The notes below the pieces were generated by a model. That model had not been told where the DNA came from. It worked only from the letters and a program-made list of their open reading frames with translations, and did not search any database. A program made the position numbers and the translations under genes. A stretch of 64,000 bases of DNA from a virus: the IMG/VR virus record IMGVR_UViG_3300022868_000017. One strand, given 5' to 3'. Positions within the stretch are counted from its first letter, which is position 1. Every line of letters starts with the position of its first letter. Below are positions 1-64,000 of the stretch, in pieces.

Positions 1-162
1 TTTCATTTTTCTTTCTTTCCTCTTTTTAAATTTGATGAAGGGAAACTTGTGAGGACTGGAAGCCGTCTCAGCGTGGGAGATTCCTCTCTTAACTCAAAAC
101 AGTTACTTCTTCCTGTGTGTGAGTTACATATCCCATTAATCCTTTCACATTCCCTTCATCAT

Positions 163-930
163 TTAATATTGAACACATCCCTTTTCAACATATATGTCAA
201 ATATTTGTTCTTGAGTCAACCCTATATTACCATTAACTAACACTTTATCTGTTAATAGATAATATAACAAACCATCACAATTGATTTCTTCAAATGTTCT
301 AAGTCTACAACTTGGTTCAACAAATTTATCAGTTACTTGACATTCTACACCTTTAGTTGATGCTACTAATTGTCCTTCTGAACAATCCCAGATATAATCC
401 ATATCATTCATATCACAATGAGTAGCTTTTCTATTAACTAAACAATTTTCTGGATTATTATATACAATTTGTACCTCTTCACCATAATATTCTGATAAAG
501 AATTAAATGCTTGTTGTAATTGTTCTTGAGTTACTCTATCTTGTGAATAACCAATTATCATTGACTCTTTGACAAAATAAATTGGTGGTCTTACTTTAGC
601 ATACTCTTTTCCATCATAATATGATATTTCTTGATACTGAACATCTGCACATACGGTTTTATTTTTCACATAATAATCTGAAATATAATTACCACATTCA
701 CCATTACAATTTCCAAAATTATCAAAAGAAATAGTACCATCTTCACAGTTCCAATGTTCACATTTGTCTAATTCATGATTTGAACTAAAATCACCTATTC
801 TTCCTGTAAATACCATTACTAAAACTACTAAAACAATTAAAGCTAAAGCAGCTACAATAATAGTAGTCAGTGTTAATCCTTGACCTTTTTTATTTTCCAT
901 CTTTTCATTTTCCTCTACTATTTTAATCAC
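163..930 (-). CDS. Cys-rich secreted/membrane protein with N-terminal signal anchor, unknown function
   Basis: ORF track. Hydrophobic N-terminal segment LTLTTIIVAALALIVLVVLVMVF. Cluster of Cys residues CEHWNCEDG...CNGECGNY. Tightly packed with the next minus-strand gene (4-nt overlap). Confidence 0.5.
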   Translation of the reverse strand: MIKIVEENEKMENKKGQGLTLTTIIVAALALIVLVVLVMVFTGRIGDFSSNHELDKCEHWNCEDGTISFDNFGNCNGECGNYISDYYVKNKTVCADVQYQEISYYDGKEYAKVRPPIYFVKESMIIGYSQDRVTQEQLQQAFNSLSEYYGEEVQIVYNNPENCLVNRKATHCDMNDMDYIWDCSEGQLVASTKGVECQVTDKFVEPSCRLRTFEEINCDGLLYYLLTDKVLVNGNIGLTQEQIFDIYVEKGCVQY

Positions 931-1682
931 CCCATTACAAATTTCACTTTAATAATACTTGGTTCAGGACAAATATATTGATAGACATCTTGAATACAAA
1001 TACTTTCATTAATTTTACCATTTTTATAAGTATGAGAACATTTGAAAGTAGGTTCTGATTTTCTGCAATGTCTATTGTCAACAATATCCATTTCTCTCAT
1101 ATCAAAATACTCATGATTATTTGACATATCAATTATTCTATGATAGTGTGATAACTTAGCCATCTCATCCCAACCATCACCATTACCATAATTCTGAATT
1201 AGATTATCTAAAGTATATGCACCTCCAAAAGGCATTTCTACTTCTACAATATATGTATCAGGAAGGGCTAAATAACCTTCATCATCATCATACAAATCTA
1301 TAAAATGATATGAATCATGAGCTTTCAGAAATAAATCTGTTGACCTTATCATGAAAGTCTTATCTATCGAATAATAATTCAAATCAAATATTTCATCATA
1401 ATTAAACATATCTATCTCACTATCATTATGAATAAATAAAGCAGGTAAATGGATATTCTGTTCTATAAGTTCTCCATCATTATTATTTAACATATATGGT
1501 TGGTCATCATTTTCTAAGCCATCAATATATAAAGAATTAATATAAGTAGGACTTTCTTTAGGGACTGCTACTAATTCAATACTACCTTCATCAATTTCAA
1601 TTGGTGTATCATCAACATAATCTATACAACCTATTAAAAATAAACTACTTATCAATAAAACAATCATTATTAATCTTTTCAT
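927..1682 (-). CDS. putative lipoprotein (signal peptide with LIGC lipobox)
   Basis: N-terminus MKRLIMIVLLISSLFLIGC. Acidic, Asp/Tyr-rich body. No recognisable catalytic motif. Confidence 0.45.
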   Translation of the reverse strand: MKRLIMIVLLISSLFLIGCIDYVDDTPIEIDEGSIELVAVPKESPTYINSLYIDGLENDDQPYMLNNNDGELIEQNIHLPALFIHNDSEIDMFNYDEIFDLNYYSIDKTFMIRSTDLFLKAHDSYHFIDLYDDDEGYLALPDTYIVEVEMPFGGAYTLDNLIQNYGNGDGWDEMAKLSHYHRIIDMSNNHEYFDMREMDIVDNRHCRKSEPTFKCSHTYKNGKINESICIQDVYQYICPEPSIIKVKFVMG

Positions 1683-1768
1683 TATTTATTCACCTTTTTT
1701 TTTGATATTATACATAAAAATAAGGAAGTTTATAAACTTTTATATTTTCTAGTATATACTTATACTTT

Positions 1769-2083
1769 CTAAATCTTACTAAGAGGTTGAATCTTGTGTA
1801 ATAATTTCCTATATGATGGAGATTGTTCTATTCTTTTTGTAATAAACCCTCTCTTATAAAGTTCATCACATCTGTTACTAATTTCATCTCTTGTTAAATT
1901 CATTTGATGCCAAATGTCCTTTCTTGATGCCCATCCATGATAATTATACAAAAACTTTAAGATATTCTCATCTTTTACCATATTATCCATATTAGTACCA
2001 GGAAATTTTTCATTCCACCTTTCCATATATCTCTCAAATTTTACTCTATTGTTCATTTTTTTCTTTACCTCCATGTTTATCAT
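1769..2083 (-). CDS. hypothetical small basic protein
   Basis: ORF track. Preceded by the promoter-like motif ttttctagtatata at 1745-1760. Confidence 0.4.
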   Translation of the reverse strand: MINMEVKKKMNNRVKFERYMERWNEKFPGTNMDNMVKDENILKFLYNYHGWASRKDIWHQMNLTRDEISNRCDELYKRGFITKRIEQSPSYRKLLHKIQPLSKI

Positions 2084-2543
2084 AAAAATTAATCAATGAA
2101 TAAAACATATTATAAATATAATCTTTCATTTCTGTTCTTCCATTACAAAAGATAAAATTCAAATCATGTTTAATTGTCATTGTATGAACTGTTTTAATTA
2201 TTGTATGACCTTTTGTTTTAATTTTGAAACTACCATCAAATCTTTTATTCATGATATCATCATAAGTATTCTCAATTATAATAAAGAAGAAAATACCTTT
2301 TTCCTTAGCTCTTTGGATTTCTTTATTAAATCTTTCATGACCAGAAGTAAGTGTTCCAAACAAATCTGAAGCACTTTTTCTTTCAAATGCACACACCAGT
2401 TTATCATTGATTTTTAGGCCATAGTCACCAAAGTCTATCTTCTCTTTAATTATATCCCAATACTTAGATTTACCAAAAGGAAGGGGTAATTGCTCCCTTG
2501 TATCAATGATTAATGTACCTTTTATCTGTTTTTTCTCTTTCAT
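2046..2543 (-). CDS. ERCC4/XPF/Mus81-type nuclease domain protein
   Basis: Motifs IIDTREQ, GDYGL and AFERKSASDL match the ERCC4 nuclease signature V-D-x-R-E ... GDY ... ERKxxxDL. Confidence 0.5.
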   Translation of the reverse strand: MKEKKQIKGTLIIDTREQLPLPFGKSKYWDIIKEKIDFGDYGLKINDKLVCAFERKSASDLFGTLTSGHERFNKEIQRAKEKGIFFFIIIENTYDDIMNKRFDGSFKIKTKGHTIIKTVHTMTIKHDLNFIFCNGRTEMKDYIYNMFYSLINFYDKHGGKEKNEQ

Positions 2544-3535
2544 TTGTATAATGGACTCCCATTCTGTTTATAATTTTTACATTTCCCAGGACATAACCCT
2601 AATTCCCATAAAGTATCACAATTTGGAAATGTTGTTCTTGGTAGATATGCATAATCAACAACCTTTACTCTTTTAAAATGATTAAAATTGTTTTTGAAGT
2701 GGTCAGTTCTTGATACTTTTGAATAATGTTCTTGAGCTAATTTTAAACAAATAGGTTTACCCATACATATCTCTTTACAATATACAGCAAAATAAAATCT
2801 ACCTTGCCAAGTACCCATGTCATGTTTTCTAGTAGGATGTGGCATATCTAATAACCAACATCTCACACAAGGTAAAAACATATCAGACTTATGTTCTAAC
2901 TTTACATCAATATCTAAATCTGGTATTTCTCCACAAGATTGATGAATTTCACTGGCATAATCAAACTTCCCTATATTAATTAAATCTCTCCCATAGTAAA
3001 CCATCTTAGTAATAGGTGTTTTAGATTTTTCACAAATATGGTCATAACCTAACTCTAAGTCTTGTGTTGTTAATGGGATACAATATCTTTGTCTTCCACA
3101 ATCATATCCTAATGGTAATCTACTTAGTCTCTCTATATCTCCCAATATGTGATTGTCAATTTCAGATTTTTCTATCTCAGCTTGTTTAAGAATATCTAAT
3201 TGAAGATTATACAAAGCATCTTTTTTATATTTCAAATAAGTATAATTAATAGTAAAGAAATGAACCCAAAATCCTTTGGTTGAAAAGATTAACAAATGTT
3301 TATAATTATTTTTCAAACCCCATTGATGTAACTTTCTAACATTAATTAATCTATTTTCATTATCTAAATCAAAACTAGCTTTATCAATACTATGGTTTGT
3401 ATCATATAGGTTGAAATATAACCTTTTCTTTATATGATTATATTTATTAAATTTATCCCAGAAATCTTGTTCTGTTTCACATACAACCCTGTTTGGAAAC
3501 CCTATTTCCCTAGGAAACTTTTTCATTAACATCAC
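2540..3535 (-). CDS. possible archaeo-eukaryotic primase (AEP)-like protein
   Basis: Weak motif-I-like SFDLDNE and motif-II-like FSTKGFWVHFF (sGxGxH-like). 4-nt overlap with the upstream nuclease gene. Assignment is tentative. Confidence 0.3.
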   Translation of the reverse strand: MMLMKKFPREIGFPNRVVCETEQDFWDKFNKYNHIKKRLYFNLYDTNHSIDKASFDLDNENRLINVRKLHQWGLKNNYKHLLIFSTKGFWVHFFTINYTYLKYKKDALYNLQLDILKQAEIEKSEIDNHILGDIERLSRLPLGYDCGRQRYCIPLTTQDLELGYDHICEKSKTPITKMVYYGRDLINIGKFDYASEIHQSCGEIPDLDIDVKLEHKSDMFLPCVRCWLLDMPHPTRKHDMGTWQGRFYFAVYCKEICMGKPICLKLAQEHYSKVSRTDHFKNNFNHFKRVKVVDYAYLPRTTFPNCDTLWELGLCPGKCKNYKQNGSPLYK

Positions 3536-3570
3536 TTTTACTTACCTCTTTTATAAGTACCTATAGCAAC

Positions 3571-3846
3571 CTATAGCTGTTCAAAAAACATTTCATTCTC
3601 TAAAAATTCTTCTGAACTTATGTCATTACCTACACAATGGCTATCAAACAAATCACTTTGAATAAAATCTTTGATTTGTCTTTCTGTTTGTTTTAATAAT
3701 AATTCTTTATTTTTTCTTTCAACAAATTCCAAATGACCAGGGAAGTTTGATAATATCTTTTCTAAACCATCTATTCTAACACATGTGAATTGTTTTATGT
3801 GTTTTCTGGAATTTCCCTCAAATTTTTGAATTATTATTCTATACAT
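3571..3846 (-). CDS. hypothetical protein
   Basis: ORF track, consistent strand and spacing. Confidence 0.35.
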   Translation of the reverse strand: MYRIIIQKFEGNSRKHIKQFTCVRIDGLEKILSNFPGHLEFVERKNKELLLKQTERQIKDFIQSDLFDSHCVGNDISSEEFLENEMFFEQL

Positions 3847-4122
3847 CTTTTTATTTTTTACCTAGATATTCATAACTATCTAACTTATGTCTAAAACCAT
3901 GTTCTTCAAAATGTTCATCATTAGCTAAAAAGTTAGCTTGTTTGATAGTCTTTGCTTGAAGTGAACTTATTCTAAACAAATATCCACATGGACATTTAAA
4001 TTGATAATATTTTCTTATCTGTAGCATTTTACATCTGGATTATTTATTAATCTAATAGGTAAACTGATATATTCAACATCATATTTATTTTCTTGTCCCA
4101 TTGTTATAATATATTAATCTTG

Positions 4123-4278
4123 TCATAATTTAAGTATTTTATTCATTCTCTTATCTTTTGAGAACCTTTCAAGTAAGAAAACTATTGTTTCACTCTTACT
4201 ATCAAAGTCTCTCAATTCTTTCTGAACCCTGATAAATTTATCAACTGGTTTGGGTAAATCTACAATCATTTGAACCAT
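4123..4278 (-). CDS. small ribbon-helix-helix-like protein (51 aa)
   Basis: Hand translation MVQMIVDLPKPVDKFIRVQKELRDF..., showing a beta-strand then helices typical of CopG/Arc-like regulators. Not in the ORF track (under 60 aa). Confidence 0.25.
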   Translation of the reverse strand: MVQMIVDLPKPVDKFIRVQKELRDFDSKSETIVFLLERFSKDKRMNKILKL

Positions 4279-4282
4279 TGTT

Positions 4283-4474
4283 TTATTCCTCCTTCTCTGA
4301 CTTTATAGTCATACTTTTTATAAGTAATATTAATCCTAGGAAACCAATCCCAATTCCAAGATACATTAATATGTTCTCTTCTGGACTAGGTGTAATAAAC
4401 ATACAAAATAACCCTAATACTATTAAACATCCTTGAATTATATCACTTGTATTAGATTTAAATATTTTTTTCAT
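4283..4474 (-). CDS. small membrane protein (2 TM)
   Basis: Hydrophobic segments LIVLGLFCMFI and YLGIGIGFLGLILLI. Confidence 0.4.
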   Translation of the reverse strand: MKKIFKSNTSDIIQGCLIVLGLFCMFITPSPEENILMYLGIGIGFLGLILLIKSMTIKSEKEE

Positions 4475-4713
4475 CTTGATATCCCTGGACCGAATTCTTT
4501 TATTCCTGATAAGATTCCATTACAGAAAAAACGTTCAGCTCTTAACCTACTATGTTTATAAGATATCGTCCCTTTTTTCAATGTATCAGGTCTCATTATT
4601 TTTTTCATAAACCTACTACTATGTTGTTTATTGAAAAATTTTTCACGTTCTTTTATATCTTTCTGCCATATTTTTTCAAACAATATATTTATTTTATCTT
4701 TAGTTTTCATCAT
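4471..4713 (-). CDS. small basic protein
   Basis: ORF track. Overlap of ATGA type with the downstream gene. Confidence 0.35.
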   Translation of the reverse strand: MMKTKDKINILFEKIWQKDIKEREKFFNKQHSSRFMKKIMRPDTLKKGTISYKHSRLRAERFFCNGILSGIKEFGPGISR

Positions 4714-5212
4714 TTTTTTCTCTCTTTTTTACCTTATATTCTGAACATTTCTTACATGAACAAATTTTAAAATCATAATTTTCTTCTTTATGTGTCATCC
4801 AATCATCTGGTTCATTATAATCATGTGTTTCATTATTATCTTCACAATTACAAGTGGTAATATATTCTACAGATGTGTCTCTTCTCCAATTAAACTTTTT
4901 CCCACAATCTGGACATTCAAAAATATCTTCTTGTTCACTATGTTCCCACATATCACCACCTTCCCACTTACAATATGGACAGATTATACTATCACTATGT
5001 CTTTCTTCAAAGTTAAAATATTTCTCTAAAGCAACAGAGACATCATTTAGATTTTTTATAGTAATTCCTTCACAATTCTCCATAAGATAATCTCTTAAAC
5101 CTTTAATCTTTTGTTCTAACTGTTTTTTAAAAATAACTGGATGTGAGACTATGCTTTTTCCAAAGACTGTTTTTTCCGTTATCTTTAATTCAAATACATT
5201 TAATCTACTCAT
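4700..5212 (-). CDS. Zn-ribbon/Cys-rich protein
   Basis: CPYCKW...CPDCGKKF plus CNCEDN and CSCKKC pairs. RBS GAGGT 8 nt upstream of ATG, lying within the 33-bp repeat at 5209-5242. Confidence 0.5.
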   Translation of the reverse strand: MSRLNVFELKITEKTVFGKSIVSHPVIFKKQLEQKIKGLRDYLMENCEGITIKNLNDVSVALEKYFNFEERHSDSIICPYCKWEGGDMWEHSEQEDIFECPDCGKKFNWRRDTSVEYITTCNCEDNNETHDYNEPDDWMTHKEENYDFKICSCKKCSEYKVKKREKNDEN

Positions 5213-5242
5213 TTTATTTACCTCATTCGTTTACTTTAGATT
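5209..5242. repeat. 33-bp direct repeat copy 1 (tcatttt[a]tttacctcattcgtttactttagatt), leader/RBS of gene 4700..5212
   Basis: Near-identical copy at 6181-6212. The pair flanks the methyltransferase gene. Confidence 0.7.
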
Positions 5243-5506
5243 CTATGTTGTTTATTATTGCGAAATCTCTTCTCCAAATATCTTTAATACTTTATCTGCC
5301 CATTCTCTATCTGATTCCTTTTCCTTTTCAGTTAAATCTTTATATTCTGTTTTTCTTAACCTATCCCAATTATCAACTTGTTCAACCATCTTATCACAAT
5401 TTAAATCATTGTCTGGGTCAAGCTCTCTCATTCGTTTCTTTCTAGGTTTCCCAATGTGTCCATTGTTGATGTTCCAGTTCTGCTAGTCTTTCTCTCAATT
5501 TATCTG

Positions 5507-6100
5507 TCATAATCTTTTAGGCAGGATACCCACTAATTTATTAGTGGGAGGAATGCCGTTACCTCCAATTAATTTAGTTTGATTGGTATTTATATTAAGA
5601 ATATTGAATTTAATATCTCCTTTATAATTTTTACATAAATGAAAACAACCAAATTGAAAACCACTTTGAGGAAAGCTTTTAGGGGTATCAAATATAATTA
5701 TTTCTTTAATTCCAAATCCTTTTTCAAATACATCTCTTAATCTTGCTTTCAACCATAAATGATTAATACTTGTTAAGAATACTATATTGTTAGATATATC
5801 CATTGATTTTTGCATAAACTTACGCATTTTACTATATGGAGGATTTGTAATTATCCAATCAACTTCCCCATTATATTCAAAAAAGTCTTTTCCTTCTAAT
5901 ATTTCACACCACTCAAGGGTATGTCCTTTTTGTATATACCCTTTCAAAAATTTATACCAAATACCTTTACCCCTACAAGGTTCAAGTATTCTGCCTTTAG
6001 GTTTAAAGTGTTCTGTAATTGCTTTTATATAATTCAATGGAGTTTGAACACAATCTTCTCTCTTTGAATTAGAAGGAATTAATTTAGCCATTATGACCAC
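5507..6100 (-). CDS. N6-adenine DNA methyltransferase (NPPY motif)
   Basis: DWIITNPPY (motif IV). ILEPCRGKG (motif I-like SAM site) preceded by a TP motif-X-like region. The motif order suggests a gamma-type amino-MTase. Confidence 0.6.
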   Translation of the reverse strand: MVIMAKLIPSNSKREDCVQTPLNYIKAITEHFKPKGRILEPCRGKGIWYKFLKGYIQKGHTLEWCEILEGKDFFEYNGEVDWIITNPPYSKMRKFMQKSMDISNNIVFLTSINHLWLKARLRDVFEKGFGIKEIIIFDTPKSFPQSGFQFGCFHLCKNYKGDIKFNILNINTNQTKLIGGNGIPPTNKLVGILPKRL

Positions 6101-6180
6101 TCTCCTAAACTCTTTTGTTTTATTTTTACCATTTTTTCTTTGTTTATTTGGAAACTACCTACTTTAGTGGGTAGAGGGTT

Positions 6181-6212
6181 TCATTTTTTACCTCATTCGT
6201 TTACTTTAGATT
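6181..6212. repeat. 33-bp direct repeat copy 2
   Basis: See 5209-5242. Located about 85 nt upstream of the MTase start codon. Confidence 0.7.
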
Positions 6213-6221
6213 AAGCGAATA

Positions 6222-6578
6222 TCACTCAGACAACCAAACGACATTTCCTGCCTGTTTTTGTTGAAGTTCTTTACCTAACCTTTCAATTTCTTCTCTTGCT
6301 TCAAGAACTTCTTTCCTTAAATCTTCTACTACTTCTCTAGGTTCCGGAAGACTATAATCTTTAGCATAGTCTATGCCCCTACTTTGTGTGTATCTCTGAT
6401 TTACAATATCTCTTTCCCTTAATCTTTGATTAATATCAATGACATTTCCTGTTACCAATTCAGGTCCAGATGTATATTCTCTATATTTTGCAACTACAGA
6501 GTTTACTACATCAATTGTAGAGTCCACATAATCCATCACTTTATTTTTTAATCTGTCAAATAATCCCATTTTAGTCAT
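6222..6578 (-). CDS. coiled-coil protein
   Basis: C-terminal heptad-like EVLEAREEIERLGKELQQK. Noticeably less AT-biased codon usage than its neighbours. Confidence 0.45.
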   Translation of the reverse strand: MTKMGLFDRLKNKVMDYVDSTIDVVNSVVAKYREYTSGPELVTGNVIDINQRLRERDIVNQRYTQSRGIDYAKDYSLPEPREVVEDLRKEVLEAREEIERLGKELQQKQAGNVVWLSE

Positions 6579-7432
6579 CCCTGGTACACTGTACTTACTT
6601 CTTCATTCAATTTATTCATTAACCCCAAATCCGTACCTATACTGTATTTAATCTTTAATTTAACAACTTCGTATCTGTTAATATCCATAATTTCTTCACC
6701 AGCTAATGTAGGGTGATGTTGGATAAAATCATCAAATTCATCTCTTATTTCTGGTGTTCTCATAGCATCTAAGTACCAAATTAACATTTTATATGGAACT
6801 CTATCTTGGTCGTAATTCCATTGTAATTGTTTTGACCTCATTTGATGACACCTTCCTTCATTTGTATTATTTAAAAAATCATTTTCAAAATCTTGGTACG
6901 TCATAAATGTATTTCTAATTGGAACGTAAGGTACAGATGTGTTTTCAGGAACAAAAGAATACCAATTGTCAGAATGGAATTGAACAATATCTAATTCTGG
7001 AAAATATGTTCCACTATGATAACCTCTTGGTACAAATGTTTTAACTTCTTCAACATCAAAACCTAACACTTCACCTATTCTTTTCCATATTTTTGTATTA
7101 ACATGGCAACCATCAATAGTTAAATGTTCGGAATTTAACCAATCAGTAATACTAAATTGTTGAGTTACATCTAACCCTTCAACATGATGAAATAAAGATT
7201 GTCTCATTTCTTGAGCAATATTTACAATTGTAGATTCTAAGTCTTCTGTAACATATGGTAATAATGCTTGATAATCTCTATCATCCCTTAAAACAGGAGA
7301 TAAATCTTCTAAAACAAACTCACCAGTTTGTGTTGTAGGTTCTTCTACATGACCAAATTGTTCATCAAGACCTGGTTCACAACCTAGTAATAATGTTGCC
7401 AATGTCCCTGCAATAAATGTTCTTCTCTTCAT
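6575..7432 (-). CDS. putative Tat-type lipoprotein
   Basis: N-terminus MKRRTFIAGTLATLLLGC carries a twin-arginine-like RRxF motif plus an LLGC lipobox. GC-richer codon usage than the surrounding genes. Confidence 0.45.
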   Translation of the reverse strand: MKRRTFIAGTLATLLLGCEPGLDEQFGHVEEPTTQTGEFVLEDLSPVLRDDRDYQALLPYVTEDLESTIVNIAQEMRQSLFHHVEGLDVTQQFSITDWLNSEHLTIDGCHVNTKIWKRIGEVLGFDVEEVKTFVPRGYHSGTYFPELDIVQFHSDNWYSFVPENTSVPYVPIRNTFMTYQDFENDFLNNTNEGRCHQMRSKQLQWNYDQDRVPYKMLIWYLDAMRTPEIRDEFDDFIQHHPTLAGEEIMDINRYEVVKLKIKYSIGTDLGLMNKLNEEVSTVYQG

Positions 7433-7435
7433 TTT

Positions 7436-8209
7436 TTATAATTGTTTTTGGAAATCTTTCAAACCTTTATCCCCTAGGTTGATTATTTCTCTTAATTGAT
7501 TGAATCTTTTTTCAAATAAAGTAATATCTTTCTTTAAGTTTTTATAATGTTCAGGAACATCAAACCCTATTATTACAGCTTTTTGTTCATCATCTAATTC
7601 CCACCATCTTTTGAATCTTTTAGTATTAAAACCATCATGAATAGCAAAAAACCTATTAAACAATACATTCCTTCTTACATCTTCAACTATTCTTAATATT
7701 TTTCTGGTTCTCTTACTATTCATAGTTATCCCATTGTTTTTAAATAATGCATCCCATTCATATTCAGTTGAAATACCTAACAACTCTCTTGAATACCCAT
7801 GACTTTCAATATATACATCCCCATCTTCAAATACTCTAAGTATCCCTACATATTCAGGTAACCATTTTGGTGGTTGTTTCTTATGTAAAACTAAAAATAC
7901 ATCTTCAAAAACAAATGAATAAGATTGAATTTGCTTAGGTAACCTACTAAAATCATCTGTATCACCTTTTATTTCAAATCCAAACATATCTAATTTATCA
8001 GGATGACCAACTATAAAATCAAAAGGATTTTCATTCACACCTATATGATTTCTCTCTTCAGTAGTAAGAAACTCCGTATTACTAAACTTCATTCTTAAGA
8101 TTTTCTTAATATCATCACCTTTCAAATCTTTTTCATCCTTTACATTATCCAACTTAGCATCAAATCCTGTTGATGGATATCCTTTTGTTTTGAACGGTAA
8201 ATCAATCAT
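7436..8209 (-). CDS. hypothetical protein
   Basis: ORF track, 257 aa, no confident motif. Confidence 0.45.
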   Translation of the reverse strand: MIDLPFKTKGYPSTGFDAKLDNVKDEKDLKGDDIKKILRMKFSNTEFLTTEERNHIGVNENPFDFIVGHPDKLDMFGFEIKGDTDDFSRLPKQIQSYSFVFEDVFLVLHKKQPPKWLPEYVGILRVFEDGDVYIESHGYSRELLGISTEYEWDALFKNNGITMNSKRTRKILRIVEDVRRNVLFNRFFAIHDGFNTKRFKRWWELDDEQKAVIIGFDVPEHYKNLKKDITLFEKRFNQLREIINLGDKGLKDFQKQL

Positions 8210-8210
8210 T

Positions 8211-8555
8211 TTATTCTTTAACCTCTTGTTTAAGTATTGGTAATACTATTGTTTTTTTAGCTTGTCTATTTTTATGGTCTCTTTCAAATTTCTTTTTAGG
8301 GTTATTGTTTTCATATCTAGCTAGAAATGGATAAGAAGACCTATTATATTGAGTGATACCAGCTTCTTTTAATAAAGCAATTTCTTCTCTGATATTTTTA
8401 CTTCTTTCTGATTCAACTGTTTTTTGTAATTCAGCAAAAACCTTTTGTTTTTCAACTTGTAGTCTTTCTCTTATCTGTGCTTCTTGAATCTTTGCTTGAC
8501 ATTCTCTTTTTGTTGAAGCTAAGTCATCTCTAACTTTCATCAGTTCATAATCCAT
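8211..8555 (-). CDS. coiled-coil basic protein
   Basis: Charged heptad-like sequence QAKIQEAQIRERLQVEKQKVFAELQK. Confidence 0.4.
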   Translation of the reverse strand: MDYELMKVRDDLASTKRECQAKIQEAQIRERLQVEKQKVFAELQKTVESERSKNIREEIALLKEAGITQYNRSSYPFLARYENNNPKKKFERDHKNRQAKKTIVLPILKQEVKE

Positions 8556-8694
8556 ATCTTGAAATTTTTATCTAACATTCAACAATTTTGTTTTCATAAA
8601 TTGAATATTTTCATTAGTTAGTTCAACACCTATATCAAAATTTTCATTGATATAATTTTCAAATTTTGTAAAATCGTTTATCATTTTTATACCT

Positions 8695-8928
8695 CTATTC
8701 AAATCCTTTTTTTGTTTGAGTACCAAGATAATCTTCTGGAACCCATAAACATAAATCTTTTTTATTAGGTCCACCATAGCCTACTCTAAATTTAAATGAA
8801 CATTCTCTACTATCATAACACATTTGATACCCATCTTCACTTTTCATATGCCTTGGAAGTTGTTCTCCATCATCTGAAATATCTTCATTAACTATATATT
8901 CAATTCCACATGTTGAATCAGGCTTCAT
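8695..8928 (-). CDS. small Cys-containing protein
   Basis: ORF track. 4-nt overlap with the upstream gene. Confidence 0.3.
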   Translation of the reverse strand: MKPDSTCGIEYIVNEDISDDGEQLPRHMKSEDGYQMCYDSRECSFKFRVGYGGPNKKDLCLWVPEDYLGTQTKKGFE

Positions 8929-10154
8929 GCTATAGCCATCTCCTCTTTTTTTATTATTTTTTTCAAATGGTCTTTATTAAGTACTAGCTTATCAGCAATT
9001 CTTAAACCTTTAGTCTTAACTAATCTAACTAAAAAAGCACTTTCTTCTTCATTAATATGTCTATTATAAGAACCTAATGCTTCTGAAATAGTTTCATTTT
9101 TCAACTCAACAGTTACCAAACTATCTTCAGGTGTTTTCTTCAATCTTAAAAACATAATATATGTTTGACCTTTGATTATTTTTTTAACATATGAAGATAC
9201 ACAATGATTTAATTCCGTTCCTTCTCTAACAACATCTTTAGAACAATTAGGAATTACTATACAAAATTTACCTTCTTCAAATACCATATCTTTTCTCATC
9301 TTATGTTCAAAAGCAATTTCATCATATTCTGTTTTGTAAGCATTATAATTAGCAGTTAAAATATCATGCATACTTCTCAAATATTTAGGATATTTTTTAA
9401 CTTTTCTACCTATTGTAGCTCCCATTTCATAATAATCTTTTAATAAATTCAAAGCATCACTAAATTCAATATTTTCAAATGGTTTTAAATATCTTACTAT
9501 GTATTCTATTAAACTAATCATATCAAAATTATGTTCATTTATTAAAGATAAGAAATTTGTACTCATACTACTACTATAACTTCTGTAACCAACTAATTCT
9601 CTAAAAGTTTGTTTGATTTCTTCTTCATCTAACTTACTCAATGGTAGTTTATGAATGAATTTGATAATCAAAGATGTATGGGAGAGATAATTTTTTTCAA
9701 TATTTTTAGTTACTTTAATTTCATATCTCTTAAAAAATTTAATTACATTCTTATCATATATTGTTATAGGTTCATGAATACCTCTAACATGATAAGTACC
9801 CCAACTATCTATATCAGCCCAAACATCTATTTCCAAACCTGCATCAATATAACCTTCATATTTCACACATTCTGGTATTCTAGTGATAAAAGAAGAAATA
9901 CTTTTACAATTTGGATTTAATTTTCTAACTAATAAAAATAACTTCCTAAATTTTTCTGTATTAAATATCAAATCATCTATCTCATAATTCATAAAGAAAC
10001 AATATTGATGTTCTACTTTTCTCCAAGATTCAGTTCCTTTTTTTTTCTCCATACACATATCTTTGAGATTAAATCTAACTTGTTCATCAATACCTTCTTT
10101 TCTGAGATAGATAAAATATCTATCCATACTCAGTTTCATCTTAGGAAGTGTCAT
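8925..10154 (-). CDS. hypothetical protein, possibly PcfJ-like
   Basis: C-terminal segment LNHCVSSYVKKIIKGQTYIMFLR recalls the HCVxSY...G...I.SLR signature I remember for PcfJ-family proteins of plasmids and phages. Assignment from memory only. Confidence 0.3.
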   Translation of the reverse strand: MTLPKMKLSMDRYFIYLRKEGIDEQVRFNLKDMCMEKKKGTESWRKVEHQYCFFMNYEIDDLIFNTEKFRKLFLLVRKLNPNCKSISSFITRIPECVKYEGYIDAGLEIDVWADIDSWGTYHVRGIHEPITIYDKNVIKFFKRYEIKVTKNIEKNYLSHTSLIIKFIHKLPLSKLDEEEIKQTFRELVGYRSYSSSMSTNFLSLINEHNFDMISLIEYIVRYLKPFENIEFSDALNLLKDYYEMGATIGRKVKKYPKYLRSMHDILTANYNAYKTEYDEIAFEHKMRKDMVFEEGKFCIVIPNCSKDVVREGTELNHCVSSYVKKIIKGQTYIMFLRLKKTPEDSLVTVELKNETISEALGSYNRHINEEESAFLVRLVKTKGLRIADKLVLNKDHLKKIIKKEEMAIA

Positions 10155-10311
10155 TTTCTTATAAGTTAGCTATATCATCTAATGATACACCTATTTCTTG
10201 AGCTCCAGATGATTTTAGTTCTGCTTTTAACTTATCCAAGTCCATCATATTCAACTTTAAAATTGTCCCTGATGTATGTTTCATTCCAACTAGATTCATT
10301 TTATTTACCTC

Positions 10312-11139
10312 CTATTTTTTAAGTGGTAATTCACCAATTATTAATTGAGGTGATATACCCTTTTCAGTCATGATAATCTTAGCATTATCTTTTAAACTGT
10401 TTTCAGTTACTTCCAACTTTCTCAATAATTGAGATTTTTCCTTAAAAGATTTTTCAATCAAATCAAAAGCTTTAGCTTGTCCTTCTGCTTTAAGAATAGT
10501 TGCTTGTTTATGACCTTCAGCAAGCTTGATATTAGCCATTCTCTGTCCATCAGCCTCGGTTTCCGTTGCTTTAGCAAAATCTTTTGCAGCTATTTTCTTT
10601 CTTTCAGCTACAACAACATTATTCATTGCCTCTTGAACATCTTTAGGAGCTTCAATCTTTTGAATTTCTACTCTTAATACTTTCACTCCATAACTATCTG
10701 TTTCTTTATCTAAAATAGATTCAACTTCTGTATTAATTTTAGTTCTTTCCTCATTGGCTTCAGTAAAGGACATTTGACCAATTACTGCTCTAAGTGTGGT
10801 TCTTGCCAAAGAAGTTAATTGAATTTTATGATTATCAACATTGTATTCTGACTTTTTAGCATCATCAATTTGATAATAAACAACAGCATCAACAATAGCA
10901 TTAAGATTATCTTTTGTAATAACTGTTTGTGGCTCAACATCTACCATTTGTTCAGTAATATTAACTTTTCTCATTGTTTGAACAATTGGAAATAACCATG
11001 TAAAACCTGCTTCTGCTGTTTTAGACCATTTACCTAATGTTTCAACCAAACCTCTATGAGTAGGTCTGATAATTCTTATTCCACTCATTAGAAATATAAA
11101 AATTACTGTACATATTCCAATTATAATTATATCTAACAT
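10312..11139 (-). CDS. SPFH/band-7 (stomatin/prohibitin/HflK-like) membrane protein
   Basis: N-terminal TM helix. SPFH core with YQIDDAKKSEYNV...TLRAVIGQMSFTEANEER...VKVLRVEIQKIEAPKDVQEAM. C-terminal Ala/Glu/Lys coiled coil. Confidence 0.8.
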   Translation of the reverse strand: MLDIIIIGICTVIFIFLMSGIRIIRPTHRGLVETLGKWSKTAEAGFTWLFPIVQTMRKVNITEQMVDVEPQTVITKDNLNAIVDAVVYYQIDDAKKSEYNVDNHKIQLTSLARTTLRAVIGQMSFTEANEERTKINTEVESILDKETDSYGVKVLRVEIQKIEAPKDVQEAMNNVVVAERKKIAAKDFAKATETEADGQRMANIKLAEGHKQATILKAEGQAKAFDLIEKSFKEKSQLLRKLEVTENSLKDNAKIIMTEKGISPQLIIGELPLKK

Positions 11140-11141
11140 TT

Positions 11142-11423
11142 TTATTCCTCCGATTCACTATCTTCGTGATTACCATCTTTATTAATAGGTAATGTATTGA
11201 TTTTCAAATATTCCAATTGAGCTACACTTAAACCTTCAATTTGTTCATGATACATTTCATTAATCATTTCTCCAATTACATTAATTTTTTGTTCAGAATT
11301 CAATCCAGTTGTTAATTCTTTAAAAGACTTTTCACTAGAATCAAAATCTTCTTTTTGATCTTGTTTAATCATTTCTGGAGTTTTAAACTCCTCATCTTTT
11401 TTCTTTTTTCCAAATAATCCCAT
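11142..11423 (-). CDS. small acidic protein
   Basis: ORF track. Immediately downstream of the SPFH gene (2-nt spacing). Confidence 0.4.
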   Translation of the reverse strand: MGLFGKKKKDEEFKTPEMIKQDQKEDFDSSEKSFKELTTGLNSEQKINVIGEMINEMYHEQIEGLSVAQLEYLKINTLPINKDGNHEDSESEE

Positions 11424-11514
11424 TTTTATTTTCCTCTTGTTTGATATTATGTGTCATAATGTCACATAATATGATGACATACTTAAACTTTTATATACTT
11501 GAGTATATACTTCA

Positions 11515-13857
11515 TCATATTAGTGTTGTTTGACCTTGAATTCTTAATGTAGTTTTTAACCGTAATTGTTCTAATTGAGGTAATTCATCTAAAGCTTTAA
11601 ATATACCTTCTACCACTAGAAAAATACTTCTTTCTAATAAAGATAGTTGGTCTATTTTAATTTCCACACCTTCTAAATCTTCATTTTCATGGAAACATAT
11701 AACATCTGTAAAACCATTCTTTACAAACAATTTCAACATCTTATCCCCAACTGGAAAGTGTAATCCTAGATTCTTAGTAGCCCATGCTATCCCTCTCAAC
11801 TTTGGTGAGGTTGATGCATAATCTTTAACAGGTTTTGTTAATTTATCAGGGATACTAATATATTCATAATCAAATTCATTATTCAAACACCTATCTATAT
11901 TTTCTTGAATATATTTAACCATCTTATCATAATTATCTTCTTTTATCAAAATATTAAAACATTCAGTTTGTAATTTTCTAGCAAATTCACTATAATCAGT
12001 TCTAACAGCTGCCACACCTACTAAATCAACATTATCTTGAATCTTTCCTTTTTTCCAAATTATATGACCTGCATATCTCTTCTTAGCCATAACTATTTGT
12101 CTTCTATAAACCTTTTCAAAATCAATATTTTGTATTTGTGGTACACCATATTTATCAGCATATTCATTATAAGCTTTGTGAATTTCTTCTCTTAATCTAT
12201 AAGCTTCTTCTTTGATTTTTTCTAAATCATCTTCAATACCATTTAATTGAACAAATACTGAATCTGTATCTCCTCCAATTAATTCATGACCTGCTTTTTC
12301 AATAATAGATTGATTAATGACAAATAATTCTCTACCAACAAATGTAATTGTATCAGCTATTCTATCATCATACATTCTAAACCCATCATAAGCAGCTGCC
12401 CCATAAGCTGTACAAGCTACACATTTGATTGAATCTAAAAGGGAGGTAGCTCTTTCATATTCTATAGTACCAACAGTAGCTTCATCTCTCATTTTATCAA
12501 ATCTTTTTCTCATATGAGCCAATTGTTCCACTACAATAGGTAATATCCCTTTCTTATCCATTTTAATCTTGATACCATTAATTTCAACAGTACCTTCATC
12601 ACAGATAGTTTCTCTACTAAGATTAAATTGTCTAATTATGGTTGGATATAGAGATGATAAATCTAAAGTAATTATATTCTTGAAAAGACCTGTTCTAGCT
12701 TTAACTGTGGCACCTCCTACCTTTTCTCTATGACCAGTTGGTATAGGTTTAGTTGGCATAACAATATTATGTTCTGTTGTATATCTTAACATTAAGAAAT
12801 CAATTACTCTACTATAAGCAGATACATCTTCATAATTCATCCAACTAATTTCTCTTAATCCATTGATAAAATTCATAATACCTACTGTTTGTTCTAATTC
12901 AACAGTTATATCAACATCAGTTACGTTATAATGAATAAGTTTATTCAAATCTGTATCCCAAGCTTGTTGAGGATTACAACTTTCTTTAGCTTCTCTACCT
13001 AATTCATGTTTACAAATATTTTTTAATGAATAAGATGGTAAATCTCCATGATGTAATTGTCTATACCAAGTTAGAATATCAATTAATTCAACACCAAATA
13101 TGTTAATTCTCAAATCTTTGTAATTATCACCTTTATGTAATACTCTATTCATAGGTGACATTTTTTTATAATTAACACCTAATCTTTTCATTCTACTAAT
13201 TAAATAATTAACATCAAAACCTATGACATTAAAACCAGACCAAATGTCAGCATCTATTTTTCTAACTAACTTTAGAAAGTTGGTGAGTAACTCCTTCTCA
13301 TCACTAAATGTTCTTATTTCTACACCAGGAATATCTTTGATTGGTATATTGGCCACATTGGGATGATAAACCAGACAATACCGTTTATCTAGGTAATTAT
13401 CATGTAATGCTATAGATGTAATATTTTCACTAGCTTTAAATGGGTCTAATGGATTATACATAGTGGTTTCAATATCTAAAGTTAATATTCTAAAATCACC
13501 ATTGAACTTATATCCCTTACCAATTATGTTTTTTTGTTGGTCTAACAAAAACCTATAATAAAATTTGATATCAGCTTCATATGTTTTTTTAAATTGATTT
13601 CTTAAAGAATATGTATGTCTTGGAATACCATAATGAATTTTTCTTACTTCATCACCAAATATAGACATATAATGTTGTTTACCTATACTAACACCTGGTA
13701 TATAATCACTATGATATTCACTATCTGCTTCATTAATATAAAAGTAGGGTTTGAACCATGGTATTCTTTTAACAACTTTGGTTCTACCTTCTCTACCAAA
13801 CATATAAATAACAGGTACATCTAATTCTTCTTTATAATCAATATTATATACATCCAT
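11515..13857 (-). CDS. polB: family B DNA polymerase
   Basis: ExoI LTLDIETT. ExoII NVIGFDVNYL. ExoIII YNVTDVDI. PolA DLSSLYPTI. PolB KCVACTAYGAAAY (KxxxNSxYG-like). PolC GGDTDSVFV. Confidence 0.9.
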   Translation of the reverse strand: MDVYNIDYKEELDVPVIYMFGREGRTKVVKRIPWFKPYFYINEADSEYHSDYIPGVSIGKQHYMSIFGDEVRKIHYGIPRHTYSLRNQFKKTYEADIKFYYRFLLDQQKNIIGKGYKFNGDFRILTLDIETTMYNPLDPFKASENITSIALHDNYLDKRYCLVYHPNVANIPIKDIPGVEIRTFSDEKELLTNFLKLVRKIDADIWSGFNVIGFDVNYLISRMKRLGVNYKKMSPMNRVLHKGDNYKDLRINIFGVELIDILTWYRQLHHGDLPSYSLKNICKHELGREAKESCNPQQAWDTDLNKLIHYNVTDVDITVELEQTVGIMNFINGLREISWMNYEDVSAYSRVIDFLMLRYTTEHNIVMPTKPIPTGHREKVGGATVKARTGLFKNIITLDLSSLYPTIIRQFNLSRETICDEGTVEINGIKIKMDKKGILPIVVEQLAHMRKRFDKMRDEATVGTIEYERATSLLDSIKCVACTAYGAAAYDGFRMYDDRIADTITFVGRELFVINQSIIEKAGHELIGGDTDSVFVQLNGIEDDLEKIKEEAYRLREEIHKAYNEYADKYGVPQIQNIDFEKVYRRQIVMAKKRYAGHIIWKKGKIQDNVDLVGVAAVRTDYSEFARKLQTECFNILIKEDNYDKMVKYIQENIDRCLNNEFDYEYISIPDKLTKPVKDYASTSPKLRGIAWATKNLGLHFPVGDKMLKLFVKNGFTDVICFHENEDLEGVEIKIDQLSLLERSIFLVVEGIFKALDELPQLEQLRLKTTLRIQGQTTLI

Positions 13858-13873
13858 ACATCCTACCTCACTA

Positions 13874-14623
13874 TTAATTAATTATTTGTTTGAAATAATT
13901 TACATTTCTTATAAATAAGTTTTTGTTTTCAATATCATCATCAAAGTACATTTTGATATTAGGTTTATACACATCCATTTCTTTCTCTAAGTCCATGTTT
14001 GCCAAACCTATTCTGGAAAATAATTTTCCATCTGTTGACCTAATTAGTGAAAACTTTGATAAAGTTATTAATTCACCAGTACCATTACTCCCCAATAAGT
14101 GAATAGGTTTATTACTTTTCCTAATCCAACTATTAATAATCAAAGTTCTATTAAAACTCTGATTTTCATATTTCTTATCACAAATTTGGAATGGTATTAA
14201 ATCAAAACTATTTCCAATTATTTTTACTCTAGTATCTTTATTAAACACATCAAAACATTCTTGAATTTCTTCCCAAGTTTCACCTTGTGGTACAGCTTGG
14301 ATTATAATATTATGTTCTTTTAACTTTTCATAAAACATATTCATGAATTCATTAAAGTATCTAAGTGTTCTTTCTTTATCTTTCATAACATCTGGAACAA
14401 CAATTTCATTAACACCCATATTAATAGCTAATTCAACATGGTCTTCCCAATTTATCTCACTTCTTTCATGAACATTATTGTCTAAAATACTATATCTTTC
14501 ACTTTTTGTATAGAAATCTTTATATTGTTTGTTCATTTTTGCTTCTCTAGTTAAGATATAATCATAATCACTTATGTTCATCAAATCTAGATTTTTAAAC
14601 GGTACTATTAATGCTAATTTCAT
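13874..14623 (-). CDS. possible DpdA-like DNA-guanine transglycosylase (TGT superfamily)
   Basis: Weak TGT-like segments AVPQGETWEE (cf. VQGG) and IHLLGSNGTGE (cf. YLMGVGxP). Sits between polB and the que genes, where DpdA sits in known viral 7-deazaguanine clusters. Confidence 0.4.
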   Translation of the reverse strand: MKLALIVPFKNLDLMNISDYDYILTREAKMNKQYKDFYTKSERYSILDNNVHERSEINWEDHVELAINMGVNEIVVPDVMKDKERTLRYFNEFMNMFYEKLKEHNIIIQAVPQGETWEEIQECFDVFNKDTRVKIIGNSFDLIPFQICDKKYENQSFNRTLIINSWIRKSNKPIHLLGSNGTGELITLSKFSLIRSTDGKLFSRIGLANMDLEKEMDVYKPNIKMYFDDDIENKNLFIRNVNYFKQIIN

Positions 14624-15333
14624 TTTATATCACTCTCCACAATTTTTTTATAACCCATATTAATCCTATATTCATTTACCAAACAATCAAATTGATATAC
14701 ATTACTACTTTTTTTATATATTTCTCTTTGAATCTTTGTAGGTATTTTTAATTCTTTTAATCTTTTACAAAAATGTTCACATATTTCTTCCATCATATTA
14801 TAATATTTTAATCTCAAATCACCATCATCATTATTAATAAAGATATCACCTTTAGTAAGTGTAACAATTTTTGAAGACTTTGGGTGAGATATTCTATTAG
14901 AAAAACTACCAATTATTTGAGCAATTTTAGGATGAGCTGGTCTTATCATTTCTCTTTTTCTGTTATTCCCATAACTATGAGATTCACATGTCTTTTTTAA
15001 AAATACATTTACCAAACTATATTTTTCTGATAAAGATTCATTTAAAATATCTTTATTATCAATTGGATATCTGAAATCTGAATCTGATTTTTCTAAATTA
15101 CATTTCTTACATAGAACATAAAAGTTATCAATACTACAACTCCCACCATTAATGAAAGGTTTATAATGGTCAATTTCTAATCTATCTTTTTTATGATATA
15201 CAATCATTTCTTCATCTTTATGTGTTTTACCACAACATTGACAAGTATATTTATCTCTTTCAAGTATTTGTAATCTAAGAGAGATAGATATTTTTTTTCT
15301 TTTACGTTTTGTAATTATCTTATTATCAACCAT
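14620..15333 (-). CDS. HNH endonuclease domain protein
   Basis: CQCCGK...YHKKDRLEIDHYKPFINGGSCSIDNFYVLCKKCN (HNH with CxxC pairs). Confidence 0.6.
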   Translation of the reverse strand: MVDNKIITKRKRKKISISLRLQILERDKYTCQCCGKTHKDEEMIVYHKKDRLEIDHYKPFINGGSCSIDNFYVLCKKCNLEKSDSDFRYPIDNKDILNESLSEKYSLVNVFLKKTCESHSYGNNRKREMIRPAHPKIAQIIGSFSNRISHPKSSKIVTLTKGDIFINNDDGDLRLKYYNMMEEICEHFCKRLKELKIPTKIQREIYKKSSNVYQFDCLVNEYRINMGYKKIVESDIK

Positions 15334-15334
15334 T

Positions 15335-15751
15335 CTACCACCACTCAGATAACAATATACCCAATTTTGTATCTTGTCCTATTTCTTCTTCTCTTAAAAA
15401 TATAGTTCCATTACAATCAATTCTAAGAATAATAGATTCATTAGACCTTATACTAAAACAATTATCAAAACTTTCAGACATATTTCCTGCTAGTTGAAGA
15501 TAAGATAAATCATTATCTTGAATTTGAAAAATATTACTTGTTATTATAGGTGAGTTATTAATGTAATATAACTCAGAATCATTAAATATTAATGAAGTTG
15601 AATTATCATCTACAAATAAATCTTCATCTATGAACCATCTATCTATATCTTCAATTAATTGTTCATTTTCGGAAAGTTTATCATTACAACCTATTAATAA
15701 TAAAGAAAAAATTAAAACCAATCCTATCAACATCTTTTTCATTTTATCCAC
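15335..15751 (-). CDS. putative lipoprotein
   Basis: MDKMKKMLIGLVLIFSLLLIGCND, signal peptide plus LIGC lipobox. Confidence 0.45.
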   Translation of the reverse strand: MDKMKKMLIGLVLIFSLLLIGCNDKLSENEQLIEDIDRWFIDEDLFVDDNSTSLIFNDSELYYINNSPIITSNIFQIQDNDLSYLQLAGNMSESFDNCFSIRSNESIILRIDCNGTIFLREEEIGQDTKLGILLSEWW

Positions 15752-16234
15752 CTATAAATGTCTCGTATGCATAGGATAATTATTAGATATTGAAGATGGT
15801 ACATGAAAACCTTCTTTACAATATTCACTTACAGGACAGATACTAATACCTCCTCTAGGTGTAAAATCTCCTACTACTCTAATCCATTTTGGATTCATTC
15901 TTTCTTTCAAATCTTTCATAATTTGTACTGTACAATCCTCATGAAAATCACCATGATTTCTGAAACTAAACAAATACAATTTTAAAGATTTACTTTCTAC
16001 CATTTGCACATCTGGAATGTATTGGATATGAATAGTAGCTAAATCAGGTTGACCTGTTTTTGGGCATAATGATGTAAATTCTGGACATTTAAAACTTACC
16101 AAATAATCCACATCAGGATGTTTATTCTCAAATGTTTCCAATGTTTCCACATGAGGATGGTCTAACTTATACTCTGTTTTTTCACTCCCCAATGCTTTTA
16201 CACCATCTAACTGTACTTCTGTTCTTTCTTCCAT
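15752..16234 (-). CDS. queF: NADPH-dependent 7-cyano-7-deazaguanine reductase QueF (preQ0 to preQ1)
   Basis: Catalytic Cys region [17 protein letters not shown] and QueF motif [23 protein letters not shown]. Confidence 0.85.
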
Positions 16235-16235
16235 C

Positions 16236-16595
16236 TTATCTACCTCCTATAGATAATGATTCATATAATCTAAACATTCTTTTCTTATACCCTACTTCTA
16301 TAGATTTTTCTTTTATAGAACTAGTAAGACCATCAATTTCAGTTATTACATCATTATATTCTTGTTTTAACTTTAATCTTCTATGTGTTTCAGTATCCCT
16401 TTTTTGTTGATTTGAAAATAAAAGTTTACCTACATCACCTGTTTCTCCACTAACAGATACAAATACTTCATCAAACATTTTATGTTTAATTTTAATGTTA
16501 TCTTCTCTTGTTTCAGAATTTTTAAATATATCTTTCTCCAAGTCTCTAATATCTTCTGGTAATTTTTTAAATTCTTCAATATTTTTTTCTTCCAT
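16236..16595 (-). CDS. hypothetical protein
   Basis: ORF track, charged protein, 119 aa. Confidence 0.4.
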
Positions 16596-16604
16596 TTTTT
16601 ACCT

Positions 16605-17309
16605 CTAAAGTATTTCCATCAATACTGATTTTGCTTCTTCCCATTCTTCATTAGTTAAAGATGGGTCTTTGACTTCATTCAAAAAGAATGCTTCAGTTCT
16701 TTCTACACAAGTTCCACATTTCAAACAAGGTCTATCTCCACCTTCATAACAACTCCAAGTTCTATCATAAAGTACTTTTAAATCTTTACCTTCTTTAACA
16801 ATATCTTCTTTTTTCATATCATTAAATGGTGATTCAATTTTCACATTGTTATAAGTACCTAAACTAGCTGCCAAACTAATAGCTAATGTAAATTCTCTTC
16901 TACAATCTGGATAAATGTCATGGTCTCCACTATGACTACCTAATAATACTCTATCAGCTTTTATATTTTCAGCATAACCAACAGCTATACTTAACATAAT
17001 TCCATTTCTAAATGGTACTACAGTTGATTTCATATTTTCAGCAGCATAATGACCTTCAGGAATCTTTTCTCCATCTTTTAATAAACTTGATGTGAAACCC
17101 CATTCATTAAGATTTAGATTAATGATTTGATGTTTAACTCCTAATGCTAAACAATGTTCTTTAGCAAAATGAATTTCTTTTTCATTATGTTTACTACCAT
17201 AATTAAAAGTTAATGCTTCAACATCTTGATAATGTTTTTTAGCCCAATACAATAATGTAGTTGAATCTAAGCCACCACTAAATACAACTACAACCTTTTC
17301 TTTTTTCAT
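16605..17309 (-). CDS. queC: 7-cyano-7-deazaguanine synthase QueC
   Basis: PP-loop VVFSGGLDSTT. C-terminal Zn site WSCYEGGDRPCLKCGTCVER. Confidence 0.9.
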   Translation of the reverse strand: MKKEKVVVVFSGGLDSTTLLYWAKKHYQDVEALTFNYGSKHNEKEIHFAKEHCLALGVKHQIINLNLNEWGFTSSLLKDGEKIPEGHYAAENMKSTVVPFRNGIMLSIAVGYAENIKADRVLLGSHSGDHDIYPDCRREFTLAISLAASLGTYNNVKIESPFNDMKKEDIVKEGKDLKVLYDRTWSCYEGGDRPCLKCGTCVERTEAFFLNEVKDPSLTNEEWEEAKSVLMEIL

Positions 17310-17318
17310 TTATTCACC

Positions 17319-17567
17319 TCAATAAGTATCATTTTTTGTATCTTTGAAATTTAACTTAGCCAACATAGCATCATATGGTACATCTCCTACTCTCTTAGTT
17401 AACATCATGTATGCTACATTAATTACATCACACAATTCTTCATTAATGTTTGAATCATCTCTAATAGCCTCTTCTAATTCACCCATTTCTTCTCTCATAG
17501 ATGCACAAAGGTTATCCATAGTACATTGTTGACCAATGCTTTCAACTTTTTTATACCAATCTTTCAT
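17319..17567 (-). CDS. small MazG/HisE-like nucleotide pyrophosphohydrolase (tentative)
   Basis: EEMGELEEAIRDD ... EELCDV acidic metal-binding helices resembling the MazG EExxE...D motif. 82 aa. Confidence 0.3.
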   Translation of the reverse strand: MKDWYKKVESIGQQCTMDNLCASMREEMGELEEAIRDDSNINEELCDVINVAYMMLTKRVGDVPYDAMLAKLNFKDTKNDTY

Positions 17568-17613
17568 TTTTTATCCTCCACAGAACTTAATTCTGCTTTT
17601 TCAATACATCTAT

Positions 17614-17793
17614 TTATTTCCTCTCTTTCATATAATGTGGACATCTGTAACAATCTGGTCCAGGTTTTTCTGGTGTAGATTCTATACACTCTTTATCAGG
17701 AAAAAACCCTATACAATCAGGGAATTTAACTTTTCTTCTTTCTCTTTCAGTTTTTGTCAACTTTAGATTTGGACATACTTGTAATCCTCCCAT
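17614..17793 (-). CDS. small Cys-rich protein (59 aa)
   Basis: Hand translation MGGLQVCPNLKLTKTERERRKVKFPDCIGFFPDKECIESTPEKPGPDCYRCPHYMKERK. Not in the ORF track. Confidence 0.25.
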   Translation of the reverse strand: MGGLQVCPNLKLTKTERERRKVKFPDCIGFFPDKECIESTPEKPGPDCYRCPHYMKERK

Positions 17794-17818
17794 TATCTGC
17801 CACCTCTAATTGTTAATT

Positions 17819-18406
17819 TCATTTTAGATTTAATAAGCCTAAAAACTCATCCTTTATTCCATCTTGATTAGTTTGGAATATCCCTTTAACACAACAGCTT
17901 TTCATGTTACCTTTCTTTTTAGCTCCTCTCATGGTTTTACACAAATGTTCTCCTTCCATGATTAATATCATTCCCAAAGGTTCATTTCCTTCTTTACTTA
18001 ATTCAGTCCATAAATGAGTAACTACATCTTGAACCAATCTTTCTTGAATTTGAAGTCTGGCTGAAAAGTAATCTACTACTCTAGCTACTTTACTTAATCC
18101 TAAAATCTTACCTTTTGGATTGGGTATATAACCAAAATAATATTTTCCAAAAAATGGAATTACATGATGTTCACATAATGATTGAAATGGACCTTCATCT
18201 GTTACTAATTGGTCATATACTAAACCATCTGCACCATTAGTAAATGTAGTAACTTTCGGTAATTGAGTTTTATCATATCCTCTGAATAACTCTTTATACA
18301 TTTTAGCTACTCTCTTTGGTGTATCCAAAAGACCTTCTCTTTCTGGATTATCTCCCACTTCTGCCAAAATCACTTTCCACATTAATTTAATTTTTTCTTC
18401 ATCCAT
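17819..18406 (-). CDS. folE: GTP cyclohydrolase I FolE
   Basis: LLDTPKRVAKMY, CEHHVIPFFGKYYFGYIP, LGLSKVARVVDYFSARLQIQERL. Confidence 0.85.
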   Translation of the reverse strand: MDEEKIKLMWKVILAEVGDNPEREGLLDTPKRVAKMYKELFRGYDKTQLPKVTTFTNGADGLVYDQLVTDEGPFQSLCEHHVIPFFGKYYFGYIPNPKGKILGLSKVARVVDYFSARLQIQERLVQDVVTHLWTELSKEGNEPLGMILIMEGEHLCKTMRGAKKKGNMKSCCVKGIFQTNQDGIKDEFLGLLNLK

Positions 18407-18415
18407 TTTATTACC

Positions 18416-18688
18416 TCATTTTAAAAAAATATCCCATCTTTTATATTTTTTAACTCCTTCAATATCATTTTCAATCCAACCTACTCTCATATCCATCATT
18501 TCACTCATTATGAATAAACCAAACCAAGTAATAGTTATCTTATATTCAGGAATAAAAGAACCTGTTGCTATGATTTTAACCAATATGAAGAATATAAAAG
18601 TTATAGCAAAAGATATTATCACATTTGTTAATACTCTAATCATTTTACCTTGAGTTTTATTCATTTCATACACCTCTCTTATCATCAA
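18416..18688 (-). CDS. small membrane protein
   Basis: Two hydrophobic helices VLTNVIISFAITFIFFILVKII and ITWFGLFIM. Confidence 0.4.
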   Translation of the reverse strand: MMIREVYEMNKTQGKMIRVLTNVIISFAITFIFFILVKIIATGSFIPEYKITITWFGLFIMSEMMDMRVGWIENDIEGVKKYKRWDIFLK

Positions 18689-19349
18689 AACCTAAAATAT
18701 GGTCCCTATTGGTAAAACCATATCCATATTCTAAACACCAATCCATAACCTTTGGAATGTTCTTTAAAACTATTTCTCTTTTATCACCTTGTGGCATCAA
18801 GATTATATCTCTATTTTTAAGAATTTCCTTGAGTTCTTCAATCTCTTCTATATCTTTAAGAGTATCAGCTACAAACTTAAAAGTAGTTTTTTGTTTTGGA
18901 AATGATTTCAAAACCTTTATATTTATTCTTTTATCTTCATAAGCTTCAGGTTGATTACTGCATGTCAACTTTGGACTCACATTGAATAAATCTACTTGAG
19001 ATTGTAATCTTCTTTTTGGTTTAATAGTTCCATTAGTTTCTATTTGAACATATCTATTCAAAGGTAACTTTTTGAGTATTCTGATTATCTGGTCTTGGTA
19101 CATCAAAGGTTCTCCACCAGTAAATACCACATGTTTATGGTCGTAAGATAAAATCCTATGCAACACCTCATTAAGTGATAACTGGTTAGGTTTACCACTA
19201 ATTACTGCATAGGGAGTATCACAACTAGACCCATTAAATCTACATCTCAAGTTACATCCCCAAACTCTAACAAATACAGCTGGATATCTCATCTGACCTT
19301 CAGCCTGTACTGCTGGATATATCTCACAAATGGGTATTGTATCACTCAT
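18666..19349 (-). CDS. queE: 7-carboxy-7-deazaguanine synthase QueE (radical SAM)
   Basis: N-terminus EIYPAVQAEGQMRYPAVFVRVWGCNLRCRFNGSSCDT parallels B. subtilis QueE [35 protein letters not shown]. Plus FTGGEPLMY. Cys spacing is C-x3-C-x6-C rather than C-x3-C-x2-C. Confidence 0.8.
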   Translation of the reverse strand: MSDTIPICEIYPAVQAEGQMRYPAVFVRVWGCNLRCRFNGSSCDTPYAVISGKPNQLSLNEVLHRILSYDHKHVVFTGGEPLMYQDQIIRILKKLPLNRYVQIETNGTIKPKRRLQSQVDLFNVSPKLTCSNQPEAYEDKRINIKVLKSFPKQKTTFKFVADTLKDIEEIEELKEILKNRDIILMPQGDKREIVLKNIPKVMDWCLEYGYGFTNRDHILGFDDKRGV

Positions 19350-19612
19350 TTTATCAACGTCCCTAATGTTTTAACTCTATAAGCTAATAAAAAGGCATGA
19401 TTAGCTACATCATATAGTTCTTCAACTAATTCTTCAACTGCTGTATCTTTGTTAGTTGTAATAGTAAAATCACCATATTTTTCAAAACCCTTTTCCAACC
19501 TATCTTTCATCTGAGTTAAAAAATGTTCAAAATACTCAAATTGATCTTTCTTACTTTCTTCACTACTTTTTGCAAATCTTCCTTCTTTTATTTTGTCTAA
19601 TTCGTTTGTCAT
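19346..19612 (-). CDS. hypothetical protein
   Basis: ORF track, 4-nt overlap with queE. Confidence 0.4.
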   Translation of the reverse strand: MTNELDKIKEGRFAKSSEESKKDQFEYFEHFLTQMKDRLEKGFEKYGDFTITTNKDTAVEELVEELYDVANHAFLLAYRVKTLGTLIK

Positions 19613-19805
19613 CTATAATCACCTCAAAATCTGTACCAATAGTACATGTCAATACCACTATTAATATAATGGCAGATGCTATGTTGTTGAATGCCAATGC
19701 AAGTCCAAAAGTAAGACCTAACAAAATCATATTAGACCATTTAAACTTAACATTTTTCTTTTCTTGAAAAGATATTGATTTCATTTTACCAATCTCCAAC
19801 TTCAC
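19563..19805 (-). CDS. small membrane protein
   Basis: Hydrophobic stretch ILLGLTFGLALAFNNIASAIILIVVL. Overlaps 19346..19612 out of frame, so either its coordinates or the real start may differ. Confidence 0.3.
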   Translation of the reverse strand: MKLEIGKMKSISFQEKKNVKFKWSNMILLGLTFGLALAFNNIASAIILIVVLTCTIGTDFEVIIDDKRIRQNKRRKICKK

Positions 19806-20316
19806 AAAATGTTTCTTTTTTTACTGCTGTTTCGTAAATTCTAACCTTAACATCAATATCTTTGTCAACATTTGTAAGACCTTTTAAATATCCATATGCC
19901 CATTGAGATAAGTTCTCAGCTGTTGGATTAGCATGAATCACATCATTAATAAATGTGTGGTCTAATAGATTATGAAGTTTTTTAACAATACCGAAATCTA
20001 CTAAGATACCAACATCATCTACATCTTCATGACTACCTTTAAACCAAACCATGATTAACCAACTATGACCATGTACTTGGTTACATTTACCTTTATATCC
20101 ACATAATTGATGAGCACTATCAATCACAGTTTCTGTGAATAATGTTACATTTTTGACCTTTTCAGTTTGAGATACTTCTTCATCTTCCATTCTTCCTTTA
20201 ACATAGTTATTAACACAGTTTAGACTACAAAAATCTCTTCTTTTTCTGTTATGATAAAGACACCATTCTGAATAAGAACCTAATGTCTTATTACATTCAT
20301 TACATTTAATTACCAT
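19786..20316 (-). CDS. queD: 6-carboxy-5,6,7,8-tetrahydropterin synthase QueD with N-terminal Zn-ribbon extension
   Basis: CNQVHGHSW (CxxxHGH) and LLDHTFINDV. The N-terminal 40 aa CNECNK...C...CSLNC is an extra Cys4-like module not present in canonical 120-aa QueD. Confidence 0.75.
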   Translation of the reverse strand: MVIKCNECNKTLGSYSEWCLYHNRKRRDFCSLNCVNNYVKGRMEDEEVSQTEKVKNVTLFTETVIDSAHQLCGYKGKCNQVHGHSWLIMVWFKGSHEDVDDVGILVDFGIVKKLHNLLDHTFINDVIHANPTAENLSQWAYGYLKGLTNVDKDIDVKVRIYETAVKKETFCEVGDW

Positions 20317-20511
20317 TTAATCTTCCTCCTCTTCTGGATTAGTTTTTCCTGTTATTTTGTAATAGATTTTTCTTCCACCTAGATATAATAATACACCTAA
20401 TAGAAAAGTAACACCTAATAGTACTGCCAATAATCCCATTGGTTTTACTATGAACAATGCTAAACAAATTAACAATAATATCATTCCTAATTTTTCAAAT
20501 ATAGCTTTCAT
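20317..20511 (-). CDS. small membrane protein
   Basis: Two TM helices. Acidic C-terminus EEEED. Confidence 0.35.
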   Translation of the reverse strand: MKAIFEKLGMILLLICLALFIVKPMGLLAVLLGVTFLLGVLLYLGGRKIYYKITGKTNPEEEED

Positions 20512-20855
20512 TTTTTACCACCTTTTTGAACAATTTTAACAATTTCCTTTCTTATTTCTGGAATCTGTAACATATTAAGTAACAATTCCTTCACTAAAAA
20601 ATTATTTTTGTTAACTCTACCACCATGTTCTAAAGAAATACCTCTCATCTTTTCTTTGTATTTACTATACATAGCTGGATTCTTTTTTATCACTGTAGAA
20701 TAATAATCTCTACCTTCTTCTTTCACCTTTTGATATCTTTTTCTTTGTTTTTTAAGATGTTGTTGATATTTTACAGGGTCCTCTTTTAATTTGTCATATA
20801 CTGTTTTTCTATACTCTTTTGATTTATTATTTAAAACACCTACCATTTTTATCAC
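20508..20855 (-). CDS. small basic protein
   Basis: Lys/Arg-rich, 115 aa. Confidence 0.4.
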   Translation of the reverse strand: MIKMVGVLNNKSKEYRKTVYDKLKEDPVKYQQHLKKQRKRYQKVKEEGRDYYSTVIKKNPAMYSKYKEKMRGISLEHGGRVNKNNFLVKELLLNMLQIPEIRKEIVKIVQKGGKK

Positions 20856-20858
20856 CTC

Positions 20859-20987
20859 TTATTCTGGTACTTGTAAAGATTCATCAATATCAACGAATGC
20901 TTCACATTTTTCACAAAGATAAGTCATGATTGATTCATCAATTATATGTAATGAACCACCACAATGTGGACATTTACCTTCTGTCAT
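20859..20987 (-). CDS. Zn-ribbon mini-protein (42 aa)
   Basis: Hand translation MTEGKCPHCGGSLHIIDESIMTYLCEKCEAFVDIDESLQVPE. CPHC...CEKC. Not in the track. Confidence 0.25.
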   Translation of the reverse strand: MTEGKCPHCGGSLHIIDESIMTYLCEKCEAFVDIDESLQVPE

Positions 20988-21106
20988 TTTTCTTATTCTC
21001 CTTGTTGAATCTACAATCCTTATCATGCTTTATAGTAAAACTTGGTACCCCTTTACTTTTTTTCCCATGGGAATAATTTGTTCTACTAACAGCACCACAT
21101 TTGCAT

Positions 21107-21892
21107 CTAGTCATAGTCCATCAACCTCTTTGGTGCTGTAACATCTATTTTAGAACCTGTAGTAGGTTTTAATAGTTTGTTACTTATTACATCTGTATAA
21201 AACTTCATTCTATCACCTTCTTTAACACTATAGGCATATAAAACACAATCTGTTTCATACATAACAATATCAATCCAATTTGGAACTGTACTTTTTGATT
21301 CAGTAGTTCCTTCTTTGATGATTTCTTTTTCTTTGGTGTAAGTTGTATATATTACACCTTTCTTAACTACATCAATACATTCTTTGTGAATGTTTCTGAT
21401 AACCAACCTTCTTTCTTTCCATACACTTAAATTAGCAATACCCTGGAAAGGTTTAAGTTTATGTCGGTGTCTCATTACACCTTCACCGATTTTAATTAAG
21501 ATTTCTAAACCATCAACTACTATCCAATCTGGTTTGACCTTTGTTTCAATTTCTCTTAACAAGAACAAAATATATTCATATGTTAAGTCACTAGTTTCAT
21601 TAATAGAGGTTGAATCTTCACTTAAGTATTCAACAGCATCAAACACTTTAATTCTTTCATCTCCTTGGTACATATTCCTTTTAACCAAAGCACTTTTATG
21701 GTCAAAACAAAGTACAGCTATTGTACCAGGAAAAGATAAAGCTAAAGTAGTCTTCCCTTCTCCTTTGTTTCCGTAAATAGTGTAAACTTCCTTGCCTTCA
21801 CTATCATCTTCTTTAAATTCAAAAGTAGGTCTACTATTAACCTTATCTATAATTTCTTGTTTTGCTTTGTCGTCAAACAAATCACCTACCAT
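21107..21892 (-). CDS. RecA-fold P-loop ATPase, Sak4/AAA_24-like
   Basis: Walker A YGNKGEGKTTLALSF. Walker B DWIVVDGLE. The roughly 260-aa size is typical of the Sak4-like ssDNA-annealing ATPases I recall from phages. Confidence 0.45.
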   Translation of the reverse strand: MVGDLFDDKAKQEIIDKVNSRPTFEFKEDDSEGKEVYTIYGNKGEGKTTLALSFPGTIAVLCFDHKSALVKRNMYQGDERIKVFDAVEYLSEDSTSINETSDLTYEYILFLLREIETKVKPDWIVVDGLEILIKIGEGVMRHRHKLKPFQGIANLSVWKERRLVIRNIHKECIDVVKKGVIYTTYTKEKEIIKEGTTESKSTVPNWIDIVMYETDCVLYAYSVKEGDRMKFYTDVISNKLLKPTTGSKIDVTAPKRLMDYD

Positions 21893-22953
21893 TGTTCTTC
21901 CTCTTCAACTTTAGTAGATGGCACAACCTCCTTAACCCGCCAAACTTTATCTACGAAAACTCCGTACATATTCATTTGAACTTCTTCTTCATTTGATTGT
22001 GGGTTTAATCTAACTGAAGGCCAACCTACAAATAAACAATCTTGGGAACCTTCAACAAAATTAATAGGATAGTTTTTAGATAAGAAACATACAATAGAAT
22101 CTTTAATCTCAATACTATCATCATCAATACTTAAAATTGTATTGTATTTACTTTCCAGATTAATATTGAAAATGGTACCTTTAACTACACAAAATCTATT
22201 ACCACCATTTCTATTAGATTCAAAGTAATCTTTTAACTGACTTAAATTACCCACTAAATGATTAGGGATAACTTTCTTAAACAGTTCAACTACATCTACT
22301 TCTCTACTACCTTTAGCATTGAAAAGAGTTACTGTAGATTGATTAAGTTGGAAAATACCTTCTTCATCTTTTCTAATAATAGCTCTAAAAGGCATTTCAA
22401 CAAACATCGGTAATTTAATATCAAGTTTATCTCCTCTCAGAGTTAAGAACGATAATTTGTATTCAGTTTCATCTTCTCTTCTTGATATTAGAACTAAAGG
22501 TCTTTGTCTTTCATATTCATAGTTGATTCTTCTTTGACCAACTTCTTTTGTGACACCTGTGTCATCTTCATACTTCCACTTGGCTTTAGTATTATCTGAA
22601 TGCCATAATGGATTACCATCAACATCAGCTATACCATCTTTAATCATGGTTTTCTTAATAACTTCATCAGCTTCAGACCATAAAGTTTTAATCTTATCAT
22701 ACTGATTTTTAGCACCGAAATCTGTTACACCTTGGTCTCCAATGATAGTACCTACTAATTTAGCCGCTGGAGATGCTAATTGTTTTTTGTAAAGAGTTCT
22801 GATTCTTGTTAGAGTAAACTTATCTAACTGTTCTTCTGGAATACCTTTCTTACTAAAACTTTCTCTTTCTTTTTTGTACTCTTCTTCTAAAGTCTCAAGT
22901 TCTACAATGGCTTTACTTTTAATTTTTTCAAATAATTCTTCTTTTGTTGTCAT
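21886..22953 (-). CDS. hypothetical protein (355 aa)
   Basis: Translationally coupled to the ATPase gene. No confident motif. Confidence 0.5.
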   Translation of the reverse strand: MTTKEELFEKIKSKAIVELETLEEEYKKERESFSKKGIPEEQLDKFTLTRIRTLYKKQLASPAAKLVGTIIGDQGVTDFGAKNQYDKIKTLWSEADEVIKKTMIKDGIADVDGNPLWHSDNTKAKWKYEDDTGVTKEVGQRRINYEYERQRPLVLISRREDETEYKLSFLTLRGDKLDIKLPMFVEMPFRAIIRKDEEGIFQLNQSTVTLFNAKGSREVDVVELFKKVIPNHLVGNLSQLKDYFESNRNGGNRFCVVKGTIFNINLESKYNTILSIDDDSIEIKDSIVCFLSKNYPINFVEGSQDCLFVGWPSVRLNPQSNEEEVQMNMYGVFVDKVWRVKEVVPSTKVEEEEQW

Positions 22954-23187
22954 TTTTGTTCAGCCTCCTTTTTCTCAACAAACTCCTTTACTCGTTCTAT
23001 TACAGAATTCTGGAGATTAATAGACCTAGGTACTAGGTTTTTATATCTATCCCACAACTCATCTGGCATGTCTTCAATCAATACTTTTGTCATTTTTTTG
23101 ATTCCTCCTACTTATATAAGTTAATTATAACTTATCATTTATAAATGTTTATTAAGATAACTTTATATTCTCAAGAATATAAGGTTT

Positions 23188-23637
23188 TTACCTTAATTTA
23201 TTGGTACTTTTGTCCTCGATAGCCCAAGTTTCTTGATACCATTCTTGGTCAACTGCTTTCTTTCCTCTCTTACTCATTGCTTGCATTCTCTTGATACTAT
23301 TCTTTAATGAATCAATGTAAGGTTGAATGTCTTGATTATTGGTCACTACATAATAAAATCTGTTAAGACCATAACCTTTCCCAACTACAAAACAGTTACT
23401 ATCTCTTCTCAATTTATGCATACCCTTCTTAACAAAATCCCACATGACAAAATGTTTTAAATTATCATCATTATAATTAACTTTGAATAACTTTTTGAAC
23501 AATTTGTTTTGTGAAATCCCACTATCTATACTGATATGTTTGTGTAAGATAGTTAACAATTTGTATGCTATATTATTAACAGCATATTCCCTCTTTTCTT
23601 TTCCAGATAAGGAAACTGTTGTTGTTAATGAACTCAT
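23188..23637 (-). CDS. hypothetical protein
   Basis: ORF track. Confidence 0.4.
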   Translation of the reverse strand: MSSLTTTVSLSGKEKREYAVNNIAYKLLTILHKHISIDSGISQNKLFKKLFKVNYNDDNLKHFVMWDFVKKGMHKLRRDSNCFVVGKGYGLNRFYYVVTNNQDIQPYIDSLKNSIKRMQAMSKRGKKAVDQEWYQETWAIEDKSTNKLR

Positions 23638-23960
23638 TTTAATACACCTCTTGATTTTAAGTAATAAATTTTCTGTGAAACTTTTGTACTAGGTACCTCT
23701 ATTTTCTTACTAATTTCACCTGTTGTTTTTCTTTTCTTATACATACTAATTAATGTATCAAGTTGGTCTTGAGTCATTGATTTATATGATGAAGTTACTA
23801 CTGGTCTGGATATCTCATCCATATTACTCAAATTGAATAATTTATTAGCTTTCATGGTTAATCCCTTGAAATCTATAGCAGTTAATACCTTAGGTATTTT
23901 TAATATTACTTCAGTATATTCATCAACCTTTATTGTATGTACACTATGTTCTTGTTCCAT
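23634..23960 (-). CDS. putative HTH DNA-binding protein
   Basis: C-terminal TTGEISKKIEVPSTKVSQKIYYLKSRG is helix-turn-helix-like. Confidence 0.4.
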   Translation of the reverse strand: MEQEHSVHTIKVDEYTEVILKIPKVLTAIDFKGLTMKANKLFNLSNMDEISRPVVTSSYKSMTQDQLDTLISMYKKRKTTGEISKKIEVPSTKVSQKIYYLKSRGVLK

Positions 23961-24348
23961 TTTTTTTCATTTCTCCATTATTTTTTTTATTTGATTGTGA
24001 AAAATCACAACTAGTAAGCATAATCCCAATGGTCAATCCAAAAAGCAAGATACCTAACATAGTCACAAAGTAATAATTAATGATTGCACCCAAACCACTT
24101 AGATAACATTCTTGTAAACTCCAAGGTTGACCATTAACCCTGACTTCATATATTTCAATATCAAATTGTAGAGCTAATGTTTCTTCATTATGACAAGTAT
24201 CTAAATTATGGAAACCAACCATGAAATTGAATAATCCAATCATTGATATACCTACAGAACCTACCAATATTACAATTAAAAAGATATTGAAAAAATCTGA
24301 TATATCTATCTTGTTTTGTTTCTTTTTTTTAGCCATTTTCATCTTCAT
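23944..24348 (-). CDS. membrane protein (3 TM)
   Basis: Hydrophobic helices FNIFLIVILVGSVGISMIGLF, GLGAIINYYFVTMLGILLFGLTIGIML. Confidence 0.4.
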   Translation of the reverse strand: MKMKMAKKKKQNKIDISDFFNIFLIVILVGSVGISMIGLFNFMVGFHNLDTCHNEETLALQFDIEIYEVRVNGQPWSLQECYLSGLGAIINYYFVTMLGILLFGLTIGIMLTSCDFSQSNKKNNGEMKKNGTRT

Positions 24349-24878
24349 CCCCTCTTAACTTTAGTATCATCAATACTGAAATCTGCACTCAAATAATGAT
24401 TTTCTGGAAGAAACCCTTTCTTAATAATTTCTAATAATGTACATCTCATACATCTTGTATGACTCTTAGATGAATTAAAACCATTATTTAAATCTGAATC
24501 AGAACATGAAGTTCTACCATGTTTTGGTTGAATCATGTTTATCAGTTCTTTTGCTGTCATCCCTACTAATCCTAATATTTCTTTAACAATATGTTGTCTT
24601 CCTTCTTGTGAAATAGATATTTCTCCTTTTTGATTAGGGAATAATAAAGCATTTATCTGTAATTCTAATGTTATACCAACATTATCTTTATCTACCTTAA
24701 TTTGAGTTTGTTTATCAAATTCTTCTAACATTTGTGATGAAGCACCAGACCTATGAATTTCTTCTTTCAACCATTCTCTCATATTATCAACAGATACAAA
24801 ATCAGTATTTTGATAATCACCTGTACTAGTTACTTTTTCTGTTATATTCTCACCTGTTTGTTTATTTATCATTTTCAA
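24345..24878 (-). CDS. hypothetical protein
   Basis: ORF track, 177 aa. Confidence 0.45.
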   Translation of the reverse strand: MKMINKQTGENITEKVTSTGDYQNTDFVSVDNMREWLKEEIHRSGASSQMLEEFDKQTQIKVDKDNVGITLELQINALLFPNQKGEISISQEGRQHIVKEILGLVGMTAKELINMIQPKHGRTSCSDSDLNNGFNSSKSHTRCMRCTLLEIIKKGFLPENHYLSADFSIDDTKVKRG

Positions 24879-25046
24879 TTCCTCTGATACATCCTAACTT
24901 CTAATAACCCTGTTTCATATAAACCATGGTCTTCAGGTGTAACACAAGTATCATTGCACAATTCAAAATATCTGATAGGGTCTCTATCAAATAAAGCATG
25001 TTGTCTTTCTCTATCCTTTTTAAGGAAAATATTTTTTTGTTGATAT

Positions 25047-25460
25047 TCATTCATCTTCTTTCACCTCAAATTTTACTCCTGGGAACATATTTTCAAATTC
25101 TTTTTCTGTTCCAACTGCTGTTTGTCCTTCTAAGTGATATTCTCTATCTTTTACAGGTGTATCTTTTCTCCCATAACAAACTCTGATTAATTTCATATTA
25201 GTATTCTCCTTTAATAAGAGGCCTACTATTTTTTTAACTTCATTAATTAAAACAAAATCAAATTCAAATTTCAAATGATTATCAACTAGACTTACTTCAA
25301 CTTTATCTAACAAACCTTCACTTTGTAATTCACATTCAATAGAATCTAATAATTCTAAATCATCAGGTTTATTCTTTCCAAAATATAATCTCTCATATTT
25401 CTTATCATCAACTTTAATATTATTCAAATCTTCAACACTAATCATCAATTTTATTTTCAT
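25047..25460 (-). CDS. hypothetical protein
   Basis: ORF track, 137 aa, acidic. Confidence 0.45.
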   Translation of the reverse strand: MKIKLMISVEDLNNIKVDDKKYERLYFGKNKPDDLELLDSIECELQSEGLLDKVEVSLVDNHLKFEFDFVLINEVKKIVGLLLKENTNMKLIRVCYGRKDTPVKDREYHLEGQTAVGTEKEFENMFPGVKFEVKEDE

Positions 25461-25627
25461 TCTTCAACCTCACTAAGATTTACTTTAAAATTTTTTAAAC
25501 AACTATAACAAATATAATATCTAGTTTTTCTAACTCCAACAATTTTCACAATTCCAAAAGTTTCATTTTTTGAAATATCTAAACTATCAAAATCTTTTTC
25601 ACAAATTAAACAATTTTTTTCTGTCAT
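25457..25627 (-). CDS. Zn-ribbon mini-protein (56 aa)
   Basis: Hand translation MTEKNCLICEKDF...YYICYSCLKNF. Strong RBS AAAGGTGAT 7 nt upstream. Sits directly downstream of promoter repeat copy A. Confidence 0.35.
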   Translation of the reverse strand: MTEKNCLICEKDFDSLDISKNETFGIVKIVGVRKTRYYICYSCLKNFKVNLSEVEE

Positions 25628-25650
25628 TTTATATCACCTTTGTAAGCTTT

Positions 25651-25710
25651 TATTAGCTATACTTAGTATAAATAAGTTCAAGTATATAAACCTTTATCTT
25701 TTCTAGTATA
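25651..25710 (-). promoter_or_regulatory. conserved ~60-bp promoter-like element, copy A (archaeal TATA tttatata on minus strand)
   Basis: About 85% identical to 26141-26200. The minus-strand reading contains aaaggtttatatactt and tatatactagaaaagata upstream of the 25627 start. Related ttttctagtatata also at 1745-1760. Confidence 0.5.
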
Positions 25711-25714
25711 TAAG

Positions 25715-25951
25715 TCATTTTTCCAACTCATATCTTTTAATGGGGTTAGGAATATTGCCTCTTTGTAAAACTTTATAACATTTTGGGCAAATTAGATAAC
25801 TAACTTTTTTATCAAAATCTGCTAATCCTATTACTTTGTCACAATCCTCACAATCTTTACAAACTGGTTGTGTTTCTGTTTTTCCATACATTGTAATTAA
25901 GCAATGTATATTTGTTTCCGTTATTTGTTTTTCAAATTTTTGTTTTTCCAT
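25715..25951 (-). CDS. Zn-ribbon protein
   Basis: CKDCEDC ... CPKCYKV. Confidence 0.4.
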   Translation of the reverse strand: MEKQKFEKQITETNIHCLITMYGKTETQPVCKDCEDCDKVIGLADFDKKVSYLICPKCYKVLQRGNIPNPIKRYELEK

Positions 25952-26118
25952 TTTCTTAACCTCTTTTGTTTTACACCTTGGGATACAGCTTCATCAAAAA
26001 GAATCTCTAAAGCAGTAGTTAAATTTTTAACATCTAATTGATTTTTTCCAATTAATAATTTAGCATAATCTTCTAAACTAATTATTTTATCAAACAATTC
26101 AAATTCATATTTATTCAT
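25921..26118 (-). CDS. small hypothetical protein
   Basis: ORF track. Preceded on the minus strand by promoter element copy B. Confidence 0.3.
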   Translation of the reverse strand: MNKYEFELFDKIISLEDYAKLLIGKNQLDVKNLTTALEILFDEAVSQGVKQKRLRKWKNKNLKNK

Positions 26119-26140
26119 TTTATTTCACCTTTCTTAACTT

Positions 26141-26200
26141 TTCTTAACTATACTTAGCATAAATAAGTACTAGTATATAAATCTTTATCTTTTCTAGTAC
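26141..26200 (-). promoter_or_regulatory. conserved promoter-like element, copy B
   Basis: See copy A. ctatacttagcataaataagtactagtatataaatctttatcttttctagtacata. Confidence 0.5.
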
Positions 26201-26220
26201 ATATTTGACCAGAAAAGTAT

Positions 26221-26510
26221 ATACTCGAGTATAGGTGTTTATAATTTGTATAATTTACTTTTTTCGGGGTTTTTAATTTTTTTTGATATTTTCGTGTAAT
26301 TTGTTTTTTTATAATTTATAATTTATTATATCCTTTTTTTAAATTACACGTATGTTTGTTCCGAATACCAGCTTTTGAGACGGGTATTTTTGAATATCAG
26401 AGAAATACGAGAATATCCGTATAATTTGTTTATTACGGTAAGTAAATTATAAAATTATAAATTATAAAAACGAAAAAAGAAGAAAAAGTATAGTTTTGAA
26501 AAGATATGTT
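26221..26510. other. AT-rich non-coding region with iterons and inverted repeats (candidate replication origin / regulatory region)
   Basis: Perfect 10-bp inverted repeat cgtgtaattt (26293-26302) / aaattacacg (26341-26350). tataattt iterons in both orientations at 26241-26257, 26308-26330, 26420-26430 and 26444-26470. Dyads atacg...cgtat and ccgtataat...ttattacgg. Confidence 0.4.
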
Positions 26511-27770
26511 CTATTTCCTTTTAGCTATAGAAACGGTCATTTGACTACCAGAACCACCTGGTCTACCTTCCATTTCTAAATCTATTTTCTTAGCATTTTT
26601 CAGGTCTTCTAACAATGTAACTGTCTTATTAAATCCTAAGTCCCATTGTTGATTCTCTTTCATAATCTTTAATTGATTCAACAATACTGACCTAGTCATC
26701 TTCCCACCACTCTTTCTTAATTGTTTAATTATGAAATTAGTTCTATCTAATCTAGCTCCTGTTCTGATTCTACCTATACTATCCAATAATCTTTTCACAT
26801 TGTTTAAATGGTCAATAAATATATCGTAACCTACCTCTAAAGATTCTAAGTCAACTTTATCTTTTTCTTCTACTACTGCATATTGAGTAGCTACTTTATA
26901 GATTAGATTCATAGCTCCATTAAAGAAGGACATTAACACATTTTGCTTATCATCATTGTATTGGTTCATGATATCTGATTGAAAGAAGTCCAATGCCTTT
27001 TCATTTATTATTATACTATCTTTCTTATCAATTTTCAAATATTGTCTAGCTTTGATACCTTTAATGAAGGCTATCATATCATTTGAAACCTTATCTCTAT
27101 CACAAGCTTCTTTATCTAATAGATTAATAATCTTTCTACTCATTCTTAATATGTCTTCTTGTGTATACTCTTTGTAACTAATAAAGAACCTTTGTAATGT
27201 TCCTTTTTTCAAAGCCGCATTAGATATATCCGATGTTGGAATACTACCAGTTAAGAAGGTTGTATTGGTATAGAAACCTAATGTACCATATCTCAAAGCT
27301 TTAGAAATATATCCAGGTTCATCAGATGCCATTTGAATAATATCAGATAAGCTTTCTGTATGAGGTGCTTTGTTTAGTAACATATTTCCTTCATCCCAAG
27401 CTATTAATTCATGGTCAGCTAATAATCCACTTATTTTAATAACTTCATCTTTTCTATTCTTTTCAACGGTACCAATTAAAGCGGCATCAGTAACTTTAAT
27501 AGTCATAAAAGATTTGATATTTTGAAACTGGTGTGCTAGAAAATATATACATTTGATAGCTTGTCCTTTTCCAGACCTGGATGGTCTAATAAAGAATGTG
27601 TGAAATCTTGTTGAATTGTAATGACCACCATATACATATTTTGTAGGTAATACAGTTCCTAAAAAACAATATAATGAAGGTAATATCATATCATGATTAT
27701 CAACAACATAGAACCGAAAATATTTTTTCCACAATTTTAATAATTTTTCCCATTTCTCTCCAGTTGCCAT
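26511..27770 (-). CDS. AAA+/P-loop ATPase, possibly MCM- or SF3-like replicative helicase
   Basis: Walker-A-like IRPSRSGKGQ and Walker-B-like LIAWDEGNML about 60 aa apart. Winged-helix-like C-terminus. Family assignment uncertain. Confidence 0.35.
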   Translation of the reverse strand: MATGEKWEKLLKLWKKYFRFYVVDNHDMILPSLYCFLGTVLPTKYVYGGHYNSTRFHTFFIRPSRSGKGQAIKCIYFLAHQFQNIKSFMTIKVTDAALIGTVEKNRKDEVIKISGLLADHELIAWDEGNMLLNKAPHTESLSDIIQMASDEPGYISKALRYGTLGFYTNTTFLTGSIPTSDISNAALKKGTLQRFFISYKEYTQEDILRMSRKIINLLDKEACDRDKVSNDMIAFIKGIKARQYLKIDKKDSIIINEKALDFFQSDIMNQYNDDKQNVLMSFFNGAMNLIYKVATQYAVVEEKDKVDLESLEVGYDIFIDHLNNVKRLLDSIGRIRTGARLDRTNFIIKQLRKSGGKMTRSVLLNQLKIMKENQQWDLGFNKTVTLLEDLKNAKKIDLEMEGRPGGSGSQMTVSIAKRK

Positions 27771-27771
27771 C

Positions 27772-27960
27772 TTAGAAAGCCTCTATTTTTTTAATATCAG
27801 TCTTGAACACAGCAAATAATTTATTTGTCTTATCATCAATTAATATTAAGAAATTTATTGTTTCTTGTTTAACTATGGCCTTTTTATAATAAGTGTCATC
27901 ACCATCTTTATATCCAATTTTAACATGTTTACCTAAAAAATCACCTAACTCTTTTTCCAT
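27772..27960 (-). CDS. small hypothetical protein
   Basis: ORF track. 1-nt spacing to the ATPase gene. Confidence 0.4.
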   Translation of the reverse strand: MEKELGDFLGKHVKIGYKDGDDTYYKKAIVKQETINFLILIDDKTNKLFAVFKTDIKKIEAF

Positions 27961-28276
27961 TTATACCATCTCCATCCATACATACAAATTGGAAGATTGA
28001 AAAAGAAAAAACCAACTTTGAGGGGGTGGTGAAACTTTTCAATCAACCAATAAGAATAAATAAACGGTTTGAGTTTATAAATTTTTATTAAGTAAAGTTA
28101 GTAAAATTTTTTTTAATTAGATTTATAAACAGTGTTTAATTTGTAATATTTAAACATCTATCACCTCTTTTTCCCCAGCAGACCGTTTCGGCGGTTTGCT
28201 AGGGTTTATATTCACATCTTTCGGAGCCAACCTATTTCAATAAAATACTTAAATAAGATATGATTAAGTTATAATA

Positions 28277-28453
28277 TGGCAAATAAAATTATGTTAAATA
28301 TTCTTTTTTACTTGTTCATTATAATCATGATAGGTACACATATTCTAGCTATTTTTTATGAAGGAAGTGAATCAATGTGGTTAATTCATAATATATTAAT
28401 GGTTGTGCTAGGTATTGGAGTTATTGGGATTAAGATTATGGATAAAGATTAAA
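28277..28453 (+). CDS. small membrane protein (58 aa)
   Basis: Hand translation MANKIMLNILFYLFIIIMIGTHILAIFYEG...LMVVLGIGVIGIKIM. First plus-strand gene after the strand switch. Confidence 0.25.
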
Positions 28454-28454
28454 A

Positions 28455-28696
28455 TGGCATTCACAGATAATTTAATGAAGTGGCAAAATTATGCTCACTA
28501 TGTTTTATTAGCTATTGGTTTATTTGTTCTACATGCATTACCTCCATCAACTTATTTAGAAGGATTAATTACAAGTGGTTGTTATTGGGGTTGGATATTA
28601 TTATTTATATATTACACAGTAGGGTTGTTCATAGTAGATACTTTGATTCATTTATTTTTCTACTTTGCACCAGAACCTGTTCAATGGAGAGATTAA
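28455..28696 (+). CDS. membrane protein (80 aa; internal start of track ORF 28415..28696)
   Basis: MAFTDNLMKWQNYAHYVLLAIGLFVLHAL...WILLFIYYTVGLFIV. Confidence 0.35.
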
Positions 28697-28723
28697 AAAA
28701 AACATCAATGAGGAAAAAATAAA

Positions 28724-29014
28724 ATGGCAATGAGAAAAATAAAAAAAGGTCAACAAATAATATTACTTGAATCTATGTATTATAGTGAACAATTTGGTGG
28801 TATTTTAACAAAGAAAGAAGCTGATGATGAAGGATATAATTATAGTAGAATCCCTTATTTTAAATCAAAGACTAAATTTACTGCAGAAGAAGATGGAGAT
28901 TTAAACTCAGTTAATTTCTATAATGTTGATACAGGTCAAAATTTTAATGTTGATTCTGGATTTGGTCCAAGGAAAGTTAAAGTGTTACCATTTAAAAAGA
29001 AGAAGGTGAGGTAA
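28724..29014 (+). CDS. hypothetical basic protein
   Basis: ORF track. RBS GAGGAAAAAATAAAATG. Confidence 0.4.
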   Translation: MAMRKIKKGQQIILLESMYYSEQFGGILTKKEADDEGYNYSRIPYFKSKTKFTAEEDGDLNSVNFYNVDTGQNFNVDSGFGPRKVKVLPFKKKKVR

Positions 29015-29024
29015 ATATAAAATG

Positions 29025-29250
29025 GCAAAAACAATTCAAGCATGGAAAGGTAGCTCAGCAAGAATACCAGCATTAAGTGTTCCAGCAAAGTAGGATAGGG
29101 CATCAAATTTAGAAAGAGATATATTTTTGAGAAATATAGGGTGTTCAAGTAAAGATAGAAGAACAGCATTTCATGAGTTAAGTAAAGTAAAACAAATGAA
29201 AATCATCAAGAATGCTAGACAAGGGACTAACTATCTAGAAACAAGAGGTA
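29025..29250 (+). pseudogene. ORF interrupted by in-frame TAG after 23 codons (possible pseudogene or readthrough)
   Basis: MAKTIQAWKGSSARIPALSVPAK-TAG-DRASNLERDIFLRNIGCSSKDRRTAFHELSKVKQMKIIKNARQGTNYLETRGK-TGA, in a single frame. Confidence 0.2.
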
Positions 29251-29251
29251 A

Positions 29252-29524
29252 ATGAAAATGATATGGAAAAAACACAAACCAATTAAAAGAAGAGATGGTT
29301 CAACTGAAGAGTCTTGGACATATGATGATTTTCAAGTTGAAATTGATGGAAGAAAAGGATTAGGTTATGATGTAGATTTTACAGTATTCCCATCAGGTAG
29401 AAAATCATTCTCAAGAAGTGTACATTTTGACACTAAATCAGAAGCATTAAGATTTGCTAGAAGATTGATGAAAAATCCAACTGGTAATAGTAATATGATA
29501 CTATCTACAGGTAGATTTTTATAA
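29252..29524 (+). CDS. hypothetical protein
   Basis: ORF track. Tightly coupled to 29526..29774 and 29781..30122. Confidence 0.4.
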   Translation: MKMIWKKHKPIKRRDGSTEESWTYDDFQVEIDGRKGLGYDVDFTVFPSGRKSFSRSVHFDTKSEALRFARRLMKNPTGNSNMILSTGRFL

Positions 29525-29525
29525 A

Positions 29526-29774
29526 ATGGGACAATATGGAATAATAGGAAGAGAAACAGGTAATAGGTCGTTGAAAATGATACGAACAAGAAAACCAAAA
29601 TTCGGAGTTCCAGGAAGTATCATCATTAATGAATTAAGAAGACCAGCTATGAACTCATTAAGAGAAGATGCTCGTTTTAATAAGTTTGTCAAAGAAAATA
29701 GGTTATCTATTAAAGGTTCTCAACTATGGGCTTATCATAATGATATAATGGTAATAGATGAATATGGAAGGTGA
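29526..29774 (+). CDS. hypothetical protein
   Basis: ORF track. Confidence 0.4.
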   Translation: MGQYGIIGRETGNRSLKMIRTRKPKFGVPGSIIINELRRPAMNSLREDARFNKFVKENRLSIKGSQLWAYHNDIMVIDEYGR

Positions 29775-29780
29775 TTAATA

Positions 29781-30122
29781 ATGGGAGATTATTTAAGAAG
29801 AAAATATGGGTATAGTCCAGAATATTATATTATGAGTGAAAGAAGTAGTAGTGAATTATTGAAAGATAAATCATGGTTAGCTAACTCTAGTGCATTATTT
29901 GTAAAAACACCTAATGGTAAGAAAATGACTATATTAGGTTCTGGTCATGGTTATGGTAGTATAGTTACTTCTCATAGTTATATTTTTGATACTGGTAATG
30001 GCTATAGAAAACCACCTTATGGACAAGAAACATTCAAAATATATAATATTATCACTTTTAATAGTCATGGTGAACCAAGTAAACCATTCAAAGCTATTGG
30101 TGGTTTTTACGTGATGAAATAA
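29781..30122 (+). CDS. hypothetical protein
   Basis: ORF track. Confidence 0.4.
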   Translation: MGDYLRRKYGYSPEYYIMSERSSSELLKDKSWLANSSALFVKTPNGKKMTILGSGHGYGSIVTSHSYIFDTGNGYRKPPYGQETFKIYNIITFNSHGEPSKPFKAIGGFYVMK

Positions 30123-30128
30123 AATAGA

Positions 30129-30806
30129 TTAAATATTATCTATAATATCTTTTCTAGTTGAATTGTCAACAGGTTGGTCAGATACCTTTTCATTCTCAAT
30201 TTCAGTTAAGTCTCTCATTTCTCCTTTATCTTCTCCTTTCCAAAACCACATTGAACCCATTCTATTATGTTTTTCAAGAAACCTGAAAGTAAAATCATCA
30301 TCATCATCAATTATTTCTTTAACTGTTATTACAACCCTGGCTCTAGGTGTATAACTGTTCACAAACTTTTTATTTCTCAAACAACTCATTCCAACTTTAA
30401 ATTTTTCTGGAGTAAGCCATTTTTTACATTTATCACGTTTTTTATAAGGACAGTAAGCTTGAACATGAGGTGTACAAATAAAGGCTGGTCTATATCTCTT
30501 TGATTTATTAAAACAACCAATGAACATAACTCCAAATTCACCAAACCCATAATTATTTCTAACAAACCTAGCTAATTTCTTATCTGTATCAATAGTATAA
30601 ACATCTACATCTCTACAATGTTTTTTTAATCTAGTAAAGTATCTAAATGTTTTCAGAGCTTTTCTTCTACCTGCTGATAATTTTTCCCATTGGATAGCAT
30701 TTCTCTTATCTCTTAATACTTCATAACACTGAACATGAACAGTGTCTTTGTTTTTCCTAGTTAATGTACTATTTGTTTTAATTGGATATCCCATCTTCTT
30801 CCTCAT
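30129..30806 (-). CDS. Cys-rich basic protein overlapping the recombinase gene
   Basis: 225 aa with CRDVDVYTI...CFNKSKRYRPAFICTPHVQAYCPYKKRDKCKKW. Its 5' end overlaps the 3' end of the recombinase gene by 29 nt. Confidence 0.4.
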   Translation of the reverse strand: MRKKMGYPIKTNSTLTRKNKDTVHVQCYEVLRDKRNAIQWEKLSAGRRKALKTFRYFTRLKKHCRDVDVYTIDTDKKLARFVRNNYGFGEFGVMFIGCFNKSKRYRPAFICTPHVQAYCPYKKRDKCKKWLTPEKFKVGMSCLRNKKFVNSYTPRARVVITVKEIIDDDDDFTFRFLEKHNRMGSMWFWKGEDKGEMRDLTEIENEKVSDQPVDNSTRKDIIDNI

Positions 30807-31656
30807 ATGTATAATATATTCTATTTTCGTTAGTTGCTTTTTTATCTAACTTATTTTGTACTTGATTAAATAAATTCAGTTCAATCAATGGTGTCCAGTC
30901 TTTTAACTTAAATTGACCCCGGTATTTCTTTGTTTTACCCTGCCCTATTTTCTCTATTCTGGTGTACTCAAATATCCCAATATACTTCTTGTTCCTTAAA
31001 GAAGTTAAAAGGGTGTTAAAATTCATTCCTGTGTATTCAGCAGTTTCTTTGATACTAATCTTGGAACCACTATTATAATAACTGAATGCTTTTCTAATTA
31101 ATTTAGACTTGGTTCTTTCTACAACCCACATATTAGTTACTTTATCTTTTCCATTCTCTTTGATAACTTTTTTCTTAATGAAATAACCATAAGGTGGAAA
31201 CCCAAATGGTTTACCATTCTTAATTTTATCTGTCATCATATCTTTCTGAAACTTCTTACCCTTTTCAATTACTGATTCAGCAATGGCTGACATAATTCCT
31301 GTGAAAGTAATATCTTGTGTCAATTCCATCCCTCTGGAAATATCAAACACTTGGATTTTTAAACTTCTAAGAATCTTAATCTTCTCTATCATATATGATT
31401 GGTTTCTTGAAAACCGTTCCAGGTCTCTCACAATTATTATGTCAAAGACTTTATCATGAGCTAACTCAATCATCTTCTCAAACTCAGGTCTGTTCTCACT
31501 GGACCCTGTGATAAACCCATCATTGAATATCTTCAACAATTTGTAAGAGTTCCTTTTTGAATATTCACCAATCATTTTAATCTGATTGTCAATAGAAGTA
31601 TTATTCTTATGACTATCCTCTTGGGACAATCTGACATAGCCAACAACTCTTACCAT
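30778..31656 (-). CDS. serine recombinase (resolvase/invertase family)
   Basis: N-terminal VVGYVRLSQEDS...IDNQ catalytic domain (Ser nucleophile in VRLSQ). DIIIVRDLERFSRN. C-terminal DNA-binding extension. Confidence 0.85.
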   Translation of the reverse strand: MVRVVGYVRLSQEDSHKNNTSIDNQIKMIGEYSKRNSYKLLKIFNDGFITGSSENRPEFEKMIELAHDKVFDIIIVRDLERFSRNQSYMIEKIKILRSLKIQVFDISRGMELTQDITFTGIMSAIAESVIEKGKKFQKDMMTDKIKNGKPFGFPPYGYFIKKKVIKENGKDKVTNMWVVERTKSKLIRKAFSYYNSGSKISIKETAEYTGMNFNTLLTSLRNKKYIGIFEYTRIEKIGQGKTKKYRGQFKLKDWTPLIELNLFNQVQNKLDKKATNENRIYYTYEEEDGISN

Positions 31657-32050
31657 CTATTAATAAATAGATTAAATAAGTTATAAACTTTTATTAAACT
31701 ATCTTTATTATTAGGCCCCAAAAAAGTTTTTCCGGTAATAACCTTCTGTGATAAAGACATTCTGAGATACCTATACCAGAATGGCAAAGAAACCCATATT
31801 TTTGTTCTTTATCCCATCTATCTATACAATAGGAATGGTTGGGTGGTTTTATTTCAAGAAGTTTTCTCACTACTATAGTTAGTGCACGAGAGGGCCCAGC
31901 TTTCACAGACAAAGCTGTAAAGTAAATACCAATCGTATGTGAGAATGTGACTTACTAAAAAAAAAATTAGTATAGTAACCCCTGTTTTAACCAAAAAATA
32001 AACATATCTTAATAAAGATTTAAAAAGAAATCTAATTAATTATTAATAGT

Positions 32051-32416
32051 ATGAGATTTTACATTTCCGTTATCAAGAGGTACCTTCAATATTTTTATCA
32101 TAATAGAAACAATGTTATTGGTCTTCACTCTCTCTATTTAGCAATAGTTTGGTCAAAGATATGTAGTATGATTATCTTTAGAGAGAGTTTTAATAGAGAA
32201 GGTATTAGATTAGTTAATCAAAACTATAGGTCATATTTAAAATCAGAGATAACTAGAGAACAACTGATAGAAATGGTAGGAGAAGCTGAATGTTATATTC
32301 CAGATATCTATCAAATATTGACTAGATTAAGTGATAAGGCTGATGATGAAGGTATAGATACAGGATTCAATCCTGGAAGATGGAAACCAGGTGTGATAGC
32401 TGCTGAGGTAATATAA
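32051..32416 (+). CDS. hypothetical protein
   Basis: ORF track. Confidence 0.35.
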   Translation: MRFYISVIKRYLQYFYHNRNNVIGLHSLYLAIVWSKICSMIIFRESFNREGIRLVNQNYRSYLKSEITREQLIEMVGEAECYIPDIYQILTRLSDKADDEGIDTGFNPGRWKPGVIAAEVI

Positions 32417-32417
32417 A

Positions 32418-32945
32418 ATGGATGAAAAAATCAGAACAAGTAGTGCTATTAAACAACAGTACCAATATCTATTTGCTAGACACTTATCTCATTTGGGCTT
32501 ACCTATCAATCATTACTATATTTATGAGTTTATCACGACATGTATGGCTGATGATAGAATCAGAAAGGTTCTTATAGAAGAATTAGAGAAGTTAGAAGAA
32601 GATAAGTTAGGGTATGAGAAAGATGAGATATTGAACTCATTGAAATACTTCCAGAAAGAGTACTATCAGAATGCTTTCTTGTTAGATACTTTAAAGAAGA
32701 AAAAAGAATATCAAGAGAAAGAAGAAACCAAGAATGAAAAGGTATTTAAGAAGGTTATCTTTAGTGTTATCAAAGAGTTGAGTTTAGAGTTACCCTTAAT
32801 CAATGATTATTTAATGATAGTATTTGGAATGATAGTTAAGAATACAGATTTAGAATACATTAATGCACCTAGAGAAGAGATATTACATCCAGATGCTCAA
32901 TTTAATAGAGAATCTTACAAAGAAAACTTGAGAGAGATACAATGA
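32418..32945 (+). CDS. hypothetical protein
   Basis: ORF track, Glu/Lys-rich. Confidence 0.4.
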   Translation: MDEKIRTSSAIKQQYQYLFARHLSHLGLPINHYYIYEFITTCMADDRIRKVLIEELEKLEEDKLGYEKDEILNSLKYFQKEYYQNAFLLDTLKKKKEYQEKEETKNEKVFKKVIFSVIKELSLELPLINDYLMIVFGMIVKNTDLEYINAPREEILHPDAQFNRESYKENLREIQ

Positions 32946-33119
32946 TGAAAACGCCAGAAGACTTTAAACAAGACCTAATTTTGTCAGGACAACAAATGGA
33001 ACAATTAGGGATTAGACTATTAATAGCTTATCAATGTATCTTTTGTGGTCAAATATTTGATGACCCAGTAGATATGATAAATCATAATACATCTATGATA
33101 TGTAGACAGATAGAATGAA
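32943..33119 (+). CDS. small Zn-finger protein (58 aa)
   Basis: Hand translation ...QCIFCGQIFDDPVDMINHNTSMICRQ (CxxC...H...C). ATGA overlaps on both sides. Confidence 0.3.
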
Positions 33120-34893
33120 TAAAGAAGATAAAGATGGGTTTACTGAAATTAAGATAGATAGTAGTGGTAAACTTTTGATGATAGTAGGTGGTAGTGGTTC
33201 TGGTAAGACTGTTTTAGTTCAAAATATAGCTTATCAAAGTAGAAGGTATGCTGGTATGAAAGTTATTTATATTACAGAGAAACCTCAATCATCAATGGAA
33301 AATTCATTTTGTTGTTTAGATAAGATAAGTGAAGGTCAAGATAGAGCATTAGAAAGAAGTATGGTACCTGATACAGAAAGATATCCTGAAAAGGTTGAAA
33401 TATTTCATCCATTTACATTTAACTTTCCAAAAACATTAGTACCTGATAATATTAAATTGTTTTCTCTATCTATTAAAGATGTAGATGAAGATTCTTATGG
33501 AGCATTATTAGGAAGAGATGTTGACTCTCCTTCTGTATTGTTATGTCAAAGTGTAGCAGATGAATTAAGTGAAAAAGATGATATTTTCTCTTTCTTATTC
33601 AAAGCTTATCAATTATCTTCTTCTAAAGATTCTGAAGCTGAAATTAAAACAGGAAAGTTATCAGAAAAAAATATGTGGATACCTTTTGAAACATATGGTA
33701 GTAAAAGAGATATTGACCAGATTAAAGTTACATTTAAGAATTTAGCTGAAGATTATTTACTTCAACCATCTAATAGTCCAATGAATTTATCTGATGAAAA
33801 ACTTATTAAAATGATAAGAGATAGAGAAACACTATCTATGTTCACTATGTGGAAAATTAAAGATAAGAAAACAAAATATTTTACTTACATTGAATTGTTG
33901 AAAAGATTGAATAATGTAATAGTAAATAATAGACATCCTCCTATTTTAATCATTTTAGAGGAAATCAAGATTCTTCTTCCTAAGACAACAGGTGATAAAG
34001 AAAAGTATAAAGAAAAATTAGCTGAAGTATTAAGAGAGATGTTAGCTGGATTGAGAAGTAGTAACGTAACATTATTAGCTACTACTCAGAGTTATTATGA
34101 AACCAACTCAGATTTTAGAGATGGTATAATATCTGAAAATGTAATGATAATGAAGTTAAGTAGTGAGGATGTAAAGAGTATTGGTAGGGATTTCAGATTG
34201 AATTCAGAAAACTTTAATACTCTTACAACTCTTAGAACAGGTGAATTTGTGTTCTTTAATGATATTCAATCAACTCAAAATGTAGCTGAGAAATTCAAAG
34301 TATTTCATGTTCCATTTGGTCATAGGGAACCTGGTTATGATGATTATATTCATGAATTTAGAAAATTATATCCAGATAGGATGGTAACATTGAAACAAGA
34401 AATAAAAGATGTTAGAGTTTTATTTAATAAAAGTTCCAAAGTTCAAAAGAAAAGAGTTACTGAATGGGAACAATCTAAGAGAAAAAAGAAGAAAGAAGAA
34501 GAAAGTAGTACTAAAGTAGTAGAAAAGAAACTTTCAGATACTATATCTGACCCTGACCTCAATAAAGAAGAAGTTGAAGATTTTGATTTTGAGGATGATT
34601 CTGTTAGGGATACATTTGAACCACCTAGTAAACGAACATTATATAAAGGTAGTAATAGACAAAAGGTAGGGAGAAAAGGATATGATATTGTTATGGATAC
34701 TCCAAGTAGTAGTTGGAAGAGTAGATTAGTATTGATAGAGGATGACATTAGTGAAGCATTAATGAAGAAAGTAGTCAGTGAATATGCCATATCAATAAAG
34801 GATTATGAATTTATGAAAAGTACTTTTCAGAAAAAATATGTAAAATCAAACTATCTAGATATATATGAGGACATTTTTAATGAGAAACCTTAA
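33115..34893 (+). CDS. P-loop ATPase of FtsK/HerA/viral packaging-ATPase type with long charged C-terminal tail
   Basis: Walker A LMIVGGSGSGKTVLVQNIA. Walker B PPILIILEEIK. C-terminal about 200 aa is Lys/Glu/Ser-rich (KRKKKKEEESSTKVVEKK). Confidence 0.55.
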   Translation: MNKEDKDGFTEIKIDSSGKLLMIVGGSGSGKTVLVQNIAYQSRRYAGMKVIYITEKPQSSMENSFCCLDKISEGQDRALERSMVPDTERYPEKVEIFHPFTFNFPKTLVPDNIKLFSLSIKDVDEDSYGALLGRDVDSPSVLLCQSVADELSEKDDIFSFLFKAYQLSSSKDSEAEIKTGKLSEKNMWIPFETYGSKRDIDQIKVTFKNLAEDYLLQPSNSPMNLSDEKLIKMIRDRETLSMFTMWKIKDKKTKYFTYIELLKRLNNVIVNNRHPPILIILEEIKILLPKTTGDKEKYKEKLAEVLREMLAGLRSSNVTLLATTQSYYETNSDFRDGIISENVMIMKLSSEDVKSIGRDFRLNSENFNTLTTLRTGEFVFFNDIQSTQNVAEKFKVFHVPFGHREPGYDDYIHEFRKLYPDRMVTLKQEIKDVRVLFNKSSKVQKKRVTEWEQSKRKKKKEEESSTKVVEKKLSDTISDPDLNKEEVEDFDFEDDSVRDTFEPPSKRTLYKGSNRQKVGRKGYDIVMDTPSSSWKSRLVLIEDDISEALMKKVVSEYAISIKDYEFMKSTFQKKYVKSNYLDIYEDIFNEKP

Positions 34894-34944
34894 GAATACT
34901 TTATTAAAATATTTAAACTAAACCATATTTTAAGACAATAAGAG

Positions 34945-35286
34945 GTGTTTATGAAGTTTACAAGAAAAAAAGGAATCATCCTAAGAAGACTGCTTTTGAT
35001 GAATTATAAAAAGTGGTGGGGAGGAAGAAAAACAATATCATTTGGAGATATTGTCAATCATCTGAATAGTGATGGTGGTATATCTAAAGGATATATAGAA
35101 AAAACCATTTGTGAAGCTATAAAAACAGGATTGTTAGTATTTGACAGGAAGGATAAATCCGAAAGTTTTACAAGAGTATTTTATATGGTCAATGAAAGTG
35201 AAATAATAAAGACTTTAGAGCAAGATGAAATATTCAAAATGGACACAGAAATAGTGAGAGGACACTTTAGTATAATGGTAAAATGA
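34945..35286 (+). CDS. putative winged-helix DNA-binding protein
   Basis: FGDIVNHLNSDGGISKGYIEKTICEAIKTGLLVF is wHTH-like. Confidence 0.35.
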   Translation: MFMKFTRKKGIILRRLLLMNYKKWWGGRKTISFGDIVNHLNSDGGISKGYIEKTICEAIKTGLLVFDRKDKSESFTRVFYMVNESEIIKTLEQDEIFKMDTEIVRGHFSIMVK

Positions 35287-35302
35287 AATATTCAAAATTT
35301 AT

Positions 35303-35893
35303 ATGGGGTATAGCAATAGTATTGACCATTTTAGTAATAATATCTTTGGTGATGATACTATGATTAATACTCAATATCTCAAATTTCTAAAAGGAGGGAT
35401 ATTGGCTTATTTTATTATTTCTCTTATTACAGGTGTTTTATCAGGAGCTACAATTGCTGTTACAGATGGTGATTTTAAACCATTGGCTGAAAATACACTT
35501 GGATTATTATTAGCAAGTGATAATCAAGCATATCAATTAGAAAAAGATTGGGAAAGTGGGACGTTTGATACTGATAATGATTCATTTGACCAACTCATAA
35601 AAGATGCTGTGTTAAGAACTATACTTACTAATATAGTAATAACGTTTTTAGTTCTGTTCTCTCTCTTTAAAATTATTGAAAAATGGTTAGAGTGGAATCA
35701 ACCATTAGGTACAAAATTTACTTTATTAGCTATAATCATTGCATTAATCATATATGCAGTATTAGGTATTATTTATTATTTAATTTCATCAATAGGAGGA
35801 GGGTTAGAAGGTAAATTTTTAGATACTTTAGTGGCTGGAATACCGTTGAAGAGTTTGTTCTATGGTATCAAAGTATTAGCTACCACATTATAA
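35303..35893 (+). CDS. membrane protein (about 4 TM)
   Basis: Hydrophobic helices ILAYFIISLITGVLSGATIAV, ILTNIVITFLVLFSLF, FTLLAIIIALIIYAVLGIIYYLI. Confidence 0.45.
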   Translation: MGYSNSIDHFSNNIFGDDTMINTQYLKFLKGGILAYFIISLITGVLSGATIAVTDGDFKPLAENTLGLLLASDNQAYQLEKDWESGTFDTDNDSFDQLIKDAVLRTILTNIVITFLVLFSLFKIIEKWLEWNQPLGTKFTLLAIIIALIIYAVLGIIYYLISSIGGGLEGKFLDTLVAGIPLKSLFYGIKVLATTL

Positions 35894-35897
35894 TAAG

Positions 35898-36269
35898 ATG
35901 ACAGACCAGAAGATATTAATATCATTTGACCAGGAAGATTTTGATGAAAAACTTAAACACATTCATTATAGTATAGAAGCTTTAGCTTATTGTGTACTAG
36001 TATCATATGATTTTCTAAGAATATCAGGTAAAAGTAATGTTAATGATATTTTAGATGAATTAAGTGATGGTCATTTAGAACAAATGAGATACTTTTATGA
36101 TAATATCCACCATGATGTAGGTAAACAAGCTTATTTAGATAAGATAAGTGCTAGTATATATAGTATAGGAAGACATAAAATGTATCTATTAATTAATGAT
36201 TACATAAGACATACAGAAGATGAAGATGAAGATACTTCTTCTAATGGTGGTAAAAAATTATTTTTCTAG
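35898..36269 (+). CDS. hypothetical protein
   Basis: ORF track. Confidence 0.4.
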   Translation: MTDQKILISFDQEDFDEKLKHIHYSIEALAYCVLVSYDFLRISGKSNVNDILDELSDGHLEQMRYFYDNIHHDVGKQAYLDKISASIYSIGRHKMYLLINDYIRHTEDEDEDTSSNGGKKLFF

Positions 36270-36365
36270 TTACTATTTTTTTTTAGAATTACATTTAAGT
36301 ACTTTATAAATTTTATTAAATTAAAATAAACCACTATATGTGGTTTTCTGGAGGAAAAAATTAAA

Positions 36366-37334
36366 ATGGAAGGTAAAGGAACTTGGGCTATAGTTCTTCT
36401 TGTTTGTGCAGTACTTTTAGTTGGTGGTGGTATCTCTTTTGTTGGATATCAGATGAATCAACAATCGGTGGTTGGAGCTGACCCCGGAGAAGTTACTGAA
36501 GCAGCAGAAGCAACTGCAGCAGGATTAAAAGTAGGAGATGCGGCTACAACTAAATTTAGAGCATATGATAATGAAGATGCTTCTTTAAGTCAAGTGGCAG
36601 CTACTCTATATGTTGAAGAACATAGTGGAGAAGATTATGCTTTGATTGAAGATGCAACAGCTATGAGTGCTAGTGCAGCAACATCTGTTTCAACAACTGT
36701 AGGTTCAGAGTTAAAAGCATGTGCATTTGATTCAACTTACTACGGTGAGTGTGCAGTATTTACTGTTAGCAAAGAAACAATGCCTAAAAACTTAGAAGTA
36801 TATGCTATTGCAAGTAGTGTATTAGTTGAATGTTATGACGATGGTTCAAAATTAACAGATTGTAATTTAACTTTAGCAGCTGGTCAAACAGACGCTCTAG
36901 ATTATGTTAGAATTGAGTTAAACGAATCTGATGCAGCTTTTAACTTTAAAGGAATTGGTATTGATACTACTGCAAGTGGGAATATTACTAACATTGATGC
37001 AACTGGTTCAATTACCCCTAGTGGAAGTTTAAGTGTATCAACTGTACCAACTAGATTAAATCGTGGAGCTTACGATGTTGATTTCTATTGGACAGTAGCA
37101 GATGCTGTTATGCTTCATGAATGGGATGTTATCACAACTTCCTCAGTAAGTTTTGAAGCAGATTCAGGCAACGACCCATCTGAAACCGCAACTATGTACA
37201 TTGTTGATGAGAGTATGTTTAAGAGTGTAGTTAAATCAACACAAAACAGAATCTTATCTGGTGTGGAAACAGATGCTAGTAGTCCAGCTGATGTAGGTAT
37301 TACAGACCCAACTTTAACAATAAACCTTAACTAA
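36366..37334 (+). CDS. putative major structural/surface protein with N-terminal hydrophobic anchor
   Basis: Strong RBS GGAGGAAAAAATTAAAATG. N-terminus MEGKGTWAIVLLVCAVLLVGGGISFVGY. Ala/Thr/Ser/Val-rich body with GC-richer codons (gct/gca/act), suggesting high expression. Followed by a T15 terminator. Confidence 0.4.
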   Translation: MEGKGTWAIVLLVCAVLLVGGGISFVGYQMNQQSVVGADPGEVTEAAEATAAGLKVGDAATTKFRAYDNEDASLSQVAATLYVEEHSGEDYALIEDATAMSASAATSVSTTVGSELKACAFDSTYYGECAVFTVSKETMPKNLEVYAIASSVLVECYDDGSKLTDCNLTLAAGQTDALDYVRIELNESDAAFNFKGIGIDTTASGNITNIDATGSITPSGSLSVSTVPTRLNRGAYDVDFYWTVADAVMLHEWDVITTSSVSFEADSGNDPSETATMYIVDESMFKSVVKSTQNRILSGVETDASSPADVGITDPTLTINLN

Positions 37335-37341
37335 GGTTTAA

Positions 37342-37356
37342 TTTTTTTTTTTTTTT
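37342..37356 (+). terminator. oligo-T tract (15 T), archaeal-type intrinsic terminator
   Basis: taaggtttaa then T15, immediately 3' of 36366..37334. A second T6 follows at 37359-37364. Confidence 0.5.
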
Positions 37357-37420
37357 GATTTTTTCTAACTGAATTATATCATAAGTTTTCTTAATAAATA
37401 TTTATAAATGATAACTATTA

Positions 37421-38410
37421 ATGATATATATGGACCAAACAAATAGTAAAGGTGGTATTCTAACAATCATTATAATTGTTTTAATAATATTAATAGGTAC
37501 AGGTGGGGTATTATATTATTTCTATACAACAGGTGTTTTTGATTCTGAACCAACTGATACTATAGAATTGGTAGATTTATATATTAGACCATTGGAATTT
37601 GAATCAAATAAGAATATAACATTAAATTATAGATTATTTGAAGGTCAAAAAATTGAAAAATGTTTATCAGACAAACCTTTAGATTTATGGGAAGAAGATT
37701 TAGAAGAATTCTATACTCAATATCCAGAATATGTTGGGTATACATTTAATGATGAAGGTTGTTACATTCATAAGATAGTACCTCTTTTATCATCTGAAGG
37801 TTATTTATACCCTGGATTAAACAAATTTGAATTCAAAAAACAAACTATTTACTTTATGTACTACTTTAGTGATGATCATTATGTTAATAAACAAATGTGG
37901 CTAGGGGTACCTGACCCTCAATTTTTAACTCAAAATGGTACAGTTGTTCAAGAAAAAACTATTTATGATATTACTGCTCATAAACAATCAGAAGAGATAG
38001 GTATTAATTTTTGGGGAGATATAAAATCAAACTCAAAAAATAATATTAGATTGTATTTGAATTCTACAGAAGAATTAAGACATATGTATCTATGTTGGGA
38101 TTGGTCTTTTGGTATTGTTGATATAAATAGTGACCTACCTACTCATTATCTCCCAGAAAGAATTACTCAAGAAGTATTAGAATGTTATAAGACAGATTCA
38201 TCATTATCAGTTAATAATAATAAACAAGTTGAATTTGATTTTGAAGTTGAAACAGGTAACTTAATTGAATCAGATTTTATTAAAGTTTATGTAATTGATG
38301 AAGACCAATTCCAAGATAACAATGATATTTGGGAATGGGGTTTTGAAGATGATTTGGGGTCAAACATAGGTGCAACTGACTTTATCAAAATAAAATATTT
38401 AAATACTTAA
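37421..38410 (+). CDS. membrane-anchored protein (N-terminal TM), unknown function
   Basis: MIYMDQTNSKGGILTIIIIVLIILIGTGGVLYYFY, then a 300-aa soluble domain. Confidence 0.45.
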   Translation: MIYMDQTNSKGGILTIIIIVLIILIGTGGVLYYFYTTGVFDSEPTDTIELVDLYIRPLEFESNKNITLNYRLFEGQKIEKCLSDKPLDLWEEDLEEFYTQYPEYVGYTFNDEGCYIHKIVPLLSSEGYLYPGLNKFEFKKQTIYFMYYFSDDHYVNKQMWLGVPDPQFLTQNGTVVQEKTIYDITAHKQSEEIGINFWGDIKSNSKNNIRLYLNSTEELRHMYLCWDWSFGIVDINSDLPTHYLPERITQEVLECYKTDSSLSVNNNKQVEFDFEVETGNLIESDFIKVYVIDEDQFQDNNDIWEWGFEDDLGSNIGATDFIKIKYLNT

Positions 38411-38426
38411 AAAAAAAATAGTAACA

Positions 38427-39281
38427 ATGGGAGAAGATAGACCACTTTTTAAAACTGCACTGGTAATTATAATCAGTTTCTTTATGGCAGGTCTCATCCC
38501 GTTTTTTGGTTTGTTCTTGTTTGGTGGAGTAGAAAGTGAACTTCTAAAATCTACAATGTATTATGCTATTGGTGCTTTATCTTTATTAGCTTTATTAGCT
38601 ATGGGTATTATTAATAAGATGGTTAATGATGGTCAAATAAGTGAAGAAAAATGGGGATGGGTAAATGTTTTGATTTTTGAACCTGCATCAAGTATGTTTG
38701 CTGATACTCCTCTTGAAAAATATTTAACATTCTCTAATATAATGCATTTCTCAATCATTTTTGCTTTATCTATGGCATTAATAGGTACTTTAACTCAAAC
38801 ATTTTTCGTAGCCTTACCAGCTGCTGAATTTCAAATTACAGAAACAGGTCAATTAATATTAGCTACTGAACCAGCAGCTTCAACTGAAACATTATTAATG
38901 ACTGTTATCATGAGTCTTACTATAGGTATTATTGATTGGTTCATAAAAAGGAAAGGGTTGCCCACATTAACTAGAATAGTTTTTATGATAATAGGTTCAT
39001 TTATTAACATGGGTGTGTGGGTAGGTTTACATTTCGTTAGGTATGGTGTTCAAGAAACTAGTTTAATAGGTACAGGTTTGTTTGGATTTTTAGGAAGTTT
39101 AATATCATTTATGACAGGTTCTCCTCTTACATGGTATATCTGGCATTTTTTCAATAATCTTTTCTTAAAAGCTAAGAATATATTTGGAAGTGATACAGTA
39201 GTAATAGTTATGATTGTAATCATATTGGTATATACAGCTTATGTTGTAATGTCAAAGGTTGTCAAGTCTCTAAGAAAATGA
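38427..39281 (+). CDS. polytopic integral membrane protein (about 7 TM)
   Basis: Multiple long hydrophobic helices throughout. Confidence 0.5.
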   Translation: MGEDRPLFKTALVIIISFFMAGLIPFFGLFLFGGVESELLKSTMYYAIGALSLLALLAMGIINKMVNDGQISEEKWGWVNVLIFEPASSMFADTPLEKYLTFSNIMHFSIIFALSMALIGTLTQTFFVALPAAEFQITETGQLILATEPAASTETLLMTVIMSLTIGIIDWFIKRKGLPTLTRIVFMIIGSFINMGVWVGLHFVRYGVQETSLIGTGLFGFLGSLISFMTGSPLTWYIWHFFNNLFLKAKNIFGSDTVVIVMIVIILVYTAYVVMSKVVKSLRK

Positions 39282-39291
39282 GGTCATTAAG

Positions 39292-42200
39292 ATGAAAAAT
39301 AAATATTTTATTTTGTTAGTAATGTTATTGTTAGTTGTTATATCATCATCTGTAATGAGTACTACTTATTGTAGTGGAGAATATGACGATGAAGATGGTG
39401 ATTGGGATATTACTACAGATATATCTTGTTCAGATGAAAATATTATTATACTAGGTAGTTTAAATGTAGGAGTTACTGGTGAAACACCGGTAACATCTTA
39501 TTCTCTATCTACTTCTCCTGTTTATGACATGACTAATAATGAAACAACAATTACTGCTGAAATTCCTATTATTAATAGTGATGTTACTGGTTTTACAAAT
39601 GATTGGCATCAAGATAATAATAATGACATTAAATTTGTAATAGATGAATCAGAAAATATTATTCAAATATATAGTGATTTTGAAAAGGTTGATTCATGGG
39701 TATATGGTATAGATTTAGATGGTTCTAGTGATTCTGGTTTAGATGGTATGGATTTGGCTTGGGGATATCTTGATGATGGTGACCTAGGTATAGATGATAT
39801 TGTTATTGGTTTTTATAATGAAAGTGCAGATGAAGGTGATGGAGATTGGCAATATGATATAACTGGAGATGATTCTGGTTCTATTACAATTGATTTAGAT
39901 GGTGGTTATGATTCTGGTTTAGAACAAAATTATACAGTTTATTATAATATATCTGGAACAGAATTGTCAATAATTGCAGACACAACTGGTAGTTGGAGTG
40001 ATAAATATAGTGGTGCTCTTGATTGGAATGCTGATAGTGATATTTTTCCTAGTACAACATTAAAGAATTCAGCTTATGTACCTTCTGTAGGTGGTAATTT
40101 GACATTAAGTAATATTGGTTTAAATTTTACAGGTGATATTGTTATAGGTGATATTGCTGAATTTGATGCTGATGATGTTGATTTTATTGTCATGGGTGCT
40201 GATAATGGATTAGTTATTGAATCTGATATGGGAGTAATAATTAATAATTCAAATTATCAAGCCAATGGGAGTCAATATAATTGGGCTCATATTACTGGAA
40301 ATGATGTAACTATTCAAAATACTTTTTTGGATGGTATAGGTTATAGTGGTGATGATGCTAATTATGAAGCAGATGGGGTTTATTTTTCAGGGGTTACTTC
40401 AGGATTGGTTAAAAATGCTTCAATAAATTCTAGTGGTGGTTATGGTTTAGTATTATATGATACATCTAATCTTATTATTGAAGAATCATCTGGAGAATCA
40501 TTTGATGTAAACATTGGTGATAGTTGTTATGATAATATTATCAGAAATAATGGTAATATACATTCAATAATATTTGATGGAGAAACCACATATCCTTACA
40601 ATAATCTAATTTATAATAATACTATTACTTATAGAATGGTCTTTTCAGAGTATGATAGTGAAGATGAAGAATATACTGCTGGTGAAGATAATATATTTTG
40701 GAATAATAATGTTTCAAATGCTTGGATTGAAGATGTATATCTAAGTGTATCAAATATATTTGTTTATAATAATACTTATGGGGAGATAAAGTGGGATTTA
40801 ACAAACATATCTCTGGACTCCGAGGATAGTAATAAATATATTAGTTTAGGTACTAATATTTATTTAGAAAATAATCTAGTGGGTGCCAACATTAATAGTT
40901 TTACAACAAATTTAAATGATACAGCTCAAATAAAATTCTTTGATTTAAGTTGGGCTAGAGATGTTCAATTATGTACTAATATTGGAGGTACCTTGTCTGA
41001 TTGTATTGTATGTGATGACACTAATAATTGTTCTTATTTAGATAATACTTTAACAGTTAATGTTACTCATTTTAGTAATTATTCAACTAATGGAACTATC
41101 AATGTTGTTCCTAATGTAACCTTAATTAGTCCACCTGATGCTCAAAGTAATACATCTAATTTATTACAACAAACATTTACTTGTAACTTTACAGATGATT
41201 ATAATATGACCAGTATGTCACTATATTTAACTAATAATCAAAATACTAGTTTTGCTTTAAATCAAACAAATACAACTATATCTGGAACATCAGGGAGTGT
41301 ATCTTGGGATGTATCTTTAAATTCAGGAAATTATACTTGGAATTGTTTGGGGTATGATGTTGATGGTGGTTTGGATTGGGCAGATACAAATAGAACTTTA
41401 GTTGTTGAACCAATACCTACTTATTGTGGTGGATTATATATATCAGGTGATTGGACAATTAATAGTTCAGTAAGTTGTTCAGATGAAACAATTCCAGTTA
41501 CTGGTAATTTATTGATTGATTATATAAGTAGTACTGCAGTCACTTCATTTACAACTGATAATGAAGGATATTATGATTTAAGTGGTAATTCTACTTCAAT
41601 TACAAATGCAATTCCAGATGAAGATAAAACAACACCTTCACAATACACAGATGACTGGGATAGTAACACACCAGACTTTTATATTGTTATGAATGAAAGT
41701 GAGCATAAAATTCAGATGTTTGCAGATATGATTTCCACTACAAATTATCTTTATTATGTTGATATAGATGATGATGAATCAAGTGGAGATGCTAATGGTA
41801 ATGACCTTCTTTTCGGATATTACTCTGGAGCAGGCGGATATATTATTGGTGGTTGGAATAGTACACTGGGAGATAACCAAATATTCACTTCTGGTCAAAC
41901 AATAGATACCAATATGGATGTGAATTTAGCAAATAATTTTACACTTTATTTTAATCAAACTGGAACTACTTGGGAAATAGTTATTGATGTTACTGGAGTA
42001 TGGGTAGATAAATCAATAACTTCTTTTGATTTATTAGGAAATTATTGGTACACTACTTTTACAAACTCTCCATCAGTAGAATATATTGGTAACTTAACTT
42101 TAGATAATGTTAATTTAAATGTTACTGGAAATATTACTATTGAAGCAAATGCTTATTTTAATGCAGATAATACTAATTTTACTATTTTAACTAATGATAA

Positions 42201-43980
42201 TACTTCTGGAATGCAAATACAATCTAGTACAGGAGTAATAATTAACAATTCAAGATTTGAAACTAACCAATCTGGTTATTCATGGATTTATGTTACAGGT
42301 AATGATGTGACGATTCAAGATACTTACGTTGACTGGGTAACTGCTTCACCAACCAGTTTATATGGTAAGGCAATAACATTTAGTGGTGTTAGTTCAGGTT
42401 TATTAAACGGCATAACATTAGGTAATTGGACAAAAGATGATGTTTATGTATATTTATCTTCAGGTGTAACTATTGAAAATTTAATAGATGATTCTTTTGG
42501 TAGTCTTGCAGGGAATATTTATGTTGATGGTGGTTCATCAAACATTATAAAACACAGTTCTCAATTAAGTAGTGTTCTTTTCTCTGGAGATACATATGAC
42601 AATTTGGTTTACAATAATACTATTGATTATGCAATTCAATTAAGTGATACAACTCTCGGTTATGCTGGATATAATAATGTTTTGTGGAACAATAATATTT
42701 CTAGTGGTATAAATGATAATAATAATACAGTTAGTAACATCATTGTTTACAATAACACTTTTGGGGAAGTTAAATGGAACTCAACTAACTTAACTTTTAG
42801 TAGTCAATTTTGGATTGAAAAACCTACTATTGCTTTAGATTCAGATATCTATTTAGAAAATAATTTAGTAGGTGTAAATATTAAAAATGCCAATTATACA
42901 ATTCTTAATACAACAGCAACAATCAAATTTTTTGGATTGAATGATACATCTCATCAATTATTTAGAAATGGTGTGAGATGTGATGATGGTGATGATTGTA
43001 ATATAACTTATGATGATGGTGGTATAGTAATTGCTACAGTAAGTGGTTTTAGTAATTATACAACCATTGAGGCGGCTACAAATAATGTCCCTACAATATC
43101 ATTGATATCCCCTTCAACTGGTTCTACTCTATTGCAATCATATGCAAACTTAGTTGTACAAGGTGATGATGATGATGATAGTGATATAGTAAACATATCT
43201 ATTTATGCTGATACAACAACTATTCCAACAACATTAGTAAAAACATTTACAGATATTAATTACAATACAAATTATACTTATGAATTACAACTAACAGAAG
43301 GTGAGGTTGATTATTATTGGAAAGCTATTATTACAGATGGGACTAATTCAACTAGTTCATCAGTTAGAAGAGTTACATATGATGTAGTTAATGAATTAGC
43401 TAGTGGTAGTTCAATATCATCAATTAGTACAACAGTATCATTATATGATATTGAGTATGAAGATGAAGTAACTATATGGGGAAAACCAGGTGAACATCTT
43501 ATAGAAGTAATGGAAATGAAAAATAATGGAGATGAACAGGTTGAAATATCTTTTGAATGTTTTGGAGATGTTTGTGACATTATTAAGTATGAACCTAAAT
43601 ATATTCTTGATGCTAATTTAACTCAAGACATAAATTTAACTGTTTTCTTATCTGATGAACCAGAAAAACAAGAATATTCAGGTTATTTGAAATTTGGGGA
43701 AAATGATAAGATAGATATTAGTGTGTATGTACCTCAACCAACTATTTATAAGTTGAAAACACATTTAACTGATAATTGGGTTGTATCACCATTATCTGAT
43801 GGAGGTAAGCCACTTGAAATACCTTTCTGGTTAGTATATGCTTTCTCTTTCTTAATAGGAGGTGCTCTTATATACTTAGTTTTATCTTTAATATTTCAAT
43901 CAGCTTTTATAGCTATAATAGTATCAATATTATTTCCTTTCATAGCAGAGGTGGTAATTATATTACAGAGGATATTATAG
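39292..43980 (+). CDS. giant (1562 aa) secreted, C-terminally membrane-anchored beta-helix-like glycoprotein
   Basis: Signal peptide. Two tandem roughly 700-aa modules (res 25-700 and 705-1400) sharing TYC(S/G)G...SCSDE..I, TG.W.DK, (H/Y)(I/V)TGNDVTIQ(N/D)T, IYLENNLVG(A/V)NI and A(Q/T)IKFF. Dense N-x-S/T sequons. C-terminal PLEIPFWLVY plus TM helices. TAG stop abuts the next ATG. Confidence 0.7.
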   Translation: MKNKYFILLVMLLLVVISSSVMSTTYCSGEYDDEDGDWDITTDISCSDENIIILGSLNVGVTGETPVTSYSLSTSPVYDMTNNETTITAEIPIINSDVTGFTNDWHQDNNNDIKFVIDESENIIQIYSDFEKVDSWVYGIDLDGSSDSGLDGMDLAWGYLDDGDLGIDDIVIGFYNESADEGDGDWQYDITGDDSGSITIDLDGGYDSGLEQNYTVYYNISGTELSIIADTTGSWSDKYSGALDWNADSDIFPSTTLKNSAYVPSVGGNLTLSNIGLNFTGDIVIGDIAEFDADDVDFIVMGADNGLVIESDMGVIINNSNYQANGSQYNWAHITGNDVTIQNTFLDGIGYSGDDANYEADGVYFSGVTSGLVKNASINSSGGYGLVLYDTSNLIIEESSGESFDVNIGDSCYDNIIRNNGNIHSIIFDGETTYPYNNLIYNNTITYRMVFSEYDSEDEEYTAGEDNIFWNNNVSNAWIEDVYLSVSNIFVYNNTYGEIKWDLTNISLDSEDSNKYISLGTNIYLENNLVGANINSFTTNLNDTAQIKFFDLSWARDVQLCTNIGGTLSDCIVCDDTNNCSYLDNTLTVNVTHFSNYSTNGTINVVPNVTLISPPDAQSNTSNLLQQTFTCNFTDDYNMTSMSLYLTNNQNTSFALNQTNTTISGTSGSVSWDVSLNSGNYTWNCLGYDVDGGLDWADTNRTLVVEPIPTYCGGLYISGDWTINSSVSCSDETIPVTGNLLIDYISSTAVTSFTTDNEGYYDLSGNSTSITNAIPDEDKTTPSQYTDDWDSNTPDFYIVMNESEHKIQMFADMISTTNYLYYVDIDDDESSGDANGNDLLFGYYSGAGGYIIGGWNSTLGDNQIFTSGQTIDTNMDVNLANNFTLYFNQTGTTWEIVIDVTGVWVDKSITSFDLLGNYWYTTFTNSPSVEYIGNLTLDNVNLNVTGNITIEANAYFNADNTNFTILTNDNTSGMQIQSSTGVIINNSRFETNQSGYSWIYVTGNDVTIQDTYVDWVTASPTSLYGKAITFSGVSSGLLNGITLGNWTKDDVYVYLSSGVTIENLIDDSFGSLAGNIYVDGGSSNIIKHSSQLSSVLFSGDTYDNLVYNNTIDYAIQLSDTTLGYAGYNNVLWNNNISSGINDNNNTVSNIIVYNNTFGEVKWNSTNLTFSSQFWIEKPTIALDSDIYLENNLVGVNIKNANYTILNTTATIKFFGLNDTSHQLFRNGVRCDDGDDCNITYDDGGIVIATVSGFSNYTTIEAATNNVPTISLISPSTGSTLLQSYANLVVQGDDDDDSDIVNISIYADTTTIPTTLVKTFTDINYNTNYTYELQLTEGEVDYYWKAIITDGTNSTSSSVRRVTYDVVNELASGSSISSISTTVSLYDIEYEDEVTIWGKPGEHLIEVMEMKNNGDEQVEISFECFGDVCDIIKYEPKYILDANLTQDINLTVFLSDEPEKQEYSGYLKFGENDKIDISVYVPQPTIYKLKTHLTDNWVVSPLSDGGKPLEIPFWLVYAFSFLIGGALIYLVLSLIFQSAFIAIIVSILFPFIAEVVIILQRIL

Positions 43981-46900
43981 ATGAAAAAAGTATATGTGAT
44001 AGGATGTGTAATCTGTCTATTGTTAATATCATTAGTCTCATCTACATTATATGATACAATTTTTAGTCCAGAAGAATCTAAAAAAAATGTAACATTTATT
44101 ACTAGTGGTACTAATTCATCATTTTATTTTGATATTAATTATCCAACTGAACTTAATAAAGGTACTTTTGATTTTTGGGGTTATTTATATGAAGACATTT
44201 GTGAACAAAATAATGCTTCTGATAATTCTAATGGTTGTGGATTAACTACAGGTACTTATTCTTTTAATAATAACTTTAATGATAATAATTATTCAACATA
44301 TACTGTTTTAGATAACGGACCTTATTATATTAATTATACTAAACCAGAAGGGTATGCTACAACATCCACATGGCAAGTTAAGTCTATTACACCTGCTTGT
44401 GCAGGTGGAGAAACTGAATATTTTTATAATCTTAGTATTAATACTTCATGTTTTACTCCTGATATTTTACAATTAAGAGTAGTTAAAGATACTTCAGCTA
44501 GTCCTAAATCTGCTAGTTTTCAATGTTATAGTGGTTCAAGTTGGTTGGAAATTAAAAAAGAAGAAGGTAGTCAATGTATAATTGATAATGATGTTTATTT
44601 ATCTGAAGAAAGTATGTATTGGTATATTAATAGTTATCCTGAAGATATCCAAGTAAATTTTTCAAATAATATTCTATTATTTATTGATGGAGAATTAAGA
44701 GGTAATAATGTTAGTGTAGATAATTTTTATAATAATCAAGATAACATAATATTTGGTATTGATGATAATGAATATATAACATATATCAATATTTTTAATA
44801 GTTCTAATGTAACATCTTTTACTTTTTCAATAGAATCATCTGGAGACTTACCTTCTTATACTATTTATGAAGATAATGCTGATGAATATGTTTCTACATT
44901 AGGAACTGAATTTAGAGATGGAAGTTTTGATACATATACAATTAATGAAGGAAGTTGTCATACTGTTGTTGAAATCATGGAGAAATGGGATGTTACTGAC
45001 TCTGATTATTATGTGTCACATGTTATAGCTCCTAATTATATTAAATTTTATAATCAGACATCATCAACTTATGAAACATTGTCATTAGATTATTATGCTC
45101 ATGATACTGGTAGAGTTTATGATATATCTGATTTTAAATATACTGAAGATAGTAAACAATATTTAAATGTTTCAACTGGATTGGTTAGAGGGTCAGGTTG
45201 TATAGGTGCTGGAACAACATCTACTAGATTATATGAAACATCAGTAGGTGAATACTTATCTGCATATGGTGAAAGTGTAGTTTCAACTGATTCTTTTGAA
45301 GATAGTACATTTGGAAGTTGGATTAATGAATCATTATATGATTATTCACCTCCTTCTTATGCTGTAGTAAATATATCTTCAGATTGGGCTTCTGCTGGAA
45401 TAAAATCTATTTATTTTCATGGTGGGGCAGGAGGAAATGATGCTAGTTTAAGACAAGAACTTGATTTGTCAGATTATAGTTATATGATGTTTGATATAAA
45501 TATAACAGATTATGGTAGTTATAGTGGGATATATGGTTTTATTGATGATATAGAACAAGGATACTTCAATTCAACTAATTCAAAATTTGATTTTACAGGT
45601 TTGTCTGGTATTCATAATGTATCATTTAAAGCACAAGGTGGGAATGATTGGACATCACCTACTATTGGTTATTTGGATAATATCCGATTATATGATAAAA
45701 CATTATCAACAACAGAATATGGTAATTTATATGTTAATATTGGAGATGTAACTAATACTTCATGTTATCAAGAACAATCTAATGAATCTACTGTATGTGG
45801 TGGATTAAGTACAGGTACTTATTCTTTTTCAAATAACTTTAGTGATGGAGATTATAATACATTAATATCATTATCTGATGATTCTTCTTATTATGTTAAT
45901 TATACGATTCCATCAAGAACTCTATCTGGATTGGCAAAATATAAATTTAATAATTCTGAATGTAGTGGTATGGTAGATAGTAGTACTTCTATTCCATCAG
46001 GTTGTTTAGTAAAAGATAATAATTTATTGGAAATGGAATATGAACTTGAAGATTCTTGTTTCTTACTCGGTACACAAATTAAAATGTTTGATGGTACTTC
46101 TAAAAATATTGAAGAAATTAAAATAGGAGATATAGTTCAAACTTTTAATGGTTTATCATTTTCAAATCAAAAAGTAACTAATACATTTTACCATCCTATA
46201 CAAGAAAGAGAATATTTAATCATTAATGATAGATTAAAAATAACAACTAATCATCCTATCATATTAAACAATGAATGGTATGAATCTAGTTCATCTAAGG
46301 TAGGGGATTACTTATTATTATCAAATGGCCAATATGAACAAATTTATAAAATTGAATCAGTTAGTGAAAATGTAGATGTTTATAATTTAGAAGTAGAAAA
46401 TACTCATACATATTTTGCTGAAGATATATTGGTACATAATAAAATAGGTATAGATTGTGATTTATATAAACATAAAGTCAAGTGTAAAGATAATACAGGT
46501 AGTTGGAATGAAATGGCTACATATGGTATGAAAAAAGATAGAAGTATATTTGATTATTATGAAGAAAGTGTTAATTGGACTCTTTATGATGATGATTGGG
46601 CACATAGTGTTAATCAATCATGGTGTTTCCAAGAAAGTGCAAATGCAACTAACCAAACAGGTCTAGATGGAGATTGTAATTTAGATTATAGTGGGGTTTA
46701 TAGTGATAATGATTCAGGTGGATATTATAGTAGTTATATTGCACTAAATGCATATGATGGTGATTGGGACACATATAGTGCTCCTAAAACTTCGGTAACA
46801 AATTATATAAATACTTTTATAAATTATACTAAACCAATTGGAGCATCAAATAATAGTTTATGGACTGTTAAAGATTATAACGCAACAATAAATTTATCAG

Positions 46901-49900
46901 TTGCAGAATGTTGGGATTATGATTCAGATAAATTAATTTTACGTGCAAAAGCAGAAAGAACTGGAACACTTACTGGGAATGTTACTTGGTATTGTTATAA
47001 TGGTGAATGGGTTACACTTAGAGATACTTATGAAGATATATTATTAAGGATATATGAAGAAGCAATGTGGTGGTATGTTGATAAACAAACTAGTGATGAT
47101 TTATCATCAGATGTTAATGATTATTTAACAAGTTGTACTTTAACAAGTGATGGAAGATGCCAAGTTCCAATAAAAATAGGTTCAAAATTAAATCATTCAT
47201 TTAAAATATCTGATGTAGATATGAATTATACTATATCTTCAACTACAACTTTTGATTTTGCATCTATTATGAATGATTATGCTACTGAATCATATAAGTA
47301 TTTGAATATTACATCTTCTGAACCTGGTATTTTTAATCTTAATAGTATTAATATTTCATCCTATATAACTGTAATATCACCTACAACTGACCAAAAGTTT
47401 CTTCAAGATATACCTACATCTTATTTAAATGTATCAACTGAAATTAGTATGGATAGTTGTTTATGGTCATCTGATACAGGATTGACTAATTATTCATTGA
47501 CATCTATTAATTCAACATATTTTTATAATGATACAGTTGGATTAACATTATTAGATGGTAATCATAATGTAACATATTATTGTAATTCATCAGCAGATGG
47601 AACATGGTATACATCTGAAAGAATAGATTTTTTTATAGATAGTATTAATATTACAACTTGTAGAGATTTAGCAGTAAGTGATAGAAAATATGAATTAATT
47701 AATGACTTGACTTATCAAAGCTCAGGTATAAACAAAGATAAATGTCTTTCTATTTCGAATGATAATATTATCTTAGATGGTAATAATTATAATATATCTT
47801 TAAATAATAATATAGCTACTTATCCTGATTATGAATGTGGTATACTTATTGGTAATACAAATAATGGTATTGTTAAAAATATGGGTGTATTAGAAGATAG
47901 TGAACAAAAATTTGTTGGTATTTGTTCTTTTAGTACTTCTTTTACTAATTATAGTATTTATGATAATACATTCTATCTAAATAGAGCATATGTACTAAGT
48001 GGTATTAGAAATAACACATTTTATAATAATCGATATATTGAACCAAGTGGTGGTAGTAACCTATTGATGTCAGGTTCCTCTTCATATGATAATTTATTTA
48101 GAGATGAAAGTATGACATTGGGTTTCATTGTATATAGTAATGTTTTCAATACAACATTTTTAAATGTAACAGGTACAGATAACAGTCCTAGCAGTAGAAT
48201 AACAAGATTATGGTATCTAGATGGTTCAGTATATGGTATATCTAATCCTATTGAAGAAGCTAATGTAACTGTTTACAATGTTTCAGGTGATGTAATATCT
48301 TCTTTTTTAACAGATAGTAGTGGTAATATAAATCAAACAAATATTACTGAATATGTCTTTACTACTTATCATACACCTCATACAATTAATATAACTAAAG
48401 AGGGATATTATACTAATTCAACAACTTATGATATTACAGAAACTCATAATATAAATTTCAATGTATCATTATTACCAAATACATATTATCCCTATATTAC
48501 ATTGTACCATCCTGAAGAACAAACATATGGTTTTAATGAATCATTACCATTGAATTATTCTATATCATCAGGAGGTACAATTATAGATTCTTGTTGGTAT
48601 ACAATTATTAATTCATCTGATGGGATAATTATAAATAATGAAACTCTGAGTAGTTGTAATAATGGAACATTTGATGTACCATATGAAGATAACTATAATT
48701 TAACTTTATATGTAAATAATACAATAGGAACAACTAATAGTAGAAGTATATTATTTTCAGTATCATTAACAGGACCAGCTATTGTATTGAATTATCCAAC
48801 TTCAAATGCATACTTAAATAATGGGACAAATATAGATTTTAATTTTACAGTTACAGATGGAGATGGGATAAGTATTTGTAGATTATATAGTGATTGGAAT
48901 GGTTCTTACGAAATAAATGATACATATGATGATGTTGTTAGTGGGATTGAGTATAGTGTACAAAAAAACATATCTAATGGAGAATACAATTGGAATGTTT
49001 GGTGTAATGATACATTGGATTTTGATAATTATGCTTTGAATAATAAAACATTTACTATTGATAGTAAATATCCAGTTCTTGATTTAACTAGTCCAAATGG
49101 TACATTAGATTCAAGAACCAATATATCAGTTAATTGGACAGTTTCTGATTTAACTTCTATTATTTGTAAATATAATGTTTATAGAGGTATTACTTTAGAA
49201 GTAGCTAATACAACAATTGATTGTGACTTAAATGTATCAACATTTGATGTTACTTTAGATGCATCTTTTATATTAAACTTTTATGCAACTGATTATTTAA
49301 ATCATACAACAAGTGATTCAAGTTCATTTGTAGTTGATACAACTGTACCTGTAACACCTTCATCCCCAGGAGGAGGTGGGAAAGTAATTATCAAGAAAGA
49401 AGAGGCAGGTGTTGAATTTAGTATTACATCAGATATTGGTGGTACTTTTTATGAATTTGTAATAGCTAATGATGATTTTAGAACTAGAGGTATTACAGTT
49501 GAAAATATGGGAGTAGCATTAACTAATTTAAAATTAGAATGTGATGGTGGTCCAGAATGTAATTGGATGTTGATTGATGAAACTTCAATATCATTAGAAG
49601 AAGGAGAATCAAAAGATATAGATTTTACAATTTCTGTACCAGATAATGCTGAAAAGAAAGATTATAAGATGGCTATTAGAGCTATTTATCAGGATGTATC
49701 AGGTAAATTAGATATTGATGTATCAGTATCATCATTAGGTACAATTTTTAAGAAAGTAATATGGAAACCATTTGAAGGATTATCACCTTTAGTTATTCCT
49801 GTATGGTTAATATGGATTTTTAGTTTATTGTTTTCATTTGTAGGTTCAATATTAGGTCTAAATAGGTTTGTTGATAATAAAACATTCTTAACTTTGATAT

Positions 49901-49953
49901 CTACATTAATATCAATAGTGGTGTCATCATTGGCTGTATTGATAGTAGCTTAG
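43981..49953 (+). CDS. giant (1990 aa) secreted, membrane-anchored glycoprotein containing an internal Hint (intein-like) domain
   Basis: Signal peptide. Three copies of a CGG(L)(S/T)TGTYSF.NNF.D..Y...INYT(K/I)P module. Hint domain at 46057-46440. A C-terminal module shared with the 1562-aa protein. PLVIPVWLIW plus TM anchor. Confidence 0.7.
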   Translation: MKKVYVIGCVICLLLISLVSSTLYDTIFSPEESKKNVTFITSGTNSSFYFDINYPTELNKGTFDFWGYLYEDICEQNNASDNSNGCGLTTGTYSFNNNFNDNNYSTYTVLDNGPYYINYTKPEGYATTSTWQVKSITPACAGGETEYFYNLSINTSCFTPDILQLRVVKDTSASPKSASFQCYSGSSWLEIKKEEGSQCIIDNDVYLSEESMYWYINSYPEDIQVNFSNNILLFIDGELRGNNVSVDNFYNNQDNIIFGIDDNEYITYINIFNSSNVTSFTFSIESSGDLPSYTIYEDNADEYVSTLGTEFRDGSFDTYTINEGSCHTVVEIMEKWDVTDSDYYVSHVIAPNYIKFYNQTSSTYETLSLDYYAHDTGRVYDISDFKYTEDSKQYLNVSTGLVRGSGCIGAGTTSTRLYETSVGEYLSAYGESVVSTDSFEDSTFGSWINESLYDYSPPSYAVVNISSDWASAGIKSIYFHGGAGGNDASLRQELDLSDYSYMMFDINITDYGSYSGIYGFIDDIEQGYFNSTNSKFDFTGLSGIHNVSFKAQGGNDWTSPTIGYLDNIRLYDKTLSTTEYGNLYVNIGDVTNTSCYQEQSNESTVCGGLSTGTYSFSNNFSDGDYNTLISLSDDSSYYVNYTIPSRTLSGLAKYKFNNSECSGMVDSSTSIPSGCLVKDNNLLEMEYELEDSCFLLGTQIKMFDGTSKNIEEIKIGDIVQTFNGLSFSNQKVTNTFYHPIQEREYLIINDRLKITTNHPIILNNEWYESSSSKVGDYLLLSNGQYEQIYKIESVSENVDVYNLEVENTHTYFAEDILVHNKIGIDCDLYKHKVKCKDNTGSWNEMATYGMKKDRSIFDYYEESVNWTLYDDDWAHSVNQSWCFQESANATNQTGLDGDCNLDYSGVYSDNDSGGYYSSYIALNAYDGDWDTYSAPKTSVTNYINTFINYTKPIGASNNSLWTVKDYNATINLSVAECWDYDSDKLILRAKAERTGTLTGNVTWYCYNGEWVTLRDTYEDILLRIYEEAMWWYVDKQTSDDLSSDVNDYLTSCTLTSDGRCQVPIKIGSKLNHSFKISDVDMNYTISSTTTFDFASIMNDYATESYKYLNITSSEPGIFNLNSINISSYITVISPTTDQKFLQDIPTSYLNVSTEISMDSCLWSSDTGLTNYSLTSINSTYFYNDTVGLTLLDGNHNVTYYCNSSADGTWYTSERIDFFIDSINITTCRDLAVSDRKYELINDLTYQSSGINKDKCLSISNDNIILDGNNYNISLNNNIATYPDYECGILIGNTNNGIVKNMGVLEDSEQKFVGICSFSTSFTNYSIYDNTFYLNRAYVLSGIRNNTFYNNRYIEPSGGSNLLMSGSSSYDNLFRDESMTLGFIVYSNVFNTTFLNVTGTDNSPSSRITRLWYLDGSVYGISNPIEEANVTVYNVSGDVISSFLTDSSGNINQTNITEYVFTTYHTPHTINITKEGYYTNSTTYDITETHNINFNVSLLPNTYYPYITLYHPEEQTYGFNESLPLNYSISSGGTIIDSCWYTIINSSDGIIINNETLSSCNNGTFDVPYEDNYNLTLYVNNTIGTTNSRSILFSVSLTGPAIVLNYPTSNAYLNNGTNIDFNFTVTDGDGISICRLYSDWNGSYEINDTYDDVVSGIEYSVQKNISNGEYNWNVWCNDTLDFDNYALNNKTFTIDSKYPVLDLTSPNGTLDSRTNISVNWTVSDLTSIICKYNVYRGITLEVANTTIDCDLNVSTFDVTLDASFILNFYATDYLNHTTSDSSSFVVDTTVPVTPSSPGGGGKVIIKKEEAGVEFSITSDIGGTFYEFVIANDDFRTRGITVENMGVALTNLKLECDGGPECNWMLIDETSISLEEGESKDIDFTISVPDNAEKKDYKMAIRAIYQDVSGKLDIDVSVSSLGTIFKKVIWKPFEGLSPLVIPVWLIWIFSLLFSFVGSILGLNRFVDNKTFLTLISTLISIVVSSLAVLIVA
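46057..46440 (+). other. Hint / mini-intein-like autoprocessing domain embedded in CDS 43981..49953
   Basis: CFLLGTQIKMFDG (N-terminal Cys, block A). ITTNHPI (block B TxxH). VYNLEVENTHTYFAEDILVHN (blocks F/G ending HN). About 128 aa, with no homing-endonuclease insert. Following residue is Lys, not Cys/Ser/Thr. Confidence 0.6.
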
Positions 49954-49991
49954 AATAAAATATATAAAAGGGTAACATTTATTTATACACA

Positions 49992-50363
49992 ATGGAAAAA
50001 AACTGGAAATATACATTGATAATAATAATGAGTATATTACTATTAGGTGGTATTGTTAGTTTATTCTTTATTGACATCCCTTTTCAGACAGTTTTTGTTG
50101 ATGATAGTGGAGATTCTATAAATTGTCAAAAAATATTAGAATGTGGTAATAATTGTCAAGGACCATTATGTGCAGTAGATTTAGGAGACACATGTGATGA
50201 AGTTTGTAAGAATTTTGTTGATTGTTCTATTCTTATTCATAATGGTCAAGAGTATGCTTGTGTATTTGATACTAATAAAAATATTGGTAATTCTGATATA
50301 TCAGAAAAGGTAGATGGAATATATAATATAGTCCAAGGACAAGGTGGAGAGATTGCTGAGTAA
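49992..50363 (+). CDS. small membrane-anchored Cys-rich protein
   Basis: TM LIIIMSILLLGGIVSLFFI, then CQKILECGNNCQGPLCAVDLGDTCDEVC. Confidence 0.4.
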   Translation: MEKNWKYTLIIIMSILLLGGIVSLFFIDIPFQTVFVDDSGDSINCQKILECGNNCQGPLCAVDLGDTCDEVCKNFVDCSILIHNGQEYACVFDTNKNIGNSDISEKVDGIYNIVQGQGGEIAE

Positions 50364-52032
50364 AAGGAATATATTATTAATAGGTGTAATTATCTTATTT
50401 ATAATAAGTATAGCTGGTATCATTTATTATACAGTACCACAACAAGGTATTTGGGATGGTATAGCTAGTAATTGTGACCATTTTGTTTCTGTATTAGATA
50501 AATCAGTTGCTCAAAGTAAATGTAATTCATATATTTCTAATGGTTATGATAGTTGTTCAGTTAAGACAGGTTATTCTGCTATGTATGATTATACAGCTTA
50601 TTTAGCTTGTGCTATTAAAAATGATGATAGTAGTAATAATTATGATGATACACCTGATGAAAGTAGTGATAGTGGAAATTGTAATCCTTCTTCTGGATAT
50701 GAACATTGTGTAGATGGTTATTCAACATATGGTTCAGCAACATCATCAGTAAAATTACAATTATCAGGATTATATGGTCAAAATAAGAATGGAAAATGGT
50801 ATGTAGCTGATGACTTTGAAATGAAATATAGTGGTGATTGTGACTATCTTTATCTTTATGATAATTATAGAAAATCTCAATGTGGAGAAAATGGATGTAA
50901 TGGATATATAACTAAATTAAGTAGTAGTGGTACAATTAGAATAGCTGATTATACACCTCTTCAACCAGCATTTGTATGTTGGGATAGAAAAGATAAAGGT
51001 GGCTATTGGTCTTGGGTTTATGTATGTTGGGAATGGGATAATGTATGGTATAAATCTGATTTCAAATGTAATAATGATGATGATTGTGGTAATAATCAAT
51101 ATTGTGGTACTATAGATACAGGTAGTGAATGTATGGAATTAGGATGTGGTCCTACTGAAGATGTTATTAATCATCAATGTACAAATGTAGAAATGCCTGA
51201 AATATGTCAAGAAGCTGGTATTACAAATATCTATACTTGTAAAGATTATATAATTGAATTTGCTGATATTTTAGCAAATGACTTACAAGGTAAGATAGAT
51301 ACTATTGCTCAACTTGATTTAGATTATCAAGAAAAGTTAGAAATGATTATTAATTTAAGTAATAGTATAGAACAACAAGATTATATGATAGCAGAATTTG
51401 AACTTACTATTACAGACCTTGCTCAAGAAATACAAGATTTAAATTGGACAGTTCAACAACAGATTGAATATATTAGATTATTTAATCTTACTATTGATGA
51501 ATATGCAGCAGATATCAATAGATTGACTGATAATCTAGCAATAAAAGCACAATTAGTAGCTGGATTAAAGGTGGAAAATGCAATTCAAGCTGAATTAGTA
51601 AAAAAAATAACTGAGTCTTTTGCTAATCAAGGTGCCATTTTAGCTCAATTAAATCTTACAGTTCAAGATGATGCTGAAATAATCCAACATATGACTGATA
51701 ATGCAGTAGAGCAAGGTCAAATAATAGCAGGTATGGAATTGAATTTAGATGAACAGATTGAAATTGTAACTGAAATGACTAAGATTACAGATAGACAATT
51801 AGAAATTATTGCTGAATTAACAGATAATCAAGTAATACAAAATCAATTAATTGATAAATTACAAGAAAAAACAGATATAGATGACGAAACCATTCAAGCA
51901 TTGAAAAAACAAGTTTTAGACAAACAACAGGAAACAAAAACCTATATAAAGGCATCTATTATTATATCAATCATCCTAATAACTATAATAGGTGGAATGG
52001 TTATTTATTGGTTCATAAAGAAGAAGAGGTGA
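50344..52032 (+). CDS. bitopic membrane protein: N-terminal TM, Cys-rich ectodomain, ~250-aa coiled coil, C-terminal TM
   Basis: N-terminal TM ILLIGVIILFIISIAGIIYY. About 24 Cys in res 40-300. Long heptad region IAQLDLDYQEKLEMIINL...QLIDKLQEKTDIDDETIQALKKQV. C-terminal TM IIISIILITIIGGMVIYWFIKKKR. Confidence 0.5.
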   Translation: MERLLSKRNILLIGVIILFIISIAGIIYYTVPQQGIWDGIASNCDHFVSVLDKSVAQSKCNSYISNGYDSCSVKTGYSAMYDYTAYLACAIKNDDSSNNYDDTPDESSDSGNCNPSSGYEHCVDGYSTYGSATSSVKLQLSGLYGQNKNGKWYVADDFEMKYSGDCDYLYLYDNYRKSQCGENGCNGYITKLSSSGTIRIADYTPLQPAFVCWDRKDKGGYWSWVYVCWEWDNVWYKSDFKCNNDDDCGNNQYCGTIDTGSECMELGCGPTEDVINHQCTNVEMPEICQEAGITNIYTCKDYIIEFADILANDLQGKIDTIAQLDLDYQEKLEMIINLSNSIEQQDYMIAEFELTITDLAQEIQDLNWTVQQQIEYIRLFNLTIDEYAADINRLTDNLAIKAQLVAGLKVENAIQAELVKKITESFANQGAILAQLNLTVQDDAEIIQHMTDNAVEQGQIIAGMELNLDEQIEIVTEMTKITDRQLEIIAELTDNQVIQNQLIDKLQEKTDIDDETIQALKKQVLDKQQETKTYIKASIIISIILITIIGGMVIYWFIKKKR

Positions 52033-55000
52033 GAATGTTGAAGAAATTCATAGTACCTGTGTTTATATGTATAATTTTAATGGTATCATTAGTTTCTGCT
52101 ACTATTATTGAACCTGATAAAATCTCAACAGATAATATTTATAGTCATAATTCTTCTTCTTTAGTTTTACAGAATCAAACTATTATTAATGATACTTTAG
52201 AATTGTTAGGTAATGTAGATGGGTCAACTATTAATATAACAGGTTTCAAATTCTTTGGTCAATATAATTGGAACATAGACTCTGAATCTTCTTCTTATTT
52301 ATCTTTCAATGGTACATCTTTATCTTTTAATTTATCTAATTTAGATGATTCCCATACATTAGATTGGGATAATATAACAAGTAAACCTTCTGACTTGGAT
52401 ACAGATGATACAGATGACCTAATTACTTCCACCAATTTTGGAGGAGATGTTTCAGGTACATATGATAATATAATAATTGCTGATAATTCTCATCTATTAC
52501 ATTGGGATAATGTATCTAATAAACCAGCTAATCTTGATATAGATTCAACTGATGATATTACTACTTCAGGTGGTACAATAACTGGGAATTTAATAATTAA
52601 TGGTAACCTTCAATTAATAGGTGATTGGTTTAATGCAACTGTAACTAATCAATATCTTAATGGAACATTTTATCCATCTTTATCTGATACATTTGATATT
52701 GGTTCTTCAACAACCAAATGGAATTATGTTTATGCTAATTATTTTGTAGGAAGTATGGATTGGTCTAATTTAACCAATTTACCTACTAATCTTGATACAG
52801 ATTCAACAAATGATTTAATTACAACTACTAATTTTGGTGGTGATGTAACTGGTACTTATAATAATTTACAGATTAATAATGATTCAGTAAATTTACATTG
52901 GGATAACATAACCAATAAACCTACCAATTTAGATACAGATAGTACAGATGATATTACTACAACCAATATAGGTAATCAAAATGTTAATTCTTCTGATTAC
53001 TGGGATAATTATAATACACCTTCTGAAATATCAGTTTCAACTTTAATCAATGATGCTGGTTATATCACTTTAGCTAATGTAACTGATACAAATACTCAAA
53101 AAGGTTCAATAGGTCCATATCTTTATAATGATACTTCTGATATATATTTTAATGATACAAAACTTAATGAAACAATTGAATTATTAGATGATGATACAAC
53201 TTATTCAAATGGTACAGGTATTAACCAATCTGGAACAGTTTTTAGTATAGATTTAGGTTATTTTCAGGGGTTATTTATTGAATCAGGTAGTAATGTAATA
53301 GGTGATACTGAAATAAATTATACTGAAGTAACATTAAACGATTTTACTAATGATGCAGGATTTATTACTTCTTATACAAATACACATTGGTCTATTAATA
53401 GAACTAGTTTACAGAATCAATCAGGCATTTTAGGAGTTAATGAAACTTGGTTAGATGGTAAATATGCTCAAATAACAGATTTATTTTCAGAAAGTTGGAA
53501 TGATTTAACAGATATACCTGCTGGATTTTCAGATAATATTGATAATGATACTACTTATACAAATTTATCTGAATTTAATAATGATGTAGGATTTATTACA
53601 TCTTACATAGATACTAATACTAATTGTAGTGTAGATGGAAGTTGTGAAAATATTGTTTATGAATCTGAACTTAATTATACAGTTGATACTGATACCACAT
53701 ATTCACATTTATCTAATTTTACTGACAATTTAGGAGATAGAGGATATACACATTTAAGTAATTTCACAGATGATTTAGGGTATGTAGATACAAACACACA
53801 TTGGGAAATAAATGAAACTGTATTAGATAATCAATCTGGAACATTAGGTATTAATTCAACATATTTCAATTTAATTTATATTAATGATGATGAAACTACT
53901 AATTGGGATAAAGATTCTTCTGATGATTTAACTACATCTACTAATTTATCAAATGCTCATTTACATCATTGGGATAATATTACAAATAAACCTACTAATT
54001 TAGATATAGATTCAACAAATGATATTACAACTTCAAATATAGGGTCTCAAAATGTAAATTCATCTACTTTTTGGGATAATTATGATACTCCAGGTGATAT
54101 TGGTACTTCTCAACTAAATAATGATGCTAATTTTATAGCAAATGGAACATCAGCAACTTTAACTGATTTATTTGTTGATACTAATCTAATTTATGCCACA
54201 GGAGATAAGATTGGTTTCTTAACCAGTTCACCTAGTTCAGAACATGATTTTGACTTTAATGGTAATGTTAGAATTCAAGGTAATTTAGATGTGTTAGGTA
54301 ATCTTACATCATTAAGTGTAGAAAATTTAAACATTAATGGTAGTATTATACCAGAACAAGATTCATCTTTTACAATAGGTAATACAACTCATAGATATCA
54401 ATATATATATGTATCAGATGATATTTATGTTAATGGTTTATCAGTTTGTTTAGAAGATGGTACAAATTGTTATATGGGGACTTTAATCAATACAACAGAA
54501 TTAGAAGATGGTACTATTATTAATGCAGATATTTCTGATTCAGCAGCTATTGAAGAAGTGAAATTAAATTTAAATTATGGTACAACTACTCTTTATAATT
54601 TGATACAATCTATTAATTATACACATCTTTCAAATTTTACAGATGATTTAGATTATTCAACCAAAAATGTTAATTCATCAGAATATTGGGATACTTATAA
54701 TAATCCATCTGATATTCAAAATATGTTAACTATTCCTTGTGGAAATATATCTGGAGCAACTTCTGATTTATGTACTTTACAAGATACCGACACAGATACA
54801 CAAAAAGGAAGTAGTGGACCATATCTATATAATGACTCAACCATGATGTATTTTAATGAAAGTAAGTTAAATAATACCATAGGATTGTTAGATACCGATA
54901 CAACCTATACAAATGGTGATGGCTTAGTTTTAACAAACAATCAATTCAATATAAGTTTATCATATTTTCAAAATCTTTTTATTGAATTAACTGATAGTTT

Positions 55001-58000
55001 TGGTGGAGATGTAAGTGGAACATATGATAATATTCAACTTGGTTTAAATGTAGTTGGTGATGGAGAAATTAATTATACACAAATTACTTTAAGTGATTTT
55101 AATAATGATATGGGTTTTTTAAATAGTAGTAATACTTCAGGTTGGGATACAAATGTAGCTGATGATTTTAGTGGTAGTTGGAATGATTTATCTAATATTC
55201 CAGCTGGTTTTAATGATGATATTGATAATGATACAACATATACAAATTTATCTGAGTTCAACAATGATGCAGGTTTTATTACTTCTTATACCGATACTAA
55301 TACTAATTGTTCTGTTGATGGTAGTTGTTCTCTAATAACCTATGATAGTGAACTAACTTATACAGTTGATACTAATACTAATTGTTCTATTGATAATAGT
55401 TGTGGTTTGATAACTTACGATAGTGAATTAACCTATACAGTAGATACTAATGAAACAACAAGAGTAAATGATTTATATGATAATACTTCTAATTGGAATG
55501 AAGCATATGGTTGGGGTGACCATAGTAGTGAAGGGTATATAACATCATATGTAAATACAAATTGTTCTGTTGACGATAGTTGCTCTTTAATAACCTATGA
55601 TAGTGAATTAAATTATACAATTGATACAAATGAAACAGATAGAGTAAACGATTTATATGATAATACTTCAAATTGGAATACTGCATATACTTGGGGAGAC
55701 CATTCTACTCAATCATATCTTAAGAATGGTTCTTCAGCTAATTTGACAACATTAGATGTAAATATTATAAATTTAGATGAAGGTCGTATAACGGGTAGTG
55801 TTCCTGAAGATGTTTACATTAGTTTAAATGAATCAATTACTCTTTCAACTAATGGTAATGACCATATATATATTGATGCAGGTAGTTCTGATATAAATAT
55901 TGAATCAGATATGAATATAAACCAAAATAATATTATAGGTGTTAATAACATTACAGCTAATAATTTTAATGGTAATATATCTTGTGATTATATTACAGGT
56001 GCATCTTCTAACTTATGTACAATCACAGATACAGATACAGATACAATTTGGACTATTAGTAATGAATATATTTATAATAATTCAGGTGTATTAACTATTA
56101 ATGAAACCAAATTGAATGCTACAATTACTTCAATATCTGGAGGTGGTTGTGTAAATTGTATTGAAACTAATGATACAGCTATTTTAGGTCCTAATACTCA
56201 AATTAAATCAGCAGGACCATTTACTCCAGTTATGTTTGGAATTACATCTCATAATACAGGTGGGGATTTTGGATGGCCAGAATTAATATTGAAAACAGAA
56301 GGTACAGATGATTGGGATGGTACAGGAGATACAGCTGATGGAACTATTTTAGGTCAAATATCTTTCTGGGGTAGGGGAGACCAAGCTGGTTCAGCAGCTG
56401 GGGCATATATGAGAGTAAGACAAGTTGATGATGCTGACACAGATTTACACACTAAATGGGAATTTCATACAAATTCTAAGGATTGGATTTATCATTATGA
56501 TGAAGAATTTGATATGGCTCTAGATGATAATGCTTTGTTTGTTAATAAAGGTATTCAATATTTAGGTCAATCATCTTCACCAGTTACTTGTAATACAACA
56601 TGGGAAGGTTATATGTACTATAATAGTGGGGATAGTAAATTTTATGGTTGTGCAAATGGTGTATGGTATGATATGGTTAGTAATGCAACTTCATCTGGTA
56701 ATTATGTATTGAAAAGTGGAGGTACTATTACTGGTGATTTAACTTTAGAACAAGACTTAACAGTAGAAGGTGATACAACACTTGATACTGTAACTATCAA
56801 TGATGCAATTGATGGTGGGGTTTTAGATATAGATTTGAGAGATACTATAGTGGGAGGTCTTGCTTCAGTAGGCAATACGGGTTATTATACCACTTGTGTT
56901 GGTGTAGGTTGTGCTATCTTTAATGACGGAAATTATAGTATTGGAATTGGTCCTGCTTCTTTAAATCAAAATGATGGGGATAATGTTATTGCTATTGGTT
57001 ATGAATCAGGTCAAAATAATAATGATGATAATGTTTTAATAATAAGAGATAGCACTTTAAATGCAGTTCCTATCATATGGGGGGAATTAGATAATAATTA
57101 TGTAGCTATTAATGGGTGGGACCCAAGAAGTGAGTTAGATGTTAATGGAATGATAACTACTACTGATATAAATATTACAAATAACATTTATCTAAATGAT
57201 GTTAATATTACCAATGTAAATAAATTAACAGCTAATGAATTAGTAGGTAATATAGATTGTTCAAATATTACAGGTACTACTTCTAATATCTGTACATTTG
57301 ACAGTAGTACATATCTTTTATCAGGTTCAAATATAATAGGAGATACTGAAATGAATTATACTGAGGTAACTTTGGCTGATTTCACTAATGATGCAGGATT
57401 TATTACTTCATCTGAATCAGATACTATCTGGAATATTACTGGAAGTGACTATATTATCAATGAATCTGGTATATTAGATATTAATAAAACCAAATTAAAT
57501 TCTACAATAGAATCAATATCATTAATTGATAATGATGATATTGGTGATAACGAAATGAATTATAGTGAAGTCACTTTATCAGATTTTACTAATGATGCCG
57601 GTTTTGCATCATCATTTGCATCAACATTTACAAATATAACTGTAACTAATATTATTTCTAGTGGAGGAGATATATCAATATTAAATTCATCAGGAGATGG
57701 GATAATTGCTAAATTTACTCATGGAGGTGACAATTTGGAAGTTACTGGTAAAGTTGAAGCTGATAGAGTAGAGATAGCTAGTACAGGTACTTTTGGAGGA
57801 TATGTAACTGCTGAAAAATTTGTTGGTGAAATGGATTGTTCAAATATTACTGGTTCTGATGGAAATTTGTGTACTATTGATGCAATATATATTGGTCAAG
57901 CTGAAGATTTTACAGGAGATATATATGGAAATTATAATGATGGTCTTCAATTAAATTTTACTAATATTACTTTATCCGATTTTACCAATGATGCTGGATT

Positions 58001-59654
58001 TGTCACAGTTGCTGGAAGTAGATGGAATATTACCGGGAGTAACTATATTTATAACACTACGGATGTTCTACATATCAATGAAACCAAATTAAATGATACT
58101 ATTGATGCTAGAGCAGGTTCAGGTATTGGGAATATTACAAATATTAATGCATTAGGATATGTATATGGTGGTGGTAGTTCAGGTGAAGTGAATATCACAT
58201 TTAATGCAAGTGGATATACTTCTGCATTAGCTACACTATTTATTAATCAAGCCGGAGAATTTACTGGTGATGTAACTGGAAGTTACTTAGGTGGTTTAGA
58301 ATTTAATGAAACTGCATTAAATGCATCAATTGATGCTAGGGGTGGCGGTGACATTACTTCAATAACAGCGTTAGGTTATGTTTACGGTGGTGGAGAATCA
58401 GGAGATGTTAATATCACATTTAATGAAAGTGGATTTCAAACTGCTTTAGGTTCATTATTTATAAACAAAGCAGAAGGGTTTACAGGAGAAGTAACTGGTA
58501 ATTATTTTGATGGTTTATTTATTAATTATTCAGTAGTTACCTTAAGTAATTTTACAAATGATGCTGGATTTATTAGTAATGAAGATGTAGTTATTGTTAA
58601 TGTTAATAATGATGGTAAAATTGGGTTAGGTATATTACCAGTTTATACTTTAGATATTAATTCTACTTATAATCAATTAAGAGTTGCAAATCCTACTGGT
58701 GGTGCGGTCATAGGTCTTCAATCTCCAAATGGAACAGCATCTATTAGATACGACCTAGATGGTGAAGAAATATTTTCTTTGTACAATAATAAAGTAAAAA
58801 TAAGTGATACAGGACAAGTTTCTATGGGTACAGACCATGATATAAATTACGATTTAGATATTCAATCACAAACATCTAGTGCTACATTTAGAATGGGCGA
58901 TAGTTTTAATACTGGTTTAACTTTTGATTTTAATCCAGGAACAGGGTCAACTATTAAAGATTGGAATAGTGAGGAAATTAATATTGTAATAAATAGTACA
59001 GATAGTCCAGGTATTAAAATATCTCCAGGTGGTATTTATATTGCTAATAATGTTGCTTCTTTAGCTGACCCAAATTATATGTTAAAAGTTGGTCAAAATG
59101 CAAGTATTGTTGGCTCAACATTTGATACCAATAAGGTTTATTTAGCAGAAAATACAATAGTTAATGGTTTATTAGGTGTCAATTTTTTAGAGGAAGAAGG
59201 ACAATATCCTATTGATATACATTTAGCTGGTGGTAGTATGGCAATTAGGACTACTGATTCAGCAATTATTGATGGAGACCCATTGGGGTATATTCATTTT
59301 AGAGGGGATGATAGTGGAACACACACAAACAAAGCTGGTGCAGTTATATATGCATTAGCTGATGGTGAATGGAATGGTACGGTTCAAAGAGATGCTCCAA
59401 CTAGATTACAATTCCATGTACAAGGTGATGGAGCAATAGATGACCTTACCGATTCAGCATTTACTTTAAAACATGATAGTGCAGTATTTGATGTTACTGA
59501 GGTAACTTCAACAGGTGGTATTACTGCAACTACATTTTTAAATATACCTGATGATTGTACATCTTTTTGTGAACCTGGAGACATAGGTTATAATACAACT
59601 CATATTTGTGTATGTACTGCAACAGATACATGGCAATCAGCTATACTAAGTTAG
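52008..59654 (+). CDS. giant (2548 aa) secreted repetitive fibre-like protein
   Basis: Signal/anchor at N-terminus. Repeated motifs HWDNITNKPTNLD(T/I)DSTDDITT (x3), (V/I)TL(S/N/A)(D/N)FTNDAGFI (x7), NCSVDGSC.LITYDSEL.YTVDT (x4), NETKLN.TI (x4). No C-terminal TM. TAG stop abuts the next ATG. Confidence 0.7.
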   Translation: MVHKEEEVRMLKKFIVPVFICIILMVSLVSATIIEPDKISTDNIYSHNSSSLVLQNQTIINDTLELLGNVDGSTINITGFKFFGQYNWNIDSESSSYLSFNGTSLSFNLSNLDDSHTLDWDNITSKPSDLDTDDTDDLITSTNFGGDVSGTYDNIIIADNSHLLHWDNVSNKPANLDIDSTDDITTSGGTITGNLIINGNLQLIGDWFNATVTNQYLNGTFYPSLSDTFDIGSSTTKWNYVYANYFVGSMDWSNLTNLPTNLDTDSTNDLITTTNFGGDVTGTYNNLQINNDSVNLHWDNITNKPTNLDTDSTDDITTTNIGNQNVNSSDYWDNYNTPSEISVSTLINDAGYITLANVTDTNTQKGSIGPYLYNDTSDIYFNDTKLNETIELLDDDTTYSNGTGINQSGTVFSIDLGYFQGLFIESGSNVIGDTEINYTEVTLNDFTNDAGFITSYTNTHWSINRTSLQNQSGILGVNETWLDGKYAQITDLFSESWNDLTDIPAGFSDNIDNDTTYTNLSEFNNDVGFITSYIDTNTNCSVDGSCENIVYESELNYTVDTDTTYSHLSNFTDNLGDRGYTHLSNFTDDLGYVDTNTHWEINETVLDNQSGTLGINSTYFNLIYINDDETTNWDKDSSDDLTTSTNLSNAHLHHWDNITNKPTNLDIDSTNDITTSNIGSQNVNSSTFWDNYDTPGDIGTSQLNNDANFIANGTSATLTDLFVDTNLIYATGDKIGFLTSSPSSEHDFDFNGNVRIQGNLDVLGNLTSLSVENLNINGSIIPEQDSSFTIGNTTHRYQYIYVSDDIYVNGLSVCLEDGTNCYMGTLINTTELEDGTIINADISDSAAIEEVKLNLNYGTTTLYNLIQSINYTHLSNFTDDLDYSTKNVNSSEYWDTYNNPSDIQNMLTIPCGNISGATSDLCTLQDTDTDTQKGSSGPYLYNDSTMMYFNESKLNNTIGLLDTDTTYTNGDGLVLTNNQFNISLSYFQNLFIELTDSFGGDVSGTYDNIQLGLNVVGDGEINYTQITLSDFNNDMGFLNSSNTSGWDTNVADDFSGSWNDLSNIPAGFNDDIDNDTTYTNLSEFNNDAGFITSYTDTNTNCSVDGSCSLITYDSELTYTVDTNTNCSIDNSCGLITYDSELTYTVDTNETTRVNDLYDNTSNWNEAYGWGDHSSEGYITSYVNTNCSVDDSCSLITYDSELNYTIDTNETDRVNDLYDNTSNWNTAYTWGDHSTQSYLKNGSSANLTTLDVNIINLDEGRITGSVPEDVYISLNESITLSTNGNDHIYIDAGSSDINIESDMNINQNNIIGVNNITANNFNGNISCDYITGASSNLCTITDTDTDTIWTISNEYIYNNSGVLTINETKLNATITSISGGGCVNCIETNDTAILGPNTQIKSAGPFTPVMFGITSHNTGGDFGWPELILKTEGTDDWDGTGDTADGTILGQISFWGRGDQAGSAAGAYMRVRQVDDADTDLHTKWEFHTNSKDWIYHYDEEFDMALDDNALFVNKGIQYLGQSSSPVTCNTTWEGYMYYNSGDSKFYGCANGVWYDMVSNATSSGNYVLKSGGTITGDLTLEQDLTVEGDTTLDTVTINDAIDGGVLDIDLRDTIVGGLASVGNTGYYTTCVGVGCAIFNDGNYSIGIGPASLNQNDGDNVIAIGYESGQNNNDDNVLIIRDSTLNAVPIIWGELDNNYVAINGWDPRSELDVNGMITTTDINITNNIYLNDVNITNVNKLTANELVGNIDCSNITGTTSNICTFDSSTYLLSGSNIIGDTEMNYTEVTLADFTNDAGFITSSESDTIWNITGSDYIINESGILDINKTKLNSTIESISLIDNDDIGDNEMNYSEVTLSDFTNDAGFASSFASTFTNITVTNIISSGGDISILNSSGDGIIAKFTHGGDNLEVTGKVEADRVEIASTGTFGGYVTAEKFVGEMDCSNITGSDGNLCTIDAIYIGQAEDFTGDIYGNYNDGLQLNFTNITLSDFTNDAGFVTVAGSRWNITGSNYIYNTTDVLHINETKLNDTIDARAGSGIGNITNINALGYVYGGGSSGEVNITFNASGYTSALATLFINQAGEFTGDVTGSYLGGLEFNETALNASIDARGGGDITSITALGYVYGGGESGDVNITFNESGFQTALGSLFINKAEGFTGEVTGNYFDGLFINYSVVTLSNFTNDAGFISNEDVVIVNVNNDGKIGLGILPVYTLDINSTYNQLRVANPTGGAVIGLQSPNGTASIRYDLDGEEIFSLYNNKVKISDTGQVSMGTDHDINYDLDIQSQTSSATFRMGDSFNTGLTFDFNPGTGSTIKDWNSEEINIVINSTDSPGIKISPGGIYIANNVASLADPNYMLKVGQNASIVGSTFDTNKVYLAENTIVNGLLGVNFLEEEGQYPIDIHLAGGSMAIRTTDSAIIDGDPLGYIHFRGDDSGTHTNKAGAVIYALADGEWNGTVQRDAPTRLQFHVQGDGAIDDLTDSAFTLKHDSAVFDVTEVTSTGGITATTFLNIPDDCTSFCEPGDIGYNTTHICVCTATDTWQSAILS
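55305..55710 (+). repeat. nucleotide-level tandem duplication inside CDS 52008..59654 (about 170-nt unit, about 80% identity, plus partial copies)
   Basis: 55380-55535 and 55536-55710 are near-copies (NCS(I/V)D.SC.LITYDSEL.YT(V/I)DTNET.RVNDLYDNTSNWN.AY.WGDHS). A partial copy lies at 55305-55380 and a diverged copy at about 53613-53700. Confidence 0.6.
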
Positions 59655-60074
59655 ATGAAAATGAAAAAATATATTCCACTATTGATATTCTTTTTATTAA
59701 TTAGTGGTGTATTAGGTTTATCATCTGACATGAGAGTTGGTTCTATTATGAAAGATTCAAACTATACTTATACAGTTAATACAAATTTTAGTCTTGACAC
59801 ATTAGAAGTTGATTATAATGAACTATATTTTAATACAATACCATATTGTGATAGTGTTTTCAGAAATTATATTACTTCAGATAGGTCTTGTCCTTCTCCA
59901 GCAGTATCACCTGGTGGTGGACAAAAACCTTGGTATGACCATATTAATGCAACAATTGAACCACCAGAAAGAGACTATGTAGATATCTTGTGGATTTTAA
60001 TAATATTGTTGGTAGTTGGGTTTATTATATATGGAGTAGTTATCTATAGTTTATGGAAAAGAGACCAAAGATAA
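59655..60074 (+). CDS. small type-I membrane protein (signal peptide plus C-terminal TM)
   Basis: IPLLIFFLLISGVLGLSS ... ILWILIILLVVGFIIYGVVIYSLWKRDQR. Confidence 0.45.
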   Translation: MKMKKYIPLLIFFLLISGVLGLSSDMRVGSIMKDSNYTYTVNTNFSLDTLEVDYNELYFNTIPYCDSVFRNYITSDRSCPSPAVSPGGGQKPWYDHINATIEPPERDYVDILWILIILLVVGFIIYGVVIYSLWKRDQR

Positions 60075-60152
60075 TTAAAATATAAAAATAGATACAATAT
60101 CAAACACGTAATAAAGAAAAATAAAGGTTGTGATGGTAGTACTTCAGCATTA

Positions 60153-60539
60153 TTGAACTTTGACCAAACATTTACTAGAAACCCATTGGAAACACCTATT
60201 GAAAGATATTTTTACTTACCATCTAATTTACCATCTGGAGAGAATCAATTATATTGTAGAGCCATTTATAAGAACTTAGGTTTATACCATCAAGATTTTA
60301 GTGATACATTTATAGCTAATCCTCCTGGTGGACCAAATGGTAAGAATATAGAATTAACACCTGTAATGGAAGAGGTAGATGGAAATGAATCTATTAGTAT
60401 AGGTATTCAAGATATACCTGATACAGATAGGTTATCTACATTTACATGGGTTTGTATCATTATTACTATCGTAGTTTTATTGGGAATTATACTGATAATA
60501 TTAGATAGAAAGTATGGATTATGGAGTCAAAATAATTAA
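60153..60539 (+). CDS. small C-terminally anchored protein (TTG start per track)
   Basis: C-terminal TM FTWVCIIITIVVLLGIILIILDRKYGLW. PPGGP region resembles PGGGQKP of the preceding protein. Confidence 0.35.
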   Translation: MNFDQTFTRNPLETPIERYFYLPSNLPSGENQLYCRAIYKNLGLYHQDFSDTFIANPPGGPNGKNIELTPVMEEVDGNESISIGIQDIPDTDRLSTFTWVCIIITIVVLLGIILIILDRKYGLWSQNN

Positions 60540-60574
60540 AATATAAAAATAGAATTCAAATATATATAATTAAG

Positions 60575-60781
60575 ATGGGTATAGCAGATTTTTTCATAGG
60601 AGGATTAAAGTTTTACATACTTCTACTTCTAGGTAATATCCCATCAATCATAATCTTTGGTGTATTATCATTTCTAGGTATCTTACCTTTATGGTTAGGG
60701 GTAGCTTTAATACTTGTATTAATACCTGTTAATGTAATATCAGCTGGCTGGTTAGCTTATAAAATATTTGGGTGGGAATAA
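60575..60781 (+). CDS. small 2-TM membrane protein
   Basis: LKFYILLLLGNIPSIIIFGVLSFLGILPLWLGVALILVLIPV. Confidence 0.35.
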   Translation: MGIADFFIGGLKFYILLLLGNIPSIIIFGVLSFLGILPLWLGVALILVLIPVNVISAGWLAYKIFGWE

Positions 60782-62321
60782 AATGAATAAAATAATTATG
60801 TGGATAGGTGTCGTGATTCTTGCATTATCTTTATTAGGTGGAGGAGCTTATATATTAGTAGAACAGAGTGTATCTGGTGGATTTACTCCTATCTTTTGTA
60901 ACGATTATTCGTTTACTTGTTGTGTAGATAAAACTGATTCAAATCCAGTTAATCTAGATTCTAAAACATCATATCAATGTCCTGAAAATGCTAATTATTG
61001 TCTTATTACATCTACTAATAGTAATTTCATATGGGCTGGTAGTGAAGATTGTGAATTAGGATGGCATCCTAGTAAAGCTCTATTTGGTTCTACTTTTGCT
61101 TGTGATGATGAAAGAGTAATATCTGAAAATGAACAATTATTACCTAGTGAACATATCTATGGTTTTGCTACACTTGGAGTAGACCAAGTAACTGTAACTA
61201 TTGAAAAACATGTTAACGGTTTAATCTTTACAGGAAGATCAGGTTATGAATTAGGTGTACCAGTATTAGGAGCTGATGGTTGTACTTTTAATCCAACAGC
61301 TACTAGAAATGATGGTAAATTAGTTGAATATGATGTTGATAAGACTTCTTATACAATAAGTCCTTCAGACTGTATGTTATCATTTGTACCAGGTGATAGA
61401 CATATGTGTGGTACATTAGAAGAACAATGTAGTAATTATAATGATTGTTCAACTCATTCTTATGGTAATTATGAATGTATAGGTAGGACATTACAAGAAT
61501 ATGGTTGTAAACAAATAGCAAAACCATGGTTCTTAGAAGAATATGGTGGTAGTTTATCCTTTAAACCTTTTTCAGTAGTTGATGAAAAAGCTGAACTTAA
61601 TAAATTACCTTCAAATTCTAGATGTGAAATAATAACTGGTGAAACAGTTCAATGTTGTGGAGATACAGATTGTGGAAGTAATGCATTTTGTGATGTAGGA
61701 AAAACATGGACTTGTCAAGAATCAGCTGAATGTGATAGTGATAGTGATTGTGGAGTAAGTCAACAATGTGATAGAGATTCAAAAACAATTAAGAAACCTG
61801 TATGTAACTTACAATCAGGAAAATGTGAAAAAGAATCAATTAAAGATGTTGAATGTTGCAGTACAGAAGATTGTCCAGATAAGTACTTTTGTGGAATTGA
61901 TAATACATGTCAAGAATCAACTGTACCAAAAGTGGATTGTCCTTTCTCATGTTGTGTAGGGGAATTAAACTACTTTAATAAAGGTTGTGCAGATGGGACT
62001 TTTTGTGTAAACCATATATGTACAGATGATAAATGTACTAAAGATAGTGATTGTCAAAATGGTTATACTTGTGATGATGGTGATTGTGTAAAAGATGAAT
62101 TACCTGGTCAATGTAATTGGTATGAAGAATATTACGAAGAAGAAAGTTGTGGATTTTGGTGTAGTATAGGTGTAGGTGACCCAGTTACAGATACAGGTTG
62201 TAAATCAATGTTATGGCAATACGTATTAATAATAGGTGGAGTAATCATAGCTATTGTATTGATTATACAACCTAAAAAACCTGAATCATTACCAAGTTTA
62301 CCATTACCTAATAAAAAATAA
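60768..62321 (+). CDS. Cys-rich modular type-I membrane protein (517 aa)
   Basis: N-terminal signal anchor. More than 60 Cys in repeated C-x-D-x-D-C-G-x-x-x-x-C-D-like modules (DSDCGVSQQCD, TEDCPDKYFCGIDNTCQ, DSDCQNGYTCDDGDCV). C-terminal TM LWQYVLIIGGVIIAIVLII. Confidence 0.5.
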   Translation: MGGNKMNKIIMWIGVVILALSLLGGGAYILVEQSVSGGFTPIFCNDYSFTCCVDKTDSNPVNLDSKTSYQCPENANYCLITSTNSNFIWAGSEDCELGWHPSKALFGSTFACDDERVISENEQLLPSEHIYGFATLGVDQVTVTIEKHVNGLIFTGRSGYELGVPVLGADGCTFNPTATRNDGKLVEYDVDKTSYTISPSDCMLSFVPGDRHMCGTLEEQCSNYNDCSTHSYGNYECIGRTLQEYGCKQIAKPWFLEEYGGSLSFKPFSVVDEKAELNKLPSNSRCEIITGETVQCCGDTDCGSNAFCDVGKTWTCQESAECDSDSDCGVSQQCDRDSKTIKKPVCNLQSGKCEKESIKDVECCSTEDCPDKYFCGIDNTCQESTVPKVDCPFSCCVGELNYFNKGCADGTFCVNHICTDDKCTKDSDCQNGYTCDDGDCVKDELPGQCNWYEEYYEEESCGFWCSIGVGDPVTDTGCKSMLWQYVLIIGGVIIAIVLIIQPKKPESLPSLPLPNKK

Positions 62322-62594
62322 ATAATTTGGAGGGATGTACCATGAAAAAGAAAGGAAATAGCAAATTGAAAAAAGTAAGAATTCGTAGAAAAGATGGTGT
62401 TATGACTACTGTTTATAGGAAAAAAAAGTAGTCAACCAATTTTCCACCAAAAGAGATAGATGTCTTATATGTCAATACCCAAACCTAGAAAGTATAAAAA
62501 ATAAAATTTTTTATACCTAGATGTATAATGGTATTAAAAAATATACAAAGCAAGAGGTAAATCAAGATGAATTACAACACATGGGAAGAATTAA

Positions 62595-63317
62595 TTGAAG
62601 CAGAGTATCCAAATTACAATAATAAAGATGAATAAAATATACAAAATATTAATTGGTGTATCAATAGTATTGTTATTACTGCTAGGAGTATTATTTACTG
62701 TTAAAAGTATTCTGTCAATGGACATAGATGATATTCCTTTATTTATACCAAGTCAAAGTATTATAGATTCACCTAATGAAGAAGTAAGTTGTTCAAGTTA
62801 TGATATTCCTGATAAATTTAGAGAAACCTATGGGAATTCACAGATTAATTCATTAGAAGATAATTGTGAAATTGGTGGCGGTATTTGGAGAGAATTTAAT
62901 AATGAAATGGGATGTTATTGGAACCCAGATTCAGGTTCTACTTTTGATTGTAATGCTCAACCAATAATAGGCTTGGGTAACTATTGTGAAGATGATTTAC
63001 TTGCAAATTGGGAATGTAATCTTAATATTGCTTATGTAGGTTGCTTATGTAATAAAGCAAAACCTAGTACTTGGGTTGAAGAAGAGGAAGAGATACCAGA
63101 ACAAAGAATAGAAAAAATTCAAACTCAAGATAGAAACAGATTAAATCAACTAACTAATTTAGAATTTAGTTTTGATGAAACCAAAGTAATAGCTAATGGT
63201 CTAGAAGAAAAAAAGTTTTTAAATATGTTTAAAGTTCAAAGACAAGCAACATATGAAATCAACAACAATGGAGACATAATTAAAGTAAAAAGATTTTCAG
63301 ACTTTTTATTTAGATAA
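62595..63317 (+). CDS. membrane-anchored Cys-containing protein (true start possibly ATG at 62628)
   Basis: MNKIYKILIGVSIVLLLLLGVLFTV TM, then a Cys-rich region and a charged C-terminal half. Confidence 0.4.
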   Translation: MKQSIQITIIKMNKIYKILIGVSIVLLLLLGVLFTVKSILSMDIDDIPLFIPSQSIIDSPNEEVSCSSYDIPDKFRETYGNSQINSLEDNCEIGGGIWREFNNEMGCYWNPDSGSTFDCNAQPIIGLGNYCEDDLLANWECNLNIAYVGCLCNKAKPSTWVEEEEEIPEQRIEKIQTQDRNRLNQLTNLEFSFDETKVIANGLEEKKFLNMFKVQRQATYEINNNGDIIKVKRFSDFLFR

Positions 63318-63506
63318 TAAACAACGAGGTTAAAAAAAATGAATGAAAACTTGAAATTTAGGGATATGAAAACACAGACTAACTTTTATACTGATAAGTA
63401 TGAAATTAGAACCAAACCAGTTAAAGGTAATCCACGAAGATTTGCTATAGCTGATGCACCTAGTGGATGTAAAGCTTGGCGAGTGCTACCTAACATAAAA
63501 TAGAAA

Positions 63507-63764
63507 ATGCTAATATCAATATGGATTCCCATTATATTAACCGTAATTGCCATTTTCTGGTGGGTTAATCCTATTGATTTACCTGGGCCTTTTGATGAAA
63601 TAGTAGTAACATTAATAGCATTAGGTGCCTGGTTAGCCTTTACAGTTGAGAAATCAATTATCACATTCATAAATGATATTGCTACTGGTAATATATCATC
63701 AATAATCATAATCATAATAGTTATAGCAGTTATTATTGCTTATGTAAAGACAAAAAAGGATTGA
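63507..63764 (+). CDS. small membrane protein
   Basis: Three hydrophobic helices. Track ORF. Confidence 0.35.
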   Translation: MLISIWIPIILTVIAIFWWVNPIDLPGPFDEIVVTLIALGAWLAFTVEKSIITFINDIATGNISSIIIIIIVIAVIIAYVKTKKD

Positions 63765-63773
63765 GGTAACAAA

Positions 63774-64000
63774 ATGAAAAAAATATTTTTAATAGTTGTA
63801 ATATGTACTTTATTAATGAGTTTAGTATCTGTTAGTGCTCAAGATGATACCATTTTCAAGGATGAAAAAATCAGTTGGTTACAATCTATATTTGTAGAGG
63901 AATCTGTTTATGAAAGTCAGTTATCTGATAAAACCATATCTAATGGGGATTCATTAACAACAAAGATTTTTTATTATACAAAATATGATAATGTAATTGA
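63774..64000 (+). CDS. secreted protein, 5' partial at window end
   Basis: MKKIFLIVVICTLLMSLVSVSAQDD signal peptide. Runs off the window. Confidence 0.4.
   Translation, partial: MKKIFLIVVICTLLMSLVSVSAQDDTIFKDEKISWLQSIFVEESVYESQLSDKTISNGDSLTTKIFYYTKYDNVI

Follow-up and report, generated by a model that had tools for sequence, protein, structure and literature searches.

Predicted DpdA3-type 7-deazaguanine DNA modification module adjoining a family-B DNA polymerase gene in an AT-rich virus-like element

We analyzed a 64,000-nt stretch of viral DNA (the window) and found, next to its family-B DNA polymerase gene (PolB), a cluster that probably encodes a DpdA3-type 7-deazaguanine DNA-hypermodification module, by which G in the element's DNA would be exchanged for preQ1 with dPreQ1 as the product. 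FolE, QueD, QueE and QueC would together make the free base preQ0 from GTP, which a unimodular QueF would turn into preQ1. A 249-aa DpdA3-type TIM barrel would then swap guanine for preQ1 in the element's DNA by TGT double-displacement chemistry, and DNA modified in this way would resist host restriction enzymes and other nucleases. The initial annotation had read the locus as a preQ0/preQ1 cluster beside the polymerase, suggestive of deazaguanine DNA hypermodification; gene matches, DpdA3 homology, the predicted fold and synteny all support that reading.

Gene content and order of the cluster

The element is uncultivated, virus-like and very AT-rich (GC content, 28%). The genes for FolE, QueD, QueE, QueC and unimodular QueF occupy positions 15752-20316 of the minus strand (Table 1), and each product has both a family-model match and a catalytic motif. 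These five genes and the TGT-like ORF lie where they had first been placed, and every motif originally listed for the five enzymes is present in the sequences. Seven functionally linked genes fall within 6.4 kb with every intergenic gap below 50 nt, and the cluster forms with PolB a single gap-free co-directional block. Furthermore, the order QueE-QueC-orf88-FolE-QueF-DpdA3-PolB is kept in seven independent metagenomic relatives. Thus, the arrangement is far beyond chance.

Table 1. Features in and around the cluster, in window coordinates
Feature	Coordinates	Strand	Length	Assignment
PolB	11515..13857	-		Family-B DNA polymerase; PF00136 8e-40, PF03104 1e-20
DpdA3	13874..14623	-	249 aa	DpdA3-subfamily TGT-like transglycosylase; minimal TIM barrel without Zn subdomain
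HNH	14620..15333	-	237 aa	HNH endonuclease; PF01844 6e-8 and many PHROG HNH families
Lipobox protein	15335..15751	-	138 aa	Small lipobox protein; LIGC at residues 19-22
QueF	15752..16234	-	160 aa	Unimodular, NADPH-dependent preQ0 reductase (preQ0 to preQ1)
119-aa ORF	16236..16595	-	119 aa	Function unassigned
QueC	16605..17309	-		7-Cyano-7-deazaguanine (preQ0) synthase
MazG-like ORF	17319..17567	-	82 aa	MazG/HisE-like all-alpha NTP pyrophosphohydrolase mini-protein
Mini-ORF	17614..17793			Plausible Zn ribbon; 5 Cys
FolE	17819..18406	-		GTP cyclohydrolase I (GTP to H2NTP)
QueE	18666..19349	-		QueE-like radical-SAM CDG synthase; Cx3Cx6C cluster spacing
orf88	19346..19612	-	88 aa	Conserved ~90-aa helical-hairpin protein
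QueD	19786..20316	-		CPH4 synthase; ~55-aa N-terminal C2-C2 (FCS/TRASH-like) zinc module
Mini-ORF	20859..21026			Plausible Zn ribbon; CPHC..CEKC

QueF matched the preQ1 synthase model TIGR03139 (1e-50; 170 bits against a cutoff of 87) and PF14489 (4.5e-33), carries a cysteine in SLCP at residues 55-58 and ESKSLKLY at 80-87, and is 58-61% identical to QueF of three relatives (L009, L011 and L018). Phage QueFs complement an E. coli queF deletion (PMC10516641). QueC matched PF06508 (7.8e-66) and TIGR00364 (211 bits; cutoff, 150), with SGGLDS at residues 11-16 and the cysteine series C187-x8-C196-x2-C199-x2-C202, while FolE matched PF01227 (2.5e-48) and NF006826 (172 bits; cutoff, 162) and contains CEHH at 78-81. 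QueE showed a radical SAM match (PF04055, 8.9e-11); its best NCBIfam matches were all QueE models (1.6e-20 and weaker), under their cutoffs, and it is 28-29% identical over its full length to QueE of the phages phiST and immuto_2-6A (immuto). Its cysteine spacing (C32-x3-C36-x6-C43), initially described as unusual, is real but lies within known QueE variability, with Cx3Cx2C or Cx3Cx11C in close relatives and Cx3Cx7C in phiST and immuto. QueD matched PF01242 (PTPS, 3e-21) across residues 61-166 and TIGR03367 at 1.5e-20, under its cutoff, with CNQVHGH at 78-84. The extra N-terminal Cys4 module previously ascribed to it is present (C5-x2-C8-x21-C30-x3-C34) and gave sub-threshold matches only to zf-FCS and zf-FLZ. 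QueD of the relatives (133-154 aa) is without this zinc module, which is a lineage-specific addition.

Several further genes are interleaved with the pathway. The HNH endonuclease, now backed by its Pfam match, is probably a free-standing homing-type insertion and no pathway component. It is missing at the DpdA3-adjacent position in L009, L011, L012, L015, L017 and L018, and L016 carries at the same QueF/DpdA3 junction a 125-aa HNH protein not detectably homologous to it. Where two lipoproteins had been proposed, we found the lipobox protein and did not identify a second; it had no family match and no homologue in the relatives. This protein and the HNH endonuclease are both lineage-specific additions to the cluster. 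The 119-aa ORF likewise had no family match and no tblastn match in the relatives. The predicted MazG-like mini-protein scored above the cutoffs of both PF01503 (PRA-PH; 25.1 bits against 21.3) and PF03819 (MazG; 22.1 bits against 22) and carries EMGE and ELCD motifs; no homologue was found in the relatives. Zn-ribbon mini-ORFs, also suggested initially, are plausible at two positions. About 10 small ORFs within or close to the cluster have no assigned function and could be responsible for additional tailoring of preQ1.

The initial annotation made no remark on orf88. Its homologue sits between QueC and FolE in six relatives (L009, L011, L015, L016, L017 and L018; 35-50% identity), and the gene order kept in the seven metagenomic relatives shows orf88 to be the seventh conserved component of the cluster in this clade. 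In the alignment, G42, K45-Y46-G47, E61, E64-E65, D68 and H72 are invariant. The AF2 model (pLDDT 78) consists of two long helices and had no fold, Pfam or PDB match; the best PDB profile match, HisE (1yvw, E 0.5), was not significant. As a hypothesis only, orf88 might be a minimal MazG/HisE-like NTP pyrophosphohydrolase, and together with the MazG-like ORF it may serve as a dGTP-clearing or nucleotide-handling helper.

The predicted transglycosylase beside the polymerase

The ORF upstream of PolB had no sequence match in Pfam, NCBIfam or PDB, TGT and DpdA entries included. It matched phrog_20335 (4e-25) and, with 29% identity and 100% coverage (7e-22), CGPG_00065 of Cellulophaga phage phiST, the founding member of the DpdA3 subfamily (PMC10516641). 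Its identity to the immuto "DNA guanine transglycosylase" was 24% (6e-8), and at E<=1e-3 the family comprised 2609 cluster representatives. A TGT/DpdA fold had been set beforehand as the check on this ORF. AF2 returned a confident model (pLDDT 93.2; pTM 0.90), the top 50 Foldseek matches in the PDB were all TGT or ArcTGT (probability 1.00), and the best viral (BFVD) match was the phiST protein (TM 0.88/0.85; rmsd 2.8 A). These results show that the TGT-superfamily-like ORF, first put forward as a candidate DpdA, belongs to the DpdA3 subfamily specifically.

The protein shares the (beta/alpha)8 barrel of bacterial DpdA, TGT and ArcTGT, along with three aspartates whose arrangement matches the double-displacement mechanism. 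Among 152 family members, D48 and D198 are invariant (100%), and conservation of D78 reaches 97% (the rest Glu). In an hhalign comparison with E. coli TGT, which was weak (probability 8%, E 0.004), D198 fell on the nucleophile D264, HLLG on LMGVG, and Q113 on a conserved Gln; the family profile had no match in the PDB. D198 would act as the nucleophile, D48 as the general acid/base and D78 in base binding, the last two roles being putatively assigned from conservation and motif resemblance without a confident alignment. In contrast to bacterial DpdA and TGT (350-580 aa; 12-15% sequence identity), the 249-aa protein has neither the structural CxCx2Cx22H zinc site nor the large DNA/RNA-binding insertion Ins8, both conserved in those enzymes, and no N-terminal lid (PMC10164549). 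A DpdB ATPase partner was not found. To date, DpdA3 activity has been reconstituted neither in vitro nor in E. coli (PMC10516641); for the subfamily as a whole, the name DNA transglycosylase is thus itself inferred.

PolB lies directly downstream of the DpdA3 gene, across a 16-nt gap. In the relatives, whose DpdA3 is 41-51% identical to that of the window, PolB follows immediately in L009, L011, L016 and L018 and after one intervening ORF in L015 and L017. Adjacency of DpdA3 and PolB is conserved within the clade.

Predicted base and route of its insertion

Using tblastn and a Pfam search of essentially all ORFs of at least 75 aa, we found no homologues of DpdN, DpdM, DpdL, PRT or TMK in the window. 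From the presence of QueF, the initial annotation had predicted preQ1 and not preQ0, a view upheld by a bona fide unimodular enzyme and strengthened by the absence of DpdN, DpdM and DpdL, which also makes 2'-deoxy-preQ1 the predicted end product. DpdA3 is the subfamily linked to 100% G replacement, which was found in every DpdA3 phage analyzed so far (PMC10516641); replacement in the element is therefore likely to be high and possibly complete.

Replacement this complete would be difficult to reach if bases were exchanged on dsDNA of packaged length, and the DpdA3 barrel is without the nucleic-acid-binding Ins8/Zn subdomain (PMC10164549). Both points favor a pre- or co-replicative route, which we consider unlikely, in which PolB would incorporate a deoxy-preQ1 nucleotide, DpdA3 would act on a nucleotide or nucleoside instead of duplex DNA, and the MazG-like ORF and/or orf88 would keep G out by hydrolyzing dGTP, analogously to MazZ/DatZ/DpoZ in Z-genome phages. 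DpdA3 also adjoins the replicative polymerase, PolB, in the window clade; in immuto only a few genes separate it from PolA, and in phiST it neighbors the polymerase genes (PMC10516641). A MazG-like hydrolase occurs with the cluster in the window, phiST and immuto, immuto and L015 share a mini phosphoribosyltransferase (30% identity, 2e-13) inside their DpdA3 clusters, that of immuto also containing a thymidylate-kinase-like gene, and ADG nucleoside was reported from CP220-infected cells (cited in PMC10516641). However, no PRTase, kinase or nucleotide reductase was found in the window, so that no route from preQ1 base to dNTP is visible there. The three TGT-type aspartates are 97-100% conserved, as expected for glycosidic exchange, the MazG-like ORF is not kept in relatives, the assignment of orf88 as an NTP-PPase is without statistical support, and the PRTase could as well recycle freed guanine to GTP. 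Z-genome (2-aminoadenine) phages, with PurZ, MazZ, DatZ and DpoZ, offer an analogy only, in that one purine is replaced throughout the genome, the module includes a MazG-type nucleotide hydrolase, and a dedicated DNA polymerase is closely linked to it. The Z system acts wholly at the dNTP level, without a transglycosylase, whereas no enzyme making a deoxy-preQ1 nucleotide was seen in the window.

The two best-studied QueF-containing phage systems modify preQ1 further, to mdPreQ1 (DpdM) and fdPreQ1 (DpdN) (PMC10516641). It is thus conceivable, if quite improbable, that the final base is an N-substituted preQ1, known or new, for which a small unannotated ORF is responsible, with orf88, the 119-aa ORF, a 59-aa Cys-rich ORF and the QueD zinc module as candidates. 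For several ORFs of the cluster no family could be detected, and orf88 occurs in all seven cluster versions with invariant acidic and His residues that suggest metal-dependent chemistry; yet it is only an 88-aa two-helix hairpin, and the non-conserved ORFs, all absent from relatives, cannot be core chemistry. Neither the window nor the relatives' gene tables contain a formyltransferase, DUF3109/DpdM, methyltransferase, amidotransferase or QueD-paralogue (LxxxHRH) signature.

Although bacteria canonically make the tRNA queuosine precursor by the FolE-to-QueF route and the TGT-like fold is common to tRNA enzymes, an auxiliary metabolic module supplying preQ1/queuosine for host or viral tRNA is highly improbable, given a DpdA3 protein whose characterized relatives come from phages with fully modified DNA (PMC10516641), which has none of TGT's tRNA-binding insertions or its Zn domain, and whose gene abuts PolB within the replication module of a window in which no tRNA genes or preQ1 riboswitch were found.

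Relation to characterized viral systems

Flavobacterium phage immuto_2-6A combines DpdA3, FolE, QueD/E/C, QueF and DpdN to give 100% fdPreQ1 (PMC10516641), and the window gene set equals this set minus the formyltransferase DpdN. Six enzyme families are common to both, DpdA3 included, the immuto order (QueD-QueE-FolE...DpdA3...QueF...DNA polymerase) is similar, and in immuto QueE, too, an insertion separates the second and third cluster cysteines. In contrast to immuto, the window has no phosphoribosyltransferase or thymidylate-kinase-like gene, and its QueF is unimodular, whereas that of immuto is bimodular (306 aa). PolB takes the place of PolA, and the predicted product is dPreQ1 instead of fdPreQ1. 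Moreover, immuto is a 160-kb myovirus, whereas the element, with a genome of ~64-75 kb, is otherwise unrecognizable.

The closest characterized DpdA3 is that of phiST, whose dDG system comprises CGPG_00065, FolE/QueD/QueE, DpdL and a MazG-like protein (PMC10516641). Here too, the transglycosylase lies between Que and polymerase genes and the cluster contains a MazG-like gene; however, phiST is without QueC and QueF and makes 7-deazaguanine with the QueD paralogue DpdL, while the window has QueC and QueF but no DpdL. Halovirus HVTV-1 likewise has a QueF-containing cluster that places dPreQ1 in DNA, with ~30% of G modified (PMC10516641, PMC8651126), but its transglycosylase is DpdA4/DUF6610, and haloviruses exceed 55% GC.

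Among isolate viruses, haloarchaeal tailed viruses supply the best or the only matches to the window PolB and ERCC4 nuclease, and the element shows some affinities to archaeal viruses. The preQ1 DNA-modification strategy is already known; the viral lineage carrying the present version is new. With a complete preQ1 gene set and a DpdA3-type enzyme beside its polymerase, this lineage most likely evades host nucleases through the replacement of guanine in its own DNA.

A predicted DpdA3-type transglycosylase beside the polymerase gene

The ORF beside the family-B DNA polymerase (PolB) gene had been taken in the initial annotation for a TGT-like candidate DpdA. Pfam and NCBIfam searches with this ORF gave no match at E ≤ 0.01, the PF01702 (TGT) and TGT/DpdA models included, and the PDB returned no sequence match, with a 15-sequence profile either. 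Its identification as a DpdA was made solely through PHROG, tblastn, and fold comparison. The ORF was assigned to phrog_20335 (4e-25), a family whose function is unknown. A tblastn search of 50,697 phage records matched it to five records of Cellulophaga phages (phiST and the related phi13:1 and phi19:2) and to four Flavobacterium "immuto" phage records, in which the gene is annotated as "DNA guanine transglycosylase." The match to CGPG_00065 of phiST covered 100% of the protein at 29% identity (7e-22) and that to YP_010114477 of immuto 93% at 24% identity (6e-8), and the reciprocal search with the phiST protein returned 13880-14623 as the sole match in the window (2.7e-26). CGPG_00065 is the founding member of the DpdA3 subfamily, which Cui, Hutinet, and co-workers established in 2023 (PMC10516641). 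A near-identity DNA search with 11.5-20.6 kb of the window found no match among the 50,697 phage records.

AlphaFold2, supplied with 15 metagenomic homologues, produced a very confident model of the protein (pLDDT 93.2, pTM 0.90). In a Foldseek comparison, all top 50 PDB folds were bacterial TGTs or archaeosine TGTs (probability 1.00, TMq 0.56-0.65, identity 12-15%). The best predicted viral structure in BFVD was the phiST protein (TM 0.88/0.85, rmsd 2.8 Å, E 2e-18), with the phage "queuine tRNA-ribosyltransferases" of the DpdA1/2 type far behind (TM 0.5-0.6). Because of these results, the TGT/DpdA fold, which the initial annotation had named as a point on which its reading could fail, held up.

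The family recovered by an exhaustive HMM search is large, with 2609 cluster representatives reaching E ≤ 1e-3 and 761 reaching E ≤ 1e-10. D48, H175, G178, and D198 were 100% conserved in a 152-member alignment that included phiST and immuto, followed by D78 (97%, the remainder Glu), E53 (95%), and Q113 (91%). A statistically weak hhalign alignment to E. coli TGT (probability 8%, E 0.004) paired Q113-G114 with the GIIQG motif, H175-L-L-G178 with LMGVG, and S-T-D198 with the nucleophile motif MFD264C. By motif resemblance, ILD48NN is similar to LTD89SGG and PD78 to FD143E; the putative roles of D48 and D78 are assigned from motif position, and the mapping of residues to TGT is partly inferred.

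Two features define TGT and bDpdA: a trio of invariant aspartates and a zinc site, CxCx2Cx22H, by which the Ins8 subdomain is pinned (PMC10164549). The protein studied here has the three aspartates (D48, D78, and D198) and no such zinc site: it contains no CxCxxC, C123 and C148 are its only cysteines, and the chain ends ~50 residues beyond the nucleophile D198. Because the DpdA3 proteins of phiST and immuto likewise lack the site, its absence rules the ORF out as a TGT/bDpdA proper and not as a DpdA3. Thus, with three aspartates and no zinc site, the protein belongs to DpdA3 as a pared-down barrel and lies outside TGT/bDpdA proper. It is encoded together with 7-deazaguanine biosynthesis genes in the window and in seven relatives, and from sequence and model the locus is predicted to be a deeply divergent new addition to a known class, the DpdA3 systems of 7-deazaguanine DNA modification.

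The preQ1 gene cluster, its relatives, and orf88

The interval 13874-20316, which spans the stop codon of the DpdA3 ORF to the start codon of QueD, had been read as a complete 7-deazaguanine (preQ0/preQ1) biosynthesis cluster. This observation was confirmed, and its interpretation is supported: FolE, QueD, QueE, and QueC, along with QueF, all gave Pfam or NCBIfam matches, and every catalytic motif named beforehand was found at defined residues. QueE and QueD scored over the Pfam cutoffs and under the NCBIfam equivalog cutoffs, with best matches to the right families; for QueE, the five best NCBIfam matches were all QueE models. The ESKSLKLY sequence of QueF fits the published NADPH motif of phage QueF, E(S/L)K(S/A)hK(L/Y)(Y/F/W) (PMC10516641). 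The genes belong to a co-directional block running from 23093 down to 11515, whose sole intergenic gap of at least 50 nt is 21027-21106.

Features of the window and of related contigs (coordinates refer to the window unless a contig is named)
Feature	Location (nt)	Strand	Size (aa)	Evidence or remark
ERCC4 nuclease	2046-2543	-		
PcfJ-like protein	8925-10154	-		1.6e-24
SPFH/Band-7 protein	10312-11139	-		4e-40
PolB	11515-13857	-		
DpdA3 protein	13874-14623	-	249	
HNH	14620-15333	-	237	Pfam
Lipobox ORF	15335-15751			
QueF	15752-16234	-		TIGR03139 1e-50, above cutoff; SLCP, ESKSLKLY
QueC	16605-17309	-		Pfam 7.8e-66; TIGR00364 above cutoff; SGGLDS, Cx8Cx2Cx2C
MazG/HisE-like ORF	17319-17567		82	Reaches or exceeds the cutoffs of two Pfam models
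FolE	17819-18406	-		Pfam 2.5e-48; NF006826 above cutoff; CEHH
QueE	18666-19349	-		Radical SAM 8.9e-11; C32x3C36x6C43
orf88	19346-19612	-	88	
QueD	19786-20316	-		PTPS 3e-21; CNQVHGH
Serine recombinase	30778-31656	-		Resolvase 1.2e-21; Recombinase domain
P-loop ORF	33115-34893		592	Partial terminase-like PHROG match, 6.6e-6
HINT-containing ORF	43981-49953	+	1990	PT-HINT 1.7e-12, Vint 1.5e-7
Repeat-rich ORF	52008-59654	+	2548	
29-nt motif	1733-1761; 11484-11512; 25687-25715; 26178-26206			
AATAAA(C/T)ATTTATAAATG element	23136-23153	-		Upstream of 22950-23093
AATAAA(C/T)ATTTATAAATG element	~31995-32026			Upstream of 32051
AATAAA(C/T)ATTTATAAATG element	37393-37410	+		Upstream of 37421
orf88 homologue, L009	7023-7292			
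orf88 homologue, L011	3879-4214			
orf88 homologue, L015	10001-10273			
orf88 homologue, L016	~4745-4912			
orf88 homologue, L017	~2749-2988			
orf88 homologue, L018	~1373-1612			
PolB, L012	5186-8653		1155	Intein_splicing (Pfam)
HNH, L016	5992-6369		125	
Mini phosphoribosyltransferase, L015	7731-8057		108	
Mini phosphoribosyltransferase, immuto (L008)	9786-10181		131	

Two peculiarities of the enzymes had been pointed out earlier. The cysteine spacing of QueE (Cx3Cx6C) is real but not exceptional, as spacing varies among the relatives, with Cx3Cx2C in four of them and Cx3Cx11C in L011; QueE of phiST and immuto differs from that of the window in having Cx3Cx7C. The extra N-terminal cysteine module of QueD is a C2-C2 module of ~55 amino acids with C-x2-C-x21-C-x3-C spacing, which is FCS/TRASH-like and gave only sub-threshold matches to zf-FCS and zf-FLZ. 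It is unique to the window lineage, the QueD proteins of the relatives being 133-154 amino acids long.

At least 23 contigs, up to 74.6 kb long and drawn from several JGI, ENA, and SRA samples, encode the identical DpdA3 protein; the source samples are from a lake, and the metagenomes with the contig are JGI 3300023435, 3300031227, and 3300023253 and SRR7528474. A tblastn search found homologues at 41-51% identity on seven further contigs (L009, L011, L012, L015, L016, L017, and L018). Proteins of this clade are compact, with 249-264 amino acids. In all seven relatives, QueF is upstream of DpdA3, with zero to three small ORFs between the two. A family-B polymerase follows DpdA3 directly in L009, L011, L016, and L018 and after one intervening ORF in L015 and L017; in L012, an intein-containing family-B polymerase lies 3.6 kb downstream, to which the window PolB aligns in two pieces, one on either side of the intein. 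The module stands bare in L018 (QueE-QueC-94 aa-FolE-QueF-DpdA3-PolB), where stop and start codons overlap. Scans of genome contigs and IMG/VR with the DpdA3 alignment yielded pattern matches and no confirmed relatives.

Among the genes reported as interleaved with the pathway, the HNH and the MazG-like mini-protein proved to be real, and of two lipoproteins one lipobox ORF was verified and the second was not found. The HNH is absent from six relatives; in L016, the same QueF|DpdA3 junction is occupied by a non-homologous HNH. Different HNH genes at one junction are typical of homing endonucleases, and the two genes are consistent with independent insertions at a conserved site. No relative has a counterpart of the lipoprotein, of a 119–amino acid ORF, or of the MazG-like ORF. 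As parts of the pathway we rejected the lipoprotein, because none of the relatives carries it, and the HNH, because the only other HNH at the junction is non-homologous.

The conserved helical protein orf88, not singled out in the first reading, is by its distribution a conserved seventh component of the cluster. All six relatives covering the region encode a homologue at 35-50% identity, in each case between QueC and FolE; the family is absent from phiST and immuto. Ten members share the invariant residues D6, K9, Q24, R38, G42, K45-Y46-G47, E61, E64-E65, D68, H72, and L76, which include the motifs G-x2-KYG and EExxEExxD..H. AlphaFold2 modeled orf88 as a hairpin of two long helices (pLDDT 78), with the invariant EExxEExxD on the second; the all-alpha NTP pyrophosphohydrolases of the MazG/HisE type fold as four-helix bundles and have an ExxE...ExxD metal site. 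No significant match emerged from Foldseek against the PDB, from Pfam searches with all 10 members, or from a PDB profile search, whose best match, to HisE 1yvw (an all-alpha phosphoribosyl-ATP pyrophosphatase), had E 0.5 and lay over the EExxEExxD..H helix. Comparisons by hhalign with the MazG-like ORF of the window and with the phiST and immuto hydrolases were not significant either. Thus, a role as a minimal MazG/HisE-like NTP pyrophosphohydrolase is a reasonable hypothesis and no more than a guess.

Predicted modified base and route of its insertion

Flavobacterium phage immuto_2-6A carries genes for DpdA3, for FolE, QueD, QueE, and QueC, and for QueF, the same set as the window, and its DNA contains 100% fdPreQ1 (PMC10516641), because it also encodes the PurN-like tailoring enzyme DpdN. 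We found no window homologue of immuto DpdN (best E 0.13) or of DpdL, the dDG-associated tailoring enzyme of phiST and a QueD paralogue with LxxxHRH (best E 2.4), nor of the immuto phosphoribosyltransferase and thymidylate-kinase-like protein (tblastn; best E over the four queries 0.07-2.4). Pfam searches of essentially all window ORFs of at least 75 amino acids detected no formyltransferase (Formyl_trans_N), DUF3109, methyltransferase, or second PTPS; the DUF3109 model was the query for DpdM, the tailoring methyltransferase of mdPreQ1 systems. The gene tables of the seven relatives likewise contain no formyl- or methyltransferase. On this basis, the predicted end product of the window module is the unsubstituted deoxynucleoside dPreQ1, and the earlier expectation that QueF would direct the pathway to preQ1 rather than preQ0 is supported by the unimodular QueF and by the absence of these tailoring enzymes. 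The DpdA3 phages analyzed to date (CP220, phiST, and immuto) show complete substitution (PMC10516641), which by analogy makes high or complete replacement of G plausible in the DNA of this element.

The published DpdA model is the best-supported reading of the locus and probably the right one: free preQ1 would be made from GTP, and DpdA3 would then exchange it, through double displacement, for the guanine of DNA. Its main rival, a nucleotide-level or co-replicative route, appears unlikely. This route would accord with the complete replacement observed in DpdA3 phages, the loss of the nucleic acid–binding subdomain from the DpdA3 barrel, the linkage of DpdA3 to the polymerase in PolB and PolA viruses alike, and the recurrence of MazG-like genes in the clusters. 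It is also favored by a mini phosphoribosyltransferase with a VDDIxDxGxT motif, common to the otherwise unrelated DpdA3-type Que clusters of immuto and L015 (30% identity, E 2e-13), which could serve preQ1 nucleotide synthesis. However, the same enzyme could simply recycle released guanine to GTP, none is present in the window, and no enzyme for building a deoxy-preQ1 nucleotide was seen there.

A more far-reaching version, which we regard as rather improbable, places the element in an unsampled viral lineage (possibly of DPANN or other low-GC archaea) with every G replaced by dPreQ1; within a seven-gene module, the minimal DpdA3 barrel, the acidic helical orf88, and the adjacent PolB would act jointly at or before replication, by dGTP exclusion plus incorporation or immediate exchange and not by a purely post-replicative swap. 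Further tailoring of preQ1 by an unrecognized enzyme is just as improbable, and a role confined to tRNA is very improbable.

The element, its host, and its significance

The window has a GC content of 26-32%. It has two divergent gene blocks, one on the minus strand that extends from ~27.8 kb to 0.2 kb and one on the plus strand that starts at 32 kb. The serine recombinase, which suggests an ability to integrate, lies at their junction; L015 carries a tyrosine integrase instead. The replication genes resemble those of viruses (PolB, an AAA_24 ATPase, the ERCC4 nuclease, the PcfJ-like protein, and the serine recombinase), and the SPFH/Band-7 membrane-scaffold and PcfJ-like proteins just downstream of PolB are unusual cargo for a viral replication module. 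Pfam, PHROG, PDB sequence, and phage tblastn searches of 32051-63317 (+) recognized no capsid, portal, tail, or lysis protein; the 592–amino acid ORF has an N-terminal P-loop with generic P-loop matches. Three giant plus-strand ORFs of 1562, 1990, and 2548 amino acids occupy about a third of the window. The second contains a HINT/intein-like domain at residues ~692-820, which suggests autoprocessing or an intein, and is otherwise unrecognizable; the third, with many diverged internal repeats (units of ~39-174 nt recurring two to five times), is likely a fiber- or adhesin-like surface protein. The element is a putative virus, and its structural module could not be assigned to a morphotype.

Four intergenic regions on the minus strand contain a 29-nt motif, AAGTATATACT..ATATAAAAGTTTA on the coding strand, at ~50-60 nt upstream of start codons; one of these copies lies just downstream of PolB. 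Two copies match the exact degenerate pattern versus none expected by chance, and the motif is probably a promoter or regulatory site. The AATAAA(C/T)ATTTATAAATG element, which precedes among others the gene that opens the replication/modification block, is arranged as AAA-NN-TTTATAAA and in this recalls archaeal BRE/TATA promoters. Sigma-70 promoter (11-29 kb of the window) and terminator consensus sites were not enriched (106 versus 121 expected and 3 versus 4.2, respectively).

The clues to the host are mixed. The best isolate matches of PolB are haloarchaeal tailed viruses (HRTV-27, 25.7%, 1e-60), ahead of T4-like cyanophages (4e-38), and the ERCC4 nuclease matches only HRTV-27 (Halorubrum tailed virus 27; 29%, 7e-7) among the 50,697 phage records; despite 28% GC, these matches hint at archaeal-virus ancestry. 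A PolB scan of 185k genomes leaned bacterial at the top, with a Planctomycetia-binned contig (31%), followed at 25-26% by Woesearchaeota, Acidobacteriota, Bacteroidetes, and Aenigmatarchaeota, the Woesearchaeota and Aenigmatarchaeota MAGs being archaeal-leaning; Que/DpdA3 genes were absent from all these contigs. Bacterial-leaning evidence comes from the nearest DpdA3 isolates, which are Bacteroidota phages, and from the classical lipobox. GAGG/GGAGG Shine-Dalgarno sequences 6-12 nt upstream of most genes are ubiquitous and not host-diagnostic, and the window contains no tRNAs and no Rfam matches.

7-Deazaguanine hypermodification is one of few viral routes to recoding a whole base, and of the transglycosylase subfamilies DpdA3 is understood least: it attains 100% replacement, and its insertion of 7-deazaguanine into DNA has never been reconstituted, founding members included (PMC10516641). 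The window and its seven relatives provide a compact clade whose conserved residues form a clean set for mutagenesis. The locus adds useful extras in a QueF set free of DpdN and DpdM, a conserved uncharacterized partner, and a strict polymerase linkage; orf88 and the DpdA3-PolB linkage are handles on how complete replacement is achieved. As a natural DpdA3 and QueF system without DpdN or DpdM, it has the gene set expected to yield a fully dPreQ1 genome, an outcome not yet observed, and an archaeal host, if true, would extend DpdA3 beyond bacteriophages.

Follow-up and report, generated by a model that had tools for sequence, protein, structure and literature searches.

A membrane-protein block on a 73-kb circular element, a candidate envelope and host-recognition module of a virus-like lineage

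From position 35,303 to the end of the window (the whole 64,000-nt stretch of DNA analysed here), hydrophobic segments are found in 17 of 18 ORFs as compared with 8 of 45 upstream (Kyte-Doolittle, 19-aa window, threshold 1.6; Fisher p = 1.6e-8), the only ORF of the block part without one being 35898..36269. An earlier sequence-only reading had described nearly every ORF from 35.3 kb onwards as secreted or membrane-bound, and both this description and its ORF coordinates and lengths hold (Table 1). A type I pattern, with an N-terminal signal or anchor and a C-terminal transmembrane (TM) segment, is seen in five window ORFs. The block overruns the window edge and extends to ~70,121 on a reconstructed circle of 73,030 bp: the 425-aa gene is followed by genes for 86-, 120-, 266- and 67-aa membrane proteins and then by converging − strand genes for proteins of 59 aa (membrane), 167 aa (soluble) and 203, 213 and 483 aa (all membrane), the last three being a trio that is kept in the relative L020. 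Over the whole block, 26 of 28 ORFs have hydrophobic segments (p = 5.8e-11), and membrane and secreted proteins make up almost half of the 73-kb circle.

Table 1 Features of the conserved cassette and of the membrane-protein block within the window.
Position	Strand	Feature	Basis or relatives
32418..32945	+	175-aa conserved soluble protein, first of the syntenic core	Orthologs immediately 5' of the ATPase in L015, L017, L020, L022
33115..34893	+	592-aa FtsK/HerA-superfamily P-loop ATPase, no TM helix	Motifs and structure
34945..35286	+	113-aa basic conserved protein (111 aa in public call)	Orthologs in L017, L020
35303..35893	+	196-aa conserved membrane protein, 3 TM segments	TM scan; BLASTP orthologs in L015, L017
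35898..36269	+	123-aa acidic soluble protein, poorly conserved	Hydrophobicity scan and relatives
36366..37334	+	322-aa protein, tandem beta-sandwiches behind an N-terminal anchor	Predicted structure
37421..38410	+	329-aa N-terminally anchored protein	Distant paralog of 322-aa protein (C-terminal domain)
38427..39281	+	284-aa conserved polytopic membrane protein, ~7 TM	Orthologs 32-43% identical in four relatives
39292..43980	+	Giant 1, 1562 aa, type I: signal peptide, C-terminal TM anchor	
43981..49953	+	Giant 2, 1990 aa, type I: signal peptide, mosaic modules, internal HINT, two C-terminal TMs	
46057..46440	+	BIL/PT-HINT autoprocessing domain, giant 2 residues 693-820	Pfam, PDB, motifs
49992..50363	+	123-aa Cys-rich (6.5%) protein, N-terminal anchor	
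50344..52032	+	562-aa type I protein: head rich in Cys, coiled-coil-like stalk of ~230 aa rich in Q/E/L/I, C-terminal TM	
52008..59654	+	Giant 3, 2548 aa with the TTG start at 52008 (2539 aa with the ATG at 52035 used in public gene calls): signal peptide, no C-terminal TM	
59655..60074	+	139-aa membrane protein, type I	
60153..60539	+	128-aa protein, C-terminal TM/anchor only	
60575..60781	+	68-aa very hydrophobic protein, two TM segments	
60768..62321	+	517-aa (512 aa from ATG 60783) type I protein, Cys-rich (8.5%), zero sequons	
62595..63317	+	240-aa (229 aa from ATG) Cys-containing protein, N-terminal anchor	
63507..63764	+	85-aa protein, 3 TM segments	
63774..64000	+	5' part of 425-aa Cys-rich type I membrane protein running off the window	

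Seven genes form a core whose synteny is kept in no fewer than four other lineages (GC content 25-39%), and an eighth (the 123-aa gene) is variable. The ATPase has its Walker A motif (GGSGSGKT) at residue 25 and its Walker B motif (LIILEE) at 278, with K31, E282 and E283 invariant in 11 homologs. Its structure resembles ATPases of the HerA/VirB4/FtsK/viral A32-B204 type, the viral packaging enzyme B204 being among the matches, in agreement with the FtsK/HerA-type assignment first made from sequence. It is not HerA proper, given that the N-terminal HAS barrel is absent because a Walker A motif at residue 25 leaves no room for it. A partial P-loop match to a terminase PHROG (E 6.6e-6) includes 0 significant stretches. 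Among the other core proteins, the 175-aa protein has no Pfam, PHROG or NCBIfam match, the 113-aa protein looks winged-helix-like by eye and may be DNA-binding, and the position of the 196-aa protein is taken in L022 by a 226-aa gene without detectable similarity. Across 5 orthologs, the 284-aa protein keeps E148, E154, H202, H240 and N244 unchanged. One ortholog (L019) matches the Rce1-like Pfam family PF02517 with E 3e-4 and 21.4 bits, below the cut-off of 22.4, and a profile search did not find Rce1 among PDB sequences; a CPBP/Rce1-like intramembrane protease is a possible identity and a weak lead.

The 322-aa protein had been proposed as the capsid protein, but structure prediction gave no capsid fold. 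In the model, an N-terminal membrane helix is followed by tandem Ig-like beta-sandwiches, which excludes the double or vertical single jelly-roll capsids of Varidnaviria. The predicted fold is similar to those of cell-surface proteins, the S-layer anchor SlaB among them, and the only full-length structural match is one protein in the viral structure library. The protein founds an unnamed family with 306 sequence clusters, most of which are close in length (~305-394 aa for the 150 listed); in the 29 clusters examined, the family was never seen on contigs >75 kb. An N-terminal hydrophobic helix is present in 147 of 149 members; an archaeal type IV pilin-like identity was rejected, with a class III signal peptide motif (FlaFind-type [KRDE][GA][ALIFQMVED][ILMVTAS]x3 before the hydrophobic helix) in just 11 of 149. 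High expression is at most suggested, by a GGAGG ribosome-binding site and a composition rich in Ala, Thr, Ser, Gly and Val. We regard the protein as a candidate major structural or coat protein of no known capsid fold. Its neighbour, the 329-aa protein, is related to it by hhalign (A4 vs A3, probability 93.6%, E 2e-7) and through a C-terminal motif by BLASTP (E 0.03), and 329-aa orthologs always adjoin the 322-aa gene.

The three giants had been called sequon-saturated, and the enrichment is real. Their density of N-x-S/T sequons is 3.7-4.2 per 100 aa, compared with about 0.7 elsewhere, and lies z = 5.6-7.5 above composition-preserving shuffles. Giants 1, 2 and 3 hold 58, 77 and 107 sequons, whereas the control registers give 28/33/50 (S/T-x-N), 28/29/39 (N-S/T) and 29/35/48 (N-x-x-S/T). 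The roughly twofold excess thus belongs to the glycosylation register itself and does not simply follow from an abundance of N, S and T. The giants are probably N-glycosylated. Giant 1 contains a ~600-aa module duplicated in tandem (halves 38% identical, E 5e-89), and L017 has only a fragment-like homolog of 193 aa. Giant 2 shares a homologous C-terminal region with giant 1, is partly similar to a 752-aa L015 protein and has weak Ig-like domain matches, all below Pfam cut-offs. Giant 3 is highly repetitive and fibre-like: it has many internal repeats, and tandem repeats of 75/180 bp lie at 55293-55703. Relatives do not share the giants, a pattern that receptor-binding cargo would be expected to show, and the giants are variable cargo.

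Giant 2 also carries a HINT domain that belongs to the PT-HINT family by Pfam (E 1.7e-12, 48.2 bits vs a cut-off of 27.7) and matches the 'bacterial intein-like domain' of PDB 2lwy (E 4.9e-8). Like BIL/pretoxin-HINT domains it has the initial Cys (Cys693), the TxxH motif (TTNHP at 755-759) and a terminal HN (819-820); unlike them, it lies inside a giant anchored surface protein of a probable archaeal virus-like element, and no toxin domain was recognised downstream of it. A canonical splicing intein was rejected, as the residue after HN820 is Lys and offers no +1 nucleophile. Further downstream, the stalk of the 562-aa protein may form a coiled coil (the SMC coiled coil matches it weakly, E 0.008), and the 517-aa protein has a 494-aa homolog in the distant relative L026 (GC 44%; 29% identical across 430 aa, E 2e-36), encoded near that relative's 322-aa-family gene.

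Contigs from two samples close the circle with 100% identity over 6,118 bp, and contigs of 66.9-74.6 kb with differing break points come from several samples at >99.9% identity. The circle holds replication, DNA-modification and membrane-protein genes only; cellular housekeeping genes were not found on the element, nor tRNA, rRNA or other Rfam families in the 64-kb window. As the block lies without cellular genes on a closed circle, its carrier is a mobile element, which excludes an adhesin island of a chromosome. The sequence-only reading had offered a morphogenesis module or a mobile-element-borne island; the mobile element stands, and the capsid protein proposed at 36366..37334 does not. 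The replication arm is viral-looking: it encodes a PolB that matches haloarchaeal tailed viruses best, a Sak4-like annealing protein, nucleases of the ERCC4 and HNH types and the full FolE-QueD-QueE-QueC-QueF set. Across samples the population is nearly clonal (>99.9% identity), with no hypervariable receptor-binding region.

Pfam and PHROGs searches, which covered almost every ORF of the + arm and 20 of the left arm, gave no terminase, portal, tail or capsid models apart from the partial P-loop match of the ATPase, in agreement with the absence of terminase, portal and tail genes noted earlier. Duplodnaviria were rejected on this basis, with HK97 capsid, large terminase and portal not found in the same ORFs. 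No known capsid fold was found anywhere on the element, and the block has no match in PHROGs, INPHARED or IMG/VR; hence no homology ties it to any virus.

Our best reading, to which we give an even chance, is that the element is a self-replicating, virus-like dsDNA circle of ~73 kb and that the block is the module with which a new virus-like lineage forms its envelope, builds its particles and recognises its host. The conserved cassette would be the machinery, consisting of the HerA/VirB4-like ATPase, the small DNA-binding-like protein, the 3-TM protein, the two paralogous beta-sandwich proteins and the polytopic protein; the ATPase fold, the 322-aa fold, the paralogy and the synteny come from the analyses above, and the rest of this step is what we infer. 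The ATPase would move the genome, which would be 7-deazaguanine-modified, into a lipid-bounded particle, and the two beta-sandwich proteins would coat or scaffold the membrane via their N-terminal helices, as an S-layer-type lattice rather than an icosahedral shell. The particle surface may be decorated by the products of the variable genes, namely the three adhesin- or fibre-like giants, the type I protein with the coiled-coil-like stalk and a number of type I proteins rich in Cys, which would mediate attachment and perhaps membrane fusion, and the HINT domain probably cuts giant 2. The Ig-like, anchored, cell-surface-type fold of the best coat candidate, with no capsid fold, counts against a virus.

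Two groups of membrane-containing viruses come close. Varidnaviria (STIV/Turriviridae, Sphaerolipoviridae/Simuloviridae, PRD1-like) also use an FtsK/HerA-type packaging ATPase, but here the candidate major protein lacks a jelly roll and has an N-terminal TM anchor, the 592-aa ATPase is nearer HerA and VirB4, there is no sequence match to any member, and the genome, half of which encodes envelope proteins, is far larger than that of most archaeal members. Pleolipoviridae such as HRPV-1 are pleomorphic and capsid-less, with a lipid vesicle that encloses the genome and bears a glycosylated type I spike, and with internal membrane proteins and a core NTPase gene. The same working mode would apply to this element. 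It differs in size (73 kb vs 7-17 kb), in its own PolB replication and giant adhesins, and in the anchor of the major protein, which is N-terminal and not C-terminal. Membership was rejected given the genome of 73,030 bp and the lack of PHROG, BLAST or INPHARED matches to the pleolipoviral core (VP3-like, VP4-like, NTPase).

The main rival, a plasmid-like element whose block is a cell-envelope DNA-transfer apparatus (conjugation, Ced/Ted-like) or serves plasmid-loaded vesicles (pR1SE-like), is in our view unlikely. Here the VirB4/HerA ATPase would work with a channel of polytopic and small hydrophobic proteins, and the giants would bind donor to recipient. The 284-aa polytopic protein might correspond to VirB6 or CedA and small two-TM proteins (60575..60781 and others) to VirB2, giant anchored adhesins are typical of Gram-positive mating-pair formation, and the missing capsid fold would be expected. 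The only NCBIfam matches of the ATPase are indeed VirB4/TrbE, but they cover the Walker A region and score 16-24 bits, far under the curated cut-offs of 643-1322 (TIGR00929: 23.8 bits vs 643, Walker A only), which excludes membership. Relaxase, coupling protein, VirB6/TrbL, VirB8 and VirB2 gave no Pfam match (+ arm ORFs and orthologs, E<=0.1; ten left-arm ORFs, E<=0.001), and neither the ATPase nor the 322-aa protein has a match in PLSDB. The element moreover has its own PolB, primase-like gene, recombination genes and DNA-hypermodification pathway, which are typical of lytic viruses and not of plasmids, and three ATPase orthologs contain inteins, typical of viral hallmark genes. The pR1SE vesicles of Antarctic Halorubrum lacusprofundi carry tens of kb with mostly TM/signal-peptide particle genes and no recognisable capsid. 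The element is alike in size class and TM-rich gene content, but it has a virus-like replication and DNA-modification arm and its PLSDB searches are empty.

Somewhat less probable still is a virus whose particle is built by the core only, with a small hydrophobic protein as the possible capsid and with the giants and Cys-rich proteins on the infected-cell surface, where they would alter the attachment of an episymbiotic DPANN host to its partner cell or block superinfection. Spindle-shaped viruses (Fuselloviridae, Halspiviridae, Thaspiviridae) have a small two-helix hydrophobic major capsid protein (SSV1 VP1, His1 VP21), and several proteins of 67-120 aa with 1-4 hydrophobic segments are candidates here (60575..60781, 63507..63764 and, past the window edge, those of 86, 120 and 67 aa). 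The lack of conservation of the giants and the near-clonal population without a hypervariable receptor-binding region would suit this arrangement, and DPANN archaea depend on giant surface proteins for host attachment. However, the small hydrophobic proteins, that of 60575..60781 included, match no PHROG, a collection that includes archaeal spindle viruses, although such short proteins diverge beyond HMM reach; their conservation was not detected in relatives; and 18 kb of a 73-kb genome for non-virion proteins would be unusual. Ordinary chromosomal S-layer or adhesin genes unlinked to replication genes, the outcome that the sequence-only reading had named as fatal to it, would suit the SlaB-like fold of the 322-aa protein but are effectively ruled out by the closed circle, its near-identical contigs with different break points, the lack of housekeeping, tRNA and Rfam genes and the confinement of the 322-aa family to contigs of up to 75 kb in the clusters examined.

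More tentatively than the envelope-module reading itself, we propose that the cassette of ATPase, two anchored beta-sandwich paralogs and polytopic proteins marks a widespread, unrecognised lineage of DPANN viruses, with an S-layer-like membrane-tethered coat outside known capsid folds and giant N-glycosylated adhesins, one of them HINT-self-cleaving, that current virus-detection pipelines would miss entirely. As to the host, Shine-Dalgarno-like sites 5' of many genes rule out a eukaryote, and one relative of the ATPase lies on a 1.9-kb contig binned to a Candidatus Pacearchaeota genome. The host is a prokaryote, most likely a low-GC, ultra-small DPANN archaeon; lipobox-type signal peptides occur in three left-arm proteins, and a bacterial (CPR) host would fit too.

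The concentration of secreted and membrane proteins noted from sequence alone between 35,303 and the window end is real, non-random and borne on a mobile element. Within the window, which has a GC content of 28% and two divergent gene arms, 17 of the 18 ORFs from 35,303 onward (all but 35898..36269) encode one or more hydrophobic segments, compared with 8 of the 45 ORFs upstream (Fisher p=1.6e-8). Five window ORFs have a C-terminal transmembrane (TM) segment together with a signal or anchor at the N terminus, and one more has a C-terminal anchor alone. The sequence-only reading also described three giant proteins as saturated with N-x-S/T sequons, which holds: they carry 58, 77 and 107, a density of 3.7–4.2 per 100 aa versus approximately 0.7 elsewhere. 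These counts exceed composition-preserving shuffles (z=5.6–7.5) and are about twofold those in reversed or shifted control registers, hence the enrichment is specific to the glycosylation register.

Contigs with the exact 322-aa protein of the block are 66.9–74.6 kb long, come from several samples with differing break points and are >99.9% identical. Sequences around genes close to the two ends of the window overlap: positions 14303–20420 of one locus (L010) are the reverse complement of positions 1–6118 of another (L012) at 100% identity, which gives a circle of 73,030 bp. In the 9 kb of the circle beyond the window the block carries on, with membrane proteins of 425, 86, 120, 266 and 67 aa on the plus strand and, converging on them from the minus strand, a 59-aa membrane protein, a 167-aa soluble protein and membrane proteins of 203, 213 and 483 aa. 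The block thus reaches approximately 70,121 on the circle and makes up 48% of the genome, with hydrophobic segments in 26 of its 28 ORFs (p=5.8e-11).

The other arm is of replication and DNA-modification type. It encodes a PolB with best matches, at approximately 25% identity, to haloarchaeal tailed viruses in the phage database, ERCC4 and HNH nucleases, a Sak4-like annealing protein, a PcfJ-like protein, a Band-7 protein, a serine recombinase and the full FolE-QueD-QueE-QueC-QueF set; no tRNA or Rfam family was found in the 64-kb window. Together, the circle and this arm place the block on an autonomous mobile element, as had been proposed, and exclude a chromosomal adhesin island, the scenario that the earlier author had named as refuting. 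The 7-deazaguanine pathway (13874..20316, minus strand) is complete, with a 249-aa gene beside it, and its gene set predicts preQ-type hypermodified genomic DNA. The Band-7 protein may be relevant to membrane remodelling in particle formation. At the divergent junction, the serine recombinase adjoins the structural arm. One relative, L019 (NCBI assembly GCA_041694085.1), encodes a tyrosine integrase (5899..6639) instead, which suggests that some members of the lineage integrate.

Coordinates of features in the window (lipobox-like signal peptides are given by their ORFs)
Feature	Coordinates	Strand	Remark
Lipobox-like signal peptide	927..1682	minus	LFLIGC
Lipobox-like signal peptide	6575..7432	minus	LLLGC after RR motif
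Band-7/SPFH protein	10312..11139	minus	prohibitin-like membrane scaffold
249-aa gene	13874..14623	minus	PHROG 20335 the only match; possibly a DpdA-like transglycosylase
Lipobox-like signal peptide	15335..15751	minus	LLLIGC; 6 sequons in 138 aa (z 4.3)
QueF-like	15752..16234	minus	7-deazaguanine pathway
QueC	16605..17309	minus	7-deazaguanine pathway
GTP cyclohydrolase I	17819..18406	minus	7-deazaguanine pathway
Radical-SAM QueE	18666..19349	minus	7-deazaguanine pathway
QueD/PTPS	19786..20316	minus	7-deazaguanine pathway
Serine recombinase	30778..31656	minus	
ATPase	33115..34893		
Hairpin	36320..36365		AAACCAC-TATAT-GTGGTTT, then T-rich stretch and GGAGG site
322-aa protein	36366..37334		
329-aa protein	37421..38410		
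284-aa polytopic protein	38427..39281		
Giant 1	39292..43980		1562 aa
Giant 2	43981..49953		1990 aa
HINT domain of giant 2	46057..46440		residues 693-820
Cys-rich ORF	50344..52032		coiled-coil-like stalk, C-terminal TM
Giant 3	52008..59654		2548 aa
Tandem repeats in giant 3	55293..55703		75 bp and 180 bp (82-85% matches)

A conserved core can be told from variable cargo. The core runs in the order 175-aa protein, ATPase, 113-aa protein, 196-aa 3-TM protein, a variable 123-aa protein, 322-aa protein, 329-aa protein and 284-aa polytopic protein, and this order recurs in four relatives from other samples (L015, L017, L019 and L022; GC 25–39%). One of the relatives with this order is a contig that comes, judging by its name, from a 0.1-um groundwater fraction. 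The metagenome scan returned six short contigs without cellular flanks. The minus-strand trio of 483, 213 and 203 aa is kept in L020 and a 517-aa Cys-rich protein in L026 (GC 44%), both relatives, while counterparts of the giants are fragmentary only. Relatives of the element were absent from IMG/VR, INPHARED and PLSDB, and the structural half had no matches in these or in Pfam and PHROGs, the pretoxin-type HINT domain of giant 2 aside.

The ATPase is a bona fide FtsK/HerA-superfamily enzyme, as the sequence-only reading had it. Its Walker A motif lies at residue 25, so it has no HerA N-terminal barrel, and it scores below the curated VirB4/TrbE thresholds. Inteins interrupt three orthologs from other metagenomes (L017 6002..8689 and the proteins P0014 and P0018, with Hint, LAGLIDADG or Intein_splicing matches); the window copy is intein-free.

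For the 322-aa protein, by contrast, the capsid-type identity proposed earlier fails: no capsid fold was found, and the protein is membrane-anchored with S-layer-like domains. It matches no Pfam, PHROG or NCBIfam family. Word-indexed search gave 9 homologs and exhaustive profile search 306 clusters at 50% identity (233 at E<=1e-10), none of them named. This core family, with its >300 clusters, is found in metagenomes from groundwater, lakes and elsewhere. Among the 150 matches listed, most are full-length (~305–394 aa) and three shorter ones look partial; none of 29 clusters examined was carried on a contig >75 kb. An N-terminal helix is present in 147 of 149 members and a C-terminal TM in none of the 149. 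A type IV pilin reading of the 'KKG + hydrophobic helix' N-terminus was rejected, a FlaFind-type class III motif occurring in only 11 of 149. The gene's raised GC content (37%) stems from amino-acid composition, not codon choice, and a GGAGG site lies upstream. The adjoining hairpin may act as a terminator or regulator, setting the gene off from the operon before it. Only one good match to a viral structure emerged, A0A5Q2WAX2, of which no mention was found in the literature; three divergent members of the family, used as tblastn queries, gave no matches in INPHARED. In its C-terminal domain the 329-aa protein is a distant paralog (hhalign probability 93.6%, E 2e-7); a homolog search with it recovered itself alone.

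In the 284-aa protein, E148, E154, W198, H202, H240 and N244 are invariant in five orthologs. One ortholog scores just under the Pfam Rce1-like (CPBP intramembrane protease) cut-off, a sub-threshold match that makes such a protease a lead for its identity. A QQ[ST]A-like motif directly follows the helix in 47 of 149 (about one-third) of the 322/329-aa proteins, whose N-terminal anchors the 284-aa protein could process.

Giant 1 contains a tandemly duplicated module of ~600 aa (38% identity, E 5e-89). Giant 2 has a bacterial-intein-like/pretoxin HINT domain (PT-HINT 48.2 bits; PDB 2lwy, E 4.9e-8) with Cys1, TxxH and terminal HN motifs; the +1 residue is Lys, which implies cleavage rather than splicing. 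Giant 2 is predicted to cut itself in two, an N-terminal part of ~690 aa and a C-terminal part that keeps the membrane anchor. Giant 3 has a signal peptide and numerous internal repeats and lacks an anchor. Its tandem DNA repeats encode 'NCS(V/I)D(G/N)SC..ITYDSEL.YT.DTN' units and are a likely site of length variation. Between samples the giants show no hypervariability, all copies being >99.9% identical. ORF 50344..52032 joins a Cys-rich head to a long stalk.

Several features point to a virus-like element: the autonomous replicon, the viral-type replication, recombination and DNA-hypermodification arm, a block led by a DNA-translocase family ATPase whose orthologs carry inteins, a uniform-length, conserved, compositionally biased structural-type protein with its paralog beside that ATPase, and the variable giant surface proteins downstream. 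Most likely, and with about an even chance of being right, the block is a module for morphogenesis, envelope and host recognition in a virus-like lineage as yet undescribed, a putative particle builder. Since no capsid fold was found and the main candidate is membrane-anchored with S-layer-like domains, we favour a lipid-bounded particle, a design we would as soon bet for as against, in which the 322/329-aa proteins would form the coat and glycosylated adhesins and fibres the decoration. The block, known here from its genes, shares the structural-module logic of membrane-containing viruses with FtsK/HerA ATPases and resembles capsid-less pleolipoviruses and plasmid vesicles. Unlike Varidnaviria, it yielded no jelly-roll capsid protein, and the features tested for membership set it apart from tailed viruses, Pleolipoviridae and type IV secretion systems. 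The main rival, which we consider unlikely, is a plasmid-like element with a VirB4/HerA-driven DNA-transfer or vesicle apparatus; in its favour, the ATPase is structurally nearest HerA and VirB4. A virus whose giants sit on the infected cell and whose true capsid is among the small hydrophobic proteins is rather improbable.

Shine-Dalgarno-like sites upstream of many genes indicate a prokaryotic host. It is probably, on a weak assignment, a DPANN archaeon, given the selection for sequons in the giants, the affinity of PolB to haloarchaeal viruses, the ERCC4 and HTH_45 domains and an ATPase relative on a 1.9-kb contig from a Pacearchaeota bin, the sole result of the genome scan. The three lipobox-type signals of the left arm make a CPR bacterium possible.

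Virus discovery rests on a handful of hallmark capsid folds, and to our knowledge almost no viruses of DPANN archaea are known; literature searches yielded no virus of DPANN archaea, of Pacearchaeota or from Ace Lake described with such genes. The element is complete at 73 kb, and one arm of this replicon serves replication and DNA hypermodification of a virus type. If its cassette builds particles, it would provide a virion protein of a new architectural class and a new set of hallmark genes by which archaeal viruses could be found, as well as an example of a prokaryotic virus bearing giant, glycosylated adhesins processed by HINT. Were it instead an apparatus for DNA transfer or surface remodelling, mobile elements would have a new way of altering the surface of episymbiotic archaeal cells. 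Under either reading, proteomics and cryo-electron tomography have concrete targets in the 322-aa protein, the giants and the ATPase.

Population variants of the element are separated by a ~1.07-kb small-ORF cassette at the strand switch (window ~28720..28739 versus 1289..2354 of the locus L001), outside which copies are >99.9% identical across samples.
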